Source: an uncultured Polyangiaceae bacterium (lineage in GTDB: Bacteria > Myxococcota_A > Polyangia > Polyangiales > Polyangiaceae). Taken from it: a DNA stretch of 62,992 nucleotides. A program made the position numbers and the translations under genes. Position 1 is the stretch's first letter, and each line of letters starts with the position of its first letter. The notes beneath the pieces are model-generated. The model did no database searches. It was not told where the DNA came from and saw only the letters and a list, made by a program, of their open reading frames with translations. Shown here one piece after another: positions 1 through 62,992 of this stretch. The DNA lies in the NCBI GenBank assembly GCA_964442485.1, contig CAYUAW010000005.1:14903-77894 (forward strand), written 5' to 3'.

Positions 1-1617
1 GTCACGCCGCAGATCGGCGTAGATTTTCAGCTTCGGCTCGGTGCCGCTCGGGCGCAGGATCAATCGCCCTTCGCTGCCGAGATCCACCGAGACCACCGGC
101 GCCGAGGGGAGCCACGGCGGTCGCTGCGTGGCTCCGGCGCGAAAGTCGATCACCCCACGGACGGCGCGACCGGCGAGCGACGTGGGCGGCGTCCTCACTG
201 CGACGTCGAGTGAAGCCGCGATCTCGCGCGCGCCGTCCTGCCCCCGACGGGTGACGCCGTGCTGCGCGCTCGCCCAGAGCCCGCACCGACGGTACAGGGA
301 TTCGAGCCGATCGAGGACCGTCTCGTTCCGGAGCGCACAGCGGGCGGCGAGCTCCGCGAACCAGACTGCGGCGCTGATACCGTCCTTGTCGCGAACGGCT
401 CGCCCGATGGAGAAGCCGATCGCCTCCTCGTAACCGAACGCGAAGCGCACGTGCTCCCGCTCCTCGAGCGCCAGCGCGGCCGACCAGATCCACTTGAAGC
501 CGGTGAGGGTCGCCTCGAAGCGAGCGCCGTGGTGGCTCGCCACGTCGGCCAGCATGGGCGACGAGACAATCGTGGAGACAACGAGTGGGCGTGGCGTGGG
601 CTCCGCTCGTTCGAGCACGAAATCCGCGAGGAGGAGCCCGATCTGGTTACCGCTGAGCGTGCGGTAGCCGCCTCCGGGAGAGGCCACACAAACCGCAAGA
701 CGGTCCGCGTCGGGGTCGTTGGCGAGCACCAGATCCGCCTCGAGCCTCGCCGCGAGCGACAGGGCGAGCGCGAGCGCGGCGGGCTCCTCGGGGTTCGGCG
801 AGCGCGCCGTCGGGAAGCTTCCGTCCGGCGCTGCCTGCTCGGCCACGACGGCGACGCGCGTGAACCCCGCGCGAGCGAGCGCGCGGGTGGCGAGCTCGCC
901 TCCGACGCCGTGAAGCGGCGTGTAGACGATGGAGAGCGAGCGGTCGGCGGCGTCGTGCGGCCGTTCGCTCTCCATGCGCGCCAGATACCGCTCCGCGAGC
1001 TCTTCCGGTACGGGTTCCGCCCGCGTGGGCCTCGCCGTCGTCGCCTTCGAGCGGACGTGGAGCTCGTGGATCCGTCGCTCGATCTCCGCATCGACGGGCG
1101 GGACGATCTGGACGGCGTTCGCGCCGTACAGCTTGTAGCCGTTGTACTCGGCGGGGTTGTGGCTCGCGGTCACGACAATGGCCGCCGACGTGCAGAGCTC
1201 GCGCGCGGCGAACGCGACGAGGGGCGTCGGACACGCCTCGGGGAAGTAGCGGACGGCGATGCCGGCCTCCGTGAGGACGCCGATCGCCGCGTCGGCGAAG
1301 GCGCTGCTCGTCGGCCGCGCGTCGCGCCCGACGACGACGAGCGGAGCCTCCTGGCTGCCGCTGGTCGTCAGCAGGTAATCGGCGACGGCACGCGTGGTGC
1401 GCTCGACGACGCTCTGGTTCATGCGTGAAGGTCCGGCGCCGACGATGCCGCGAAGGCCCGCCGTCCCGAACTCGAGCGGCGCCCCGAAGCGGTCGCGGAG
1501 CTCTGCGATGTTTCCGGCTTCGATGAGCGCGGAGAGCTCGCTGCGTGTTTCGCCGTCCGGGTCGAGCTCGAGCCACGCTCGTGCTTCGGCGAGCAGAACC
1601 TCGTCGTCCGGGTCCAT
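1..1617 (-). CDS. alpha-D-phosphohexomutase (phosphoglucomutase/phosphomannomutase family), 3' end cut by window edge
   Basis: Absent from the ORF track because it runs off the left edge. My own minus-strand translation from the ATG at 1617 gives MDPDDEVLLAEARAWLELDPDGETRSEL...GTAGLRG...AAIVVTASHNPAEYNGYKLYGANAVQIVPP. The TASHNP phosphoserine loop is encoded around 1140-1182. The frame is GC3-rich and open to position 1. The start shares one base with the upstream stop (TGATG). Confidence 0.85.
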   Translation of the reverse strand, partial: MDPDDEVLLAEARAWLELDPDGETRSELSALIEAGNIAELRDRFGAPLEFGTAGLRGIVGAGPSRMNQSVVERTTRAVADYLLTTSGSQEAPLVVVGRDARPTSSAFADAAIGVLTEAGIAVRYFPEACPTPLVAFAARELCTSAAIVVTASHNPAEYNGYKLYGANAVQIVPPVDAEIERRIHELHVRSKATTARPTRAEPVPEELAERYLARMESERPHDAADRSLSIVYTPLHGVGGELATRALARAGFTRVAVVAEQAAPDGSFPTARSPNPEEPAALALALSLAARLEADLVLANDPDADRLAVCVASPGGGYRTLSGNQIGLLLADFVLERAEPTPRPLVVSTIVSSPMLADVASHHGARFEATLTGFKWIWSAALALEEREHVRFAFGYEEAIGFSIGRAVRDKDGISAAVWFAELAARCALRNETVLDRLESLYRRCGLWASAQHGVTRRGQDGAREIAASLDVAVRTPPTSLAGRAVRGVIDFRAGATQRPPWLPSAPVVSVDLGSEGRLILRPSGTEPKLKIYADLRRD

Positions 1618-3008
1618 CAGCCGCCTTTCGCGATGACCTCGGCGAGCGACGTGTCGTAGGCCCCGGCCTGAAAGCGCGGGTCGGCGAGCACCGTGAGGAG
1701 AAATGCGATGTTCGTCGCCCGCGGGCCCTTCGGCCCCGCGAGGCGGAGCTCCGTCGCTTCGAGCGCCGCGCGGAGTCGTGCGATCGCCTCGGCACGGTCG
1801 GCGCCGTGGGCGATGACCTTGGCGATCATCGGGTCGTAGTACGGCGTCACCTCGCCGCCTTCCTCGATCCCCGCGTCGATGCGCACACCGGGGAGACCCG
1901 TCGGCCACACGAGGCGCTCCACGCGGCCCGGCTGGGGCACGAACCCCTTCGCGGGGTCCTCCGCGTACACTCGTGCTTCCACCGCATGCCCCGAGGACCC
2001 GGCCTTTGCCAGCTCCTCCGGCAGCGACTCGCCCGAGGCGATGCGGAGCTGCGCGGCGACGAGATCGACGCCCGTGATCATCTCCGTCACGGGATGCTCG
2101 ACCTGCAGGCGCGCGTTCACCTCGAGGAAGCACGCTGTGCCCGTGCGATCCGCGACGAACTCGACGGTCCCCGCGCCTTCGTAGTGCGCCGCATCGACGA
2201 CCTTCAGGGCATCCTCGGCGAGCGCTGCGCGCCTTCGCTTTCCCTCCTCGCCCTGGAAGAACGCCGCTGGCGAGGGTGATTCCTCGATGATCTTCTGGTG
2301 ACGCCGCTGGACGCTGCACTCGCGCTCCGGCAGCGCCACACGATTGCCAGCACGGTCGCGCACAATCTGGACCTCGATGTGTCGGGGGCTCTCCAGGAAC
2401 CGCTCGACGTACACGCGCGGATCGCCGAACGCCGCGCGCCCCCGGTCGGAGCAGGCGCGCGCCGCCTTCTCGACGTCGGCGAGCTCGCGGACGAGCTGCA
2501 TGCCGATGCCGCCTCCACCTCCAGCGGCCTTGAAGAGCACGGGGAGCCCGATCTTCTCGACGAGGGCTCGCAGCCCGGGGAGATCCGCGGGGTCGATCGG
2601 ACCGTCCGAACCCGGGGGCGGCTCGACGCCCACCGATCGCGCGAGAGCGCGCGCCTTCAGCTTGTCGCCGAAGGCGTCGAGCGCGGCCAGGGGGGGACCG
2701 ATGAAGACGACCCCCGCCGCAGCGACCGCGCGCGCGAAGCCCTCGTTCTCGCTGAGCAAGCCGTAGCCGGGATGGATCGCGTCGGCAGACGTGTCGAGCG
2801 CGGCGGTCACGATCGCCGCGGCGTTCAGATAGCTGTCTTTCACCGGCGGAGGACCGATGCGCACCGCAGCGTCGGCGAAGCGCACGTGCGGCGACGAGGC
2901 ATCTGCGTCCGAGTACACGGCGACGGTGGCGACGCCCAGCTTCTTGCAGGTGCGCATCACGCGCAGCGCGATCTCGCCGCGGTTCGCTACGAGGACCCTT
3001 CCGAACAT
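1617..3008 (-). CDS. accC: biotin carboxylase (ATP-grasp), stand-alone
   Basis: ORF 1617..3059 trimmed to the internal ATG at 3008, giving the canonical N-terminus MFGRVLVANRGEIALRVMRTCKKLG. It has the glycine loop KAAGGGGGIGMQ and the motif EVNARLQVEHPVTE. No BCCP or carboxyltransferase domain is attached. Confidence 0.8.
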   Translation of the reverse strand: MFGRVLVANRGEIALRVMRTCKKLGVATVAVYSDADASSPHVRFADAAVRIGPPPVKDSYLNAAAIVTAALDTSADAIHPGYGLLSENEGFARAVAAAGVVFIGPPLAALDAFGDKLKARALARSVGVEPPPGSDGPIDPADLPGLRALVEKIGLPVLFKAAGGGGGIGMQLVRELADVEKAARACSDRGRAAFGDPRVYVERFLESPRHIEVQIVRDRAGNRVALPERECSVQRRHQKIIEESPSPAAFFQGEEGKRRRAALAEDALKVVDAAHYEGAGTVEFVADRTGTACFLEVNARLQVEHPVTEMITGVDLVAAQLRIASGESLPEELAKAGSSGHAVEARVYAEDPAKGFVPQPGRVERLVWPTGLPGVRIDAGIEEGGEVTPYYDPMIAKVIAHGADRAEAIARLRAALEATELRLAGPKGPRATNIAFLLTVLADPRFQAGAYDTSLAEVIAKGG

Positions 3009-4123
3009 CCTGCCTTGCCCTTTCGCTCGAGGCGCTCGCGCAGAACGAGCTGTCCGCACGCGGCGTCCACATCGTCACCGCGCTGCTTGCGAACGAACAC
3101 GCTGTAGCCGTCGCGAGCGAGCATCTCCTTGAATGCCTCCACGCGTGCGGCCTCCGGCGACCCCATCTTCGCCGCGCTGATGGGGTTCATGGGGATGAGG
3201 TTCACCTTCACGCGGAGGCCCCGCAGGGCGCGCGCGAGCTCCTTCGCGTGCGCCGGGGCGTCGTTGATGCCGGCGATGAGTATGTACTCGATGGTGACGC
3301 GACGGCGCTTCGGGAGCGGGTAGGCGCGGACGGCCTCGAGCACGTCGCGGACCGGGTAGCGCCGGTTCATCGGCACGATCCCGTTTCGGACTTCGTCGTT
3401 CGGCGCGTGCAGCGACAGCGCGAGCCCGACCTTGCCAGCGAAGTCGTCTCCAAGCCGCCGGATGCCCGGCACGAGGCCCACTGTGCTCACCGTGATGCGC
3501 CGCGGGCTCATCCCGATGCCCTCCGGATGAGTCAGGAGACGGATGGCCCGCGCCGTCTCGTCGTAGTGGTGCAGCGGCTCGCCCATCCCCATGAAGACCA
3601 GGTTCCTGAGGTGCTCTCCGGGCGCGAGGTGGCCGCGCGCGGTGAGCACCTGCGCGACGATCTCCTCGGCCTTGAGACCTCGCTCGAGACCCGCTTGCCC
3701 GCTCGCGCAGAACACGCACCCCATGGCGCAGCCGATCTGCGTCGACACGCAGAGGGTGACACGACCGTCCCACGCCCCTTCTTCGTCCTCCGGATCGTCG
3801 TCCGGGTCGTCGGACATGGGAATGAGCACACACTCGATCTTCCCGCCGAGCGCAAGCTCGCAGACGAGCTTCCGCGTGCCGTCGCGGGCGCGCCGCACCT
3901 CGGATACGGAGAGCGGCATCGCCAACCGAGGGTCTGCGAGCCGTTCACGGAACGCTTGCGGCAGATCCGTCATCGCCGCCGGATCGGTGATGCCGCGCCC
4001 CTGCACCCACTTGAAGACCTGGCGCCCGCGAAACGCGCGTTCGCCGAGCTCGACAGCGACCTCTTCCCACTCTTCAGGGAGACGGGCCATGGGGTGCAGC
4101 ACGCTGCCGCCGTCCGCTGTCAT
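2987..4123 (-). CDS. rlmN: 23S rRNA/tRNA adenine-C2 methyltransferase, radical SAM
   Basis: Radical-SAM cluster motif GCAMGCVFCASG, N-terminal FRGRQVFKWV, and C-terminal DVDAACGQL. ATGA overlap with the mazG stop at 4120-4123. The 3' end overlaps the accC-like start by about 22 nt. Confidence 0.9.
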   Translation of the reverse strand: MTADGGSVLHPMARLPEEWEEVAVELGERAFRGRQVFKWVQGRGITDPAAMTDLPQAFRERLADPRLAMPLSVSEVRRARDGTRKLVCELALGGKIECVLIPMSDDPDDDPEDEEGAWDGRVTLCVSTQIGCAMGCVFCASGQAGLERGLKAEEIVAQVLTARGHLAPGEHLRNLVFMGMGEPLHHYDETARAIRLLTHPEGIGMSPRRITVSTVGLVPGIRRLGDDFAGKVGLALSLHAPNDEVRNGIVPMNRRYPVRDVLEAVRAYPLPKRRRVTIEYILIAGINDAPAHAKELARALRGLRVKVNLIPMNPISAAKMGSPEAARVEAFKEMLARDGYSVFVRKQRGDDVDAACGQLVLRERLERKGKAGCSEGSS

Positions 4124-4965
4124 TGCCCGCGCTCCTTCGCTTCGTCCCAGTAGCCGTCGAGCTCGGCGAGCGACAAACCCTTCGTGGCCTTGCCGTCCTG
4201 ATCGCGAGGCCAGTCGCCGTGCTTCTCCTTCACCCTCCGCTCGACGTGGTCGAACCGTGCACGGAAGCGATCGGTCGTCTCTCTCAGCGCTTCCTCGGCG
4301 TCGACGCCCTGGTGGCGCGCGAAGTTCACGAGCGCGAAGAGCAGATCGCCGAGCTCGGCGCGCACGCGCGTGCGATCCCCGCCCTGCACCGCCTCGTCGA
4401 GCTCCGCGAGCTCTTCGCTCACCTTGTCACGCGAGCCCTGCGCGTCGGGCCAGTCGAAACCGACGCGGCCGACCTTCTCGCTCAGGCGCGTGGCCCGCAG
4501 GAGCGCGGAGAGCGCGCGCGGGACGCCGTCGAGCAAGGGACGATGCTGCTTCTCGCTCCGCTTGATGGCGTCCCAGTTCTTCAGCACCTCCTCGGCGCCG
4601 CTCACGGTGACGTCTCCGAAGACGTGAGGATGTCGCCTCACGAGCTTGCTGCAGATCGCGCGAACGACGTCGTCGGGACCGAATGCGCCGTCGCGACGCG
4701 CCAGCTCGCCGAGAAAGACGACCTGCAGCGACAGGTCGCCGAGCTCGTCCATCAGCTCCTCCGGCTTGCCGCGGTCGATGGCGTCGATGACCTCGCACGC
4801 CTCCTCGAGGACGTATTGCCGCAGCGAGCGATAGTCCTGCTCGCGATCCCACGGGCAGCCGTCCGGCGCGAGCAGGCGCCCCATCAACTCGACCAGCGAG
4901 GGATAAGTCTCGCCGCGCTGCTCATCGAGTGGAAGCGGCTGGGGAACCTGGAAAGATCGCGACAT
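4120..4965 (-). CDS. mazG: nucleoside triphosphate pyrophosphohydrolase MazG
   Basis: GCPWDREQDYRSLRQYVLEEACEVIDAI, plus a second MazG repeat ELGDLLFALVNFARH. The start is ambiguous (ATG at 4998 or 4965). I chose 4965 from the usual distance to the CPWD motif. Confidence 0.85.
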   Translation of the reverse strand: MSRSFQVPQPLPLDEQRGETYPSLVELMGRLLAPDGCPWDREQDYRSLRQYVLEEACEVIDAIDRGKPEELMDELGDLSLQVVFLGELARRDGAFGPDDVVRAICSKLVRRHPHVFGDVTVSGAEEVLKNWDAIKRSEKQHRPLLDGVPRALSALLRATRLSEKVGRVGFDWPDAQGSRDKVSEELAELDEAVQGGDRTRVRAELGDLLFALVNFARHQGVDAEEALRETTDRFRARFDHVERRVKEKHGDWPRDQDGKATKGLSLAELDGYWDEAKERGQ

Positions 4966-5060
4966 GGCAGCCCTGCGGCAGGCGAGCGAAGCTAGCACGG
5001 CCGCGCCGGTTTGCAGGGAGATCCCCGCTGCCGAGAGGCCCCCGGGCCCGAATCCTCGCT

Positions 5061-5852
5061 ATGCTCCGCCGCACCATGGAAGACCCCGTCCTGCTCGTCG
5101 AGCGCGAAGGCCCGGTCGCGACGCTGACGCTCAATCGCCCTTCCTCGAAGAACGCGCTGAACCCACCCCTCATCTCCGCGCTCGGCGACGCGGTCCGCTC
5201 GGTCGCGAGCGACACCGCAATCCGAGCGGTCGTTCTCACCGGCGCAGGGGGCGCCTTCTGCTCGGGCGCGGATCTGAAGGAGGGGCTCATCGGCGGCGAA
5301 GAGGTGGGGGCTCGACTCGAGGAGCTGCACGATGTCGTGCGCGGCATCGTCCGGGCGCCAAAGCCCTTCCTCGCCGCGATCGACGGGGCCGCCGTGGGAT
5401 TCGGGTGCGATCTGGCGCTCGCGTGCGACCTACGCGTCCTGTCGACGCGCGGCTACCTGCAGGAGATCTTCGTGAAGATCGGGCTGATGCCGGACGGCGG
5501 CGGCACCTTCTGGGTGCCGCGCCTGGTCGGGCTCGGCCGCGCGATGGAGTATCTGATGCTCGGCACCCGCATCGACGCGGCTCTGGCGCGCGAGGTCGGT
5601 CTGGCCAATCGAGTGGTCGAACCGGGTGAGCTCGCCCGCGCGGCGGCGTCCGTCGGCGCGGAGCTTTCGAAGGGCCCCCCGCTGGCGCTCGCGAAGATCA
5701 AGCAAGCGGTCCGCGAGGGCTTCACGGGTGGCATCGACGACGCGCTTGCGCGCGAGAAGGCGAACCAGCTCGAACTGCTCGGGAGCGAGGACCTCGGCGA
5801 AGGCGTGATGGCCTGGGCACAGCGCCGCGAGCCCGTGTTCAAGGGCAAGTAG
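5061..5852 (+). CDS. enoyl-CoA hydratase/isomerase (crotonase) family protein
   Basis: ORF 4929..5852 trimmed to the ATG at 5061 (MLRRTMEDPVLLVEREGPVATLTLNRPSSKNAL). Oxyanion-hole region VVLTGAGGAFCSGADLKEG. Confidence 0.85.
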   Translation: MLRRTMEDPVLLVEREGPVATLTLNRPSSKNALNPPLISALGDAVRSVASDTAIRAVVLTGAGGAFCSGADLKEGLIGGEEVGARLEELHDVVRGIVRAPKPFLAAIDGAAVGFGCDLALACDLRVLSTRGYLQEIFVKIGLMPDGGGTFWVPRLVGLGRAMEYLMLGTRIDAALAREVGLANRVVEPGELARAAASVGAELSKGPPLALAKIKQAVREGFTGGIDDALAREKANQLELLGSEDLGEGVMAWAQRREPVFKGK

Positions 5853-5863
5853 CGACGCCGCGA

Positions 5864-6832
5864 TCAGAAGAGGTACCGTTCGCCCGAGTCGCAGAGGACG
5901 GTCACGACCCTCCCGCCTGGAAGCCGCTTTGCAATCTCCGCCGCGGCGTGGACGTTGGCGCCCGACGACGGGCCGACGAGCAGCCCCTCTTCGCGCGAGA
6001 GACGCCTCACCATGCGCTCGGCGGCCACGTCGCTCACGGCGATCACCTCGTCGATCACGGTCCGGTCGAGTATCTTCGGGACGAAGCCGGCGCCGAGCCC
6101 CTGGATGCCGTGCATCCCGGGGGGCTTGCCGCTCAGCACGGCGCTCTCCCGCGGCTCCACGGCGACGACGAGCACGTTGCGCCCGAACCGTGCCTTGAGG
6201 GCGCGGCCGACGCCCGTGATGGTCCCCCCGGTTCCGACGCCCGCGACGAACGCATCGAGAGCCCCGCCGGTCTGCTCGAGGATCTCCACGGCGGTTCCGC
6301 GCTCGTGGCTCTCCGGGTTCGCGGGGTTGTCGAACTGGCTCGGCATCATGGCGCCCGGGGTGTTCCGGACCAGCTCCTCGGCGCGCGCGACGGCGCCGCT
6401 CATCCCGGCCGTAGCGGGCGTCAGGATGATCTCAGCACCGTACGCGCGAAGGATGTGACGGCGCGCGACGCTCATGTCCTCCGGCATCACGAGCACGCAC
6501 TTGTACCCGCGGACCGAGGCGATCATCGCCAGACTGATGCCGGTATTGCCGCTCGTCGCCTCGACGATGGTCGCGCCCGGCGCGAGCTTCTTCTCGCGCT
6601 CGGCGACCTGGATCATCGAGAGCGCGGGGCGATCCTTCACGCTGCCGCCGGGATTCAGGAATTCCGCCTTCGCCCAGATGACGGCACCGTCCTCCGGGCC
6701 GATGTGTGAGAGTCGGACGAGCGGCGTGCGCCCAATGAGCCCGATGCTGCCGTCGTCGCCGACTGCGAGGACGCGCTCGCGGACGTCCTCGCCCTGTCGC
6801 GCGCGGCGTCCGCCGCCGTGGGGAGCACTCAT
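5864..6832 (-). CDS. cysK: cysteine synthase (PLP-dependent, CysK/CysM family)
   Basis: ORF 5864..7072 trimmed to the ATG at 6832. IGRTPLVRL, PLP-lysine motif NPGGSVKDRPALSMI, and TSGNTGISLA. The upstream 80 codons are Arg-rich and overlap the ygfZ-like gene. Confidence 0.8.
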   Translation of the reverse strand: MSAPHGGGRRARQGEDVRERVLAVGDDGSIGLIGRTPLVRLSHIGPEDGAVIWAKAEFLNPGGSVKDRPALSMIQVAEREKKLAPGATIVEATSGNTGISLAMIASVRGYKCVLVMPEDMSVARRHILRAYGAEIILTPATAGMSGAVARAEELVRNTPGAMMPSQFDNPANPESHERGTAVEILEQTGGALDAFVAGVGTGGTITGVGRALKARFGRNVLVVAVEPRESAVLSGKPPGMHGIQGLGAGFVPKILDRTVIDEVIAVSDVAAERMVRRLSREEGLLVGPSSGANVHAAAEIAKRLPGGRVVTVLCDSGERYLF

Positions 6833-6914
6833 GTGCCGCGAAGATACCCTGGCTTCGACCCGCCCACCATCGAAGGACTGGCCACGAGTCCGTCGGGCAA
6901 AGCCCGACAGGCTC

Positions 6915-7823
6915 CTAGCGCGGCTCCACGACCTCGCCGCGCGCGCCGTCCACCGTGAGGGCCGTCCCTGGCGTCGCCGAGGTGGCGCCCAGAAACGCGA
7001 GGGCGGCGGGGCCGCCGAGCAGCGCGCTCTGGGCGGCGCTCCGTGTCTCGCCGACGACGCTGCCCGACGCATCCAGGACCTTCGCGCCTGACGCAGGCAC
7101 GACAGCGCCCTCGAAGCGTACGATCGCGAGCCTTCGCTTCACCTTGCCGCGCATGTCTTGCATGCACACGGCTTCCTGGCCGAGGTAGCACCCCTTCGAC
7201 CACGACACCGTGCGTCGCTCAAGCGAGACCTCGTGCGGGCTGCGCTGCTCGTCCATGTCGATTCCGTGGAGCGGAACGAGGCGCTCCACGCGGAGCCTGG
7301 TGAAGTCCTCGTCGGTCGCCGCGACGGCGCCCTCCGCGATGGCGTCACGTCGGAGGGCCTTCTCCATGTCGCGAGGAACGACGATGGCGGCGCCCCCGAG
7401 TCCCGTCACGTCGATGCTCGAGCTCGCTGCGCCGTGACGAGCGGCGACGGTCGCCGCGATCTCCGGAGCGCGGGGACCGTGGAGCACGACCCACGAAAAG
7501 GACGCCGAATCGTCCGCGAGGTCCGCGTCCTCCATGATGAGGAAGCTCGTGAGATAGTCGTGTGCGCGCGGAGTGACGGCGCGCGCCATGCCGAGCCGGA
7601 GGGCCCCCGCGTCCCCCACCAGAAGGAAGTCGGCGAGGACCTTCCCTTGTCGCGTAAGGAGAAGGCCCCAGCGGCCCTCCCCTGGCGGCAGACCCTCCAC
7701 GTCGCAGGTCACGATGCCCTGCAGCCACGTGAGGCGATCGGACCCGGTCACCGACAGAGTGCCCAGCTCTGCCGGGGGCGCGAGCAGTGCGCCCGCGCGC
7801 GCGGCTTCGTCAGGCGTCGTCAC
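6915..7823 (-). CDS. ygfZ: folate-binding YgfZ/GcvT-like protein
   Basis: SVTGSDRLTWLQGIVTCDV N-terminal region and the YgfZ signature KGCYLGQE near the C-terminal third. Confidence 0.75.
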   Translation of the reverse strand: MTTPDEAARAGALLAPPAELGTLSVTGSDRLTWLQGIVTCDVEGLPPGEGRWGLLLTRQGKVLADFLLVGDAGALRLGMARAVTPRAHDYLTSFLIMEDADLADDSASFSWVVLHGPRAPEIAATVAARHGAASSSIDVTGLGGAAIVVPRDMEKALRRDAIAEGAVAATDEDFTRLRVERLVPLHGIDMDEQRSPHEVSLERRTVSWSKGCYLGQEAVCMQDMRGKVKRRLAIVRFEGAVVPASGAKVLDASGSVVGETRSAAQSALLGGPAALAFLGATSATPGTALTVDGARGEVVEPR

Positions 7824-7864
7824 GGGAGCTCAGGATGCCGCCGAATCGCGGCGAGTCAACGTCA

Positions 7865-8656
7865 TCAGAGAGACACGCCGTCGTCGACGGAGGGATACAC
7901 GACCCCCTCCTTGATCGCCACGTGACGCTCGGCGCCGTCCTTGCCCCGGACCACGAGCTCGACGCCCACCTGGGCGTTGGCGTTCACGAGGCTCTGCGCC
8001 TCCCCCTCCTCCATCTGCTCGACCTTCTTGCCCTGGATCTCCACGATGTCATCCCCGTCCATGAGCCCCGCGCGGGCGGCAGGCGACTCCGGAAAGACGT
8101 GGGACACCGCGGCGCCGCTGGCGCTGAGCTCGTAGTTGAACCCGAGACCCCAGCGCCCGTGCGCGGCTTCGACCCGAATCTGCACGTGCGCCCCGCTGTC
8201 ACAATCGACGTCCACCGGGATCGGCCCCACCTGGTCGGTGAAATTCCGCAGGTTCTTGATGCAGATGGGGTGGTTGTTCAGCGGGTTGCTGTCCCAAACT
8301 TCGAGCCGCACAGCCGAGTCCGGTAGAACCCGGTAGTTCGCCCGCTTCTGATCTGGCCAGGTCGGCTTCAGGGTGTCCGACTGGATCGGGGTCTTGATGA
8401 TCTCGTGGTCGTTCACGATGAGCTTGGCGAAGGGATCCGGCAAGCTGCCACCGAGCGAGTCCCAGGGACGGCCGTCGCGGGTCCGTGGCGGGATCTCGGC
8501 ACTGATGAAGTCGATGTAGAGGAGATCCGGCGGCGGAGGCGGCACGAGTTTGCGCCCCGCGGGGGGCACCTTCATCGGCGGCGCGATCTCCGGGTAAACG
8601 GCCGCACACCCCGTGGCGGCGCCCAGAAGAAAGGACAGAAGCAGGGTAGCCTTCAT
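7865..8656 (-). CDS. lipoprotein with C2-like and PDZ domains
   Basis: ORF 7865..9232 trimmed to the ATG at 8656 (MKATLLLSFLLGAATGC lipobox). The upstream extension is Arg/Ser-rich and overlaps the next gene. C2-like stretch: LPDPFAKLIVNDHEIIKTPIQSDTLKPTWPDQ...VRLEVWDSN. PDZ-like stretch: SPAARAGLMDGDDIVEIQGKKV. Confidence 0.7.
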   Translation of the reverse strand: MKATLLLSFLLGAATGCAAVYPEIAPPMKVPPAGRKLVPPPPPDLLYIDFISAEIPPRTRDGRPWDSLGGSLPDPFAKLIVNDHEIIKTPIQSDTLKPTWPDQKRANYRVLPDSAVRLEVWDSNPLNNHPICIKNLRNFTDQVGPIPVDVDCDSGAHVQIRVEAAHGRWGLGFNYELSASGAAVSHVFPESPAARAGLMDGDDIVEIQGKKVEQMEEGEAQSLVNANAQVGVELVVRGKDGAERHVAIKEGVVYPSVDDGVSL

Positions 8657-8714
8657 CGGCGCACAGGCTATCCCATTTGTGCGTCGTGCTGCAGCAATCC
8701 GATGGCCCAGCCCG

Positions 8715-9458
8715 TCAGTGTGGCGCGTCTTTCTCCGGCGTCGCTCGGGCCCGGGCGCGCAGGTCGGCCGTTTCCGCGACGACGGGGGTGCTCCCCTCGA
8801 AGGCGAGGACGACCAGGGCTCGCGCGAGGTCCCGGGCGGACATCGATGAGTAGCGATCCCGCGCAGCCCCTCCACCGAGGTGCCCCACGACGCCGAGGAG
8901 AGAATCTGCGACCGTGGCGGCGATGCGTTCCAGCGGACGCGGTTCGCTCCGATCCGGGCCCGTGATGAACGAAGAGCGCGCGATGACGTACGGCAGGCCA
9001 CTCGCGCGCACGTCGGCCTCTGCCTTGTACCGCGCAGAAAGATACGCATTGCCGGATGGCCGGCCAGCACCGAGCGCAGACAGATAGACGAAACGCGGGC
9101 GCGAAGCACACGCAACCGATGCACGGAGTAACATCGCAGTGAGCCCGTAATCGACGGTGTCATACGACTCACGCGGCGCGCCGGCGCGTCGCGCTGCTGC
9201 GGCGCGCGCGCGTGTGGTGCCGAGCAGCGCAAAGACGACGTCGGGACGATGTTTCAACAGGGCCGTCCGGAACGCCTCTTCTTCCCACGCCGTCGTGTCC
9301 ACCAGAGCACCCTCGGACTCGAATTGCCGCGAGAGCTCCCCGAGGTTCGCCGCCGCGGGACGAACGTGTGCCACCGCTTCGACGCCGCGCGCGACGAGCG
9401 CGCGAACGACCTCTCGACCGGTGTAGCCGGTCGCTCCCGCCACGAATGCTCTCGACAT
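8715..9458 (-). CDS. NAD(P)-binding atypical SDR/NmrA-like protein
   Basis: N-terminal Rossmann motif MSRAFVAGATGYTGREVVRALVARG. About 247 aa. Confidence 0.75.
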   Translation of the reverse strand: MSRAFVAGATGYTGREVVRALVARGVEAVAHVRPAAANLGELSRQFESEGALVDTTAWEEEAFRTALLKHRPDVVFALLGTTRARAAAARRAGAPRESYDTVDYGLTAMLLRASVACASRPRFVYLSALGAGRPSGNAYLSARYKAEADVRASGLPYVIARSSFITGPDRSEPRPLERIAATVADSLLGVVGHLGGGAARDRYSSMSARDLARALVVLAFEGSTPVVAETADLRARARATPEKDAPH

Positions 9459-9796
9459 CGCTTATTTGGCTCCTTGAGGGATGATTTCGCAGGCGAACAG
9501 GTCGCATTTCAAGTCGCCGGAGGCGGGCCGAAGGACCGCCGACAGTTGAGAGAATTCTCTTTTCCCGCCCTGCCCACACCCCAGTGCTTTTCGACCCGGC
9601 GCCGAGATCGGCGTCCGCCGAACGACTACACACGCCGGTTCGAGAAGACAGCTTTGACGCGAATGGCAGTGGGGTGAGATGGGCACCGGGGGTCAAAAGA
9701 CGCAAAAGGTGCAAAACCACGAGAGGCGATCCTTGCCTCGAAGATTTCGGGATGCGAGATGCGCGAGGGCGCACTATCCTATACTCAAGGTAGATC

Positions 9797-10630
9797 ATGG
9801 CTCGAATGTTCGGCTTCATCGGCAATCGCGCCGATCTCGGCGCGCGCGTCCTGGCGCTGCATGCCGACGTCCTGAAGATGCCGGCGTCATCGGCCGGCCC
9901 GATGGGATGGGGCATCGGCTTCTACCAGGCGGGCGAGGTGCTGCTGCGCCGCAGGCCCATCGACGAGCGCGAAGCGATCGATCTGACTCCGGTGATCGAG
10001 GGCGTGCGCACCGACGTACTCATCGGTCACGTCAGGCGGCCGACCGTCGGCGGGCTCCGAACGGAGAACACGCACCCGTTTCGCTATCGCCAGTGGCTGT
10101 TCGCACAAACCGGCACGGTGGGTGGCTTCGCGCAGCTGCGCGATCGACTGCTCGAGTCGCAGCCGGAGTTCCTCCGTCGCAACGTACGCGGCGACACTGA
10201 CAGCGAGCTCTTCTTCTATCTCTTCCTCTCGTTCCTCCACGACGCGGGACATCTGGCAGACGGGCAGGTCGCGCCCGAGCACCTGCGCGCGGCGCTGCGG
10301 GCCTGCATCTCGCTCGTCGATCGCCTCTCCGCGGAGGAGGGCTTCCCGAAGAACACGGGAGACCTGCTCGTCACGAACGGCGAGTTCATGGTGGGCCTGC
10401 ACCGTGGTGAAGAGCAGATGGCGTACCGCGTATTGAACGGCCGCCACGACGTGGAAGAGCTACTCGGCGACGACGGGATGCAGCAAGCTCGCATCCCCAA
10501 CGTCGACACGACGCATTTCTCGATCGTAGCGAGCGGCCTCGCACGCGTGCCGGAGAGCTGGAGCACAGTGACCGATCGCACGTTCGTGACGATGACGCGG
10601 GCCAACGACCCGGCGTTCGAGCCCATCTGA
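9797..10630 (+). CDS. class II (Ntn) glutamine amidotransferase-like protein lacking the N-terminal Cys
   Basis: YafJ-like layout: MARMFGFIGN...GWGIGFY...IGHVRRPTVGGLRTENTHPFRY...GDTDSELFFYLFL. There is no Cys after the initiator Met. Preceded by a lower-GC 338-bp divergent intergenic region. Confidence 0.65.
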   Translation: MARMFGFIGNRADLGARVLALHADVLKMPASSAGPMGWGIGFYQAGEVLLRRRPIDEREAIDLTPVIEGVRTDVLIGHVRRPTVGGLRTENTHPFRYRQWLFAQTGTVGGFAQLRDRLLESQPEFLRRNVRGDTDSELFFYLFLSFLHDAGHLADGQVAPEHLRAALRACISLVDRLSAEEGFPKNTGDLLVTNGEFMVGLHRGEEQMAYRVLNGRHDVEELLGDDGMQQARIPNVDTTHFSIVASGLARVPESWSTVTDRTFVTMTRANDPAFEPI

Positions 10631-11313
10631 TGTCACTCGCCAGAGGGGGCCTGCGCCTCGCTCTGACGGCGTCGGTCGTCGCCCCGCTCGCTGGCTGTGC
10701 GGGGGGCGGCAACACGAACGCCGCCGTGCCGGAGACGCCGCACGAGACGAGCGCGGCGCACGGCTCCCCTCGCCCCGACGCGCCACCGCGCCGCGGGCTC
10801 GGCGTCGCAGTGGATCCGGAGCTAGAGCTTCCCGCGGCGGCTGCATCCGCGGCCGCGGAGAAGGGCCTGGTGGTGCTGGCGGCGCCCGTCGACGTGCGTC
10901 CGGCGCTGCGAGTGGTCGCGGATTTCTTCGAGGCGGTGAGCGCGGAGTCTCCGGAAATGCTGGAACGCCTGCTGGATCGTGCCGCCCACACCCGCGCGAG
11001 CCCGAAAGCTCGCTCGGAGGCCGCGCTGCCTTCCTGGCGGCGACGGTTCGACCGGCTCGACTACTCGCCGCTCGGAACCGAGCTCGTGTACCGCGCGGCA
11101 GACGTGAAGGTGCACAGCGCGAGCGACGCTGCGACCAGCGGCGCCGCGCGCCTGCTGCCGGTGGTGCCGAAGGGAGAAGAGATCGTCGTGCAGGTGTTTC
11201 CGGTCGGACAGACGGCGTCGAAGCTGCTCGGCAGTGAGCTCGATTTCGTGCTGAAGCCGTCCGCCGGCAGCTACAAGATTGCAGAGCTCGTAGAAGATTT
11301 TCGGTTACCCTGA
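10630..11313 (+). CDS. hypothetical lipoprotein
   Basis: Signal/lipobox LALTASVVAPLAGCAGGG. GC3-rich frame. One-base overlap (TGATG) with the preceding gene. Confidence 0.6.
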   Translation: MSLARGGLRLALTASVVAPLAGCAGGGNTNAAVPETPHETSAAHGSPRPDAPPRRGLGVAVDPELELPAAAASAAAEKGLVVLAAPVDVRPALRVVADFFEAVSAESPEMLERLLDRAAHTRASPKARSEAALPSWRRRFDRLDYSPLGTELVYRAADVKVHSASDAATSGAARLLPVVPKGEEIVVQVFPVGQTASKLLGSELDFVLKPSAGSYKIAELVEDFRLP

Positions 11314-11316
11314 GCC

Positions 11317-12117
11317 ATGCAGCAACGGGCCCTGAGCTGCTGGCAATGCGGGACGGTGCTGTCCGTGGCGGGAGGACGGTGCCCCGCTTGCGGCGCGGAA
11401 CAGCTCGCGCCGGAAGCACGGCGCGCCGGCAGGCCGCGCGAGTCGAGCGAGTCCGATGGTGAAGCGACACGGTCCTCGAGTCCGCTCCTGTGGGTCGCGC
11501 TAGTCGTGGGGCTCGGTGTCATCGGTGCGGGAGCGGTGCTGCTCCGGCCGCGCGGAGCCGGGTCGGAGGCGGCCGCGCATTCGCCCCTCGCCGCCGCGGC
11601 GGCGAGCGAAACGTCCGGTTCGTCCGCGAGCGACCTCGGCGCCGTCGACCTGAAGTCGGTCGATCCGATGGAAGCGCTCGGTCGGGCCAAGTCACGAGCT
11701 CTCGCCTGGAGCAAGGATGCCGTCCTCGTCTCCATGCGCGTGCGCCCGGTCGAATCGGGACGCGTGAACGTACAGGCTGGTGGGAGCGTCGAGTACTGGT
11801 TCGGCAAGCCGACCGGCGAAGGCTTCGGACCGGGAACGCGCATCGGCGGCAAGCGCCTGCACGTCTCGCTCGAGAGCACTGGCGTGAAGACGCAAGAGAC
11901 GCAAGGCTCCACCGGACGGGCCGCGCTCGAGCCGAACTGCCCGCTCGACGCCGCGGCGCACGCCGCGGTGGCAGCCGGTATCGCGCCGCCGCTCCTGGCG
12001 ATCTACGAAGTGACGGAGCGGCTCGCGCAGAAGCCCGTGTGGCGCGTGTCTACGGACGGCCAGGACGCTGCGCAGCGCTTCATCGACGGCATGTCGTGCG
12101 CCGTCCTCGTACGGTGA
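11317..12117 (+). CDS. hypothetical membrane protein with N-terminal zinc ribbon
   Basis: CWQCGTVLSVAGGRCPACG followed by the hydrophobic span LLWVALVVGLGVIGAGAVLL. The C-terminal domain is unrecognised. Confidence 0.6.
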   Translation: MQQRALSCWQCGTVLSVAGGRCPACGAEQLAPEARRAGRPRESSESDGEATRSSSPLLWVALVVGLGVIGAGAVLLRPRGAGSEAAAHSPLAAAAASETSGSSASDLGAVDLKSVDPMEALGRAKSRALAWSKDAVLVSMRVRPVESGRVNVQAGGSVEYWFGKPTGEGFGPGTRIGGKRLHVSLESTGVKTQETQGSTGRAALEPNCPLDAAAHAAVAAGIAPPLLAIYEVTERLAQKPVWRVSTDGQDAAQRFIDGMSCAVLVR

Positions 12118-12124
12118 CCCGCCG

Positions 12125-12634
12125 CTACATCCCGGCGAGGATCTTGAACGTCTCGCCGGTGGGCACGATCTCCAGGCGGTTGTCGGAGACCCGGCGCCTC
12201 CACAGATCGCCGCTCGGCGACGGGATCTTGTAGCTTGCGGTGTAAGTGTAGTCGACGAAGAGCGTCTTCTTCTTGCCCGGAAGCACCCGGCGGTAGTGCA
12301 TCTCGTAGCGGATGGCGCGGGTCTGCTTGAACTGCCCCTCGAGGTATTCGCGGAGGCCGTCGTAATCCATGTCGTCCGACGAGTCGGCGTTGCCGCCGTC
12401 CTCATAGTAACGCTGGTCGGCGAGCTTCAGGAGCATCGGGATGTTCCGCGCTTCGACCGCGTGGCGGTACTGCTCGCAGAAGTCGATGACGCGGCGGTTG
12501 TCCTCGGTGTCCTCGACGTCCGTGTTGGGAATGTAATGGGTGGTGCAGCCCCCCAGGGGGACCGCGAGCGCAGCGCACGCCAACAGGGCTCGGAGAGACA
12601 TCCCGAGTGCGAACGCCGGTCGAGCTTGGGCCAT
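12125..12634 (-). CDS. lipoprotein, possibly NTF2/SnoaL-like fold
   Basis: Lipobox LAVPLGGCTT. About 150 mature residues with an alpha+beta pattern (VIDFCEQYRHAVEARNIPMLLKLAD...). Lies 54 nt downstream of the second KS gene on the same strand. Confidence 0.6.
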   Translation of the reverse strand: MAQARPAFALGMSLRALLACAALAVPLGGCTTHYIPNTDVEDTEDNRRVIDFCEQYRHAVEARNIPMLLKLADQRYYEDGGNADSSDDMDYDGLREYLEGQFKQTRAIRYEMHYRRVLPGKKKTLFVDYTYTASYKIPSPSGDLWRRRVSDNRLEIVPTGETFKILAGM

Positions 12635-12688
12635 TCCGCGGCGGACAGTGCCAGATACCTGCGTCGACCAGCAAGCCTCGCGATGGCC

Positions 12689-14560
12689 TCAGCCATCGGG
12701 GACCGCGAGCGCCGCCTGAAAAGCGGGCCAGCCCCGGCGAAGCTGGGCGTCCCAGCCAGGGCGGCTCCGGGCGTCCCGAGCACGCCCCACCGCCGCGAGC
12801 ACCCGGCCGTCGTCTGCGAGCGAACGCCCGAGGACGACTGCGAGGGCACCGTCCTCCGGAGCCGAAAGGCCCATCGTGCCCCAGAGCTCTCGGACGACGT
12901 CCCCCACCTGCTCGGCGGCGATCACGATGACGCTCTCGGCGTCGCCCGCGGCGATCAGATCGAACCCCACGAGAAGCGCTTCGATATCCGCGTCCTGGCC
13001 TGCTCCGACGGCAAGCGAAGGGCCCTTCAGCCCGAAGGCGATGGTGCAGTTGCCCGCCGGCAGGTTCGGCGACGTCGCCGGAAATCGACGCGGATCGACC
13101 CCACGTGGCCCCCTCTCGCTCAGGCGTTGCGCGAACGCCGCGTCGATCTCGAGCGTCGCCGCAGCGGTGCCCACTACGACGCCCATGCTCTCACGCGCGA
13201 GCGACCCAGCCCTGGAGAGCGCGCTGGCTGCGGCGGCGACGACGGACGCCGACAACGGATCGAGGCGCGACACGGCGGCACGCGGCAAGCGCGTCTCGGC
13301 AGCAATGGCGGCCAGATCCGCCGCGACGCATGGCTCTCCCCTTCCGACGATCGTGACGTGATGGCGGGACGGCGCGCGCCCCTCGCCGGGCTCGGTGGTC
13401 AGCACGAGCGCGGCATTCGCTCCGCCAAAGGCTGCCGAGAGCTTGAGGCACGTCCGCGGCGCGCCGCTCTCGTTTCGTTCGAGCAGCCTGCCGCGAAACG
13501 CTTCGTCGACGTCGCCCGTTCCAACCGCCGCCGGGACGACGCCGCGCTTCATCGCGTCGAGCGCAGCGAGCGCTTCCAGCGCCGAGCTCGCGCCGAGGGT
13601 GTGACCTATGACTGCTTTGAGGGGATGCACGGGGACGGGAGGGACGCCATCGAGCAACGTCGCAAGCGCCCGCGCCTCGGCAGCGTCGTTCAACGGCGTT
13701 GCGGTCGCATGAGCGCTCACCAGCTCGATGTCCGACGGCTCGAGCGCGGCGTCGTCGAGCGCCGCTCGAGCGGCGCTCACCAGCCCTTTCCCTTCAGGAT
13801 CCGGCGCCGTCACGTGGCTAGCGTCCGATGTCATGCCGAAACCGCGCACGTACCCGGCGCCGCCCTTCGGCTCTCCCGACGGTGAAAGCGCGAGAAGCGC
13901 AGCGCCCTCGCCGAGTGCCATGCCGTCGCGATCCTTCCTGAAGGGGGAAGGGGGACCGTTGGTCGTCGCTCCGAGCGACTCGAAGCCCGAGGCAACGAGC
14001 TCGCCCACGCCGTCGTAGCCGCCTGCGATGACGAGGTCGGCGCGGCCGAGCGAGAGCCACCGGCACGCGAGCCCGATAGCCGCCCCCGATGACGCGCAAG
14101 CCGCGAGCACCTGCGCTTGCGCGACGGGCACCACCCCGAGCGCCGCCAGCGCACGCAGAGGGCCGAAATACGGCGCCCCTTCTGCGAGCTCCTTCGGAAC
14201 CGCGCGACCCTCGCGCCGCAATGCGAGCGCCCGACACAGCGCGATCATTCCTCCCGAGGATGTCCCGAGCACGAGGCCCACGCGACAGCGTCGCCACCCC
14301 GGCTGCCAGGCGTCGAGCGCGACGACGAGCGCGCGCACGGCGCGAGCGAGGAGCGCTTCGGCTGGGTCTACGCCCGCCTCTTCGAGCCCGAGCGTCACGG
14401 CGCGACCGACCCACGGCCTTGCGAACCCCGCATCGCGAAGCCGCGCGTCTTCGGCGATCCGCGAGCGCGGAACGTCGCCAGCGACCCCGACGTCATATGC
14501 GGCGCGCCCACTGCCCAGCGCCGACTCGGCCGCGGCGGCGACGATCGACACCGGTCTCAC
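12689..14560 (-). CDS. beta-ketoacyl synthase fused to a C-terminal KS-N-terminal-like (Cys-less) domain
   Basis: ORF 12689..14605, with the start moved to the GTG at 14560 (GTGA overlap with the upstream stop; N-terminus VRPVSIVAAAAESALG). Catalytic motifs are present: LAACASSGAAIG, DASHVTAPD, SAHATATPLND and GHTLGASSALEA. Residues from about 416 onward repeat a KS N-lobe pattern (GVVVGTAAATLE...AGNCTIAFGLKGPSLAVGAGQDADIEAL...VIVIAAEQ) with no active-site Cys. Confidence 0.8.
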   Translation of the reverse strand: MRPVSIVAAAAESALGSGRAAYDVGVAGDVPRSRIAEDARLRDAGFARPWVGRAVTLGLEEAGVDPAEALLARAVRALVVALDAWQPGWRRCRVGLVLGTSSGGMIALCRALALRREGRAVPKELAEGAPYFGPLRALAALGVVPVAQAQVLAACASSGAAIGLACRWLSLGRADLVIAGGYDGVGELVASGFESLGATTNGPPSPFRKDRDGMALGEGAALLALSPSGEPKGGAGYVRGFGMTSDASHVTAPDPEGKGLVSAARAALDDAALEPSDIELVSAHATATPLNDAAEARALATLLDGVPPVPVHPLKAVIGHTLGASSALEALAALDAMKRGVVPAAVGTGDVDEAFRGRLLERNESGAPRTCLKLSAAFGGANAALVLTTEPGEGRAPSRHHVTIVGRGEPCVAADLAAIAAETRLPRAAVSRLDPLSASVVAAAASALSRAGSLARESMGVVVGTAAATLEIDAAFAQRLSERGPRGVDPRRFPATSPNLPAGNCTIAFGLKGPSLAVGAGQDADIEALLVGFDLIAAGDAESVIVIAAEQVGDVVRELWGTMGLSAPEDGALAVVLGRSLADDGRVLAAVGRARDARSRPGWDAQLRRGWPAFQAALAVPDG

Positions 14561-16737
14561 GACGGCCTCGTCAGGTGAAACGCGTAGGCACGCGCCTCGG
14601 TCCATTCGAGGACGAGCGCGTCATCGGCATCGCCACGCGCGATGCACGCAGCACCGAACGCGAGTCCGAGCCCGGCTCCATCGCTCGCGGCAGAGGCCGC
14701 TGCGGGCGCCGGAACCCCCGACCACCCGGTGCCGGCGAGGAGTGACGCCGTGCGGCGCGCGTTGCGCGCACCGATGACGACCGCACGTGCGGCGTCGTGA
14801 GGAGGCTCGAGCGACAGCGCGCGGGGGTCGCTTGCAGCTCTTTCCTGCCGCGACGCGATCGACGCGACGACCCGTGCGCCCCGCTGCCGGGCGCATTCCT
14901 CCGGCTCCAGAACGAGGAACGCCGCGGCGTCTTTTCGCCCCTGAAGCAGCGCGCCGCAGACGGGGCCGAGCACGCCCGCGGAGAACCCGTCGCGGACGAC
15001 GACACCGCCGGCAACCATGGCCTCTGCCATGCCTGATCCGAGCAGATCACAGGCGACGAGGACCGATTCCTCGGCGCTCGCGTCGAGGCCGCTCACCGTC
15101 ATCACCGGACCCGTGAGCCCGAGGTAGATCGACGCATTCCCCGAGGACGAGGATGGCAGCAGATGAGGAAACTCCGCCGGCGGAGCACGTCTGGCGCCCC
15201 TCTCGAGCGCGGTACGCAGGAACGACACAGTTCGCTCCACGCTCCCGAACGCAGCGCCGGCGACGAGCCCGACGCCAGCGGGCGAGAGGCCCGCGTCGCG
15301 GAGCGCGCGCTCGGCGCCGAGCGTCACGAGCGCCGTCTGCACGTCGAAGCGACGCGACCGCGAAGGCTCGAGCGCGTCGACGATGCGCGGCGCGAGCAGC
15401 GTCTCGCCCGAGGCAGGCCGCGCGTCGTTTCGAGCCATCTCGCCGTCGATGCTCGCGACCCCGGTGATCGCGACCCGACCGGTCGGGCAGGCGCCGACGG
15501 CTCCCATGCCGGAGCGGCGCGGCTTTGCGCTGGCCGCCTCGAAGAGCAGCACGGCGCCGGCGCCTCCGAAGCCGAACGCGCTGGACATGGCGGCACGGAG
15601 ACTCGCAGCTCTGCCCACTCCGAGCACGTGATGGAGCGCGCAGGCGGCGTCGGGCTCGACCAGCCCTCCCGTCGGCGGGACTGCTTGCCGCTCGATGGCG
15701 AGCACCGTGATGGCCGCCTCGATGGCTCCGGCGGCGCCGAGGGTGTGGCCAATCTGGCCTTTGGAGGACGACACGAGCAGCCGCTCCGTCGCGGCGCCGA
15801 ACGCTGCGCGGATGCCGGCGGACTCCACCGCGTCGTTCGAGGTCCCGGTGCCGTGCGCGTTCAGGTAGTCCACGTCGTCGGGCCGGAGACCCGCACGCTC
15901 CATGGCCTCGGCGAGCAGACGCGCGGGCATGCGCGAATTCGGTTCCGGCTGCGTGATGTGGTGCGCCTCCGCCCCCGCTGCCCAGCCCGTGAGCCACGCC
16001 GCGACGCGCGCGCCGCGCCGCAGTGCTCGCTCCTCGGATTCGAGAACGAGGAACGCTGCGCCCTCACCCAGCGTCAGTCCGGCACGATCGCGATCGAACG
16101 GCCGACAAGGCACGACGTCGGTAGCGCCGAGTGCGTTGAAGCCGGTCACCGTCAATCGGCAGAGAGCATCGGTCCCACCGGCGAGCGCACAATCGACGTC
16201 GCCTGCACGGATCCACTGCGCCGCCTGGATGATGGCGCTCGCGCCGCTCGAGCACGCGCTGCATAGCGTGGCGAGGCGCGCCGGGGCGCCGAAAGCGCCT
16301 CCCAGCCGCTCCGCGGTGCTGCTCATCGGATACGAGGCGAGCCGCGTTCGCAACTCCTCCGGCAGAGCCGCCTCGGGAAAGCGAGCGAGCACCGGCTCGG
16401 CCTCGAGCATTCCGCCGGTCGTCGCGCCGACGGCGATGCCGAGCTTCGCTCGCTGGAGCGCCTGCCCGCCCGACGTCGCGAGCGCGTCATGAGCGGCCGC
16501 GAGCGCGAGCGCATCGCTCCGCGATAGCGGCCCGAGCCCTTCCCGGCGCTCCCATTGCTCCGGAGCAAAGTGTGGAACCTCTGCCGCGAAGCGCGTGCGC
16601 TGACCCGCGACGTCGAACAGCGAGATCTCGGAGAAGCCGCGTTCTCCGCGAAGCAGCCGATCGAAGGTCGATTCCGCGCTCGCGCCGAGTGCGCTGACGA
16701 TCCCGACGCCGGTGACGGCGACGCGACCAGCCGTCAT
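14557..16737 (-). CDS. beta-ketoacyl-ACP synthase (FabF-like) fused to a C-terminal degenerate KS-like domain
   Basis: VAVTGVGIVSALG, LCSACSSGASAI (Cys), AEAHHITQPE, NAHGTGTSNDAVE and GHTLGAAGAIEA. Residues from about 419 to 726 form a second, shorter KS-like unit (VAITGVASI...GNASIYLGLTGPVMTVSGLDASAEES...AAAFLVLEPEECARQRGARV) without the Cys. ATGA overlap with the ACP stop. Confidence 0.85.
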   Translation of the reverse strand: MTAGRVAVTGVGIVSALGASAESTFDRLLRGERGFSEISLFDVAGQRTRFAAEVPHFAPEQWERREGLGPLSRSDALALAAAHDALATSGGQALQRAKLGIAVGATTGGMLEAEPVLARFPEAALPEELRTRLASYPMSSTAERLGGAFGAPARLATLCSACSSGASAIIQAAQWIRAGDVDCALAGGTDALCRLTVTGFNALGATDVVPCRPFDRDRAGLTLGEGAAFLVLESEERALRRGARVAAWLTGWAAGAEAHHITQPEPNSRMPARLLAEAMERAGLRPDDVDYLNAHGTGTSNDAVESAGIRAAFGAATERLLVSSSKGQIGHTLGAAGAIEAAITVLAIERQAVPPTGGLVEPDAACALHHVLGVGRAASLRAAMSSAFGFGGAGAVLLFEAASAKPRRSGMGAVGACPTGRVAITGVASIDGEMARNDARPASGETLLAPRIVDALEPSRSRRFDVQTALVTLGAERALRDAGLSPAGVGLVAGAAFGSVERTVSFLRTALERGARRAPPAEFPHLLPSSSSGNASIYLGLTGPVMTVSGLDASAEESVLVACDLLGSGMAEAMVAGGVVVRDGFSAGVLGPVCGALLQGRKDAAAFLVLEPEECARQRGARVVASIASRQERAASDPRALSLEPPHDAARAVVIGARNARRTASLLAGTGWSGVPAPAAASAASDGAGLGLAFGAACIARGDADDALVLEWTEARAYAFHLTRPS

Positions 16738-17000
16738 CCCGGGGACCGTGTGGCGACGACGTGGCGAGCGAGCGCCGAGACCGACGCGAAGATCTCCTTC
16801 GCGCGATCGTCCTCTGGGATGAGGATGCCGAAGCGCTCCTCGATCGCGACCGCCAGCTGCAGCGCGTCGAGCGAGTCGAGGCCGAGCCCCTCACCGAAGA
16901 GAGCCGCGTCGTCGTCGATGCTCGCCGGGGTCTGATCGCGCAGATCGAGCTCGTCGATGATGAGGCGTTTCAGCTCCAGCTTGAGGTCGTCGAGCTCCAT
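16734..17000 (-). CDS. acyl carrier protein
   Basis: 88 aa with phosphopantetheine attachment motif GLGLDSLDALQLAVAIEE. A GAGGGGA Shine-Dalgarno-like element lies 8 nt upstream. Confidence 0.9.
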   Translation of the reverse strand: MELDDLKLELKRLIIDELDLRDQTPASIDDDAALFGEGLGLDSLDALQLAVAIEERFGILIPEDDRAKEIFASVSALARHVVATRSPG

Positions 17001-17019
17001 CGCGGCCGTCCCCTCGCGC

Positions 17020-18036
17020 TCAGGCCCCGGCCTTGCGGCGGATCGCGTTCACGACGTCGCGGTCCTTCACGCCGTCCGCCTCGGCACGGTAGCCGAGGAC
17101 GAGGCGGTGCCGCAGCGCTGGCAGCGCCATCGCTGCGATGTCCTCGACATCCGCGGCCGCCTCGCCCCTGGCCGCCGCGCGCGCCTTGGCAGACAGAACC
17201 AGGGCCTGGCTCCCGCGTGGGCCGGCTCCGAAGCGGACGTAACGCCGCACCTCGTCCGGCGCCTCCGGCGTTGAAGGACGTGACAACCTTGATAGCCGCA
17301 CGGAGAGCTCGATGGCCTCTTCCGTCACGGGGATCCGTGGAACGAGCTCCGTGAAGGAGCGCAGCTCGGCGGCGACCAGCACGGGTTCGAGCTTCTTCAA
17401 GCGGCCCGACGTCGTGCGGCGCGCGATTTCGCGCTCCTCGTCCTCGGACGGGTAGTCGACGTGGATGTCGAGCAGGAAGCGGTCGAGCTGCGCCTCGGGG
17501 AGGGGATAGGTGCCCTCTTGCTCGATCGGATTCTGCGTCGCGAAGACCTGGAAGGGGTCCGGCAAGGGGTGCGTGTTGCCGCCGACGGTCACGCAGCGTT
17601 CCTGCATCGCCTGCAGCATCGCAGCCTGGGTCTTCGGCGGAGTGCGGTTGATCTCGTCGGCGAGGATCAGATTGTGGAAGATCGGCCCCGGCAGGAAGCG
17701 AAGCTCGCGCCGGATGCCGGCCCCGACCTCGACCTCGTTCAGGACGTCGGTACCGGTGATGTCCGCAGGGAGCAGATCCGGCGTGAACTGGACGCGCCCG
17801 AATGTCAGCCCCAGGGAATCCGCGACTGACCCGACGATGAGGGTCTTGGCGAGGCCGGGAACCCCGACGAGGAGCGCGTGCCCCCGCGCCAGCAGGGTCA
17901 CCAGCATCGCGTCCACGACCTCGTCCTGACCGATAACGACCTCGGCGACCTGGGCCTTCAGGCGCGCACAGGCGGCGGCGCAGCGATCGAGCAGTTCCGC
18001 AGGGCGAAGCGGTGTTTCCAGGACGGGTGCAGTCAC
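17020..18036 (-). CDS. MoxR-family AAA+ ATPase
   Basis: [32 protein letters not shown] (Walker A), [12 protein letters not shown] and [21 protein letters not shown]. Only 19 nt upstream of the ACP gene. Confidence 0.9.
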
Positions 18037-18176
18037 GGCTCAGGGAGGGAGCCCGGCGCGTTGAAGAGCCAGGGAACACGGGGAGCCTAGCACCGAGGGG
18101 TCCCCCGGTGGTCAAGGGGACACCCCGAAGAATGGTTTTGCGCGCGCCCGACCGACCGTATAAGGAGCGCCAGCGC

Positions 18177-18359
18177 ATGCGAGCAGACCCGCGTTCAGAA
18201 GATGAGGCGGGCCGCACCGTGATCGAGCGCCCGCCGCCGGGCCTGTCGCGCGGGCGGTATCCGGCCCCGGCGTGGGCCGTCCTGGCTCTCGGGGCGGCGC
18301 TGGTTCTCGGGGCGCTCGTCTACTTCGGGTGGCGCGCTCGGGGCCGAGTGCGTCGATGA
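18177..18359 (+). CDS. small single-pass membrane protein (60 aa)
   Basis: Part of ORF 18012..18359. The ATG at 18177 is preceded by AAGGAG (18162-18167). Hydrophobic span WAVLALGAALVLGALVYFGW. The stop overlaps the next start (ATGA at 18356-18359). Confidence 0.4.
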   Translation: MRADPRSEDEAGRTVIERPPPGLSRGRYPAPAWAVLALGAALVLGALVYFGWRARGRVRR

Positions 18360-19315
18360 CCGGAGCGACCCGCAAGATCGTCTCTGCGATGCTCCTGGGC
18401 GTGCTGCTCTACGGGGCCTACATCGCGTACACGGGCTTCAGCGCCATAGCGGAAAGCCTCGGCACCTTTCACTGGGTCGCGTTCTTCCTCGCGGTGTGTC
18501 TCGCGACGCTCAACTACCTCCTGCGGTTCCTGCGCTGGGAGATCTACCTCGGCATCCTCGGCATCAAGATCCCGAAGGTGGACAGCTTGCTCGCCTTCCT
18601 GTCGGGATTCGTCTTGACGGTCACGCCAGGCAAGGTGGGCGAGGTCTTCAAGAGCGCGATCCTGTCGCAGACTCACGGCATCCCGATCGCGCGCACCGCA
18701 CCGATCGTGATCGCCGAGCGGCTGTCGGATCTCATCGGAGTGGTCCTCCTCATCGTGCTCGGGAGCGCGGGGTTTGCCTCGGGCCTCCCGTGGGCCATCG
18801 CCGGGACCGTGGTCGTCCTCGTCGGCCTCGCGCTCATCGTATGGGAGAAACCTCTCGAGCTAGCCCTCGGCTTCGTCCAGCGTCACCCGCGCTTCGGCCG
18901 CTTCGAGCCGAAGCTCAGGGAAGCGGTGACGAGCCTGCGCTTGTTGTGCCGGCCGAGCACGCTCGGGCCGCCGCTGGTGCTCTCGGTGCTTGCCTGGGCG
19001 AGCGAGGGTGTCGCGCTGTGGGTGCTACTCAAGGGCTTCGGCGCGCCCGCGCCGCTCGTGCTGTCAGTGTTCTTCTACGAGACGGCGTCGCTCGCGGGCG
19101 CGCTCATCCCCGTCCCCGGCGGCCTCGGCGTCGTCGAGACCATGCTGCGCGAGCAGCTGGTAATGCTCGGCGGAATCGCCACGGCGACCGCAACGGCGAG
19201 CATGATCCTGGTCCGCTTTGCGACCCTGTGGTGGGCAGTGCTCGTCGGTTTCATCGCGCTCGGAATCCTCAGGCGACGGCATGCGGTGCTCGGAGCCGCG
19301 CCGGTCACCCCCTGA
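18356..19315 (+). CDS. flippase-like membrane protein (lysylphosphatidylglycerol-synthase TM-region / UPF0104 family)
   Basis: ORF 18272..19315 trimmed to the ATG at 18356. Multiple TM spans and the typical motifs NYLLRFLRWEIYLG and TPGKVGEVFKS. Confidence 0.7.
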   Translation: MTGATRKIVSAMLLGVLLYGAYIAYTGFSAIAESLGTFHWVAFFLAVCLATLNYLLRFLRWEIYLGILGIKIPKVDSLLAFLSGFVLTVTPGKVGEVFKSAILSQTHGIPIARTAPIVIAERLSDLIGVVLLIVLGSAGFASGLPWAIAGTVVVLVGLALIVWEKPLELALGFVQRHPRFGRFEPKLREAVTSLRLLCRPSTLGPPLVLSVLAWASEGVALWVLLKGFGAPAPLVLSVFFYETASLAGALIPVPGGLGVVETMLREQLVMLGGIATATATASMILVRFATLWWAVLVGFIALGILRRRHAVLGAAPVTP

Positions 19316-19321
19316 GCCTTT

Positions 19322-20269
19322 TCACGCGCCCCGCAGCCGTGCGAGCGCTTGCGCCATGTCGGCGGGCAACGGGGACTCGAAGCGGACTTGCTGGCCGCTC
19401 ACGGGATGCGTGAACCCGAGCACTGCGGCGTGAAGCGCTTGCCGTCCGAGCTCTGCCGCGACCCTGGCGAGGCGTGGATCCGAGGGCACGCGGCCGTACA
19501 CCTTGTCGGCGAGGATCGGCGTGTTCGCTCGCTCGGAGAGGTGAACGCGTATCTGGTGCGTGCGCCCCGTCTCGAGCCGGCACGAGACGAGCGCCGCAGC
19601 GCCGGAAGCGAGCACCTCGTCCACGGCGACGTGCGTCACGGCGTGGCGCCCTCGGTCCGTCTTGCTCGTGAACCTTCGTCGCGCGGAGGGATGTCGCGCG
19701 TGAAGTGACTCGATGCGACCGGAGGCCGGCACTCCGACGGTGAGCGCGCGATAGACGCGCTCCACGGAGTGCGCCGAGAGCTGCGCCTTCAGACCTTCCC
19801 GGGCGCGCTCGCTCTTCGCAACGACGAGCACGCCGCTGGTGTTCTTGTCGATCCGGTGAACGATGCCCGGCCGCAGGTGCCCCATGGGATCGCGCTCGTC
19901 GAACACCGTGCGCTCGAAGCCACCGTGCGCGAGCAACCCGGCGACCAGCGTGCGCTCCCAGTTGCCGCGCCCCGGGTGCACGACGACGCCAGCCGGTTTG
20001 TCGACCACGATGAGCTCAGGGTCCTCGTACAGCACTTCGAAGGGCACCGTCGCATCGGGCTCGACGTCGGAAGGGGGCGGCGCTCCCGGCTCCACGTCGA
20101 CGACGTCGCCCGCCCGCACCTCGTCCCGCGGCCGGCAGACCGCGCCGTCGACACGCACCCTCCCCTCGTCGATCCAGCGCTGCACCGTCGCGCGCGACTC
20201 GTGAAGGAGCGGCGGCAGAACCTTGTCGACGCGCGCAGGCCGCTGGCCTTCGGGTACGAGGAGTTTCAT
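19322..20269 (-). CDS. rluD: RluA-family 23S rRNA pseudouridine synthase with S4 domain
   Basis: S4-like RVDKVL...RATVQRWIDEGRVRVDG. Catalytic HRIDKNTSGVLVVAK. THQIRVH. The start is uncertain (ATG at 20269, 20284 or 20311). Confidence 0.85.
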   Translation of the reverse strand: MKLLVPEGQRPARVDKVLPPLLHESRATVQRWIDEGRVRVDGAVCRPRDEVRAGDVVDVEPGAPPPSDVEPDATVPFEVLYEDPELIVVDKPAGVVVHPGRGNWERTLVAGLLAHGGFERTVFDERDPMGHLRPGIVHRIDKNTSGVLVVAKSERAREGLKAQLSAHSVERVYRALTVGVPASGRIESLHARHPSARRRFTSKTDRGRHAVTHVAVDEVLASGAAALVSCRLETGRTHQIRVHLSERANTPILADKVYGRVPSDPRLARVAAELGRQALHAAVLGFTHPVSGQQVRFESPLPADMAQALARLRGA

Positions 20270-20541
20270 GTTTCCGTGATCCATCGAGAAAGGTCTCGCG
20301 TCCTTCTCCATTTGAGAACAGTCTGCGCCGGCTCCGCCGGTGTGTCTCACTCACCTCTCAGTGGTGGATCGTGATCTGTTCTTCCCAGACCGCCATGTCG
20401 TGGCGGCCCGCGGGCCCTGCCCGCGGGCTGGTGTCCGGCTGCGTCTTGTCGCGACCGGAGGTCGCCTCACCAGGGACGGCACGCACGGCTCCCCAGAGAT
20501 CTACACCCGCGCGAACGCTGGCCGCTGCCAGACCTGCCCCG

Positions 20542-20805
20542 CTACCAGAGCTTGCTCTTTATGTGGGCCTTCGACCGGATGAGGATGTCGACGAGCGCGC
20601 GATCGTAGAAGTTCCTCTGGTAGAGCTGGGGAGCCACGCGGCTCTTGTAGAGCGCCCTGCCCTCCTCGATCTCCTCGGTGAGCTCCTGGAACAGGTTGTC
20701 GTGCTCGATGCCACGGACGATCTTCTCTTCGTTGTAGAGCGACAGATCGCTCGCGATGGCCCTCGCGAGGCGGCGCGCCGCCTCCTCCGTCTCGATCAAT
20801 GGCAT
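20542..20805 (-). CDS. hypothetical small charged protein (87 aa)
   Basis: MPLIETEEAARRLARAIASDLSLYNEEKIV... in a GC3-rich frame. Lies 4 nt downstream of the GT-C gene on the same strand. No motif recognised. Confidence 0.55.
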   Translation of the reverse strand: MPLIETEEAARRLARAIASDLSLYNEEKIVRGIEHDNLFQELTEEIEEGRALYKSRVAPQLYQRNFYDRALVDILIRSKAHIKSKLW

Positions 20806-20809
20806 TCGA

Positions 20810-22219
20810 CTACGGCTCCTTGCCCGGATTATCCACCACCTCTTCTTCCCCTGTCAAAGCGGTTCCCGCGAGCGCCGCAAGCACGGGGAAGCAGACCAGC
20901 GAGTAGCGGCCGGCACCGAAGAACATCGCATGCGTAAGTGCCGTCGAAAGGACGGTGCTTGCGGCGAGAGCCGCGGCGGGACGTTGGACTAGCTTTCGAC
21001 CGAGGCAGGCGGCTGCGATGACGAGACCCATGTGGGCGATCCACGCCGATCGCACCACGAGCCAGGCGGATGACGCTCCGGCGACGATGCGGCGCGCTCG
21101 TGGGCGCGGACCCGGGGTGCGAGCGACAGCGACCAGCGCCGCGAGCACTATCAGGCGCTCCCAGATCGTCTCCAGGACGCCGAGCACGAGCTTCGCGCGA
21201 TCGCCGAACTCGGCTTCGTTCGACGAGTGGAGATAAAAACCGGCCGCGCCGGCGTAGTCGAAGGTGACGGCGAGCTTCCTTGGGACGAGCGAGAGGAAGC
21301 GGAGCGGCGCTTGCCGGATGGCGACGAGCCCCGCGTGCAGAAAGCAGGCGTCCTTCGCCGCCTCGTCCCACACGGCCCGACACTCGAGCGGAACTCCGAG
21401 CACCTCGAGCGGCACCCATGCCCCGGTCGCACCGGAGGCGGCACCGATGAACAGATTCCAGCCGGCATTCACGCTGACGAACGAGCAGGAGTGCATGCGC
21501 TCGCAGTTACGCAGCGTCCACGGTGTGCAGACAGCGACGGTACCACAGGTGACTGCGACTGCCGCTAGCGTTCGCAGCCACTGCGAGCCCACTCTGAACG
21601 CGACCGCACCGAACGCCGGCGCGAGCAGGAGCGATTGCGGGCGCACCAGCGTGGCAGCGCCGAGCACGAGCGCGAGGGCGGTGAGCGCACCCCACCGCAC
21701 GGTTTTCTCTGCGCTGGCTCGCACCGCGAGCCATGCAGCGACCGCCACGAGCGACGCGGTGACTCCTTCCGTCATCAAGGCCGGCGTGTAGAAGACGAGG
21801 CCCGGGTGCAACGCGAACGCGAGCGCGGCGGCGGCTGCGCCGACGCGCGTCGCCGAGGCGGCGGCGACGCGGTGCACCGCGAACGCGGCCAGAGCGCCGA
21901 GCAACGCGTTGACGGCCATCGCAACGAACGGGTGCTCGCCGAAGAGCGCATATGCGGCTCCGATCAGCGCCGGATAGCCGACCGGATAGTGTGCCGCGAA
22001 GGTGACCACGCCATCCGGCCACTTCCACGTGTACCCGAGCCCGTGCGCGAGCCTGCCTGCAAGGATGTGATAGAAGCGCCCGTCTTCTGCAGGCGGAAAC
22101 CGGGAGCTTGCCCAGACGACAGCGACGACGCGCACGACGAGCGCGACCGCCCCTGCCGCGACGCCATCCGCCAGCCGTGGCTCGTCAGGACGACCGCGCG
22201 GCCCGACGCGCGCTGTCAT
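20810..22219 (-). CDS. GT-C fold glycosyltransferase (family 39/83, ArnT/PMT-like)
   Basis: ORF 20810..22282 trimmed to the ATG at 22219 (ATGA overlap with the maf stop). More than 10 hydrophobic spans. First-loop acidic motif PPAEDGRFYHILAGRLAHGLGY. Confidence 0.7.
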   Translation of the reverse strand: MTARVGPRGRPDEPRLADGVAAGAVALVVRVVAVVWASSRFPPAEDGRFYHILAGRLAHGLGYTWKWPDGVVTFAAHYPVGYPALIGAAYALFGEHPFVAMAVNALLGALAAFAVHRVAAASATRVGAAAAALAFALHPGLVFYTPALMTEGVTASLVAVAAWLAVRASAEKTVRWGALTALALVLGAATLVRPQSLLLAPAFGAVAFRVGSQWLRTLAAVAVTCGTVAVCTPWTLRNCERMHSCSFVSVNAGWNLFIGAASGATGAWVPLEVLGVPLECRAVWDEAAKDACFLHAGLVAIRQAPLRFLSLVPRKLAVTFDYAGAAGFYLHSSNEAEFGDRAKLVLGVLETIWERLIVLAALVAVARTPGPRPRARRIVAGASSAWLVVRSAWIAHMGLVIAAACLGRKLVQRPAAALAASTVLSTALTHAMFFGAGRYSLVCFPVLAALAGTALTGEEEVVDNPGKEP

Positions 22220-22842
22220 CCGGGAGCTCGCGGGAATTCGAAGAGCAGGCCAAGCTCCATCAGATCGCGCGCGACCTCGCACGCCGGCAGGCCGACGACG
22301 TTCGAGAACGAACCGTCGATTCGCTCGACGAGGAACGCTCCGATACCTTGCGCAGCGTAGGCGCCAGCCTTGTCGAGCCCCTCGCCCGTCGCGGCGTAGC
22401 GCGCGACGAGGTCGGGGCCCGCGGCGCGCATGGTCACCCGCGATTCGACCGTGCGCTCGACCCGGTGCCCGTCGAAAGCGCCGCCCAGCAGGAGCGCGTA
22501 ACGGGTCTGTACCAGGTGCGTCCTTCCGACGATTCGCGTCAAGAGGGCGACCGCGTCGCGCCCGTCCCGGGGCTTGCCCAGGATCTCCCCGTCGACCACG
22601 ACGATGGTGTCGGCGACGACGACGGCTGGCACGTCCACCGGCCGTGACAGCTTGGCCACGGCTGCCCGCAGCTTGTCGCCCACGACGCGCAACAAGTACG
22701 CGTCGGTAGGCTCCGCGCCCCGGGGCGTCTCGTCGACACTGCCGACCACGACGGCGATGGGTACGCCGAGTGCCGTCAGGATCTCGCGCCGCCGCGGCGA
22801 GCCCGAACCGAGGACGAGGGGGTGTTCGTCGGAAATGAGCAT
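22216..22842 (-). CDS. maf: Maf-like nucleoside triphosphate pyrophosphatase
   Basis: ORF 22216..22953 trimmed to the ATG at 22842. LVLGSGSPRRREIL, ADTIVVVDGEILGKP and AGAYAAQG. Confidence 0.85.
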   Translation of the reverse strand: MLISDEHPLVLGSGSPRRREILTALGVPIAVVVGSVDETPRGAEPTDAYLLRVVGDKLRAAVAKLSRPVDVPAVVVADTIVVVDGEILGKPRDGRDAVALLTRIVGRTHLVQTRYALLLGGAFDGHRVERTVESRVTMRAAGPDLVARYAATGEGLDKAGAYAAQGIGAFLVERIDGSFSNVVGLPACEVARDLMELGLLFEFPRAPG

Positions 22843-22941
22843 ACGGGGAGCCCGCGAGGTGTGGCCTGGGCCAGCCGCGCCGGCAAGGTCGTTTTCGTGC
22901 GCACCACGTCGCGGAAAGACGCTGTAAGGTGCGCCCGGCTC

Positions 22942-24009
22942 ATGTCGCAGCACCCGCGCCCCGCGGTCTCGCTCCTTTTCGCCTGCGCGCTCGCGACGGT
23001 GGCCGCCCGCGACGCTCGCGCCCAGGGTTGTTCTCCGAGCACGGCAGAATCCACCTGCTTCGATGCCGATACGCTGGCCGTGCCGTTCGCTCCCGGCGAC
23101 TTCTTCGCCATCTCGCGCGCTCGTGCGATGGCTCCTGCTTCGTGGGCGGTCGGCGTCGACCTGACGGCGCTACACCGTCCAGTCGTCCTGCACGCGCCGT
23201 CCCCGGATCCGCACGGTCGTGACATCCCCGTCGTAGGGACGCTGCTCGACGCGGCGGTCGCCGTTGCCGGCTCACCCGCACGGCACCTCGAACTCGGCGC
23301 GGCGCTCCCCTTCTCGCTCTATCGCACGGGCACGGGCCTCAGCGGAGTCACCTCGCAGACGGGTCCGGAGCTGTCTGGACCTGCGCTTCGCGACGTACGA
23401 GTCGGCGCGGGGTACGATATCTTCCGCGTAAGACCGGGCGGCGGCACCGCCGTCACGAGCGGGCTCGTCCGTCTGGAGCTGTCCGTACCGACCGGCAAGA
23501 GCGGTTCGTTCGCGGGCGAACGCTCCGTGGTAGCGGAGCCGACGTTCGACCTCGACATCGAGGACGGTCGTTTCTTCGCTGCACTCGAGGAGCGAGTTCG
23601 CCTCCGCGAGCCTGTCACGTTCGGCGGTGATCGACTCGGCACACAATGGCTCTCGTCACTCGGCGTCGGCTACGACGCGCTCGAGCACGCGCTCCTCCGC
23701 GTCGCGCTCGAGGCCCACGTGGCGCCCTATCTGTCGACGCGCGCCCACACCCTTGCGGACGGCACCCGTGTGGACCCCGGCACCCTGGTGCCGGCAGAGT
23801 GGATGCTCTCCGTGAGAACGCGGTTCGACGCTTTCAGCCTCGGGCTCGGTGGCGGCACCGCCATTCCGCTTTCGAGCGAAACCAGGGTGGCGCCCGGCGG
23901 CACGCAAACGAAGGAGACGTTCGCACCCGTCACGACGCCGGAGTTTCGCTTCGCGCTGACACTCCGCTACGTGCTGCCAGGCGAATCCTCACGTCACCGA
24001 GCGCCGTGA
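22942..24009 (+). CDS. secreted protein, putative outer-membrane beta-barrel
   Basis: ORF 22822..24009 trimmed to the ATG at 22942. Signal peptide LLFACALATVAARDARAQG. Alternating beta-strand-like pattern near the C-terminus (EFRFALTLRYVL). Convergent with the OPX gene. Confidence 0.5.
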   Translation: MSQHPRPAVSLLFACALATVAARDARAQGCSPSTAESTCFDADTLAVPFAPGDFFAISRARAMAPASWAVGVDLTALHRPVVLHAPSPDPHGRDIPVVGTLLDAAVAVAGSPARHLELGAALPFSLYRTGTGLSGVTSQTGPELSGPALRDVRVGAGYDIFRVRPGGGTAVTSGLVRLELSVPTGKSGSFAGERSVVAEPTFDLDIEDGRFFAALEERVRLREPVTFGGDRLGTQWLSSLGVGYDALEHALLRVALEAHVAPYLSTRAHTLADGTRVDPGTLVPAEWMLSVRTRFDAFSLGLGGGTAIPLSSETRVAPGGTQTKETFAPVTTPEFRFALTLRYVLPGESSRHRAP

Positions 24010-24026
24010 CGACCCGACGCCGTCCA

Positions 24027-24632
24027 TCAGAAGATGCGTTCCTCGACGTAGATCTGGTCGCCAGCCTGGAGCAGGATGTCCGGCGAGCGCCCTTCCATGA
24101 TGGAATCGATGTTGAAGACCACCGTCTTCAACTTTCCGCCCTTCAGCTTCCGCGTCAGATTGACGTGGTCCTTCTTGCCGATGGAAGAGACACCACCCGC
24201 CATCGAGAGGGCCCTCACGAGCGTGAGACCGGGGCTGTAGGGGAAACTACCGATGTGGCCGACCTGACCGAGGATGAGGATGTTCCGGCTCGTGTACGAA
24301 CGAACGCGAACGAGCACGCTGGGATCGATCAGGATCTTCGCCTCGACCATCTTGTCGCGGATGAGATCCGAGATCTGTTGAGGGTCCAGGCCTTCCACCT
24401 TCACGCGGTGGATATAGGGGAGGTTTACATAGCCGTCCGGGCCGATCTGGTACTCGGTCGGCAGATTCTCGCCGATGATCTGGACCGTGAATACGTCTCC
24501 GGCCCCGACCGCCGCACTCTCCACCGGAGGGGGCAAGTGCACCCGGGAATTGTCGATGCGCGGTCCGCAAGCGCTCGCCGAGATCGCAAGGACGAGCAGA
24601 GGTGAGAGGAAGGCTCGAGAGAACCGCTGCAC
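24027..24632 (-). CDS. short outer-membrane polysaccharide export (OPX, Wza-like) lipoprotein
   Basis: Lipobox LVLAISASAC. Poly_export-type region GAGDVFTVQIIGENLPTEYQIGPDGYVNLPYIHRVKVEGL. SLBB-like region ILILGQVGHIGSFPYSPGLTLVRALSMAGG...LLQAGDQIYVEE. Only 201 aa, with no C-terminal amphipathic helix. Confidence 0.85.
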   Translation of the reverse strand: MQRFSRAFLSPLLVLAISASACGPRIDNSRVHLPPPVESAAVGAGDVFTVQIIGENLPTEYQIGPDGYVNLPYIHRVKVEGLDPQQISDLIRDKMVEAKILIDPSVLVRVRSYTSRNILILGQVGHIGSFPYSPGLTLVRALSMAGGVSSIGKKDHVNLTRKLKGGKLKTVVFNIDSIMEGRSPDILLQAGDQIYVEERIF

Positions 24633-24635
24633 GGA

Positions 24636-26051
24636 CTACAGGAACCAGCGCACACCCAGGTAGGCCTGGTAGCGGTTGAAATAGAGGTCGTCGCCGGTTG
24701 CCACCGGTCCTGGTGTCAGCTGATAAACCCGGTGCTCGAGCTCGCCGTCGTACCGGAACGTGGCGTTGATCCCGACGCTCGGGCTGATGCGGTACTCGAC
24801 GAACGCGGTGGCGTCGATGCGGTTCTCCTGCTCGCCGTTAGCTTGCGGGGTACCGTCACCGAAGACGGTCGGCGGGCGGGTGATATGGCTCAGCCCACCA
24901 GCGAGAGAGACAACGAAGCGCTCCGCGAAGAAGTACGCCGTGTTCAGGTAGCCGCGGTCGCGCTGGTAATACGAGCCGAGATAGCTGGTCGTGGTGTTGC
25001 GCGTGTAGCCGAGCGCGACCGACGAGAGCCCCGCGGGCTTCACGCCGCCCCCCGGAGTCTGCGACTGAGGATTCGGATACCAGGTGATCTGGGCCTGCCC
25101 GATGACGCTGTCGAAGTTCTGCGAGGTCCCGACGCCCGGGGTGTAGAACGTGCTCGCCCAGCCAATCATGCCGAGCACACCGAAGTAGTTCGACACGAGG
25201 CCGTTGAGCCCGATCGAGCTGTCCATCGACTCGCCGCCACCCAGGCTCCCCGGAGGGCGCGACGCCGTGTAGTCGACCCAGCTGATATTGCCGCGATAGA
25301 GGATTGCCGTACGCGGCAGGAACTTCCACGAGCCGGCGAGCTGCAGTGTGTGATGCACGTTGTCGAATGACGTGAACGCACGATTCTCGAACAGTGTGGC
25401 GTTCGCCTGGTAGCCCACGCGCCAGCTGAAGAGGCCGCCACCGGGACGCCACGTCACGCCAGCACCCCCGCGGATGTTGTCGCGCTTGAAGGCGTTCGAC
25501 GTATCGGGATCGTTCGACGCCTCGATCATGCGGTTGTAGTCGACGCCGATGTCGCCACCCCAGGTGCGTCCGGGAAAGATGTTCGCACCGACGCCCGCCC
25601 CAATGCCGACGTCGTCCTGATTCGACACCTGGCTCGAGTGGCTGCTATCCGCCGCGAAGAGCGCGCTATAGCTCGCCGCCGCATGCGCGCTGAGCGTCAA
25701 CGGCGGCAGGCCGCCGCCGCCTTCCTGAGCGGCGCGTGCCCCGCGCGAGACCAGGGAGAAGGACGGCGTGATCCGCAGCTTGTACGCGTCGATGACGGGC
25801 TCGGAGACGGTGACGTTGTTGGCCTGGCTCGGCGCCAGCGCCGTCTGTCGTCCGTTGTCTCCTGAGGCCTGAAAATAGTTCGAGTCGTACCCGCCCTCGA
25901 CCGCGATGCCGGGATGGAGCTCGAAGTTACCCGTCTTGATGCCCCTTCCCTCCGTCAGGCGTGGGTCGGAGAGGAAGGCCTGCGCGTATGTGGTGGGGGC
26001 GTGGCTGGCGTAGGCGAGTGCCACGGCCGCAATGAGGAAGCGAGGCTTCAT
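24636..26051 (-). CDS. outer-membrane beta-barrel protein adjacent to the OPX gene
   Basis: Signal peptide MKPRFLIAAVALAYASHAPTTYAQA. G/Y/N/S/T-rich sequence with alternating pattern throughout. C-terminal YLGVRWFL. 3-nt gap to the OPX gene. Confidence 0.7.
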   Translation of the reverse strand: MKPRFLIAAVALAYASHAPTTYAQAFLSDPRLTEGRGIKTGNFELHPGIAVEGGYDSNYFQASGDNGRQTALAPSQANNVTVSEPVIDAYKLRITPSFSLVSRGARAAQEGGGGLPPLTLSAHAAASYSALFAADSSHSSQVSNQDDVGIGAGVGANIFPGRTWGGDIGVDYNRMIEASNDPDTSNAFKRDNIRGGAGVTWRPGGGLFSWRVGYQANATLFENRAFTSFDNVHHTLQLAGSWKFLPRTAILYRGNISWVDYTASRPPGSLGGGESMDSSIGLNGLVSNYFGVLGMIGWASTFYTPGVGTSQNFDSVIGQAQITWYPNPQSQTPGGGVKPAGLSSVALGYTRNTTTSYLGSYYQRDRGYLNTAYFFAERFVVSLAGGLSHITRPPTVFGDGTPQANGEQENRIDATAFVEYRISPSVGINATFRYDGELEHRVYQLTPGPVATGDDLYFNRYQAYLGVRWFL

Positions 26052-26102
26052 CGTGAGCTAGTCCTTCCAGTGCCTGTAAGCTCTAAGGAGTGCCGTCCGC
26101 GC

Positions 26103-26702
26103 TCAGAGCACGGGGCTGGCGAGCACTGGAGGCTCACTGATGATTTCGGGATCGTCGCCGAGTTGATCCGTGTTGTTGTCCGGGATGTTCGGATCGACGG
26201 TGAGTGACACTTGCGATTCGCCGATGAACCCGGCTTCCTCACCGATGCACTGGTTCGCTTCCTTGACGAGCTGATCGACGCGGTCCTTCAGGACCTGCAG
26301 GATCATGAACTCGTGCCGGGCTCGGTCCTTGTCGTGACCGGTGACCGCAGCCTGAAGAGTGCTCGCCCGATCCTTGCCGGAGCGCGTCGCGACGTCGATC
26401 TGATTCAGCTTGTCGTTCAGGCAGAGCGTCTTCACCACGTCGCGGGCGGCACGCGCTTGCTCGAGGGCGGCGCGCACCGTCGCGATGCTTGCGTCCATGC
26501 GCGCGACGTACCCCTTCGCAAGGGCGAGCTGCTGCTCGGGAGGCAAATCCACTTCACGAGGTGCTTCGATCGCCGCAGCGGGGGCGCCGAAGATGCTGGC
26601 CTTCGGACTGAGAACACCCCCCGTACGCGCTGCGGCAACGCTGAAGACGCCTAGCGTCATGGCGCCGGCGACGAGCAGCCCAGTCATCTTGATCAAGCGC
26701 AT
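26103..26702 (-). CDS. secreted helical protein (199 aa), cluster-associated
   Basis: Signal peptide MTGLLVAGAMTLGVFSVAAA. Predicted helical core (ATVRAALEQARAARDVVKTLCLNDKLNQ...) with two Cys. Acidic C-terminal tail. Confidence 0.6.
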   Translation of the reverse strand: MRLIKMTGLLVAGAMTLGVFSVAAARTGGVLSPKASIFGAPAAAIEAPREVDLPPEQQLALAKGYVARMDASIATVRAALEQARAARDVVKTLCLNDKLNQIDVATRSGKDRASTLQAAVTGHDKDRARHEFMILQVLKDRVDQLVKEANQCIGEEAGFIGESQVSLTVDPNIPDNNTDQLGDDPEIISEPPVLASPVL

Positions 26703-26952
26703 CGGAAGAAGCCTCCCTCGGCAAAGTCGCGACGAAGTCGGCCCGAGTATAGGAGAGCCCGATCTTTCGTGTCAACGCGGCCAGCTCGACGAAAAGCCGT
26801 TTGGTTTCTCAGCCATACGTCGGGCGCAGGGCGGGCGCGCATTGACGTTCCGATGCACCGCGGCGCCCCGAAATTCACAGACCCGACATCCCGGGTAGCC
26901 GGGTCTCCGGAATGTGCGACCCTGTCGGACCTACGCCGCACCGCTCCGATGG

Positions 26953-28341
26953 CTATTGCTTCACGAAGGTGACGGGCACCTGGATGACCGCCAGGCCACC
27001 CTGGGGAGGGTCGAACTGAGCGGCCTGGGCGCGTGCCTTCACGCAACTGACCACGGAATCAGGCAAATTGCCGCTTGGCGCCGCGGACACACCTTGGACT
27101 TCGCCACCAGGGCCGACGCGGATCGAAAGCGCAATCCGCCCCTCGACGTCCGGGTTTTGTGCGAGGGCGCGGTTGTAACAGTTACGGAATCCGGCGCGCA
27201 TGCCCGCGACGACGCGGGCTGCGTTGCTCACCTGACCACCGCTCACGTTTGCGGCGCCAGTGGAAGCATTGCCCTTCGGGCCTTTTACCTCCTGGACGGC
27301 GCCTGTCCCATTCCCACCGCCTGGGCCAGTGGAACCGATGGTTCCAAGACCACCACCGGCAGATCCGGGACGAATTGCCCCACCGCCACCACCGAGACTC
27401 AACCCGCCGACGCCGACACCGGCGCTGCTCGCCGCAGCCTTGTCGAGAGCGCCGGTCGGCACCTCGCCCGTTTTCAGGACACCTTCCGTCGCCGGGCCCG
27501 CCCCGGAGAGAGCACCGAGGGTCGCCATCTCCATCTGCTCGAGCTGATTGCTGAGAGCGGCAGCCTGAGCATTGCTCATCGCGCCCGCCTTGCCCGGAGC
27601 GCCGCCGGCCTTCGCCGCCTTGGGCGCCTCTGCCGCCTTCGATTCGCTCGGCGCCTCGTCAGTCTTGTCCGTCGGCTCCTCCACCGGAGGCGGCGGAGGG
27701 AGACTCTTCACCGAGTCGAGCAAGCTGCTGATGTTGACGTCGTAGTCGACGACGGGGTCGAGCCACTCCGAGTAGATCGAGCCGATCGCGGAGAAGTGCA
27801 GGAGAAATGAGAACGCGGCGATCATCGTCGTCGCCCAGTCGATCGACGTGGCGCCGCGGGTGACCGACACGGGGAGCTGCGGCTTCGGCTGGATGGGCGG
27901 CGGCGCGACGAACTGGAACAGGAACGTCGTGTCGTCGAGGACGACCTTGCCGCGCGAGTCCTCCGTCAGCCGAATCTGGTACGCGCCCTGCTGCGTACGG
28001 CGCGCCTGGCCCTTCAGCACCGCGAGATCGGAGATACCCGTCGGCAACGCGACGCGCCCGGTCATTCCTTCGAGAAAATTCAAGCAGTAGTCGTTGCCGA
28101 CCAGCTCGAAGAGCCGGAAGCTCGTCGGCAGGTTTCCCGCCGTGATCACGAACATGTTCTTCTCGTTCGGACCGACGGTGACGTGCGTGCGCTGCTTGAT
28201 GATGCGCTCTTCGATGACGCGGCCCGACTGAACGAGCCCAATTCGGAGCACCTTCGGGCCGGTAGCTGCGACCGCCCGCATGACGGCGGTCATCTGACCG
28301 GGGCGACCACCCGGTGCAGCCGAAGGAGTTTGCTGTGTCAT
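26953..28341 (-). CDS. GltG/PglI-like TonB-type protein with AgmX/PglI C-terminal domain
   Basis: Cytoplasmic N-domain (VLRIGLVQSGRVIEERIIKQRTHVTVGPNEKN). One TM span (WATTMIAAFSFLLHFSAIGSIY). Pro/Ala/Lys- and Gly-rich linker. C-terminal FRNCYNRALAQNP...VVSCVKARAQAAQFDPP...VPVTFVKQ with the two conserved Cys of the AgmX/PglI tail, as I recall that family. Confidence 0.75.
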   Translation of the reverse strand: MTQQTPSAAPGGRPGQMTAVMRAVAATGPKVLRIGLVQSGRVIEERIIKQRTHVTVGPNEKNMFVITAGNLPTSFRLFELVGNDYCLNFLEGMTGRVALPTGISDLAVLKGQARRTQQGAYQIRLTEDSRGKVVLDDTTFLFQFVAPPPIQPKPQLPVSVTRGATSIDWATTMIAAFSFLLHFSAIGSIYSEWLDPVVDYDVNISSLLDSVKSLPPPPPVEEPTDKTDEAPSESKAAEAPKAAKAGGAPGKAGAMSNAQAAALSNQLEQMEMATLGALSGAGPATEGVLKTGEVPTGALDKAAASSAGVGVGGLSLGGGGGAIRPGSAGGGLGTIGSTGPGGGNGTGAVQEVKGPKGNASTGAANVSGGQVSNAARVVAGMRAGFRNCYNRALAQNPDVEGRIALSIRVGPGGEVQGVSAAPSGNLPDSVVSCVKARAQAAQFDPPQGGLAVIQVPVTFVKQ

Positions 28342-28527
28342 CGACGAACCTCCACAAGAACCGAACGAAGGCGGGGATCCTGATCACCCGGACGGCGCTC
28401 GAGCACCCACAGGCTGCCGGTCAGGTTAACCCAGGAAAGTCCTGCCGGTCCACGCACAAGCCACGGAATTAACAAAAGAGTCCGCCAGGACGCGAACTAG
28501 CGGCCCGGCCGATGCCACGCCGCGCAG

Positions 28528-29166
28528 CTAGGACCCGCGCCGCCGGCGCCTCCTTTGGTTGCCTCTCCCCGAGCCAGAGTTCTGGCCCGTCTCGTCACCG
28601 TGGACAGCGCTGGGGACGGTAGCCCCCTGGCGCGGCGCCACGCCCGCGCCGAGTCGATTGGCAGCGGCCAGAGCGATCCGGTCCCAGTCCGCCCGGAGCG
28701 CGGTCGCGCGAGCCGCTGCCGTCCGGCCCAGCTCGAAACAGGCCGCCGCCGCCGCAAGCCCGACGACCGCTGCCGACAGCGCGCTCGTGAGCCCCCGCAG
28801 ATCCTGAACGAGCTCGACGATCGCGCCGAGCGCCGCGGAGGACAGCGCGATCCGGACGGATGCGCCGGGGACGCCGCGGTGCTCGGAGAGACGACGGTCG
28901 AGTTCACCGAGGCGTTCATCGAGGGCGACCGCGCCGGCATTCACCGAGAGCGCGTCCCTCGTCGTCATGGCGTCGAGCATCGCAGGTGCGGCGTCCGCGA
29001 ACGCGACCAGGATCGCAGCACGGGCGTCCTCGTCGCTGCCCGCACGGAGCTTCTTCTCGAGGAACGCGACGTCCGGCACGACCAGCGCGCGCTGCCGTAG
29101 CGACGCCTTCAGCGTGAACGCGAGCGCGAGGGCTCCCCCGGCGCCGGCGAGCGCAACGCCCAGCAC
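28528..29166 (-). CDS. hypothetical membrane protein (212 aa) with Arg-rich tail
   Basis: GC3-rich frame. Hydrophobic spans at the N-terminus (LGVALAGAGGALALAF) and mid-protein (LSAAVVGLAAAAACF). C-terminus GRGNQRRRRRRGS. Starts 3 nt after the preceding gene. Confidence 0.55.
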   Translation of the reverse strand: MLGVALAGAGGALALAFTLKASLRQRALVVPDVAFLEKKLRAGSDEDARAAILVAFADAAPAMLDAMTTRDALSVNAGAVALDERLGELDRRLSEHRGVPGASVRIALSSAALGAIVELVQDLRGLTSALSAAVVGLAAAAACFELGRTAAARATALRADWDRIALAAANRLGAGVAPRQGATVPSAVHGDETGQNSGSGRGNQRRRRRRGS

Positions 29167-29169
29167 CGT

Positions 29170-29412
29170 TCAGAACGGATCGCGCGAGATCGCTTTTTCG
29201 ATGCGCTCGAGGAACGGCTGGCGCAGCTCTGCGAGCGTCAGCTTCGGCTGGATGCGACTGACGTCGACGGCGGCAATGGGCTTCTGCACGCGGCCCACGA
29301 TGGTGACCTCGCTGATGGTGACGACGCGACCCTTCGCGCCGTCCGCGAGAGCCGCACCCGAAGCGAGCACGAAAGCGACGCCGACCATGAACGTTCTGAT
29401 GCGTTGAGTCAT
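29170..29412 (-). CDS. small secreted protein (80 aa), GltF/NfsF-like by size and position
   Basis: Signal peptide FMVGVAFVLASGAALA, about 55 mature residues. Sits between the GltE-like and GltG-like genes. No sequence motif recognised. Confidence 0.5.
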   Translation of the reverse strand: MTQRIRTFMVGVAFVLASGAALADGAKGRVVTISEVTIVGRVQKPIAAVDVSRIQPKLTLAELRQPFLERIEKAISRDPF

Positions 29413-29421
29413 GTCACCCTC

Positions 29422-30996
29422 TCACTTGCCCGGAAATGCGGCCTTGGAACCGCTGCTACCCGCTGGCGCCGGCGTCGCGCCGCCCGCTCCTGCCGCCCCA
29501 CCGCCGGTCAAGGGCGGAGGCACCGCTCCTGTCGTGGGCCCCGTCGTGGGCGCCTTCGTGGCAGGCGCAGCCGCTGCACCAGCGGGCGGCAAGGCGCCCT
29601 TCGCGCCCGCTGCAGGCATCGCACCTGCCGCAGCTGGCGTCGCGGCGCCAGTGGGCGCCGCTGCCGGCTGCGCATCCGGGGGCGGAGCATTGGCCTCGGC
29701 TTGCAGGATGGCCTTCTTGTTCTTCGCGCGGCTGAGGAGCTCGTCCGTGTCGTCACCCGCGCCGGCCTTCGTACGCGGCCGCATCGACTTGAAGAGCTCG
29801 AGCTCGGCGATGGCCTTGTCGATGGCGCTGGTGGGCGTCGTGCCGGGCACGCCGGTCGAGAACAGGTAGAGTAGCCCGAGGTTGTAGTGAGCCTCGGCGA
29901 TCGTCGAGTCCTTGCTGAGCACCCACTGCAGATGCTTCAGCGCATCCGCGGGCCGGCCCTGCAAACGGTAGCCGTCGCCGAGATCGAGGTGCACCAGTGG
30001 ATTGGACGCGTCGTAGCTGAGCGCGCCTTCGAGCAGCGGCACCGCTTCGGTGGCGTTCCCCGCTTCGAGCATGTACTTCGAGAGGTTCAACCGTGCCTCC
30101 ACCAGATCCGGACGGAGCTCGACCGCGCGCTTGAAATCCGCGAACGCGTCACGCCGGCGCCCCTGCTCCTTGTAGATCAGGCCACGCAGCAGCAGCGCCT
30201 CGGCGTTGTCCTTGTCGCGCGGCGGGTTCTCCGGGCCATACCCATCGAGGATGGCCGTCAGCGTGTAGAGCGCAAGATCCAGCCTGCGGTTCCGGTAGTG
30301 ATCGCGCGCGAGGGTGACCATCGCCGGGCGATAGTCGGGGTTCTTCTTCAGCGCTTCCTGCGCGAGCTGCTGCGCGGCCGACGAGTCCTTCTCGATGGAC
30401 TTCACCTCGGCCATCGATGCCAGCACGGCCGCGCTCGACGGCAGGATCGCCCGCTCGCGATTCAGAAAGTCCTCTGCTTCGCTGGCGTCGCCGGTGTGCG
30501 CGAGCAGGAGGGCGTACGCCGCGATCGCCGGCTCGTAGTCCTTAACGATGCCGTACGAAGCTCGGTACGCGGCGAGCGCCGCCGATTTCGACCCGAGGCG
30601 CTCCTGGACGACGCCCAGCGAAAGCTGAGCCTGGTATGCATTCGGGTCGGCATCTGCGGCGCGAGAGAACTGCGTCTTTGCGCCCGCAAGATCCCCCGCT
30701 TGGAACGCCTGCAGACCGGCCTGATAAGCCTGCTGCGCCGCTGCATTCATCGGAGGCCGGTTCGACTGCGCGGGCGCATTCGGGTTCGGCGCGTCCGCGA
30801 CGGCGTACTGCTGTCCGGCCTGGTTCGTCGCGACCGGCTGCGCCGCTGCCGGGCCCGTGGTCCCGGGGGGCGTCGCGGCCGTGTTCGGCTCCATCCCCGA
30901 CGACGCGCCGCCACCGCACGCGGTCGTGAAGACCACGGCGAGGCAACCCGCCGCCAACGCCAGCGCATCGCGCTTCGACATGCTTCCCTCTCTCAT
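29422..30996 (-). CDS. TPR-repeat lipoprotein, GltE/AglT-like
   Basis: Lipobox LAVVFTTACGG. Multiple TPR units (AYQAGLQAFQAGDLAGAKTQFSRAADADPNAYQAQLSLG...). Ala/Pro-rich C-terminal tail. ATGA overlap with the upstream gene stop at 30993-30996. Confidence 0.7.
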   Translation of the reverse strand: MREGSMSKRDALALAAGCLAVVFTTACGGGASSGMEPNTAATPPGTTGPAAAQPVATNQAGQQYAVADAPNPNAPAQSNRPPMNAAAQQAYQAGLQAFQAGDLAGAKTQFSRAADADPNAYQAQLSLGVVQERLGSKSAALAAYRASYGIVKDYEPAIAAYALLLAHTGDASEAEDFLNRERAILPSSAAVLASMAEVKSIEKDSSAAQQLAQEALKKNPDYRPAMVTLARDHYRNRRLDLALYTLTAILDGYGPENPPRDKDNAEALLLRGLIYKEQGRRRDAFADFKRAVELRPDLVEARLNLSKYMLEAGNATEAVPLLEGALSYDASNPLVHLDLGDGYRLQGRPADALKHLQWVLSKDSTIAEAHYNLGLLYLFSTGVPGTTPTSAIDKAIAELELFKSMRPRTKAGAGDDTDELLSRAKNKKAILQAEANAPPPDAQPAAAPTGAATPAAAGAMPAAGAKGALPPAGAAAAPATKAPTTGPTTGAVPPPLTGGGAAGAGGATPAPAGSSGSKAAFPGK

Positions 30997-33900
30997 TGCG
31001 GCAACACCGGTAGCGGCGAGGTAGTGCCGTTGGACGGCGGCGCCGTGTCGAGGCCGGGACGGATCCTGAGGAACATCCCCGGCGTGTAGTTCAGGTCCTT
31101 CACCCGCGAGGCATACTGCGGAAGCTTCGCCTCGCCGATGACGTCGGTGAAGAACGCCAGCCGCTGGATTGCGTGCACGATCGCGGCGTTCGACACGTTG
31201 TACCGCCGCGCGAGCATGACGGCGTTGCCGTACCGATCGATCATGATCTGATCCGCGCTGTTGAGCTCCTGCTCACGCTTGTCGCGCCAGGCGTTCGTCA
31301 CGTTCGTGCGCGCGGCGTCTGCCTTCTCCTGCAGATCCGGGTTGTCGCTGTTCTCGGCCATGTGCAGGAGCTGCTCGGTCTTCTTGTCGAACATGATGAG
31401 CGCGGGCGGCCGCGTCTCGTACAGACCGGTGCGGAGCGAGTCGTACAGCGAACCCTGCCGCGCGATCGCCGCGGCAGCCCACTCCGGCGCCGCGTAGTCG
31501 TCGACGACGCGCTGGAGCTTGTCGTACCACTTCTTCGCTTCGACGGCGTCGCCCTGGTAGTTCTTGATGACCTCGACCGCGGTGCCCTTGTAGTGGTGGT
31601 GTCCCGTCTCGTAGTCGAACGTGTTGTGCACGTCCTGGTCGATGAGCGTGAACGCCCCCTCCGCGGCCATGGCGGCTTCCGGCGAGCCGACGGCGCTATT
31701 CGAGCCGTCCTTCGCCTTGGGCGCGACCTGCTTGTACCTGTCGAAGGCGTGCATGGTGTTCTGCCACGCGTCGTTGACCGTCCCGGACTTCGCAGCGCGC
31801 TCGGACTTCGCCACGTTGTAGGCCGCCTGTACGACGTACTGCGCAGCGGCGTCGTTGTTCTTGTTCTGGTCGTAGTACGCCTTCATCGACGCCTCGGCGC
31901 GCTTGCGGGCGGCCTCGTTCGAGCCGGTGTCCGGCGAGAACTCGTCCCACTTCTTCAGATCCGCGCTCGCGACGATGAAGTCCGCCTCGGCCTTGTCCTT
32001 CGGTGACGCGCCAAGGGCGAGGAAGCGCTCTCTCGCCCGCGTCATACCGCCCGTGTCGCCCAGGCTCGCGTACAGGCTCAGCGACTGGCGCGCGGCCGCG
32101 CGCTGCTGATCCTGCGGGAAGTGAGTGTTGCGGCTGATGATGTCGAACGTCTCGGCCGCCTTCGGATAGTCGAAGAACAAGACCCGCGCGTTCGCCAGCG
32201 CGTCGTACGCCATCTTCAGGAACTTCACCCGATCCTCGTACTTCTTCGGGTCGGCGGTGACCGGGGGCTGGGCCTTCGGATCGCCGTGCTGCAAGGCGTT
32301 GAGCTTCTGCTCGTTGCCGTACTGCGAGATGAAGAGCTCGTACATGGCGATCGCCTTGTCGTACTCACCGACCTGCTTGTACGCGTAGGCGCCGTTCATG
32401 GCTGCCTCGGGCGCCTCGTCGCGACCGGGAGCCGCGTCGAGCGCAACCTTGTATGCGGCCGCCGCCTGCCGCCACTTCTTGGCGCGCTCGGGGCCATCCG
32501 GCATCGCCTCGGCCTGCTTGTAGAGCGTCTGCGCGTCGAGGTAAGCGACGCCCTGGATGACGGGCTTTCGAAGCGCCTCTTCCGCGGCCTTCGAGTCCTC
32601 GTTGTAGGCGCAGCTCTTCGCCTCGGCGAGCTTCCTGCTCTGCGCGGCGTTGCCCTCGAAGTTGCTCATGCTGATGAGCTTCTCCCAGGCCTTGTAGCCC
32701 CACTCGTTCTGACCACAGTACTGGTCATAGAGCGGCTGGTATCGCGCGCGCGCCTCCGGGAAGTGGCCGTAGACGAAGTAGTAGTCTGCAGCCTGGAAGG
32801 CGTAGAGGAGCCCGTTTTTCTCCGGATCTCGGTCGACGGGAATGCGCGCGTTGTAGTCGTCGCGTGCCTTGATGGCGTCGATGACCTCGGGAGGCACCGG
32901 ATCGGTGACGACCTTGCGGTTCTCGCCGTCGCCCGCGAACCGCACCTCGTCGCGCTTCTCGATGCCGGTGGCACCACCCGACGCCTGGAACTGACGATAC
33001 TTGTCCTCCAGCACCTTCTCCGAGATCGAGACGAGGTAGTACGCCGCAGGCTGCAGGTACTTGTCGTCCTCGTTCGAGTCGCGGACGTCCGTCGCCGCGT
33101 CCTTCGCGCGCTGGATCTCCTGCGGCGTCGGTGTTCGCCCGACGGCGATCTGCAGCACCACCACCCAGTAGCGTGCGTCAGCGAGCCAGAAGCGGCTCTC
33201 GTACGAGTCGAGCGCCGTCGGATCCTGCTCGATGTACGCGGCCCAGCCCGTCTCTGCCAGCCGGTACTCCGCTACGGCCTTCTCGATGAGCGCACGCTGC
33301 TCACCTTCGTCGGTGAGCTCCTTCGCGCGCTGGAAGTAGTTGCGCGCGAAGTTCGTGTGATCGGCCGCCGCGCGCTGGAGCCCGTTCTTCACGAGCTCCT
33401 CCGCGGCGGCGAGCGCCTCGGGATCGTCGCGATTCGCGTCCGTCCAGGGCGTCGTGCCGACGTAGGCGGCAAGCTTGGTGCGCGCCTCGAGTGCCTTCGA
33501 TGCGTACTCCGCCTTCACCGACGAACCGTCGGGTGCGAGACGCGCGAGCTGGTCGTACAGCTCCGCGATCTTATTTTGCATCTTCGGTGCGTCCCGGTCC
33601 ATCGGGAACTTCTTCAGCGTCAGCTCCAGGACCGCGATGGCGTTCCTGTTCTGCGTGATCTCGATGAACTCCTGGGCGAGCGCCTTGTAGATCTCGACCG
33701 TCCACTTCTTGTCCTGCGGGATGAGCGCAGGATCCTGGACGCGGTCGATCGCGATGCGCATCTTGTCCTCGGCGATGACGGGGTTCGTCTCCACGTCGAG
33801 GACGTCGTTACGCGGGATATTCGGCAGATCGGCGGGCGGACCGTCGAAGTCCACGTAGGTGAGCGAGCCCGCGACGTACGTGTACGCCTCCTGCCGGAAG

Positions 33901-35363
33901 TCGGCACCGGGATCGCCAGTCTTCGCCTCCTGCTCGTCGGCGTAGTGCAGGAGGTTCACGAACCACTGCACCGCGGTCTTGTAACGCTGCTGCTTGAAGT
34001 ACGTCCACGCGCGCTTGTACATGGCGACGCCGTACAGCGGTGGCTTCTCGTACTTCATCGAGTGCTCGTAGGAGCTCATCGCGCGGTTGAGCTCGTAGGG
34101 ACCGCCGGCGACGTCGATCTGGTCGAAGTGGTAGTTGCCGATCTGCCACCAGATCTCGGCCACGTACTTCGGCTCCTCGCCCGGCTCGACGTGCTGCGCG
34201 ACGGGCTCGCAGGTATCGGGGTACGGATCGTCGTAGCGCAGCTCGTCGTTGTCGCGCGCGAGGGTACCGCCCTTCCCCGCCTTGGCCTTGGCCTTCGCAG
34301 CGGGAGCGGGAGCGGGAGGCGGCGTTGCGGCTTTGCCCTTGCGCCTCCCGGCTCCCACCTGGTCGAGCGGAACCGGGTGGCGGTTGTACCAGTCGTTCCA
34401 GAACTTTTCGTCGTGGTTCTGGGGGAGCGGCTGGATCGCGATCTTGTCCGAGTCGGTGGGGTCGTCGGTGACGCTGTACTGATTGTTGCAGACCAGCGCG
34501 CGCCACGCTTGCTGTCCCTCGGGCAGCCGGGACGAATCCGTGTAGGCGTGGCCGAGGAAGTAGTATACGCCGGAGATTTCCTCGTACTTCGGATATTCGC
34601 GGATGATCCGGCGGTAGAGATCGATCGCGGGCTTCAAGGTCTTCGCGAGATCGCCCTCGAAGTCAGCGCGCGCGCGTTCCTCGTAGAGCGCGGCCAGGCG
34701 GTACATCGCGTCCGGCGTTGCCTCGACGTTGGCGTTGGCGCCGCTGTACGTGTCGACGAATTTCTCCAGCCGCCGGATGGCTTCGTCACGCGCGTCGGCG
34801 AGACCCTTCTGTTCGACGTCGATCTCGTGGTCGAGAGCGCTGAGCACGCGCCGACGCTTCTCGTCGTAGTGATGACGGACGATCATGGTCAGCGTGTTGC
34901 GGTAGTCCTTCGCGGCCGCCTGGTACTCGCCGAGCTCCTGCTGCAGCGCAGTGAGCGACGAGAGCTGTTTCGGCGTCGGTGGCGGAAGCGACGGCGCCGT
35001 ACGACGCGGCCCCAGCTTGCCGCTCGAAGCCGCGGGCGGCGCGAGCGTCGGCGCCGCGCCGGCGCCGGGAGCGCCAGCTGACGTGGACCCCTGCGAACCG
35101 TCGGGTGACGTCGGAGGCGCCGTCGTCGAGACGGGCGGCAAGGCCGAGCCCGTCGGCGTCGTCGGCGACGTCGGATTGCTGCTCGACGCCCCGGCCGGCA
35201 CGCTCTTTCCCGTAGCGCCGGAGGAAGCGGGAGCCGGCGATTTCGCAGGCGCGGCCGCAGCGGAGGGCTTCGCGGAGGCGGCGGGCAGCGTCTGCGCCAC
35301 CGAACCGCTCGCCATCACGAGCACCAGAAGAGAAGCGAGTGGGCTCCTGTACCGAGAGATCAC
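30993..35363 (-). CDS. giant periplasmic TPR protein, GltD/AgmU-like
   Basis: ORF 30993..35483, with the start moved to the GTG at 35363 (GTGA overlap with the upstream stop). This yields the signal peptide ISRYRSPLASLLVLVMASGSVAQ. A Pro/Ala/Ser/Thr-rich linker is followed by about 1250 aa of TPR-like helical repeats. Confidence 0.65.
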   Translation of the reverse strand: MISRYRSPLASLLVLVMASGSVAQTLPAASAKPSAAAAPAKSPAPASSGATGKSVPAGASSSNPTSPTTPTGSALPPVSTTAPPTSPDGSQGSTSAGAPGAGAAPTLAPPAASSGKLGPRRTAPSLPPPTPKQLSSLTALQQELGEYQAAAKDYRNTLTMIVRHHYDEKRRRVLSALDHEIDVEQKGLADARDEAIRRLEKFVDTYSGANANVEATPDAMYRLAALYEERARADFEGDLAKTLKPAIDLYRRIIREYPKYEEISGVYYFLGHAYTDSSRLPEGQQAWRALVCNNQYSVTDDPTDSDKIAIQPLPQNHDEKFWNDWYNRHPVPLDQVGAGRRKGKAATPPPAPAPAAKAKAKAGKGGTLARDNDELRYDDPYPDTCEPVAQHVEPGEEPKYVAEIWWQIGNYHFDQIDVAGGPYELNRAMSSYEHSMKYEKPPLYGVAMYKRAWTYFKQQRYKTAVQWFVNLLHYADEQEAKTGDPGADFRQEAYTYVAGSLTYVDFDGPPADLPNIPRNDVLDVETNPVIAEDKMRIAIDRVQDPALIPQDKKWTVEIYKALAQEFIEITQNRNAIAVLELTLKKFPMDRDAPKMQNKIAELYDQLARLAPDGSSVKAEYASKALEARTKLAAYVGTTPWTDANRDDPEALAAAEELVKNGLQRAAADHTNFARNYFQRAKELTDEGEQRALIEKAVAEYRLAETGWAAYIEQDPTALDSYESRFWLADARYWVVVLQIAVGRTPTPQEIQRAKDAATDVRDSNEDDKYLQPAAYYLVSISEKVLEDKYRQFQASGGATGIEKRDEVRFAGDGENRKVVTDPVPPEVIDAIKARDDYNARIPVDRDPEKNGLLYAFQAADYYFVYGHFPEARARYQPLYDQYCGQNEWGYKAWEKLISMSNFEGNAAQSRKLAEAKSCAYNEDSKAAEEALRKPVIQGVAYLDAQTLYKQAEAMPDGPERAKKWRQAAAAYKVALDAAPGRDEAPEAAMNGAYAYKQVGEYDKAIAMYELFISQYGNEQKLNALQHGDPKAQPPVTADPKKYEDRVKFLKMAYDALANARVLFFDYPKAAETFDIISRNTHFPQDQQRAAARQSLSLYASLGDTGGMTRARERFLALGASPKDKAEADFIVASADLKKWDEFSPDTGSNEAARKRAEASMKAYYDQNKNNDAAAQYVVQAAYNVAKSERAAKSGTVNDAWQNTMHAFDRYKQVAPKAKDGSNSAVGSPEAAMAAEGAFTLIDQDVHNTFDYETGHHHYKGTAVEVIKNYQGDAVEAKKWYDKLQRVVDDYAAPEWAAAAIARQGSLYDSLRTGLYETRPPALIMFDKKTEQLLHMAENSDNPDLQEKADAARTNVTNAWRDKREQELNSADQIMIDRYGNAVMLARRYNVSNAAIVHAIQRLAFFTDVIGEAKLPQYASRVKDLNYTPGMFLRIRPGLDTAPPSNGTTSPLPVLPQ

Positions 35364-37798
35364 TGCTGACCTCCCGCGTCGTCGAGCACTTCGCGCAGCT
35401 CGTCGTTCAAGTTCTGTTCCTCGCGAGCGCGTTCTCTTTGCAGATCGCGCACCCTGAAACGTTGCTCTTCGCGTGTCTCCCACGCCTGCTGGACGATTCC
35501 CACGTCGGCGCGGAGCACGATGCTCTTCAACCGATCGCGCACCAGCCCGAAGTTCTTCATGGCGACTTCCCCCACCAGGAGCCGGGCGTTCTGATCGAGC
35601 GTGTCGAGACGATCGGCGTACACGCGGATGTTTTCCGCCTCCGCGTCGACCTGCCGCTGGAGCTCGTCGGCGCCTGCCTTCACCTTCGCCTCCAGGTCAC
35701 GACGCATGCCGTCCACCCGCGCCTCGACGGCGTCCGCCTTCGAGAGGAGGCCGTCGATGGTGCGCGCATAGGCCACCGTGTCGCCGTCGGCCTGGCCCGA
35801 CGCAGCGAGCTGAACCTCTCGCGCGAGCAGCTGACGGAATCGGGTGCGGACCTCGTCGTCGTCGGCGTAGCGCTGATCGCCGAAGCCGATCTGCACGCGG
35901 CCCATCTCGACGGCCTCGCGGTACGCCGCGATCCTGTCCTTGTACGTCTTGAGGTCGCGCTCGTTCGCCTCGAGCTCCGCAGAGAGACGCTGGCGCGACG
36001 CCGCGTCCCTCGAGATGCCTTGCTTGTCTGCGTCGGCGAGCACGCGTCGAAGCGCATTCACCATCGCCGCCAGCTTGTCGGCCTCTATGGTGAGCCCCTG
36101 GAGCTTCTGCGAGACGGTGTTCCACTGGCGCTCGCCCGACGACTCGCGACGGAGGAAATCACCCTCCGTCACGGGCAGCCAGCCGAGACGCTGCATGAGC
36201 GCGCGGCGCTCCGCTCGGATCGTTCCCGTCTCTCCGGGCTGCGGAGCGTCGCTCACGCTGTCGAGCCCCATCGCCAGCGTGCGACGAGCGAGCGCCACCT
36301 TGTTCAGGAGACCGAGCGACTTCTCGAGACCCGCCTTCAGATCAGGGAAGGCTCGTGCGCGGGTCGGGGACGAGAGCACCGCGGTGAGCTTGCGTACGAG
36401 CTCGCGTGATTTCTTGATGAGGTCACGGGAACGAGTCACGTCGTCGATCACGCCGAACACGCGATCGTCCTCGGCGGCCTCGCGGACCCAGGTGAGGACG
36501 ACGGAGGGGATCCCCGAGCGGTCGTCGTCGAGCTCTTCCTCGACCAGGCGATCGTAGTAGACGGTTGGATCGGTGGTATTCGTCAGGAAGGTGTCGACCT
36601 TCTGCCGCATCGGATCGAACTCGCTTCGAACGCTCTCGTAGAGCTCGAGCGCGCGCTCGTACATGCCGGAGCGCAGCATGAGATCGGCGCGCAGGAGCGA
36701 GCCGTCCGCGAGGTGCAAGCTGCCGGGTGACGTTACGCTGAGCACCTCGAGGGCCCGCTGGGCTCGCTGGTTGTCGCCGAGCCGGACGTAGACCCACGCG
36801 AGCTCGTACAGCATGTCGCCGAACTCGGGCGAGCCCCGATCGACATGGCTGTAGGCTTCAGCGGCGTCGAGGTAGTTCTCGGTCTCGTAGAAGAGGCGGC
36901 CGATGGCCATCCAGGCGAGATCGATGACGTGGCGGTGCGCGTCGGTGTCGGCCGGGAGCTGCGTCACCTTGTGAAACTGCTCGATCGCGGCGGCGAACCG
37001 CTCAGCGGCCTGAGGCCCTCCCGCAGGCGCAGGGGGCGTCGCGCTCGCGCCCGCCGCGGGTGCGGCACCTGCGGGCGGCGTCGCGACGACGGGTGGCGCC
37101 TTCGCGAGCGCCTCCTTCATGGCGACCACGCCCTTCAGGTAGCCCGCCTGATGAATCCACTCGCTGGTGGTCGCGACGGTGTCGAGCGCGCCGCGGGCGC
37201 TCGGGAAATCCCCGCGCGCGATGTACGCCTTGCCCCGGGCGTACTGCAGCGACCCGCTCGCATCCGACGGCGGCAGCTGTGCGAGCTTCGTGAAAACGTA
37301 GTCGAGCACGTCGGAGTGCTGCGTGCGGATCGAGACGTCGACCAGCCGGCTCAGCGAGCGACCGACGTAACTGTCGTACGGAGGCTGCATGCCCTTGTCG
37401 ACGAGCTCCTTGTAGTGACGCGCGGCTGCGAGGTGCTGGTTGTCCTTGAAGTACGTCTCGCCGATGAGGAACAGCGCGTCGGCGTACGAAGGCTCGGGAA
37501 CCTGCCCGCGCCGGTAGAGCTCGAGCACCTGCGACAGCACGTAGATCGCGCGGTCGTAGTCGCCGGTCCGCATGAGCAGCTCACCGGCGACGATGCGCTT
37601 CTCGGGCGTCTCTACGACGCGCTTCGCTTTGTCGATCGCTTCCTGTATCGACCCCGTGTCCGCGTCGGCGCCCCGAATCGCGGTCTCTGCCTTGCCCCGC
37701 GCCTCGGCCGCATCGACGGCGAAGGCGTTCGCCGTCGAGAGGAGGCCGAGGAGCGCTGCCGCGAGCGCCCCGCCACGGGCGCCATTCCTCTTGGTCAT
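35360..37798 (-). CDS. secreted TPR plus long coiled-coil protein (812 aa)
   Basis: Signal peptide GGALAAALLGLLSTANAFA. N-terminal TPR units (GELLMRTGDYDRAIYVLSQVLELY...). The C-terminal ~350 aa are heptad-rich (DLKTYKDRIAAYREAVE...ELQRQVDAEAENIRVYADRLDTL). ATGA overlap with the upstream gene. Confidence 0.7.
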   Translation of the reverse strand: MTKRNGARGGALAAALLGLLSTANAFAVDAAEARGKAETAIRGADADTGSIQEAIDKAKRVVETPEKRIVAGELLMRTGDYDRAIYVLSQVLELYRRGQVPEPSYADALFLIGETYFKDNQHLAAARHYKELVDKGMQPPYDSYVGRSLSRLVDVSIRTQHSDVLDYVFTKLAQLPPSDASGSLQYARGKAYIARGDFPSARGALDTVATTSEWIHQAGYLKGVVAMKEALAKAPPVVATPPAGAAPAAGASATPPAPAGGPQAAERFAAAIEQFHKVTQLPADTDAHRHVIDLAWMAIGRLFYETENYLDAAEAYSHVDRGSPEFGDMLYELAWVYVRLGDNQRAQRALEVLSVTSPGSLHLADGSLLRADLMLRSGMYERALELYESVRSEFDPMRQKVDTFLTNTTDPTVYYDRLVEEELDDDRSGIPSVVLTWVREAAEDDRVFGVIDDVTRSRDLIKKSRELVRKLTAVLSSPTRARAFPDLKAGLEKSLGLLNKVALARRTLAMGLDSVSDAPQPGETGTIRAERRALMQRLGWLPVTEGDFLRRESSGERQWNTVSQKLQGLTIEADKLAAMVNALRRVLADADKQGISRDAASRQRLSAELEANERDLKTYKDRIAAYREAVEMGRVQIGFGDQRYADDDEVRTRFRQLLAREVQLAASGQADGDTVAYARTIDGLLSKADAVEARVDGMRRDLEAKVKAGADELQRQVDAEAENIRVYADRLDTLDQNARLLVGEVAMKNFGLVRDRLKSIVLRADVGIVQQAWETREEQRFRVRDLQRERAREEQNLNDELREVLDDAGGQQ

Positions 37799-38751
37799 TT
37801 TGTTCCTGTGCCGATGGAGAGGCTACCGGATGCACCTGCTGCAGGGGCCGCGGGGGCCGCCGCCGGCTCCGCTGGTCTCGAAGAACCGGTATCGCCCTCG
37901 CCGAGCCCGCTGCGCACCTTCTCGACGTAACGCACCGCGGGACGCTGCTCGAGCGGCGTGGTGACGCCACCCTTCTCCCAGGCGATCGCCTCGAGATCGA
38001 TCGACTTGCCCTCGGTCACGGTGAAGGCGTGGCTCGACTTGACCTCGAACTTGTACCCGCGAAGGTACGAGAAGACGCCGTAGCCGTGACCACGGAGCTG
38101 GACGAGCACCTGCAGGGTGTGATCGCCGGGCGCGATCGAGCCGCTGAAGATCGGGATCTCCGTCTGCGACGCGAGCGCGCCAGTGTCGTCGGCCTTGTTG
38201 TACTGAACCGCGCCGTCGAGCACGAACAGCGCGCGCGTCAGACGGAACGCGCTGCTCATATCGTTCTGGAACTTGATCTCGGCGCGCGCGCCGCCCACAC
38301 CGGCCGAAAGGATCGTGTCGCTGAGCAAGCTCAGGCGTGTGTGGCTGCGCCGGATCTGCTCCTTCAGCTCGTCGACGCGCGACTCGAGATCGCGAAGGCG
38401 AACTGCGTATGTGGAACCGTCCACAGGTGCAGCGGCTGCACCTGCAGCAGGTGCGGGCGCGGCCGTCGTGGTTGGAGACGGTGTAGTGGCCGGTGGTGCG
38501 GTTGCCGGAGCAGCGCCCGCTGCTCCGGTTGCGCTCTGCGTCGTAGCACTCGCGGCGGCGCCAGTTGCTGGCGCTTTCGCGGAGTTGGCGGCTGCTGACG
38601 CACCAGCGCCCGGCAGTGCGACCGAACCACCGACAGAAGCCGAAGCAGCAGGTGGCTTCGGTGCGCTGCTCGCGGGAGCTCCTTGAGCAGACGCCACGGA
38701 TACCCACAAAAGCGATGCGAGCATCCCTCGCGCGGCGTTTCGAAGTCTCAT
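37795..38751 (-). CDS. secreted protein: Ala/Pro/Thr-rich linker, coiled coil and beta-rich domain (318 aa)
   Basis: ORF 37795..39231 trimmed to the ATG at 38751 (MRLRNAARGMLASLLWVSVASAQG), preceded by GGAGAGGG 7 nt upstream. The remaining upstream codons are Arg-rich junk. Confidence 0.65.
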   Translation of the reverse strand: MRLRNAARGMLASLLWVSVASAQGAPASSAPKPPAASASVGGSVALPGAGASAAANSAKAPATGAAASATTQSATGAAGAAPATAPPATTPSPTTTAAPAPAAGAAAAPVDGSTYAVRLRDLESRVDELKEQIRRSHTRLSLLSDTILSAGVGGARAEIKFQNDMSSAFRLTRALFVLDGAVQYNKADDTGALASQTEIPIFSGSIAPGDHTLQVLVQLRGHGYGVFSYLRGYKFEVKSSHAFTVTEGKSIDLEAIAWEKGGVTTPLEQRPAVRYVEKVRSGLGEGDTGSSRPAEPAAAPAAPAAGASGSLSIGTGTK

Positions 38752-38873
38752 CACCGAACCCTCTCCGTCAGTTAGTAAGTTTAGCGGGTGCCGACCGGTG
38801 GCTGAGACGACCGGCAGCCGGCCCGATTTGACGGTCGCAACATTAACAGGATGCCGAGCGTACGTCGCAATCA

Positions 38874-38907
38874 AGAACGCCTGGGGGAAACATCCCCCAG
38901 GCGTTCT
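38874..38907. promoter_or_regulatory. perfect 14-bp inverted repeat with 6-nt spacer in a divergent intergenic region
   Basis: AGAACGCCTGGGGG aaacat CCCCCAGGCGTTCT, read directly from the sequence. It lies 123 bp upstream of the first gene of the Glt-like operon. No flanking T-tract on either strand. Confidence 0.5.
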
Positions 38908-39392
38908 CGACGTGGGAACGGGAGCACCGTCGGCGGTCGTTAGACCACTTCGATGAGCTCGCACGTCGAACGAGTCGTGACCCCACGAATCGAGTGGTCG
39001 TCGCGCGGCCAGATGCTGCCCGTCGTGGGCGCAAGATACGTGCGCTGCCCAGGCCGGCGAATCGATCGCAGCGTTCCTTCGGCGCAATCGAGCGCATCGC
39101 GTTCGACCCCGAGCTGCCGCTCGCCTTGGCGGGTCCCTGCCATGAACGGGGGGGTAGCTCGAACGGAACGGCGACCAGGAACGAGGTGGTGCCCCGACCT
39201 GCCGGACCTGGAGCGCGCCTCCCTGAGGCAAATCGCAGCAGCAATCGGCGCTGTTTCCTGGCAGAGTAATGACCCCTTTCGCGCGCTGGCGAAGCCGGCG
39301 CCAAGGCAGCTCCCACGGTGCCCATGCTGGCCCCGACCATCCACCTCACGAGGGCTCGCAGGCCGTTCTCCGGCCCCGCGGAGCACTAGCCC

Positions 39393-40010
39393 GTGGCAGA
39401 CGTCCCGAGCGTCGCCGCCGATGAAGCGCTCATGCTGCGCTACCAGCGCGGGGACCGGCGCGCGTTCGGTGAGCTCGTGCGGCGCCACAAGACGCCGCTC
39501 TATAACTTCGTGCTGCGGCACCTCCGGTCGCCGAGCGCGGCGGAGGACATCACGCAGGAGACCTTTCTTCGCGTCGTCCAGCGCGCCGCGGAGTTCAAGC
39601 ACGAGGCGCGGTTCACGACGTGGCTCTACACGATCGCGCGGAACCAGTGCATCGACCACGGGAGGAAGATGAAGCTTCGTCGCCATCCGTCCCTCGATGC
39701 GGCCACGAGCGACGATGGCGCCGCGCGCCCGATGCTCGAGGTGCTCCCCGATCCGCGGCCGGAGGGAGACACCGGCCGCGCTGCGGAATGGACGGTCATG
39801 CGCCGTTCCATCGTCGTGGCCGTGGAAGCATTGCCGGAGGACCAGCGAGAGGTATTTTTGCTGCGGGAAGTCGCCAATCTTCCCTTCAAGGAGATCGCGG
39901 AAGTGACGGGCGTGGCAGAGAACACCGTGAAGAGCCGCATGCGATACGCGCTCGAGCGCCTGCGGCTCGCCCTGTCCGAGTTCGAGGAGTATGCCCGCGC
40001 GCTCCGGTAG
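39393..40010 (+). CDS. ECF (sigma-70 group IV) RNA polymerase sigma factor
   Basis: GTG start with an in-frame TAG 6 nt upstream. Region 2: FGELVRRHKTPLYNFVLRHL...EDITQETFLRV...WLYTIARNQCIDH. Region 4: LPEDQREVFLLREVANLPFKEIAEVTGVAENTVKSRMRYALERLR. Confidence 0.9.
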   Translation: MADVPSVAADEALMLRYQRGDRRAFGELVRRHKTPLYNFVLRHLRSPSAAEDITQETFLRVVQRAAEFKHEARFTTWLYTIARNQCIDHGRKMKLRRHPSLDAATSDDGAARPMLEVLPDPRPEGDTGRAAEWTVMRRSIVVAVEALPEDQREVFLLREVANLPFKEIAEVTGVAENTVKSRMRYALERLRLALSEFEEYARALR

Positions 40011-41073
40011 CGCGGACGAAAGCAAGCACGTGGACGCGGAGAAATTCGACAAGGTCGTCCTCGACCTCCTCTACGACGAGCTCGACGAGCTGACGCGGGC
40101 GTCCGCCATCCGTCACACCGAGCAATCGGGGCGCGCGAAGGCTCTGTACGCCGAGCTTCGCGCCACGCGCGAGGTCGGCGCGCTCCCCCTGGTCGACCCA
40201 CCCGCGGATCTGGAAGAGCGGATCATGCAGGCCGAGGAGCGCGCGCGTGCAGAGCGCCCGCTCCGGCAACGCCTGGGCGCGTTCGTGTCGATCGCGGCGA
40301 GCTACGCAATGCGCCCGCAGCTCGCCATGGCGGCAGTGCTGATGCTCATGGTCGGCTCGAGCCTGCTCCTGCTCCGTGTGAAGCCGGGGCCAACGAACTC
40401 CGTGCAGGTCACGGAACGCGGCGTTCCGGAATCGGACAAGGAATCCGTCACCGTCCCGGTCGCGGCGCCACCCGCCCCCGGCGAGGCCCGCGGCGAGGCC
40501 CCCGCGGAGACGCCGCGAGCGCACGCGCGCGCCGACGCGCCGAAGTCCGATTTCGCCGCAGCGCCACGCCCTGCAGCGACGATGGCCGAAAAGGAATCCT
40601 CGCCAGCAGCCGAACCCGCCGCTCCGGCCCCCCCCGCGGAGCAAGGGGTGGCGATCGATGAGCTCCCTCAGGCTCCCACCGACGATCTGGGGTCGGCCAC
40701 GGAGGCGTCGGGAGCCGTGGCCGCGGCTCCTTCCCTGACGACCCACGGTGTAACGGCCGGGGGGGCGCCATCGGCGGGCTGCGAGGCGGATCTTCCTCGC
40801 TACGAGGCGCTCATGGCATCGCCGGACACGACGTCTGCTGCGGCCCTCGGCGCGGCACGCTTCGCAGCCGCCCAGTGCTACGCGCGCCTCGGACGGGTCG
40901 AGGCCGCGCGAAGGACCTATCGCACGCTTCTCGCGGATGCGACGTACGCGGATGCCGCGCGTCGCCAGCTCTCGGTGTTGCCCGAGTCGACGTCGCGCGT
41001 CGCCGAATCGGCGCCGCGAGCATCCAGCAAGCCAGCGGCCGCGAAGGCAGCGCCCGCGAAGCCCTCACCCTGA
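39991..41073 (+). CDS. putative anti-sigma factor (single-pass membrane protein)
   Basis: Overlaps the sigma-factor 3' end by 20 nt. Cytoplasmic helical N-domain. TM span LAMAAVLMLMVGSSLLLL. Ala/Pro-rich periplasmic part with a TPR-like end (AAAQCYARLGRVEAARRTYRTLL). The start is uncertain. Confidence 0.6.
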   Translation: MPARSGSADESKHVDAEKFDKVVLDLLYDELDELTRASAIRHTEQSGRAKALYAELRATREVGALPLVDPPADLEERIMQAEERARAERPLRQRLGAFVSIAASYAMRPQLAMAAVLMLMVGSSLLLLRVKPGPTNSVQVTERGVPESDKESVTVPVAAPPAPGEARGEAPAETPRAHARADAPKSDFAAAPRPAATMAEKESSPAAEPAAPAPPAEQGVAIDELPQAPTDDLGSATEASGAVAAAPSLTTHGVTAGGAPSAGCEADLPRYEALMASPDTTSAAALGAARFAAAQCYARLGRVEAARRTYRTLLADATYADAARRQLSVLPESTSRVAESAPRASSKPAAAKAAPAKPSP

Positions 41074-41088
41074 GCGGCTCGCGGCTGC

Positions 41089-41592
41089 TCAGTTCGGCGC
41101 GTCGCGGACGTACGCAATGGTGCGGATCGCTTCAACGAGCCGCTCGCGATCGGGTGGCATGAGCTCCACGAATCGGATGCCCATGCCCGGGTTGCGGTTC
41201 TCCGAGAGAAGCCGCACCGGGTTGATCCACTGCACGACGCCGCCCAGCACGAAAGCCTCGTCGAGGTTCGGAGGCGCGAAGCGCAACGTGACCCGCGTGC
41301 CGATGGACAGCGGCTCCCTCGTCGCCACGAAGATCCCGAGCTCGGAGATGTTTCGAATCGATGCGTAGAGAAACGTGTCTTCCGTCTCGCAGTCGACGGA
41401 CCAGGCTACCGAGAAGCGGTCGGCGCTCCGACGGTTCTCCGGATCTTCCGCCGCATCGAGCTCCTGCGCGTCGTCGGATAGACGGTCCTTCACCCAAGGG
41501 GGCTTAGCCCTTCGACGAGCGCGTGTCACGGTCCGAATTTCCGGCGCGCCGAATCCCGGGGGCCCGCCCCTCGCTTTGCCGCAGTGAGACAT
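41089..41592 (-). CDS. PilZ domain protein
   Basis: RRSADR (RxxxR) followed by NISELG (D/NxSxxG) and GMGIRFVEL. The true start is probably internal (the PilZ core is about 110 aa). Confidence 0.7.
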   Translation of the reverse strand: MSHCGKARGGPPGFGAPEIRTVTRARRRAKPPWVKDRLSDDAQELDAAEDPENRRSADRFSVAWSVDCETEDTFLYASIRNISELGIFVATREPLSIGTRVTLRFAPPNLDEAFVLGGVVQWINPVRLLSENRNPGMGIRFVELMPPDRERLVEAIRTIAYVRDAPN

Positions 41593-41608
41593 GCGCGGCG
41601 ATGCCTGC

Positions 41609-44206
41609 TCAGTGCACTTCCAGGGGCCCCGCGTTGACGCGGTTGTCCTCGGCTGCGCCGCGCTTCACCTCCAGGCGCTGCTCGCCGCGGAACAGGCCGA
41701 AGAACACCGTGTACGTGCCGCCGGTGAAATTCGGCTCGAGCTCGAATGGGTGAATGTCCTCGATGTAGTCGCCCTGATGCCACAGGTGAAACGGGTACTT
41801 GCCCTCGAGCGTGTCGTGGTCGCCATTGTAGCGGCGCTGATAGCCGTCCACGTGGATGAAGGTCTGCCACTCACCCGAGATGGGTCGAGTGACCTCGTAG
41901 TAGAAGTGAAAGAGGTAGGGCTTTGCGGCCCGCACTGTCGCCGCGTGCTCGCCGCTCGGCGTCGTCACGTCCCAGCCGATCGCACGGAGCTGCCCGTTGA
42001 AGTCGACGTCGAGCTTCCGCGCGGGCTCCGGGCGCGTTTCGAGCACCCAGCGCATGAAGGGGTTCTGGTTCGTCTCCCCCGCCTCGAGCCGGTTGGACAC
42101 GAGCAGGATCTCGCTCGACCGCGCGTCGAGCACGGGCAGGTTCCTGGGGGGGGCGTGGTGCGCACGGAACTGCGAGTTCATCTGCGCGATGTCGCTCGAC
42201 CGCACGACGAGCCATCGCCGTCGATCGTCGCGCTCCACGAGCCAGTTGAACGCCTCCTGGCTCCCGACGAACACGCGGACGTCGCCGTGCGCGTAGTAAC
42301 GGGCGCTGGCGGAGCCGGACCCTGACCCCATCATGGCCAGGCTCTCGCCGGGCTTTGCCAGGCGCTGGTACGACTCGAAGACCTCCTTCGGCGACATCTG
42401 CCTCGCGAGCAGCGGGTAGTAACCGAAGGAGAGCGCCGCGCCGAACGCGCCGATCGCCGCCACGGCCGCGGTCGCGCGCGACGCGCGCAGGCGCCGCAGC
42501 ACGACGCGGCAGACGTCGCGGGTGACCATGATGAAGCTCGGCAACGCGATGACGACGGGCAAGAGGAGGAACCCGAACTTGGCGAGCTGACGCGCGAGCA
42601 GCGCCATCGACTCGATCTGCGGCCAGTGCGCGAAGTGGTCGCTGATCACCGTCGCGGCGGCGAGCACCGCGAGCGACACCTCCAGCGCGAGCAATCCGAA
42701 CGCGACGTTGCCTTCGTAGGCGTGGCGCAGGGCCGTGTAGAACCGTCGGTGCTCGGCGCGATCGAATACCTTCTGGCCCTCGTCGCGCTCGATGAAGAAG
42801 AGCCCGAAGAGCGCGGCGCTCGCGAGCGTCCCGACGAAGAGGATCATGAACCCGAGGTCCTTGAAGCTCTCCGGGAACCTCGGGATCTCGACCACGAAGG
42901 CGCTCAGACCCTTCTCCGGGAAGTTCTTGAAATCCCCGAGAAAAAGAACGAGCAAGGCCACCACGCCGAGCGCCAGCGTGCGCGAACCGGGCGCGCCGCG
43001 CTCGAAGTCGCGCAGCATGAACGCGACGGCTGCCGCGAGCGCGAACACGCCCGAGAACGGCAGCACACCGAACACCGGAGCGAGCGCCGTGTAGGCGCCG
43101 AAGCAGACGACCGCGACGATCAGGACCGTGATGCGGGCGCTCGACTCGCGCTCGAAGGACGCCCCCTCCACGCCGACGGGCGCGCGCAGGAGCCGGCCGA
43201 GGGCGAAGGGAACGACCGCGCTCCATGGGAAGAGCGCGTGCCCGAGCTCGAGCACCATCACGTCGTGGGTCTGCGACATGCGATGCCGGTCGATGGTGTT
43301 ACCGAGCAGCCGCGTGAACTGGTGATCCGGAACGGTGACGACCGCGCGGATCCCGAGAGCGAGCGCGACCATGCCGATCCCGAGCGCGGCCATCGCGAAG
43401 GCCGCGCCCAGCCGATCGACGCTGCCCGAGCTTCGCCGGAGGAGCCACGCGATCCCGATCGACACGGTGGGAACGGCGACGCCGAGCAGCACGCCGCGAG
43501 CGCCGAAGCCCGCCGCGAGGCCGAACACGCCGAACAGCGCCCACCCCGCCCGCGCCACGGTGCTTGCGCGACCGTCGAAGACGGCGAGCGACAGGCCGGC
43601 CACCGCGATGGCCAGACCCGACAGCGTCACGATGTCGCCCAGGATGGTCCTCGCCTCGAGAAAGTAGAGCGGCATCGTGGCGAGCACGATGACCGTGAAG
43701 GCCGCGGTCACTCGATCGACGAGGCGCGCGACGAAGGCGTACGTCGCCACGACACCGAGAAGGCCCCAGAGCGCCATCGGAAGCCGGCCCGCCCATTCGC
43801 TGAGGCCGAGCAACCGGAGCCCGACCGCGATCGACGTGAACGGCAGCTCGCCGCGACCGAGCTCGCCGGCAGTCGGGACGTAGTTCGTGGCGCCCTCGAT
43901 GACGAGGTTCTTCCCTCCGAGGAGGGTGACGGCGATCCGCCGCGAGAGGTCCGCGACGTTGAGCTCGTAAGGCTCCCAGATGCCGCTCGCCGAGATGGGC
44001 CCGAAGAGGCTGCCGAGCGTGAGCGCCGCGGCGGCGAAAAGGAGTCCCCGTCGCGCTCCGCTGGCGTTCGGGTCGGGCGAGACGGCCTCGTCCGAGACCT
44101 CGTCAGGCTCCTTCGGCGCCTCTGCCGGAGGCGAGCCGGCAGCGGAAACACCGGCGACCGCAGGGGCGACGCCGGGCTCGGAAGGTGCGGGTGTGCTTTC
44201 GGTCAT
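41609..44206 (-). CDS. large GT-C fold glycosyltransferase-like membrane protein (865 aa)
   Basis: First-loop motif GIWEPYELNVADLSRRIA, similar to ArnT/PMT-type acidic loops. More than 12 hydrophobic spans. A soluble C-terminal domain of about 270 aa. Its antisense strand gives the spurious ORF 42626..45319. Confidence 0.65.
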   Translation of the reverse strand: MTESTPAPSEPGVAPAVAGVSAAGSPPAEAPKEPDEVSDEAVSPDPNASGARRGLLFAAAALTLGSLFGPISASGIWEPYELNVADLSRRIAVTLLGGKNLVIEGATNYVPTAGELGRGELPFTSIAVGLRLLGLSEWAGRLPMALWGLLGVVATYAFVARLVDRVTAAFTVIVLATMPLYFLEARTILGDIVTLSGLAIAVAGLSLAVFDGRASTVARAGWALFGVFGLAAGFGARGVLLGVAVPTVSIGIAWLLRRSSGSVDRLGAAFAMAALGIGMVALALGIRAVVTVPDHQFTRLLGNTIDRHRMSQTHDVMVLELGHALFPWSAVVPFALGRLLRAPVGVEGASFERESSARITVLIVAVVCFGAYTALAPVFGVLPFSGVFALAAAVAFMLRDFERGAPGSRTLALGVVALLVLFLGDFKNFPEKGLSAFVVEIPRFPESFKDLGFMILFVGTLASAALFGLFFIERDEGQKVFDRAEHRRFYTALRHAYEGNVAFGLLALEVSLAVLAAATVISDHFAHWPQIESMALLARQLAKFGFLLLPVVIALPSFIMVTRDVCRVVLRRLRASRATAAVAAIGAFGAALSFGYYPLLARQMSPKEVFESYQRLAKPGESLAMMGSGSGSASARYYAHGDVRVFVGSQEAFNWLVERDDRRRWLVVRSSDIAQMNSQFRAHHAPPRNLPVLDARSSEILLVSNRLEAGETNQNPFMRWVLETRPEPARKLDVDFNGQLRAIGWDVTTPSGEHAATVRAAKPYLFHFYYEVTRPISGEWQTFIHVDGYQRRYNGDHDTLEGKYPFHLWHQGDYIEDIHPFELEPNFTGGTYTVFFGLFRGEQRLEVKRGAAEDNRVNAGPLEVH

Positions 44207-44374
44207 GGCGAAGGGGTCGAACGGGCGCGGACACTAGCGCGGGACGTGCTAGACGGACCACACGATTCGGCCGCCGGCGGCCGCTCCGACCCCTCCCCCG
44301 GCCGCGGGCGGCACCGCATGCGCGTGGCCCCCCCGGCCGCCACACCTTCCCCCCCCGAGAGACGTACAAGAGAC

Positions 44375-45319
44375 ATGCGATTCGGCACCGTGGCCCTCGT
44401 CGGTCGCACGAACGTCGGCAAGTCGACGTTCCTGAACGCCGCGCTCGGCGAGCCGCTGGCCATCGTGTCGCCGCGGCCGCAGACGACGCGCGACGCCCTC
44501 CTCGGGGTGCTCCACGCGAAGGACGCGCAGATCGCCTTCGTGGACACGCCGGGGCTGCACCGGCCGCACACCGAGCTCGGCCGGCGAATGAACGCCACCG
44601 CGCGCGGCACGGCGCGGTCGACCGACGTCCTGGTCTTCATGACGGACGTGACGTCGCTCACGACTTCTCGTGAGAAGGCCGAGAAGGAACCGCTCCTTCC
44701 GGAGGACGTCGAGCTCATCTCCGACTTCGCGGGCGACGCCGTCGCCATCGCCGTGATCAACAAGGTCGATCTGCTCCGCGACAAGTCGCGGCTCCTGCAC
44801 ATGCTGTCGGCGCTGCAGGCGGCGCGCCCCTTCGCCGCGCTCGTTCCCGTCAGCGCGAAGACGACCGACGGCGTCGAGCGCGTGCTCTCCGAAATCGTGG
44901 CCCTGTTGCCGGAGGGCGGCGCCGGCTACGACGAATCGACGCTCACCGATCGCCCGACGTCGTTCTTCGTCCGCGAGTACGTGCGTGAGCAGGTGATGCT
45001 CATGACCGAGGGCGAGATACCGTACGCCGTCGCCGTGTCGGTGGAAGAGGTCAGCGAGACGGCGAAGGTCGTCATCGTGAAGGCGACGATCCACGTCGAG
45101 AAGGACGGACAGCGCGCCATCGTCGTCGGCCGCGCCGGCGCGCAGATCAAGGAGATCGGCATCGGCGCGCGCAAGCGCCTCGAGGAGCTCCTCGGCAAGA
45201 AGGTGCACATAGAGCTCTTCGTGCGGGTCACGCCGCGCTGGAAGAGCATGCCGCGCCAGCTCGCGGAGCTCGGTTACGACGCTCCCGCGGGCGGCGACGA
45301 CACGAAGGGCCGTTCGTGA
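44375..45319 (+). CDS. era: GTPase Era
   Basis: C-terminal part of ORF 42626..45319, from the ATG at 44375: [32 protein letters not shown], and a KH-domain region ([18 protein letters not shown]). Confidence 0.9.
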
Positions 45320-46632
45320 CGCCGATCGTCGCCATCGTCGGACGCCCAAACGTCGGCAAGAGCACGCTGTTCAACCGCTTCGCCGGGCAGGATCTGGCGA
45401 TCGTGTACGACGAGCCGGGGGTCACGCGCGAGCGGCACTACGCCGACGCGCACCTCCACGGCCGCGACGTGACGCTCATCGACACCGGTGGCTTCGACCC
45501 GCTGACGAAGGACCCGATCGGCGTCGGCATCGTGCGGCACGTCGAGGCGGCCATCGCGGAGGCAGACGTGATCCTGTGCATCCTGGACGGCACCGCAGCA
45601 CCGACGCCCGCGGATCGGGAGGCCGTCGCGCTCCTCCGGCGCTCGGCGAAGCCGGTGCTCTACGCCGCCAACAAGGCCGACGACAAGAACAAGGTCTTGC
45701 TCGCCAACGACCTGTACACGCTCGGCATCGATCACCTTTTCGCGGTGTCGGCCACGCACGGTCGGGGGCTCCACGAGCTCGAGGCGGCGCTCGTCGCGCT
45801 GCTCCCACCCCCGGCGCGCGAGCCCGGGGACGAAGAGACCGCGCTTCCCCACGTCGCCATCGTCGGGAGACCGAATGCCGGCAAATCATCCCTGTTCAAT
45901 CGCCTGTGCGGCGAGGAGCGCTCGATCGTCGACGCGCGCCCTGGGACGACCATCGACCCGGTGGACACGCGCGTCGAGATCTCGGGGCAGCCAGTGGTTC
46001 TCGTGGACACCGCCGGCATCCGCCGCAAGACCAAGGTCGACTCCGGCGTCGAGTCAGCCAGCGTCATGCGTGCGATCCGGGCGGTCGGGCGCGCGGACGT
46101 GGTGGTCGTGCTGTGCGACGCGACGCTGCCGGTCGCCGAGCAGGACGCGCGCCTGCTCGGGCTCGCTGCCGATCGCGGCCGTGCCGTGATCATCGGACTG
46201 TCCAAGGCGGATCTGCTCGACAAGGAGGCGCGCGGGAAGGTCGTTCAGGCCGCGCGCGACACGATGCACTTCGCGCCGTGGGCCACCACGGTGCTCCTCA
46301 GCGCGCGCACCGGCGAGGGCGTCAAGGAGCTCGAGAGCGCCGTCCTCACGGCGCATCGCTCGTTTCATCACCGCGTCCCGACGGGGGAGCTCAACCGGTT
46401 CTTCCAGGACGTGCTAGAGCGAACGCCGCCTCCGACGCACGGCGGGAAGGCGCCGCGGCTCTACTACGTCACCCAGGCCGAGACGGCGCCGCCGGTGTTC
46501 GTCGTCATGTGCAACGCCCCGGAGGCCGTGAAGGGGAGCTACCGCCGCTTCGTCGCGAACCAGATCCGGAAGACGTTTGCTTTCGACTACGTGCCGGTGA
46601 TTGTGCATTTCAGGGGTCGGGGCGGGAAGTGA
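45316..46632 (+). CDS. der: ribosome-associated GTPase Der/EngA
   Basis: Two G domains ([12 protein letters not shown] and [12 protein letters not shown]) and a KH-like C-terminus. GTGA overlap with the era stop. Confidence 0.9.
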
Positions 46633-46715
46633 AGGCTCGGGGCGGGACGGGCTGAAGCGAAGTCGGTCAACTCTTCAGGGACACGAACCGCGGGGCCGCA
46701 CGCCAACCCGTCGCT

Positions 46716-47897
46716 TCACGGACACAGCACGTCGGAGATTCCCGTCAGGGCACGTACATCATGGACGTCGCTTGGGAGGGACTTGACGCGCACGAGGGGA
46801 GACGCCTGCGCGCCGATGCGCTCGCGTACGCGCTCGAGCTCTTCGAGATGGAACGCATCGCGCTCGGCGAGGGCGCGCTCGTCGTCGACGGCCCGCAGGA
46901 TGCGCGCCGGACCGTCGGCGTCGAGAGGGATCGCATGTCGTCTCGCCGCTTCGCGGATCTCCGGTGCCGTGGGCACGAGCGGCGGCGCCGCGTGCACGCG
47001 GTTCACCACGAAGCCGTCGCTCCGCATCCCGTGCTGGCTGAGCCGCTCGGCGAAGTAGGCGATCTCGCGGATCGCCAGCGGCGCGGGGCTCGTCACCATG
47101 ACGTAGCCGACGTCCTCGGCGCGGAAGGCCGCCGACACGCGCGCGGCGCGATCGCGGAACCCGCCGAAGAGATCGTTCAGGTCCGTGATGAGCTCCGCCA
47201 TCTGCTCGAGGAACCCTCCGCCGGTGAGCTTCGAGACGCCACGGAGGACGACGGCGACGCTCTGCGCGACGAGATTCAAACTGAGCTTTCGTGAACGATC
47301 GAACGCCTGGATGAACCATCGGATCGCGGGACCGTCGAGCGCCTCCACCAGGCGATCGGGGGCGTCGAGGAAATCGAGCGCGTTGCGCGTGGGCGGCGTG
47401 TCGAGCACCACGATGTCGAAGCGGGGGTCCTCCTTCATCGCCAGGAGCTTCTCCATCGCCATGTAGTCCTGCGTTCCGGCGAGGTTCGTGGACACGTACT
47501 TGTAGAGCCTGTTGTTCAGGATCCGGTTCCTGGCTTCCTCGGTGGAGGCGAAGCGCTTGACCAGGTCGTCGAAGGTCCGCTTCGTGTCGAGCATCATCAC
47601 CGTCAAGCTGCCCTTCCCCCGCACGCCGATCCCCGCGAGCACCGCTGGGTCTACCTCCTGCTCCTCGGTCGTCATGTGGTCCAGGCCAAGGCTGTTGGCG
47701 AGGCGCTTGGCCGGATCGATGGTCAGGGTCAGGACGCGCTTGCCCCGCCGGGCCCCGGCGAGGCCCAGAGCCGCGGCCACGGTCGTCTTGCCGACCCCCC
47801 CGCAGCCGACGCACAGAATGACGCGCCGCGATTCGAGAAGGCCGGAAAGGGAGGACAAACCCATGGGGCGAACCGCGGCGTCTAACCCGAGGAGCAT
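46716..47897 (-). CDS. ArsA/GET3-family P-loop ATPase
   Basis: Deviant Walker A VGCGGVGKTTVAAALG, TIDPAKRLANSLG and VVLDTPPT. The start is ambiguous (47897 or 47864). Confidence 0.8.
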   Translation of the reverse strand: MLLGLDAAVRPMGLSSLSGLLESRRVILCVGCGGVGKTTVAAALGLAGARRGKRVLTLTIDPAKRLANSLGLDHMTTEEQEVDPAVLAGIGVRGKGSLTVMMLDTKRTFDDLVKRFASTEEARNRILNNRLYKYVSTNLAGTQDYMAMEKLLAMKEDPRFDIVVLDTPPTRNALDFLDAPDRLVEALDGPAIRWFIQAFDRSRKLSLNLVAQSVAVVLRGVSKLTGGGFLEQMAELITDLNDLFGGFRDRAARVSAAFRAEDVGYVMVTSPAPLAIREIAYFAERLSQHGMRSDGFVVNRVHAAPPLVPTAPEIREAARRHAIPLDADGPARILRAVDDERALAERDAFHLEELERVRERIGAQASPLVRVKSLPSDVHDVRALTGISDVLCP

Positions 47898-47997
47898 TGC
47901 GCTCGCAACTCGGCCAGAAGAAATGGCAGGTTTCGTCGCGCGAATGAGTCGCGCCCCGGACGGTCAGTCCCTTAAGTTGGCCCACCTGGGGCCGCCT

Positions 47998-48492
47998 ATG
48001 CATCTGAGTGACCCCATGCTCACCTCCAGCCCCCCACCCGCGCCACTCGAGGACGCCGCCGATCGCCGGCGCGACCGGACCGACAGCCCGCTCATCGCGC
48101 TGTCGCGCTGCTTCGAATCCGCGCGCCGCCGCGCCGGGCTCGGGGCGCTCGTTCTCGCCGACGTGAGCGGGCTGGTCATCGCCGGTGCCGGGCCCGCCGC
48201 GATGTGCGACGAGCTCGCGGCCATCGGCGCCGCCAACTGGGACAGGCCCGCCAACGACACCGTGCCCTGCCGGCTCGACGTGCTGACGCGGTCGCTCGAG
48301 GTGCGGCGGCTGCGTATCGACGGCATCGAGGTGCTCCTCTGCACCGAGGGCGATAGCGAGGACATGGAGCCACTCGCCGAGGCCGTCGCAGGCTGCCAGC
48401 GCATCCTCGGCCGGCGCCGGGCCAGGCTCGAAGCGCTCGCCGAGCGCCTCGCCGCGCCCTCCGAACCGACTCACGTCCCCCAAGACATCTAG
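47998..48492 (+). CDS. hypothetical protein, possibly roadblock/LC7-like
   Basis: C-terminal part of ORF 47512..48492, from the ATG at 47998. The stretch GALVLADVSGLVIAGAGPAAMCDELAAIGA resembles roadblock/LC7 cores. This is a weak call. Confidence 0.45.
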   Translation: MHLSDPMLTSSPPPAPLEDAADRRRDRTDSPLIALSRCFESARRRAGLGALVLADVSGLVIAGAGPAAMCDELAAIGAANWDRPANDTVPCRLDVLTRSLEVRRLRIDGIEVLLCTEGDSEDMEPLAEAVAGCQRILGRRRARLEALAERLAAPSEPTHVPQDI

Positions 48493-48527
48493 CGTCGCCT
48501 GGTCGCAAGGCTAGGATCTGCCCCTCC

Positions 48528-49253
48528 ATGAGCGGCTTCGTCGACCTGCATTGCCACTACGTACCCGGTATCGACGACGGCGCGCGGACCAGGGACGAAG
48601 GGCTCGAGCTCCTGCAAGCGCTGAAGGAGTGCGGCTTCGAGCAAGTCATCGCGACGCCGCACATGCGCCCCCGGATGTTCGACAACACGAAGAGCCGCCT
48701 CGTCGAGGCGTTCACGCGCTTCGAGGACTCGGTGCGCGACGAACCGGACCTCCCGCGCATGGGCCTCTCGAGCGAGCACTACTTCGACGACGTCGTGTTC
48801 CAGCGGATCCTGGACGGTGAAGGCTTGCCGTACCCCGGGGGGAACGCCGTTCTGCTCGAGTTCTACGACATGGACTTCATGCCCGCGATCGCCGACCGTC
48901 TCTTCGATCTGCGACGACGCAGGCTCGCTCCCGTGATTGCCCATCCGGAGCGCTATCGCTGCTTCTGGCGCTCCCACGAGCGCCTCGAAGAGCTCGTGCG
49001 CTCGGGCGCCGCGGCGCTCCTCGACGTGGGAGCCCTGGTCGGCAAATACGGCAAGGAGCCGCAGAAGTGCGCGCGCCGCATCCTCGACGACGGCCTCTAC
49101 TACGCCGCCTGCAGCGACGCGCACAGGCCGGAGGACATCGACGACGTGGAGGACGGCATCGCGTTCCTCGCCAAGCGCTACGGCGACGAAGAAGTACGCA
49201 GGTTGCTCCACGATGGGCCACGCGAGATCCTCGAGGGAAGGGTGAACCAGTGA
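48528..49253 (+). CDS. PHP-family protein-tyrosine phosphatase (CpsB/YwqE-like)
   Basis: VDLHCHYVPGIDDGA, ATPHMRP, VIAHPERY and CSDAHRPED. Confidence 0.8.
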   Translation: MSGFVDLHCHYVPGIDDGARTRDEGLELLQALKECGFEQVIATPHMRPRMFDNTKSRLVEAFTRFEDSVRDEPDLPRMGLSSEHYFDDVVFQRILDGEGLPYPGGNAVLLEFYDMDFMPAIADRLFDLRRRRLAPVIAHPERYRCFWRSHERLEELVRSGAAALLDVGALVGKYGKEPQKCARRILDDGLYYAACSDAHRPEDIDDVEDGIAFLAKRYGDEEVRRLLHDGPREILEGRVNQ

Positions 49254-50371
49254 CCGAAAATGAACCGACCGTGCAAGCGGCCCAGGGCGGCGGAGGATGG
49301 CTCCGCCGGCATGGCGGAAAGCTCCTCGGATCGCTGGTCGTCGCGGGTGGCTTCGCGTGGCTCCTCCACCGGGGCGCGCTCCCCCTCGCGCCGGACAGGA
49401 GCGCGTTCGCCCACGTGCGCTGGTGGACGCTCGGCGCGGCCGTCGTGCTCTGGTCCATCATGCACGTGGTCCGCGCGGCTCGCTGGGTGCTCCTGCTCGA
49501 GCCGATCGCGCCGGTGCCTCTCCGGAGGGTGCTGGGCGTGTCCTTCATCGGGTTTGCGGCCATCGTGCTCTTGCCCGTCCGGACCGGCGAAGCAGTGCGC
49601 CCGCTGATGATCCGCACCCACGCCAAGATCTCCGGCTGGGCCGCCACGGGCACCATCGCCGCCGAGCGCATCATCGACGGCCTCGTGCTGAGCCTCATGC
49701 TGCTCGCGGGGCTGACGCTGTCGACGCCGCTCTCGCCGCTGCCCGATCGCATCGGCAATCTGCCCGTCTCTCCGTCGATCGTCCCGCGCTCGGCGTACGC
49801 CGCGCTCGTCCTGTTCTCGGTCGCCTTCACTGTGATGGGCGTCTTCTACGCAAACCGCGTCTGGGCCCGTCGCATGACCGAGCGCGTCGTCGGGGTCGTG
49901 TCCCCACGTCTCGCGACGTGGCTCGCCGATCGCGTCGAGCACGTCGGCGAGGGGTTGCGCTTCCTGCCGGATCGCCGCCTCGCCGCGTCGTTCGTCGGCG
50001 CGACGGTCCTTTACTGGATGCTGAACGCTGCAGCGCTCTGGGTCCTCGCCTGGGGGTGTGGGTTCGACCGGTTCACTTACGCGGAGGCGTGCACCACGAT
50101 AGGCGTCATCGCGGTCGGCATCCTTATCCCGAACGCGCCGGGCTTCTTCGGCGCGTACCAGCTCGCGTTCTACGCGGCGCTCGCCGTGTTCTATCCCCCG
50201 GAGCTGGTCATGGGCCAGGGAGCCGCGCTCGTGCTCCTGGTCTATTCGTCTCAGCTCCTCATCACGATCGCGGCGGCGGGGGTGGGCCTCCTGCTCGAGC
50301 GCACCGGCGTACGGGAGGTTCTCGCGGAAGAAGCTGCCCCGAAGTTGGCCCCGAGCACCGGCACCGACTAG
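49250..50371 (+). CDS. flippase-like membrane protein (UPF0104/LPG-synthase TM-region family), second copy
   Basis: ORF 49067..50371 trimmed to the GTG at 49250 (GTGA overlap with the phosphatase stop). Multiple TM spans. HVVRAARWVLLLEP and VRTGEAVRP motifs, analogous to the copy at 18356. Confidence 0.7.
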   Translation: MTENEPTVQAAQGGGGWLRRHGGKLLGSLVVAGGFAWLLHRGALPLAPDRSAFAHVRWWTLGAAVVLWSIMHVVRAARWVLLLEPIAPVPLRRVLGVSFIGFAAIVLLPVRTGEAVRPLMIRTHAKISGWAATGTIAAERIIDGLVLSLMLLAGLTLSTPLSPLPDRIGNLPVSPSIVPRSAYAALVLFSVAFTVMGVFYANRVWARRMTERVVGVVSPRLATWLADRVEHVGEGLRFLPDRRLAASFVGATVLYWMLNAAALWVLAWGCGFDRFTYAEACTTIGVIAVGILIPNAPGFFGAYQLAFYAALAVFYPPELVMGQGAALVLLVYSSQLLITIAAAGVGLLLERTGVREVLAEEAAPKLAPSTGTD

Positions 50372-50382
50372 CGGATCCGTTC

Positions 50383-50856
50383 ATGAACGGGAGCTCCGGC
50401 CGTCGGGCGTTTCGCGCCATGGCGCCGTGGGCGGCGACCGCGGCCTTCCTTCTGTCGATGCCGGGGAGCGCGGGCGCCAGCGTGGAGGCCCGGAGCAGCT
50501 ACACGAAGCTGCAGACCTACAACGCCGCTCTGCGTTATCTGCGGGTCGACCTGGCTTACGAGGTCACCGAGAAGGACGCCGACGCTGCTTATCTGCTGTT
50601 TCATTTCGTCCCGGACGGCAGGAAGAAGGACACCAACGGCGCCATCGAGATCATCGAGCGCAAGGACGACGTGCTCGTCTATGTGCGTGTGCCCGATCTG
50701 CCGCATTACCAGGAGGAGATGCTGAGCGACGGCCTCTTCCGGAAGCTCCGAACCGAGTACGGCGACCCCCCGCCGCGGCGGGAGGAGCCGCCTCCAAAGG
50801 AGCCGCGGGACCGGGACAAGAAGGGGCCTGAAGGGTCACCCGACGCAGGCCGCTGA
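50383..50856 (+). CDS. secreted hypothetical protein with Pro/Arg/Glu-rich tail
   Basis: C-terminal part of ORF 49297..50856, from the ATG at 50383. Signal peptide WAATAAFLLSMPGSAGA. Confidence 0.55.
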   Translation: MNGSSGRRAFRAMAPWAATAAFLLSMPGSAGASVEARSSYTKLQTYNAALRYLRVDLAYEVTEKDADAAYLLFHFVPDGRKKDTNGAIEIIERKDDVLVYVRVPDLPHYQEEMLSDGLFRKLRTEYGDPPPRREEPPPKEPRDRDKKGPEGSPDAGR

Positions 50857-50919
50857 CCCGCACCGGTCCCATCGCGGTTGGCAGGGGGCCCGCCGGGCGA
50901 TAGATGTGACCCCCTGAGC

Positions 50920-52161
50920 ATGGCCTCCCGCGCGACCCCGCTCCCCGTCGAAATCGGGCGGTACCAGATCGTGCGGTTGCACGGCCAGGGCGCCATGGGG
51001 CGCGTCTTGCTCGCCCACGATCCGGTTCTCGACCGCGACGTCGCGGTGAAGCTCCTCCGCGACGATCTGACGATCCCCGACGATCAGCGGCAGGCGCTCC
51101 TCGACCGCATGCGCCAGGAGGCGCGCGCCGCGGCGCGCGTCAGTCATCCGAACATCGTCGCGCTGCACGACATGGGCGAGGACCCGTCGCTCGGCCTCTA
51201 CCTGGTATTCGAGTACCTCGCCGGCAGCACGCTGAAGGAGCGCCTCGAGCGCGGCCCGCTCGGACCTGCCGCGGCGGCGAAGCTCGCGGTCGAGCTCGGC
51301 TCCGCGCTGACCACCGCGCACGAGGCCGGCGTGCTGCACCGGGACATCAAGCCTGAGAACATCATCCTCGCGACGGCAGGCGGGAAGATCGCAGACTTCG
51401 GAATCGCGCGAGTTCCGGACTCGACGCTCACGCTCGGCGGCGTCCTCCTTGGTACGCCCGCCTACAGCGCGCCCGAGGCGCTGTCCGGCGGGCAATTCTC
51501 GGCGAAGAGCGATCAATTTTCGATGGCGGCGACGCTCTACGAGGCCATCTCGGGTCGGCGCGCGTTCCCCGGAGAAGACGCCGTCGCGGTCGCCAGCAAG
51601 ATCCAGACGGACGACCCGCCGCCGGTGTCGGACGTCGCGGGGGTGGATCCGCCGGTCGACGTCGTGCTGTCGCGCGCGCTGTCACGCGACCCGAGAGCGC
51701 GCTTCGACACGTGCTCGGAGTTCGGCGCGGCGCTCTGCGAGGCGCTGAAGGCGGCGCCACGCGCGGCGATGCAGACGCTCCCCGACGAGATCCACCGCGC
51801 CGCGCAGGACGCGACCGGCGTGCGCGTTGCGCGTGCCGCGACCGGCGGCATCGCGATCGGCGCGATGCTCGCCATCGCCGGCTTCCAGCTCACCTCGCAT
51901 CTCCGGCAGGACGACGCGAAGAGCCCGGCGACGCCGACCGCGATGGTAGCCGCGCCGAAACCCATCGAGGCCGAACCCGTCGCGTGGCTCGCGGAGGCGC
52001 CAAAGCTCGTGAAGGCCGTCGCGCCGCACGCTTCCGCGCACTTGCCGGATCGCCCCCGGGGACACGGCAAGGACGAGCACGCGACGGACCCGCCGCGTCT
52101 CGAGCGAGCGGGCGACGCGGGACGCTCCGGCGAGGGCGGCCTCGCGAGATGGCCGCGATGA
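50920..52161 (+). CDS. Ser/Thr protein kinase with one TM span
   Basis: GQGAMGRV, VAVKLL, HRDIKPENIIL, DFGIAR and GTPAYSAPE. TM span IAIGAMLAIAGFQL after the kinase domain. Confidence 0.85.
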   Translation: MASRATPLPVEIGRYQIVRLHGQGAMGRVLLAHDPVLDRDVAVKLLRDDLTIPDDQRQALLDRMRQEARAAARVSHPNIVALHDMGEDPSLGLYLVFEYLAGSTLKERLERGPLGPAAAAKLAVELGSALTTAHEAGVLHRDIKPENIILATAGGKIADFGIARVPDSTLTLGGVLLGTPAYSAPEALSGGQFSAKSDQFSMAATLYEAISGRRAFPGEDAVAVASKIQTDDPPPVSDVAGVDPPVDVVLSRALSRDPRARFDTCSEFGAALCEALKAAPRAAMQTLPDEIHRAAQDATGVRVARAATGGIAIGAMLAIAGFQLTSHLRQDDAKSPATPTAMVAAPKPIEAEPVAWLAEAPKLVKAVAPHASAHLPDRPRGHGKDEHATDPPRLERAGDAGRSGEGGLARWPR

Positions 52162-53096
52162 TCCTACCGTGGCGTGCCCTCGTCGCGGCGTCGACGATCA
52201 TCGCGGTCGCGCCACCGCACCGCGACGGGCGCGAGCACGCGGCACACGGCGACGCTGCCGAGCACGGCACGGTGGGCGCCGAGGCGGGCGTGCTCACCCT
52301 GAAGGCGCCCGGCTCCGCGATGATCCTGGTGCCAGCCGGCTCCTTCGTCATGGGGTCGACGGGAGACGACGTCGTCGCGGCGCTCCTCGACTGTCAACGC
52401 GAGCCGGGCGGCGATCGCTGCGAGCAGAACCTCTTCGCGAACGAGGCGCCGCTGCACCGCGTGACGCTCTCCGCGTTCTGGCTCGACCGCACCGAGGTCA
52501 CGATCGGAGACTACGCGCGCTGCGTCGCCACTGGTCGCTGCCGCGCGCTGCCGCTCGGCCAGGGCGCGACCCGGTTCGACCACGACCGCTTCCCGGCCTC
52601 GCTCGTGACCTGGGAAGAAGCGAAGACGTACTGCGAGTACCGCGGCGCACGCTTGCCCACCGAGGCGGAGTTCGAGCGCGCCGCGCGCGGCGTGGGCGGC
52701 CGTCGCTTTCCGTGGGGCGATCTCTACAACGCGCATGCCTCGAACCACGGACGCCTCGCGTGGCAGGCGACGGACCCGAGCGACGGCTTCGCGGAGCTCG
52801 CGCCGGTGGGCTCGTTCCCCGCTGGCCGAACGCCGGACGGCTTCCTCGACCTCGCCGGCAACGTGGCGGAGTGGGTCGCCGATCGCTACGCGCCGGAGTA
52901 CGAGGACGCCGACGCGACGGACCCACAAGGCCCGCCCCTCGCGAGCTCCACGCCCGCCCGCGTGGTACGCGGCGGCGACTACCGGAGCGCGGCGCCGTGG
53001 CTCCGTGGCGCGGCGCGCGAGGCCGAGGAGCCCGGCACGCGGCGCCCGTGGATCGGCTTTCGCTGCGCCCGCTCCGCGCGTAGATCCGGGACGTAG
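52149..53096 (+). CDS. formylglycine-generating-enzyme (SUMF1/FGE) family domain protein, exported
   Basis: From the ATG at 52149 in ORF 51711..53096. N-terminal hydrophobic span ILPWRALVAASTIIAV. MILVPAGSFVMGS, WLDRTEVT, RLPTEAEFERAARG, GNVAEWV and GFRCAR. Overlaps the kinase 3' end by 13 nt. Confidence 0.8.
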   Translation: MAAMILPWRALVAASTIIAVAPPHRDGREHAAHGDAAEHGTVGAEAGVLTLKAPGSAMILVPAGSFVMGSTGDDVVAALLDCQREPGGDRCEQNLFANEAPLHRVTLSAFWLDRTEVTIGDYARCVATGRCRALPLGQGATRFDHDRFPASLVTWEEAKTYCEYRGARLPTEAEFERAARGVGGRRFPWGDLYNAHASNHGRLAWQATDPSDGFAELAPVGSFPAGRTPDGFLDLAGNVAEWVADRYAPEYEDADATDPQGPPLASSTPARVVRGGDYRSAAPWLRGAAREAEEPGTRRPWIGFRCARSARRSGT

Positions 53097-53100
53097 CTCG

Positions 53101-53649
53101 ATGCTCGTGTTGCCCGTCACGCGTGCGACCACCGTGGTGGTCGTGAATCCCCACTACCCGGAGAACGTAGGGGCCGCCGCGCGCGCCATGAAGATTATGG
53201 GCATCACCGGCCTCGTGCTCGTCAAGCCCGGACGGCTCGCGGTGCCCGAGCACGAGATGGCCCGCAAGATGGCCGTGAAGTCACTGGACGTTCTCGAGGG
53301 CGCCGCCCGCTGCCGCACGCTTTCGGAGGCGCTCGGCGGCGTCTCGCTGTCCTTCGCCACGACCTCTCGTCGCGGCGTGTCCGGAGTGGTGTCGCCGCGC
53401 CGCGCCGCGGAGCTCTCGCTCGCAGTCGCCGCGGCCGGCAAGCGCGTCGCGTTCGTCTTCGGCAACGAGAAGACGGGCCTCACCGCGGAGGACGCGGCGC
53501 TCTGCACCGAGCGCGTGCGCATTCCGATGGCGGCCGATCAGCCCTCGATCAACCTGGCGCAGGCCATCCAGATCGTCGCGTACGAGCTCTTCGTCGCGGG
53601 CCTCTCCGCCCGCGACGCGGCCCCCGGGCAAGGGACGCCCCCCGCGTGA
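53101..53649 (+). CDS. SpoU/TrmH-family RNA 2'-O-methyltransferase (TrmJ-like)
   Basis: From the ATG at 53101 in ORF 52735..53649. NPHYPENVGAAARAMKIMG, FVFGNEKTGL and PSINLAQAIQIVAYEL. Confidence 0.8.
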   Translation: MLVLPVTRATTVVVVNPHYPENVGAAARAMKIMGITGLVLVKPGRLAVPEHEMARKMAVKSLDVLEGAARCRTLSEALGGVSLSFATTSRRGVSGVVSPRRAAELSLAVAAAGKRVAFVFGNEKTGLTAEDAALCTERVRIPMAADQPSINLAQAIQIVAYELFVAGLSARDAAPGQGTPPA

Positions 53650-53661
53650 TACGCTCGCGGC

Positions 53662-54723
53662 GTGACCATGCCCGACGTCGTCGATCTCCGCTCGGACACC
53701 GTCACCCGCCCGACGCCCGCCATGCGCGAGGCGATGGCGCGCGCCGAGGTCGGCGACGACGTCTACGGAGAGGACCCCACTGCGCGGAGGCTCGAGGAGC
53801 GCGTGGCCGACGTGCTCGGCAAGGAATCGGCGGTGTTCGTCCCATCGGGAACGATGGCGAACCAGATCGCGATCCTCCTTCATACCCGGCGTAGCGACGA
53901 GTTCATCGGCGGCGAAGGCACGCACTCTGCCACCTTCGAGTCGGGCGCTGCCGCCGCCCTGAGTGGCGTCCAGTTTCGCGTCGCGGGCGCCGGGGGCCTT
54001 TACACGGCCGAGGAGCTCGAGCGCGTCGTACAGCCGCCCGGCATCATGTATCCGCGGATCGTCCTCGCCGTCGTGGAGAACACGCACAACCGGGCCGGCG
54101 GCCGCGTCTTCGCGCACGCCGAGGTGCTCCGCATCGCGAGGGTCGCGCGGCGACGCGGCCTGAAGCTCCACCTCGACGGCGCGCGCCTGTGGAACGCCGC
54201 CGTCGCGACGGGCCAGCGGGAGAGCGAGCTCGCCGCGCCGTTCGACACCGTCAGTGTGTGCTTCTCCAAGGGGCTCGGCGCGCCCGTCGGCTCCGCGCTG
54301 TGCGCGTCGCGCGCGCTCGTCGAGGAAGCACGTCGCTTCCGGAAAATGCTCGGCGGCGGCATGCGGCAGGTCGGCGTTCTCGCGGCGGCGGCCCTCCACG
54401 GCCTGGAAAATCACCGCGAGCGGCTGGCAGACGACCACCGCGCCGCGCGTCTCGTCGCGGAGCGTCTCGCCGCGGCGAACGGCGCCAGCGTCGACGTCGC
54501 GAGCGTCGAGACGAACATCGTCAACGTGCGGCTCCTGGAAGCGAAGGCCGACGCCGTCGTGGCCGAAGCCAGACGTCGCGGCGTTCTCGTGAACGCGACC
54601 GGGCCGGCGCAGCTGCGGGTGGTGACGCACCTGGACGCGCCGATTGAGCGCGCCGCGGAGGCCGCCGAGCGTCTCTCGCTTGCGATCGAGTCGGTGCTCG
54701 GCGGTCCCGAGGCCCGGCGTTGA
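53662..54723 (+). CDS. ltaE: low-specificity L-threonine aldolase
   Basis: [43 protein letters not shown] and [11 protein letters not shown] (PLP-lysine region). Confidence 0.85.
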
Positions 54724-55841
54724 GCGACGGAGCGCGCGCAGACCCAGCGCTCGGACCCAGGCGAGCTCTGGGTCTGGTACGGGCACTCTGCACGGCGTGC
54801 GCGGTCACCGCATGCGGCGGCGCCTCGAGCGAGCTGACGCCGAAGGAAGCCGCCGCGGAGCGCGCCTACGCCGCCGGGCGGTACCTGGAGGCCGCCGAGC
54901 GCTTCTCGGAGTCCGCTCGAGCGAGCTCGAAGAGGCGCGACCGCGAGGAAGCACGCTACCGCCAGGCCATGAGCTTCGAACGCGCCGGGCGTCCCGCGGA
55001 CGAGCGCGCCGTGCTCGCGGAGCTGCTCCGCGAGTATCCGGACGGCACCCGCGCGCCGCGAGCGATGTACGACCTCGCCAGGCTCGACATCCGACAGGGC
55101 CGAGCCGAGGACGGCTACCGCGCGCTCGGGGAGCTCTTGCGACGCTACCCGGAGAGCGGCCTCGCGCCGGCGGCGCTGCATGCATGCGCCGAGCAACGGC
55201 TCGGCGAAGGGGGCGAGAAGGCCGTGCAGTCGTACCTGGAGGAGCTCGCGCCGGCCGTCGTGACGACACGACTCGCCGAGTACGTCGACTACGAGCATGC
55301 GCGCTCGCGCGAACGCGCGGGCGACCTCGCAGACGCGCGCGACGAGTACCTGCGCCTCGCGGAGCGCTTCCCGTATCCACGCGGCGTCTTCTGGGACGAC
55401 GCGCTCTACCGGACCGGCGAGCTCTACGCAGCGCTCGGCGCTCCGCGCGACGCGATCGCGGTGTTCGAGCGGCTGCTCGCCGAGCGCGAGCCGTCCTTCC
55501 TGCAAGGGAGCTACGAGCGCGGCCGGTACGCGGAGGCTGCGTTTAGAGTCGCGGAGCTCTACCGCGACGCTCTGCACGATCCGGCGCGCGCCCGTCTCGC
55601 GTTCGAGCGGTTCTTCGTGGCGTACCCGACGAGCCGGCTCCGCGACGACGCGGCCTTCAGCGCGGCGCGCCTCGCGCTCTCCGCCGGAGACCGTGACGGC
55701 GCCTGCCGTCTCGTGCGTTCGCTCGTCGCGAGCAGCCCCGAATCGCGCTATGTTGCGTGCGCGCCGGCCCTCTGCCCGGCCGTCCACACACCGCCGCGAA
55801 CGGGGCCCTGCCACGACTACCTGCTCCGCACCAGCCCGTGA
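54720..55841 (+). CDS. TPR-repeat lipoprotein
   Basis: TTG start overlapping the ltaE stop (uncertain). Lipobox CAVTACGG. Repeated YxxA/YPxxxxAP TPR/YbgF-like units. Confidence 0.6.
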
Positions 55842-55875
55842 ACCACGCTGGTTGCCCAAAGCGTGGCCGCGCCCT

Positions 55876-55891
55876 CCCCGAAGGCTCGGGG
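55876..55891. terminator. short GC hairpin between convergent genes
   Basis: CCCCGA aggc TCGGGG, extendable with one bulge. Lies between the stops at 55841 (+) and 55914 (-). No U-tract, so only a weak terminator candidate. Confidence 0.25.
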
Positions 55892-55913
55892 CAGGCGGGA
55901 CCGCCGAGACGGC

Positions 55914-56324
55914 TCAGTCTTCGTCCGCGTCCTCGGAGGACTCTTCCTCGTCCTCGTCCTCGCTGTCCTCGTCCTCGAGGAGATCGCCGACCTCGTCCTC
56001 GGCTTCCTCGGGCTCGTCGGCTTCTTCCTCGTCCTCGGCGGCCGCCTTGGTATCGGTCTTCAGGTCGATTCCGACCTCGCCGAGCTGCGTCTCGAGGAGC
56101 TCGAAGAGCTCATCGACGTCGTCACCGCTCCATTCGTCCAGGACGTCGGTGAGAAATTCGAAGAAATCGGCCGTGTCGAGCCGGCGCTCGATCTCTTCGA
56201 CCTGTTCTTCGGTAAAGGCTTCGAGGATGTCCTCGCGTAGGGACTCTGAGTCCCCTTCCTCGATCGCTTCCTGCGCCGAGAGCCGAATCTGCTTAACGGC
56301 ACGTCTGTCGAGGTAGAGTTCCAT
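55914..56324 (-). CDS. hyper-acidic small protein (136 aa)
   Basis: MELYLDRRAVKQIRLSAQEAIEEGD... The C-terminal ~45 residues are almost entirely Asp/Glu/Ser/Ala. The frame is GC3-rich. Confidence 0.6.
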   Translation of the reverse strand: MELYLDRRAVKQIRLSAQEAIEEGDSESLREDILEAFTEEQVEEIERRLDTADFFEFLTDVLDEWSGDDVDELFELLETQLGEVGIDLKTDTKAAAEDEEEADEPEEAEDEVGDLLEDEDSEDEDEEESSEDADED

Positions 56325-56342
56325 GTGCTTGTCGCTCCACGA

Positions 56343-57047
56343 ATGATCGCTCCCGCGTTTAAACGAACCGTCGCAGGGACGTCAAGGCCGGTTCGCGCGG
56401 CGACGGCGGGCAGCGGCCGCACGGCGCGTTTCGGAATTGCGCTCGCCGCAGCGCTCGCGACCGTTTCCGGGCGCGCCGGCGCCCAGGTCCCACGAACGAC
56501 CGAGCACTACCTGCAATACGGGGTGGCCTTCAACACGGAGTTCGTGGCCAGCGCCGGGCCCATCTGCCCCTCGAACGCCGTGGCGCCCTGTATCCTCGGG
56601 TCGGGCGTCGGGCTGACGCTGCGCATCGGCTACCGCGCGCGCGGGCCGTTCTATGTCGGCGGAGCGTACGAGTTCTCGCGACAGGACCCCTCGAACCTAC
56701 TTCGCCTCGCCATTTTGCAACAGCTCCGAGGCGAAGCGCGCTACTACATGACGGAGGCCACGCGCCTCACGCCGTATCTCGCAGCCGGGGCAGGCGGCGT
56801 GCTCTATGGAAATGAATGGGAAGCCGACACCGGTGGCATCACCGCTTTTCTCGGGGCCGGCATCGAATTTCAGATCAGCCGAACATCGGTGGTGGGCGCG
56901 TCGCTCGGCTATCGTCCGGTGGTCTTCCGCCACTGGCAAGACAGCGCGGGCCAGGTCAGGGCGGACACCCTTTTTGGCTTCGGCGTTGGCCACATGATCG
57001 GCGCCGAGCTCGTGTTCGAGGTTCGCGACCCGCTTCCGCGATGGTAG
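56343..57047 (+). CDS. putative small outer-membrane beta-barrel protein
   Basis: ORF 56325..57047. Signal-like FGIALAAALATVSGRAGAQ. Alternating-pattern strands. C-terminal AELVFEVRDPLPRW. The start is uncertain (56325 GTG, 56343 ATG or 56391 GTG). Confidence 0.55.
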   Translation: MIAPAFKRTVAGTSRPVRAATAGSGRTARFGIALAAALATVSGRAGAQVPRTTEHYLQYGVAFNTEFVASAGPICPSNAVAPCILGSGVGLTLRIGYRARGPFYVGGAYEFSRQDPSNLLRLAILQQLRGEARYYMTEATRLTPYLAAGAGGVLYGNEWEADTGGITAFLGAGIEFQISRTSVVGASLGYRPVVFRHWQDSAGQVRADTLFGFGVGHMIGAELVFEVRDPLPRW

Positions 57048-57153
57048 TCTCGTTCGAACCGCTGGCGCTCGGTGCGAACGCGCGCCGAGGCGATGGCCGG
57101 AACGCTGCGAAAAGTCCCTTGACTCGTTCCAGCCGGGAGGTTCCCCTAGTCTC

Positions 57154-58449
57154 GTGAGGTGCGATCGATGCGGAGCCGACAATCCGGCCAATCTCATCTT
57201 CTGCCGGGACTGCGGCAATCGACTGCCGGGGGCGGAGATGACCGTGCCTGCGGCCGCCGATCCGCGCCCCGCGACCGGCTCGCGGCCGGCTGCACCTAAT
57301 TTCGAATTCTCGCCGCGCGCGGCAACGGTCGCGACCCAGGCCTGCGGTCGCTGCGGCGTCGTCAATCCGTCGACGAACCGGTTCTGCTCCGGATGCGGGT
57401 CACCACTCGGGGCACCGCCTCCTCAGCAACAGCAGCAGCCGCCACCGCAAGCCGCTCCGGCAGTCCTGCCTGTCCCGCCCGGAGCGGGCTATCGGCCCGC
57501 GCCCACGCAGCAAAGCGCACAGCCGAATCCTCGGCCCGTGGCTCCGGCCCCAGGGAGGTCCACCACGGTATGCGGTCGGTGCCGGGGGGTGAACCCCGGC
57601 GACATGCAGTTCTGTCAGTTCTGCGGTGCCCCACTTTCGGCTCATGCCGGCGAGGCGCCGGCCAGGCCAGCGTCCGTCGCGGCCCGACCCCCACAGCCGG
57701 CGCGCCCGACAGAGGCTGCCTACCCTCACCAGGTGGCGGCACAAGCGCGGCCCGGCGGTGATGGCTGGGCGGCACCTTCCCCGGGGCGCGGCGGCGCTCG
57801 GCTGGTGGTCATCACCCAGGACGGTACGCCCGGGCGCACTTTCGACATCACGGACTCGCAGGTGGATATCGGGCGCGAAGAAGGAGGCATTGTCCTACCC
57901 AACGACCCCTACGTCTCCCCGCGCCATGCTCGGCTCCGGCGGGCCTCCGGGGGGGCGTTCACGCTGCGGGACCTCGGTTCAGTAAATGGCGTCTACGTGC
58001 GGGTCCGCCGCGCCGAAAAGCTCGAACACGGCGACTTGGTGTTGGTGGGCCTCGAGGTGTTAAGGTTCGAGGTTGTGAGTGATGCGGAGAAGTCCCTTGG
58101 TCCGGCCCTCGAGAGGGGCACCCAGGTATTCGGCTCTCCCGCGTCCACGCGGTACGCGAGGCTCTGCCAGCGAACGATCGAGGGGGTCACACGGGACGTG
58201 CATTCGTTGTACCGTGACGAAACGATCATCGGCCGAGAGTCCGGGGACATCGTGTTTACCAGCGACCCGTTCATGAGCCGACAGCACGCCGCCATCACGC
58301 GGGATCCCTACGAAGGCACCTTCACGCTGCGCGACCTCGGGTCTTCGAACGGCACCTACCTGGCGATCCGGAGCGAGGTCACGCTGCAGAACGGCGACCA
58401 CCTGCGCATCGGCCAGCACCTGTTCCGACTCGAAGTGGACCCTGACTAG
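57154..58449 (+). CDS. triple zinc-ribbon, tandem FHA domain protein
   Basis: Three CxxC-N10-12-CxxC ribbons (CDRCGADNPANLIFCRDCG, CGRCGVVNPSTNRFCSGCG, CGRCRGVNPGDMQFCQFCG) separated by Pro/Gln/Ala linkers. Two FHA cores follow (IGREEGGIVLPNDPYVSPRHARL...GSVNGVYV and IGRESGDIVFTSDPFMSRQHAAI...GSSNGTYL). Confidence 0.8.
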   Translation: MRCDRCGADNPANLIFCRDCGNRLPGAEMTVPAAADPRPATGSRPAAPNFEFSPRAATVATQACGRCGVVNPSTNRFCSGCGSPLGAPPPQQQQQPPPQAAPAVLPVPPGAGYRPAPTQQSAQPNPRPVAPAPGRSTTVCGRCRGVNPGDMQFCQFCGAPLSAHAGEAPARPASVAARPPQPARPTEAAYPHQVAAQARPGGDGWAAPSPGRGGARLVVITQDGTPGRTFDITDSQVDIGREEGGIVLPNDPYVSPRHARLRRASGGAFTLRDLGSVNGVYVRVRRAEKLEHGDLVLVGLEVLRFEVVSDAEKSLGPALERGTQVFGSPASTRYARLCQRTIEGVTRDVHSLYRDETIIGRESGDIVFTSDPFMSRQHAAITRDPYEGTFTLRDLGSSNGTYLAIRSEVTLQNGDHLRIGQHLFRLEVDPD

Positions 58450-58458
58450 CAGAGAACC

Positions 58459-59667
58459 ATGAGCGGAACGGGCAGCGCTGCTTCTCCCGGGGGCGAGATA
58501 CGCCTCAAACTGTTCGGCCGCACCGACGTCGGACAGATCCGCGAGCACAACGAAGACAATTTCCTCATCGCCGACCTGACTCGACGGAGCAGGAGCTTGA
58601 TGGAAGCCGACCGCGAACAGATCGTCGGGCCCGGCGGTACGGTGTTCGCGGTCTGTGACGGCATGGGCGGCGCCGCGGCCGGCGAGGTCGCGAGCAAGCT
58701 CGCCGTCGACATCATCTACGAGAGCATGCTCACCGGCGGCCCACCGCCGAACCGCGATGAGCTCGCGCGCCGTCTGGTCTCGACCGTGGAAGAGGCGGGC
58801 CTCAGGATCTTCAACGAGGCGCGCGCCGATCGCACGCGCCGCGGGATGGGCACGACCTCCACGGTCGCGACGCTCCTCGATGCACGGCTCTTCATCGCGC
58901 AGGTCGGCGACAGCCGCGCCTACCTGCTGCGCGGCGAGACCCTCGTCCAGGTAACCCGGGATCAGTCTCTCGTGAATCAGCTGATCGAGGCCGGGCAGCT
59001 GACGGAAGAGGAAGCCGAGACCTTCGAGCACAACAACATCATCCTGCAGGCCCTCGGCACCGCCGAGACGGTGCAGGTGGATCTCACCTACGTCGACCTT
59101 CGGCGTGGCGACATGCTCCTCATGTGCTCGGACGGCCTGAGCGGCATGATCCGCGCAGAGGACATCCGGTCCGCGCTCGTGACGTACGACGAGCCGCTCG
59201 AGATCTGCAAGGTGCTCACCGAGAAGGCGAACCAGGCCGGCGGCCACGACAACATCACCGTCATCGTGGTGAAGTTCGACGGCGAGGGCCTCTCTCCGGT
59301 GACGGCCGAGGACGAGCCGGTGAAGTACCGCAAGTACGGGCTCCCGCAGTCCGTCAGCATCAGCGATCCGACGGTGCGGCCCGGCGGTGTCAGCCTGGTG
59401 CCCACCGTGGACGCTCCGGTCAGCGAGGAAGCGGAGCGCGAGTCGCGGGCGCTCCGGGTCGGGCACACCATGGTCGGCGTCACTTCGCCGCTCGCCACGA
59501 CTCCGGGGTTCGATGGCGGGCTTGCGCGCTCGCCGTCGGGGCGCGCGCGGCCGTTCGAGGAGCCGGTGGATCTGCCGACCAGCGGCCTCCCTCCGTCGGT
59601 CGTGGGTTTCATCGTCGTGGGGGCGTTCCTGCTCGTCGTGGCGATGGGCTTCTGGCTGCTCCGGTAG
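58459..59667 (+). CDS. PP2C-family Ser/Thr phosphatase with C-terminal TM anchor
   Basis: RTDVGQIREHNEDNF, VCDGMGG and GGHDNITVIVV. C-terminal span VVGFIVVGAFLLVVAMGFWLL. 9-nt gap from the FHA gene. Confidence 0.85.
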   Translation: MSGTGSAASPGGEIRLKLFGRTDVGQIREHNEDNFLIADLTRRSRSLMEADREQIVGPGGTVFAVCDGMGGAAAGEVASKLAVDIIYESMLTGGPPPNRDELARRLVSTVEEAGLRIFNEARADRTRRGMGTTSTVATLLDARLFIAQVGDSRAYLLRGETLVQVTRDQSLVNQLIEAGQLTEEEAETFEHNNIILQALGTAETVQVDLTYVDLRRGDMLLMCSDGLSGMIRAEDIRSALVTYDEPLEICKVLTEKANQAGGHDNITVIVVKFDGEGLSPVTAEDEPVKYRKYGLPQSVSISDPTVRPGGVSLVPTVDAPVSEEAERESRALRVGHTMVGVTSPLATTPGFDGGLARSPSGRARPFEEPVDLPTSGLPPSVVGFIVVGAFLLVVAMGFWLLR

Positions 59668-59674
59668 CGACGCG

Positions 59675-61147
59675 ATGCTGAAGGAAGTGTTGCGACGGCT
59701 CCTGTGGCTCGGGCCGACGCTGCTCGTCGTCACGTTGCCGATCTTCTGGGGCATTGCCCGGACTACCGATCGCACCGCGACGACGCCGACCAGCACGCTC
59801 CCGCTGTTCTTCAATCCGAACCCCGAAGGAGCCCGGGAGCGCGCGCTCGCGGCGCTGTCCCAGGTGGCCGCCGGCGGGGTGCAGGCGGCTCGGGCCGCAG
59901 AGGAGCTCGAGCGCCTCGGCGGAGCGGCGTTCCCCTACGTGCTCACGCGATTCGATGCACTCGGGCCCGACGCTCGCGGCAGGGTGGCGCTGTCGCTCGC
60001 GCCGGTCGCCCGCAGGATGGGCATCGGCGCCGGCGCGGAGCTCGACAGCCCCGAGACGGCGGTCCTGCTGCTGAGCCGGTTCTGGGAGGAGCACGCGATC
60101 GACTTTCGTCCGGCAGTGGTGAAGCGCACGGTCCGTCGTTTCGTCGAGCACCCCTCCGCGCTCCGCGCGAGCGAGGTGAGCGAGCTCGATACGGTCGCGC
60201 TGGAGGATCTGATCGACGCCCTCGGACGGGTGAAGACCCCGGACGACGCGACCCGCGTGCGGCACGTGGCCGAGGTGGCCGCCCGCATCACCGATCGCCC
60301 CTGGACGGTGCCCTCTGGAGCCTCGGTCGAGCGTGCTGCGGCGGTCGCCGAGAGGTGGAAACGCTGGTGGGTGTCGGAGCAGAGCACCTACGTCGCGTTC
60401 ACCGGGCCGCGGCGCCTCGTCGCCACCGTGCTCGAGACCCGATACGGCCTCTGGCTCGAGCACCTCGCTCGCCGTGGCGACGTCTCGCCCGCGGGCAGCC
60501 GCACCGCGAGCGCGCTGCGAACCCACGCGCCGGTGACGCTCGCGCTCGTCGGTTCCGGGCTCTTCCTCGGGTATCCTCTCGCCCTCGTGGGCGGCCTCCT
60601 GGCGGCGCTACGTGGACGGACCGCGCGTCGTATCGCGTTGCCGCTGTCGGCGCTCATCGTCGCGACCCTCGGGGTTGCGGCAACTTCGCTGGTCGTCAGC
60701 CGCGTCGCGAGCAAGGGGCTGGTGTCGGCTTGCCTTTCCATCGCACTCGCGACGGCGGCGCTGTCGCTCCGGCACCAGCAGGTCGTGAGCGAGCGCTTCT
60801 TCGAGCTCTCGCACGTGCGCACCGAGCTCGCCTTCGGCGCCTCGACGTTCCGCGTCGCGGCGCGTGGCGCGCGGCTGATGCTCGCCGCCCTCGCGGCGCT
60901 CGCGGTGGCCGACGTCCCCGGGCTCTTCACCTCGGCGTTCGTCGTCGAGCACGTCTTTTCCCTCCGTGGCGTCGGCGTCAGCATCGTGGAGGCGCTGCGC
61001 GCCGGCGATCAGGCTTTTCTCCTCACCGTGGCGCTGCTCTCGACGCTCTCCGTCGGGCTCGCTCAGATCGCGGCGGATGTGCTCCTGGTGGTGCTCGACC
61101 CCCGGGTCCGTCGAGCCAGAACCCGCGTCGCGAAGAGCCTCGCATGA
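59675..61147 (+). CDS. ABC transporter permease (OppB/DppB-like) with a large insert after TM1
   Basis: From the ATG at 59675 in ORF 59387..61147. N-terminus MLKEVLRRLLWLGPTLLVVTLPIF. C-terminus VVEHVFSLRGVGVSIVEALRAGDQ...AADVLLVVLDPRVR, typical of OppB/DppB. About 255 residues separate the first and second hydrophobic spans. Confidence 0.8.
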   Translation: MLKEVLRRLLWLGPTLLVVTLPIFWGIARTTDRTATTPTSTLPLFFNPNPEGARERALAALSQVAAGGVQAARAAEELERLGGAAFPYVLTRFDALGPDARGRVALSLAPVARRMGIGAGAELDSPETAVLLLSRFWEEHAIDFRPAVVKRTVRRFVEHPSALRASEVSELDTVALEDLIDALGRVKTPDDATRVRHVAEVAARITDRPWTVPSGASVERAAAVAERWKRWWVSEQSTYVAFTGPRRLVATVLETRYGLWLEHLARRGDVSPAGSRTASALRTHAPVTLALVGSGLFLGYPLALVGGLLAALRGRTARRIALPLSALIVATLGVAATSLVVSRVASKGLVSACLSIALATAALSLRHQQVVSERFFELSHVRTELAFGASTFRVAARGARLMLAALAALAVADVPGLFTSAFVVEHVFSLRGVGVSIVEALRAGDQAFLLTVALLSTLSVGLAQIAADVLLVVLDPRVRRARTRVAKSLA

Positions 61148-61890
61148 ACCGCCCCCCGTCGCACCGCTTTCTCCACGCCAGCATCATCGTGCTGGGCGCT
61201 CTCGGCGTGCTCGCGCTCGCCGGAGCGCCGCTCTCCGCGGCGGCTCTCGGCCGGGACAGCCTGCTCTTCGCGTGGACCGACGGCGCTCGCTCGACGCTCG
61301 CGGCGGCGAGCATCGTCATGGTCGTCGCGTTCGTCGCGGGCATCCTCGCGGGCACCTCAGCTGCCCTCGGGCCGTCCTTCGCGGACACCTCGCTCGCGTT
61401 CTCCATGGAGATAGCGGGCGCCCTGCCCTCGTTCGCCGCCGTGCTCGTCGTTCGGGCGATCTCCCCGACCTCGGAGCTCATGGCAGTGGCCGTCGTGCTC
61501 GCCGTGCTGCGCGGCCTTGCGACGGGGAAGGTCGTTCGCGCGGAGCTCCGCCGGCTCGAAGCCGCTGAGTTCGTCCTGTCCGCGCGAGCCCTCGGCTCGA
61601 GCAAGGCGCGCCTGTTTCGCCGGCACCTGTTCCCCCACGTCGCGGGACCCGTGCTCGCGGACGCTGCGCACGCCGCGGCGGCCGTGGTGGCGCTCGACAC
61701 GGCCCTCTCCCTCGCCGGCCTCGGAACCGGCGAGCGCACCTGGGGGAGCCTCTTCGCGCGCGCAGTGGAGAGTGCCTCCGTCGGGGTCGCCCTCGTCCCT
61801 GCGCTCGGGCTCGGAGCGACGATCGCGGCGCTCCTGGTGGTGGCGCAGGCCCTGGAGAACGGGTGGCGCGTCGGGAGGCGCTTCGTGTAG
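61144..61890 (+). CDS. ABC transporter permease (OppC/DppC-like)
   Basis: From the ATG at 61144 (ATGA overlap) in ORF 59704..61890. EFVLSARALGSSKARLFRRHLFPHVAGPVL is the typical EAA-loop region. Confidence 0.8.
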   Translation: MNRPPSHRFLHASIIVLGALGVLALAGAPLSAAALGRDSLLFAWTDGARSTLAAASIVMVVAFVAGILAGTSAALGPSFADTSLAFSMEIAGALPSFAAVLVVRAISPTSELMAVAVVLAVLRGLATGKVVRAELRRLEAAEFVLSARALGSSKARLFRRHLFPHVAGPVLADAAHAAAAVVALDTALSLAGLGTGERTWGSLFARAVESASVGVALVPALGLGATIAALLVVAQALENGWRVGRRFV

Positions 61891-61963
61891 GGACGGATCG
61901 CGTCGCCCGTGACGTGCCCGTGCGGGCTGGTCCCGAACGCAGGATGGATTAGAAAGACGTCCC

Positions 61964-62605
61964 ATGGCTGTCGCAACGGTTACTGATCACACCTTCGAGC
62001 AAGAGATCTTGCAGAGCGAGCTGCCGGTCCTCGTGGAGTTCGGCGCGGAGTGGTGCGGCCCCTGCAAGACGGTCGCACCGGAGCTGGCGGCGCTGTCCGA
62101 CGAGCTGAAGGGCAAGGCGAAGGTCGTGACGATCGACGTGGATCGCTCGCCTGTCATCGCGCGGGAGCTAGGCGTGCAATCGGTGCCGACGTTCGTGGTG
62201 TTTCACCAGGGCCGCCCCGCGGGGGGCCGTGTCGGCGCGCTCCGCAGGGCACAGCTCCGCGAAATGATCGAGCCGTTCTTGCCACGCGCCGCGGGTGCGC
62301 TGCGTCCGCCGGAGCTCTCTGAGCTGCTGAAGCGACGCCAGGTCGTGCCGGTGGACACGCGAGAAGCATCGGCGTTCAAGCGCGCACACCTGCCATCCGC
62401 CGTGAGCATCCCGCTCGAGGAGCTGCCGTCGCGCCTCGCGGAGCTCGACCAGCTGCCGGGCGCGCCGGTGCTCTACTGTCGCTCCGGCGACAAGACGAAG
62501 GACCTCGCCGAGAAGCTCGCGCGCGAAGGGACACCCGTGGCGTTTCTGGAGGGCGGGCTGCTCGGGTGGGAAAGTCTCGGGCTCGAGTTGGAACGACCGG
62601 ACTGA
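61964..62605 (+). CDS. thioredoxin-rhodanese fusion protein
   Basis: Thioredoxin motif VEFGAEWCGPCK. The C-terminal rhodanese-like domain has the active-site loop YCRSGDKT. Confidence 0.85.
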   Translation: MAVATVTDHTFEQEILQSELPVLVEFGAEWCGPCKTVAPELAALSDELKGKAKVVTIDVDRSPVIARELGVQSVPTFVVFHQGRPAGGRVGALRRAQLREMIEPFLPRAAGALRPPELSELLKRRQVVPVDTREASAFKRAHLPSAVSIPLEELPSRLAELDQLPGAPVLYCRSGDKTKDLAEKLAREGTPVAFLEGGLLGWESLGLELERPD

Positions 62606-62699
62606 GCAGCAGGCAGGAACTCTTCCCCGAACGCCCCGTCCTCCCGCCTCGGGCCGGCTCGCCCCGGTGAGCTGCTTCAGGTCTGCGGCCAGGCGCATC

Positions 62700-62992
62700 T
62701 CAGTGTGTGACCCGCCGCCGTCCCTCCACGACCGTATGCGGGGCGCGCCCGACGTGCCACATCATGGCGGACGCAGGCGGCGTCACGGCGAGCCTTCCCC
62801 CGTGGACGCCGTCCAGATGACACCACACGCAGAGGCTCGTGACGTTCTCGTCCGTGTCGTCGCCTCCCGCGGAGCGGAACACCAGATGATGCGGTGTGAT
62901 GTCGTGGCGCGTGCACACCGGGCTCGTGCATTGATGCCCGTCGCGCTCGTACACCTCCGCGTAGGCAAGCTCCGACAGCGCTCTCGGACGCC
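62700..62992 (-). CDS. HNH endonuclease domain protein, N-terminus beyond window edge
   Basis: ERDGHQCTSPVCTRHDITPHHLVFRSAGGDDTDENVTSLCVWCH (HNH with flanking Cys pairs). The frame stays open upstream of the GTG at 62954 through to the window end (..RALSELAYAEVYERDG). Confidence 0.7.
   Translation of the reverse strand, partial: RPRALSELAYAEVYERDGHQCTSPVCTRHDITPHHLVFRSAGGDDTDENVTSLCVWCHLDGVHGGRLAVTPPASAMMWHVGRAPHTVVEGRRRVTH

What the first reader, a model, noticed from the sequence alone, without database searches (positions are those of the whole stretch)
24027..38751. Eleven-gene Glt/Nfs-like trans-envelope operon fused to a polysaccharide OPX plus beta-barrel outlet
Seen: 11 minus-strand CDS run from 38751 down to 24027 with no opposite-strand gene between them. 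Three junctions are 4-nt start/stop overlaps: ATGA at 37795-37798, GTGA at 35360-35363 and ATGA at 30993-30996. Most other gaps are 3-50 nt. Only 26703-26952 and 28342-28527 are long enough for internal promoters.

Gene order:
- 318-aa secreted coiled-coil protein
- 812-aa TPR/coiled-coil protein
- ~1456-aa AgmU/GltD-like TPR giant
- AglT/GltE-like TPR lipoprotein
- 80-aa GltF/NfsF-sized secreted protein
- 212-aa membrane protein
- PglI/GltG-like TonB-type protein with the two-Cys AgmX/PglI tail
- 199-aa helical secreted protein
- 471-aa beta-barrel
- 201-aa OPX

Established: in Myxococcus xanthus, GltD/E/F/G-type proteins form the core of the gliding (Glt) and spore-coat (Nfs) machines. These are powered by the TolQR-like AglRQS motor. 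Nfs acts on a polysaccharide exported by a separately encoded OPX pathway (Exo).

Inference: here a Glt/Nfs-type core and an OPX/barrel outlet share one apparent transcription unit. No TolQ/TolR/ExbB-like motor gene lies anywhere in the window. At least four members (318, 812, 212 and 199 aa) do not fit the gltA-K/nfsA-H parts list as I remember it. This could be an uncharacterised Glt-family machine dedicated to export or deposition of a surface polymer.
Basis: partly seen in the sequence, partly recalled or inferred. Interest (0 to 1): 0.72.

Follow-up and report, generated by a model that had tools for sequence, protein, structure and literature searches.

The report
Glt-paralog "G4" cluster plus polysaccharide outlet
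This is a Polyangiaceae copy of a known but still uncharacterised myxobacterial relative of the gliding and spore-coat machines (the "G4" cluster), and it sits, as it does in Myxococcus xanthus, next to a three-gene outer-membrane polysaccharide exit, which makes a link between the two testable.

Summary
The gene block is real, but it holds ten co-directional genes, not eleven.

It is not a new kind of machine. It is collinear, gene for gene, with M. xanthus MXAN_1923-1915:
- p2-p5 and p7 match the GltC/D/E/F/G-like "G4" paralog cluster, whose function has been unknown since Luciano 2011.
- p8 matches MXAN_1917.
- p9 matches the WzpB beta-barrel and p10 the Class-3 OPX WzaB, the biosurfactant polysaccharide (BPS) outlet.
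- p1 and p6 have no counterpart in the M. xanthus stretch I could read, which does not reach MXAN_1924.

The protein sizes also match Sorangium sce5945-5940.

The pairing of G4 with the outlet holds in Myxococcus, Stigmatella and about 60 informative Polyangiales loci. The flanking genes differ between the two lineages.

In Polyangiales the outlet module p8-p10 has its own conserved sigma-70-type promoter (45 of 68 loci against 0.9% of control windows). "One transcription unit" is therefore not supported. Two close relatives have lost p8-p10 and kept G4.

No TolQR motor and no Wzx/Wzy/PCP gene lies in the window.

I found no paper that mentions the G4-outlet adjacency. A published polar insertion in MXAN_1922 left motility intact, which argues against G4 being required for export.

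Verdict: a new member of a known kind, carrying a useful, testable hypothesis.

The parts
37795..38751 (-). p1: 318-aa secreted protein with a signal peptide, an Ala/Pro-rich linker, a short coiled coil and a beta-rich C-terminal domain. It overlaps the p2 start by 4 nt. It is not in the gltA-K list and no family was assigned.
   Evidence: No Pfam or NCBIfam family. A 66%-identical homolog with a conserved signal-peptide start holds the same position in L129. No counterpart is visible in the part of the M. xanthus locus I could read.
35360..37798 (-). p2: 812-aa secreted TPR protein, the GltC-like member of the G4 type.
   Evidence: TPR Pfam hits. NF033756 GltC scores 51.8 bits, E 5.7e-14, far below the equivalog cutoff of 450. 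BLASTP to the readable C-terminal part of MXAN_1923 gives E 2e-10. Its size matches MXAN_1923 (809 aa) and sce5945 (802 aa), which Luciano lists as GltC homologs. Signal peptide.
30993..35363 (-). p3: 1456-aa secreted giant, the GltD-like member of the G4 type.
   Evidence: BLASTP to MXAN_1922 gives E 8e-30 over 776 aa plus E 3e-11. Its size matches sce5944 (1431 aa), listed as a GltD homolog. More than 120 clusters of 63-92% identical homologs exist, all in Polyangiaceae. It has only weak BamD/YbgF-type TPR hits, and no GltD model hits either p3 or MXAN_1922.
29422..30996 (-). p4: 524-aa TPR lipoprotein, GltE-like.
   Evidence: NF033758 GltE scores 86.3 bits (cutoff 225), and MXAN_1921 itself scores only 110.8. 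BLASTP to MXAN_1921 gives E 7e-26. Lipobox Cys18/Cys27.
29170..29412 (-). p5: 80-aa secreted protein, the GltF-position protein.
   Evidence: Signal peptide. BLASTP to MXAN_1920 gives E 4e-6 in a 9-protein database. MXAN_1920 hits the 88-position CglF model at 32.8 bits against a cutoff of 90. Present in 49 of 60 loci that have room upstream of p7.
28528..29166 (-). p6: 212-aa Ala-rich protein with three hydrophobic segments and an Arg-rich tail. Lineage-specific, fast-evolving and probably in the inner membrane.
   Evidence: Detectable by tblastn in only 3 related loci (L082, L124, L155), although a gene-sized space of 600-800 nt between p5 and p7 is the rule. No M. xanthus counterpart.
28482..28503 (-). 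Terminator-like hairpin followed by a T-run, just after the p6 stop.
   Evidence: Consensus scan only; conservation was not tested.
26953..28341 (-). p7: 462-aa GltG-like bitopic inner-membrane protein. It has an FHA-like cytoplasmic beta-domain, one TM helix, a disordered linker and a TonB-type C-terminal domain with two conserved Cys.
   Evidence: NF033760 GltG scores 89.8 bits (cutoff 650) and aligns to model positions 191-645 only. NF033768 scores 53.8 bits, above its cutoff of 40. BLASTP to MXAN_1919 gives E 3e-39 over the full length. In the AF2 model, residues 30-145 and 355-461 have pLDDT above 90. Foldseek finds FHA domains and TonB CTDs. The family has 439 representatives at E below 1e-30.
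26746..26775 (-). Sigma-70-type promoter (TTGACA, 18 nt, TATACT) in the 250-nt p7-p8 gap. It probably drives p8-p9-p10.
   Evidence: Matches 11 of 12 positions. The same element (TTGACA, 17/18 nt, TATACT or TATAGT) lies about 55-75 nt upstream of the p8 start in 45 of 68 Polyangiales loci, against 0.9% of control windows. The median p7-p8 gap is 207 nt.
26103..26702 (-). p8: 199-aa secreted three-helix-bundle protein with two invariant Cys and a Pro-rich tail. It belongs to the MXAN_1917 family and is the first gene of the outlet module.
   Evidence: BLASTP to MXAN_1917 gives E 3e-17. hhalign gives probability 99.4%, E 1e-21. 1632 homologs, all annotated hypothetical, with no Pfam family. In the AF2 model, helices 55-157 have pLDDT above 95. 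Foldseek finds nothing informative.
24636..26051 (-). p9: 471-aa Wzp-type outer-membrane beta-barrel porin, the WzpB counterpart.
   Evidence: hhalign against the WzpB family gives probability 99.8%, E 2e-29 over 361 columns. BLASTP to WzpB gives E 1e-10. Weak BBP2_2 hit. Signal peptide and a conserved C-terminal LG.RWF[LM].
24027..24632 (-). p10: 201-aa Class-3 OPX lipoprotein, the WzaB counterpart.
   Evidence: Poly_export and one SLBB domain, about 200 aa, no C-terminal OM helix. The best PDB hit is the WzaB crystal structure 9n9a, E 7e-19. BLASTP to WzaB gives E 5e-24. Lipobox Cys22. The clade ends in ER[VIL]F.

Best explanation
The locus consists of two adjacent envelope modules.

Module 1 (p1-p7) is the Polyangiaceae ortholog of the myxobacterial "G4" paralog of the Glt/Nfs machines.
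- p7 is a GltG-like inner-membrane protein. Its TonB-type, disulfide-bearing C-terminal domain reaches into the periplasm.
- p2, p3 and p4 are secreted or lipidated TPR scaffolds (GltC-, GltD- and GltE-like). p5 is a small GltF-position protein.
- p1 and p6 are lineage-specific additions.
- By analogy with Glt and Nfs, this module should be energised through p7 by a TolQR-type proton motor encoded elsewhere.

Module 2 (p8-p10) has its own conserved promoter and is the terminal exit of a Wzx/Wzy-type polysaccharide pathway.
- p10 is a lipidated Class-3 OPX. It docks by its hydrophobic-Phe C-terminus on the periplasmic rim of the p9 Wzp-type barrel, as shown for WzaB and WzpB.
- It receives polymer from a co-polymerase encoded outside the window.
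- p8, a conserved periplasmic three-helix bundle, is an uncharacterised third component.

Shown here: the homologies, the collinearity with MXAN_1923-1915, the conservation of the pairing, and the promoter.

Inferred: the motor dependence, the docking, and the relation between the modules.

My best guess is that G4 acts on or next to the polymer or outlet, as Nfs does for spore-coat polysaccharide, and is not required for export itself.
For: - Collinear one-to-one homology with M. xanthus: p2~1923, p3~1922, p4~1921, p5~1920, p7~1919, p8~1917, p9~WzpB, p10~WzaB. Profile-level confirmation for p9 (99.8%) and p8 (99.4%).
- Luciano 2011 lists MXAN_1919-1923, sce5940-5945, STAU_2684-2688 and Hoch_6494-6498 as Glt homolog clusters. 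The Sorangium sizes (802/1431/449/82/511) are close to the window's (812/1456/524/80/462).
- The same order is present in Stigmatella.
- In Polyangiales, 33 of 34 genome loci with enough sequence downstream of p7 carry p8+p9+p10. In metagenome loci centred on p8, 25 of 25 have p7 upstream and 24 of 24 have p9+p10 downstream.
- The flanks differ between lineages. Myxococcus has inositol-phosphatase, redoxin and Mur ligase. Polyangiaceae have ECF sigma, PilZ, PMT_2, Maf and PMT_2.
- p7 architecture.
- Conserved internal promoter.
- WzaB-WzpB-WzcB mechanism (Mellouk 2026, PMC12819527). The p10 clade keeps a terminal hydrophobic-Phe.
- All ten products carry signal peptides, lipoboxes or TM segments.
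Against: - No motor, PCP, Wzx or Wzy gene is in the window, so neither energisation nor the polymer can be assigned.
- The WzaB Arg106-Arg107 PCP-binding motif is not conserved in p10; it is replaced by T/V/S-D.
- OPX orthology to WzaB, as opposed to WzaX or WzaS, rests on synteny, not phylogeny.
- A polar insertion in MXAN_1922 had no reported gliding or twitching defect (Luciano 2011). wzaB and wzpB mutants have strong swarm defects. G4 is therefore probably dispensable for export.
- The WzcB-WzaB-WzpB contacts were shown pairwise with purified proteins, without any G4 protein.
- Two close relatives (L012, L052) keep G4 but lack p8-p10 next to it.
- No consensus internal promoter is detectable in Myxococcus or Stigmatella.
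Confidence: 0.6

Rival explanations
1. All ten genes form one operon that encodes a single integrated trans-envelope machine. The Glt-like core is an obligatory part of polymer export through the barrel and OPX.
For: - All ten genes are co-directional, with three 4-nt overlaps and short gaps.
- The adjacency is conserved in both directions across Polyangiales and Myxococcia.
- In Stigmatella only 8 nt separate the GltG-like gene from the p8-like gene.
- No consensus internal promoter is found in Myxococcus or Stigmatella.
Against: - A near-consensus promoter is conserved in the p7-p8 gap in 66% of Polyangiales loci against 0.9% of controls, and the median gap is 207 nt.
- A terminator-like hairpin follows p6.
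- The polar MXAN_1922 insertion left motility intact.
- L012 and L052 keep G4 without p8-p10.
- The WzcB, WzaB and WzpB interactions were reconstituted with purified proteins, without G4.
Confidence: 0.15
2. The two modules are neighbours by descent only. G4 does something unrelated to the polymer that leaves through p9 and p10, and the adjacency is a frozen accident.
For: - The outlet has its own promoter.
- The outlet can be lost on its own.
- No phenotype is reported for the G4 disruption.
- According to Islam 2020, wzaB sits inside the BPS biosynthesis cluster in Sandaracinus.
Against: The eight-gene block stays collinear in two classes of Myxococcota while everything around it differs. 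Within Polyangiales the pairing is close to invariant in both directions. Gene order rarely survives that depth without selection.
Confidence: 0.22
3. The locus is an ortholog of the gliding (Glt G1/G2) or spore-coat (Nfs) machine.
For: Best NCBIfam names are GltC, GltE and GltG.
Against: - All scores lie far below the equivalog cutoffs: 51.8 against 450, 86.3 against 225, and 89.8 against 650.
- No GltA, B, H, I, J or K homolog is in the block.
- p7 aligns only to positions 191-645 of the GltG model and lacks its N-terminal part.
- Sizes, order and neighbours match G4.
Confidence: 0.03

Closest known systems
M. xanthus G4 cluster MXAN_1919-1923 (Luciano et al. 2011) with its downstream genes MXAN_1917, wzpB (MXAN_1916) and wzaB (MXAN_1915). 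Also Sorangium cellulosum sce5940-5945 and Stigmatella STAU_2684-2688.
   Same: - The gene order is the same: GltC-, D-, E-, F-, G-like, then the 3-helix protein, the barrel and the Class-3 OPX, all on one strand.
- There is pairwise homology for eight genes.
- No motor gene is adjacent.
- The GltG-like protein is short (about 450 aa).
   Different: - The window has p6 between the GltF- and GltG-like genes, and p1 upstream.
- M. xanthus has a cNMP-binding gene (MXAN_1918) between 1919 and 1917.
- Identities are only 23-32%.
- p3 is about 350 aa longer than MXAN_1922.
- Polyangiales have a conserved sigma-70-type promoter before p8 that is not detectable in Myxococcus or Stigmatella.
The Nfs complex (nfsA-H) working with the Exo/MASC export pathway (WzaS/ExoA, WzpS/ExoB) in spore-coat assembly.
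   Same: A Glt-family envelope complex is functionally paired with a polymer that leaves through a Class-3 OPX and a barrel. It depends on a separately encoded TolQR-type motor (Wartel 2013).
   Different: - By locus tag, nfs and exo are separate loci in M. xanthus, whereas here the Glt-like genes and the outlet are adjacent.
- Nfs has NfsA, B and H barrels and an FHA-bearing NfsG.
- Coupling is demonstrated for Nfs and only hypothesised here.
The Agl-Glt gliding machine (G1 gltD-J, G2 gltK-B-A-C, M1 aglRQS).
   Same: It has homologous GltC/D/E/F/G-type components and the TonB-like two-Cys tail.
   Different: - GltA, B, H, I, J and K are absent.
- Scores are far below the equivalog cutoffs.
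- According to Luciano 2011, G4 disruption does not affect gliding.
The Class-3 OPX translocon WzcB-WzaB-WzpB (Saidi 2022; Schwabe 2022; Mellouk 2026).
   Same: - A short lipidated OPX with Poly_export and one SLBB domain.
- An adjacent Wzp barrel.
- A terminal hydrophobic-Phe tail.
   Different: - The twin-Arg PCP-binding motif is not conserved.
- The PCP and the biosynthesis genes are not in the window.
- A conserved third gene (p8/MXAN_1917) is co-located. The papers I could search do not discuss it.

Membership tests
G4-type Glt paralog cluster (MXAN_1919-1923 / sce5940-5945) | Gene order GltC-, GltD-, GltE-, GltF-, GltG-like on one strand | tested here: met
   p2-p3-p4-p5-(p6)-p7 against 1923-1922-1921-1920-1919, and Stigmatella.
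G4-type Glt paralog cluster (MXAN_1919-1923 / sce5940-5945) | Each protein is the reciprocal best match of its positional counterpart in M. xanthus G4 | tested here: met
   Within the locus set, BLASTP gives E 2e-10, 8e-30, 7e-26, 4e-6 and 3e-39, each to the collinear partner only. There was no genome-wide reciprocal test and no tree.
G4-type Glt paralog cluster (MXAN_1919-1923 / sce5940-5945) | Phylogenetic placement with G4 rather than G1, G3 (Nfs) or G5 | not tested
   The G1, G3 and G5 sequences could not be fetched.
Agl-Glt gliding machine (G1/G2) | Equivalog-level match to the GltC, GltE and GltG models | tested here: not met
   51.8 against 450, 86.3 against 225, and 89.8 against 650 bits.
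Agl-Glt gliding machine (G1/G2) | Presence of GltA, B, H, I, J and K | tested here: not met
   No such hit in the block or elsewhere in the window.
GltG/PglI-type protein | AgmX/PglI C-terminal two-Cys domain of TonB type | tested here: met
   NF033768 scores 53.8 bits, above its cutoff of 40. C388 and C433 are invariant. Foldseek finds TonB CTDs.
GltG/PglI-type protein | N-terminal cytoplasmic FHA domain | tested here: inconclusive
   No Pfam FHA hit, and p7 lacks GltG model positions 1-190. However, AF2 residues 30-145 have an FHA-like fold by Foldseek (probability 1.0, E 1e-3 to 1e-2).
Class-3 OPX (WzaB/WzaX/WzaS type) | Poly_export and a single SLBB, about 200 aa, no C-terminal OM-spanning helix, N-terminal lipobox | tested here: met
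Class-3 OPX (WzaB/WzaX/WzaS type) | C-terminal aromatic tail that binds the Wzp porin (WzaB Phe203-Phe204) | tested here: inconclusive
   p10 ends in ...ERIF, and 29 of 36 clade members end in a hydrophobic residue followed by Phe. Binding was not tested.
WzaB ortholog (BPS pathway) | Arg106-Arg107 PCP-binding motif | tested here: not met
   Replaced by I-D in p10, and by T/V/S-D in most of the clade.
WzaB ortholog (BPS pathway) | Closer to WzaB than to WzaX or WzaS in a tree; a BPS-type biosynthesis cluster in the same genome | not testable with these tools
   The WzaX and WzaS sequences and the rest of the genome are unavailable. The EpsY model scores p10 at 61 bits and WzaB at 88 bits against a cutoff of 320, so neither is an EpsY equivalog.
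Wzp beta-barrel porin | Homology to WzpB and a position next to a Class-3 OPX | tested here: met
   hhalign gives 99.8%, E 2e-29. The gap to p10 is 3 nt.
Wzp beta-barrel porin | 18-stranded barrel | not tested
Glt/Nfs core complex with its motor | A TolQ/TolR-type (AglRQS-like) motor encoded with or near the complex | tested here: not met
   No MotA_ExbB or ExbD hit in any predicted gene of the window. In M. xanthus, too, the motors M1 and M2 lie elsewhere.

The most novel reading that the evidence does not exclude
G4 is the third cargo-specific member of the Glt/Nfs family. It would be a motor-driven envelope complex that captures, positions or processes the polymer leaving the adjacent Wzp/Class-3-OPX outlet (BPS in M. 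xanthus). The conserved three-helix protein p8/MXAN_1917 would be the adaptor between outlet and machine. That would give each of the three paralogs its own polysaccharide: slime for Glt, MASC for Nfs and BPS-type polymer for G4.
Probability: 0.22. Interest if true: 0.75.

Novelty: new member of a known kind. Interest (0 to 1): 0.45.

Why it matters
G4 has been catalogued since 2011 with no assigned function. wzaB was described in 2020 as an "orphan-like" gene about 1 Mbp from the BPS biosynthesis cluster.

This work shows that G4, an unstudied three-helix protein, the barrel and the OPX form a block conserved across two classes of Myxococcota. That turns the open question of what G4 does into specific experiments in a tractable model organism. 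It also flags MXAN_1917/p8 as a candidate third component of a Class-3 OPX outlet.

The finding does not establish a new class of machine.

Tried and rejected
I replaced it with a hand-made degenerate DNA pattern. It could not have reached Myxococcus anyway, because MXAN_1919 lacks the YS[DE]W motif.
The M. xanthus counterpart of p1 therefore stays unknown.
- Foldseek of the p8 model against the PDB returned only generic helical bundles.
- No sigma-70-type promoter is conserved upstream of p7.
- Promoter scans of the M. xanthus and Stigmatella clusters found nothing.
- The 2015 Nature Reviews Microbiology review on capsule and motility evolution is not held, so I cannot exclude that it mentions the adjacency.
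- The G1 or Nfs ortholog idea was rejected on scores, parts list and synteny.

Full report
**Observation**

The ATGA, GTGA and ATGA start/stop overlaps are at 37795-37798, 35360-35363 and 30993-30996. The remaining gaps are 9, 3, 186, 250, 51 and 3 nt. An independent gene caller on an identical metagenome contig predicts the same genes. The one difference is p1, which it starts at an internal GTG. The 318-aa form with a signal peptide is conserved in a 66%-identical homolog. Every product has a signal peptide, a lipobox or hydrophobic segments; for p7 the TM helix comes from the AF2 model. The block is therefore real, and it encodes envelope proteins.

**What the proteins are**

- p10 has Poly_export and one SLBB domain.
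- p4 and p2 are TPR proteins whose best NCBIfam names are GltE and GltC.
- p7 hits GltG and passes the curated cutoff of the AgmX/PglI two-Cys tail domain.
- All hits to the Glt equivalog models are far below cutoff: 86 against 225, 52 against 450 and 90 against 650 bits.
- p3 hits no GltD model at all.

This is what the known M. xanthus paralogs also show. MXAN_1921, MXAN_1919 and MXAN_1922 give 111 against 225 bits, 161 against 650 bits and no GltD hit.

The AF2 model of p7 has four parts:
- a confident beta-domain (residues 30-145);
- a TM helix (169-194);
- a disordered linker;
- an alpha/beta C-terminal domain (355-461).

Foldseek matches the first domain to FHA domains and the last to TonB C-terminal domains.

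p8 is a confident three-helix bundle with two invariant cysteines and a Pro-rich tail. It has no informative structural neighbour.

**Identity of the locus**

Luciano et al. 2011 (PMC3169522) described three further Glt-like clusters in M. xanthus besides the gliding genes: G3 (nfs), and G4 and G5 of unknown function. Their supplementary table lists these clusters:
- G4 as MXAN_1919-1923 (447, 91, 490, 1111 and 809 aa);
- Sorangium cellulosum sce5940 and sce5942-5945 (511, 82, 449, 1431 and 802 aa);
- Stigmatella STAU_2684-2688.

The window's sizes (462, 80, 524, 1456 and 812 aa) match the Sorangium set closely, and p3 has only Polyangiaceae relatives.

I took the WzaB sequence from the PDB alignment and retrieved the M. 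xanthus wzaB neighbourhood. On one strand it reads:
- MXAN_1923 (809 aa)
- MXAN_1922 (1111 aa)
- MXAN_1921 (495 aa)
- MXAN_1920 (91 aa)
- MXAN_1919 (447 aa)
- MXAN_1918 (148 aa, cNMP-binding)
- MXAN_1917 (203 aa)
- WzpB (421 aa)
- WzaB (204 aa)

BLASTP pairs each window protein only with its collinear partner:

| Window protein | M. xanthus partner | E-value |
|---|---|---|
| p2 | MXAN_1923 | 2e-10 |
| p3 | MXAN_1922 | 8e-30 |
| p4 | MXAN_1921 | 7e-26 |
| p5 | MXAN_1920 | 4e-6 |
| p7 | MXAN_1919 | 3e-39 |
| p8 | MXAN_1917 | 3e-17 |
| p9 | WzpB | 1e-10 |
| p10 | WzaB | 5e-24 |

Profile-profile comparison gives 99.8% for p9 against WzpB and 99.4% for p8 against MXAN_1917. p6 has no M. xanthus counterpart, and MXAN_1918 has none in the window. 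The counterpart of p1 could not be examined. The finding is therefore the Polyangiaceae ortholog of G4 plus MXAN_1917, wzpB and wzaB.

**Conservation of the pairing**

Stigmatella has the same order without the cNMP gene.

A degenerate DNA pattern for the p7 TM motif returned 120 genome loci, all Polyangiales: Sorangium, Polyangium, Byssovorax, Labilithrix and MAGs.
- 98 of them show the G4 context.
- Of the 34 with at least 3.6 kb downstream of p7, 33 carry p8+p9+p10 in the same order and on the same strand, and one lacks only p8.

In 80 metagenome loci centred on p8, 25 of 25 with enough upstream sequence have p7, and 24 of 24 with enough downstream sequence have p9+p10.

The flanks differ between lineages.
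- Polyangiaceae have Der, Era, PMT_2, PilZ, anti-sigma and ECF sigma on one side, and a 382-aa gene, Maf and PMT_2 on the other.
- Myxococcus and Stigmatella have inositol-phosphatase, redoxin and Mur ligase downstream.

A block that stays collinear while its surroundings change suggests selection for the adjacency.

Two counter-examples exist. L012 and L052, whose p7 is 85% identical to the window's, go straight from p7 to the 382-aa, Maf and PMT_2 genes. Another 22 loci hold a p7 homolog with no other detectable cluster gene; most are 33-54% identical, and two are too short to judge.

**Transcription**

A consensus scan found a single sigma-70-type site in the 16-kb region: TTGACA, 18 nt, TATACT, inside the p7-p8 gap. 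The same element lies about 55-75 nt upstream of the p8 start in many Polyangiales loci.

| Promoter match | Polyangiales loci | Control windows |
|---|---|---|
| at least 9 of 12 positions | 45 of 68 | 0.9% |
| at least 10 of 12 positions | 62% | 0.3% |

The median p7-p8 gap is 207 nt, against about 60 nt for p8-p9 and overlap for p9-p10. p8-p10 therefore looks like its own unit in this lineage. No such element is conserved before p7, and none is detectable in Myxococcus or Stigmatella.

**Function**

The window holds no TolQR-type motor and no Wzx, Wzy or PCP gene. Both the energy source and the polymer must be encoded elsewhere. M. xanthus is the same: the motors M1 and M2 and the BPS biosynthesis cluster are distant, and wzaB is 1.016 Mbp from that cluster.

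For the outlet, the WzaB-WzpB-WzcB mechanism (PMC12819527) is the model.
- The p10 clade keeps a terminal hydrophobic-Phe like the porin-binding Phe203-Phe204.
- It does not keep the Arg106-Arg107 PCP-binding pair.

For G4 the only published data are negative. Luciano et al. describe a polar insertion in MXAN_1922 that left gliding and twitching intact. wzaB and wzpB mutants have a strong swarm defect. I cannot see the figure, and BPS phenotypes were unknown in 2011, so this is suggestive rather than decisive. It argues that G4 is not needed for export, and that wzpB and wzaB expression does not depend on read-through from MXAN_1922.

I therefore favour two associated but separable modules. 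G4 would act on or near the exported polymer, as Nfs does for MASC (PMC3858216). I give that relation no more than moderate probability.

**Novelty**

The papers I could search do not mention the adjacency of G4 to the BPS outlet. These were the OPX papers of 2022, the 2026 mechanism paper, the 2020 BPS paper, a 2025 review and a 2026 preprint. The locus tags MXAN_1917-1923 appear in main text only in Luciano 2011 (MXAN_1922 alone). A 2015 review was not available.

The locus is a new member of a known kind. The useful product is the documented, deeply conserved linkage, together with the candidate third outlet component p8/MXAN_1917.

Noticed in passing
window 26746-26775 (-), and the p7-p8 gaps of L005-L124: A near-consensus sigma-70 promoter (perfect TTGACA, a 17/18-nt spacer, then TATACT or TATAGT) is conserved upstream of the p8 family across Polyangiales. 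Such a strong match to the E. coli-type consensus is unusual in a genome of about 69% G+C.
   Followed up: yes
L012 and L052 (8-kb genome blocks; p7 85% identical to the window's): These close relatives keep p3, p4, p5 and p7 but lack p8-p10. p7 is followed directly by the 382-aa gene, Maf and PMT_2. This amounts to a natural deletion or relocation of the outlet module.
   Followed up: partly
L013, L027, L039, L040, L043, L056, L065, L070, L086, L108 and others; L127: A second class of p7-like proteins (mostly 33-54% identical, with the same TM motif) stands alone, without any Glt-like, barrel or OPX neighbour. One sits next to an Hsp70-like gene. Several genomes carry both the G4 copy and a solo copy.
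   Followed up: partly
window 28528-29166 (-): p6 occupies a conserved slot between the GltF- and GltG-like genes, but its sequence evolves so fast that tblastn detects it in only three related loci (two genome loci and one metagenome locus). M. xanthus has no gene there.
   Followed up: partly
L126 7503-7949 (M. xanthus MXAN_1918); window 41089-41592 (-): M. xanthus has a cNMP-binding protein inserted between the GltG-like gene and MXAN_1917. Polyangiaceae instead keep a PilZ-domain gene just upstream of the cluster. Both hint at second-messenger control.
   Followed up: no
window 39393-41073 (+), 41609-44206 (-) and 20810-22219 (-): An ECF sigma/anti-sigma pair is transcribed divergently from p1, and two PMT_2 (GT-C) glycosyltransferase genes flank the cluster. 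The whole arrangement is conserved in L129 and in many loci.
   Followed up: partly
M. xanthus genome next to L126 (outside the fetched DNA): Papers on MglA use the locus tag MXAN_1925 (titles). From my own knowledge mglA is MXAN_1925, so G4 lies two genes from mglBA in M. xanthus. No MglA-like gene is in the window; the GTPase at 45316-46632 is Der/EngA.
   Followed up: no
window 12689-18036 (-): Two ketosynthase-like genes, an acyl carrier protein and a MoxR AAA+ ATPase lie in a row. They are not part of the finding.
   Followed up: no
window 50878-59667 (+): A signalling set comprises a Ser/Thr kinase, a zinc-ribbon protein with two FHA domains and a PP2C phosphatase. A TPR protein and a small OMP beta-barrel lie nearby.
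   Followed up: no
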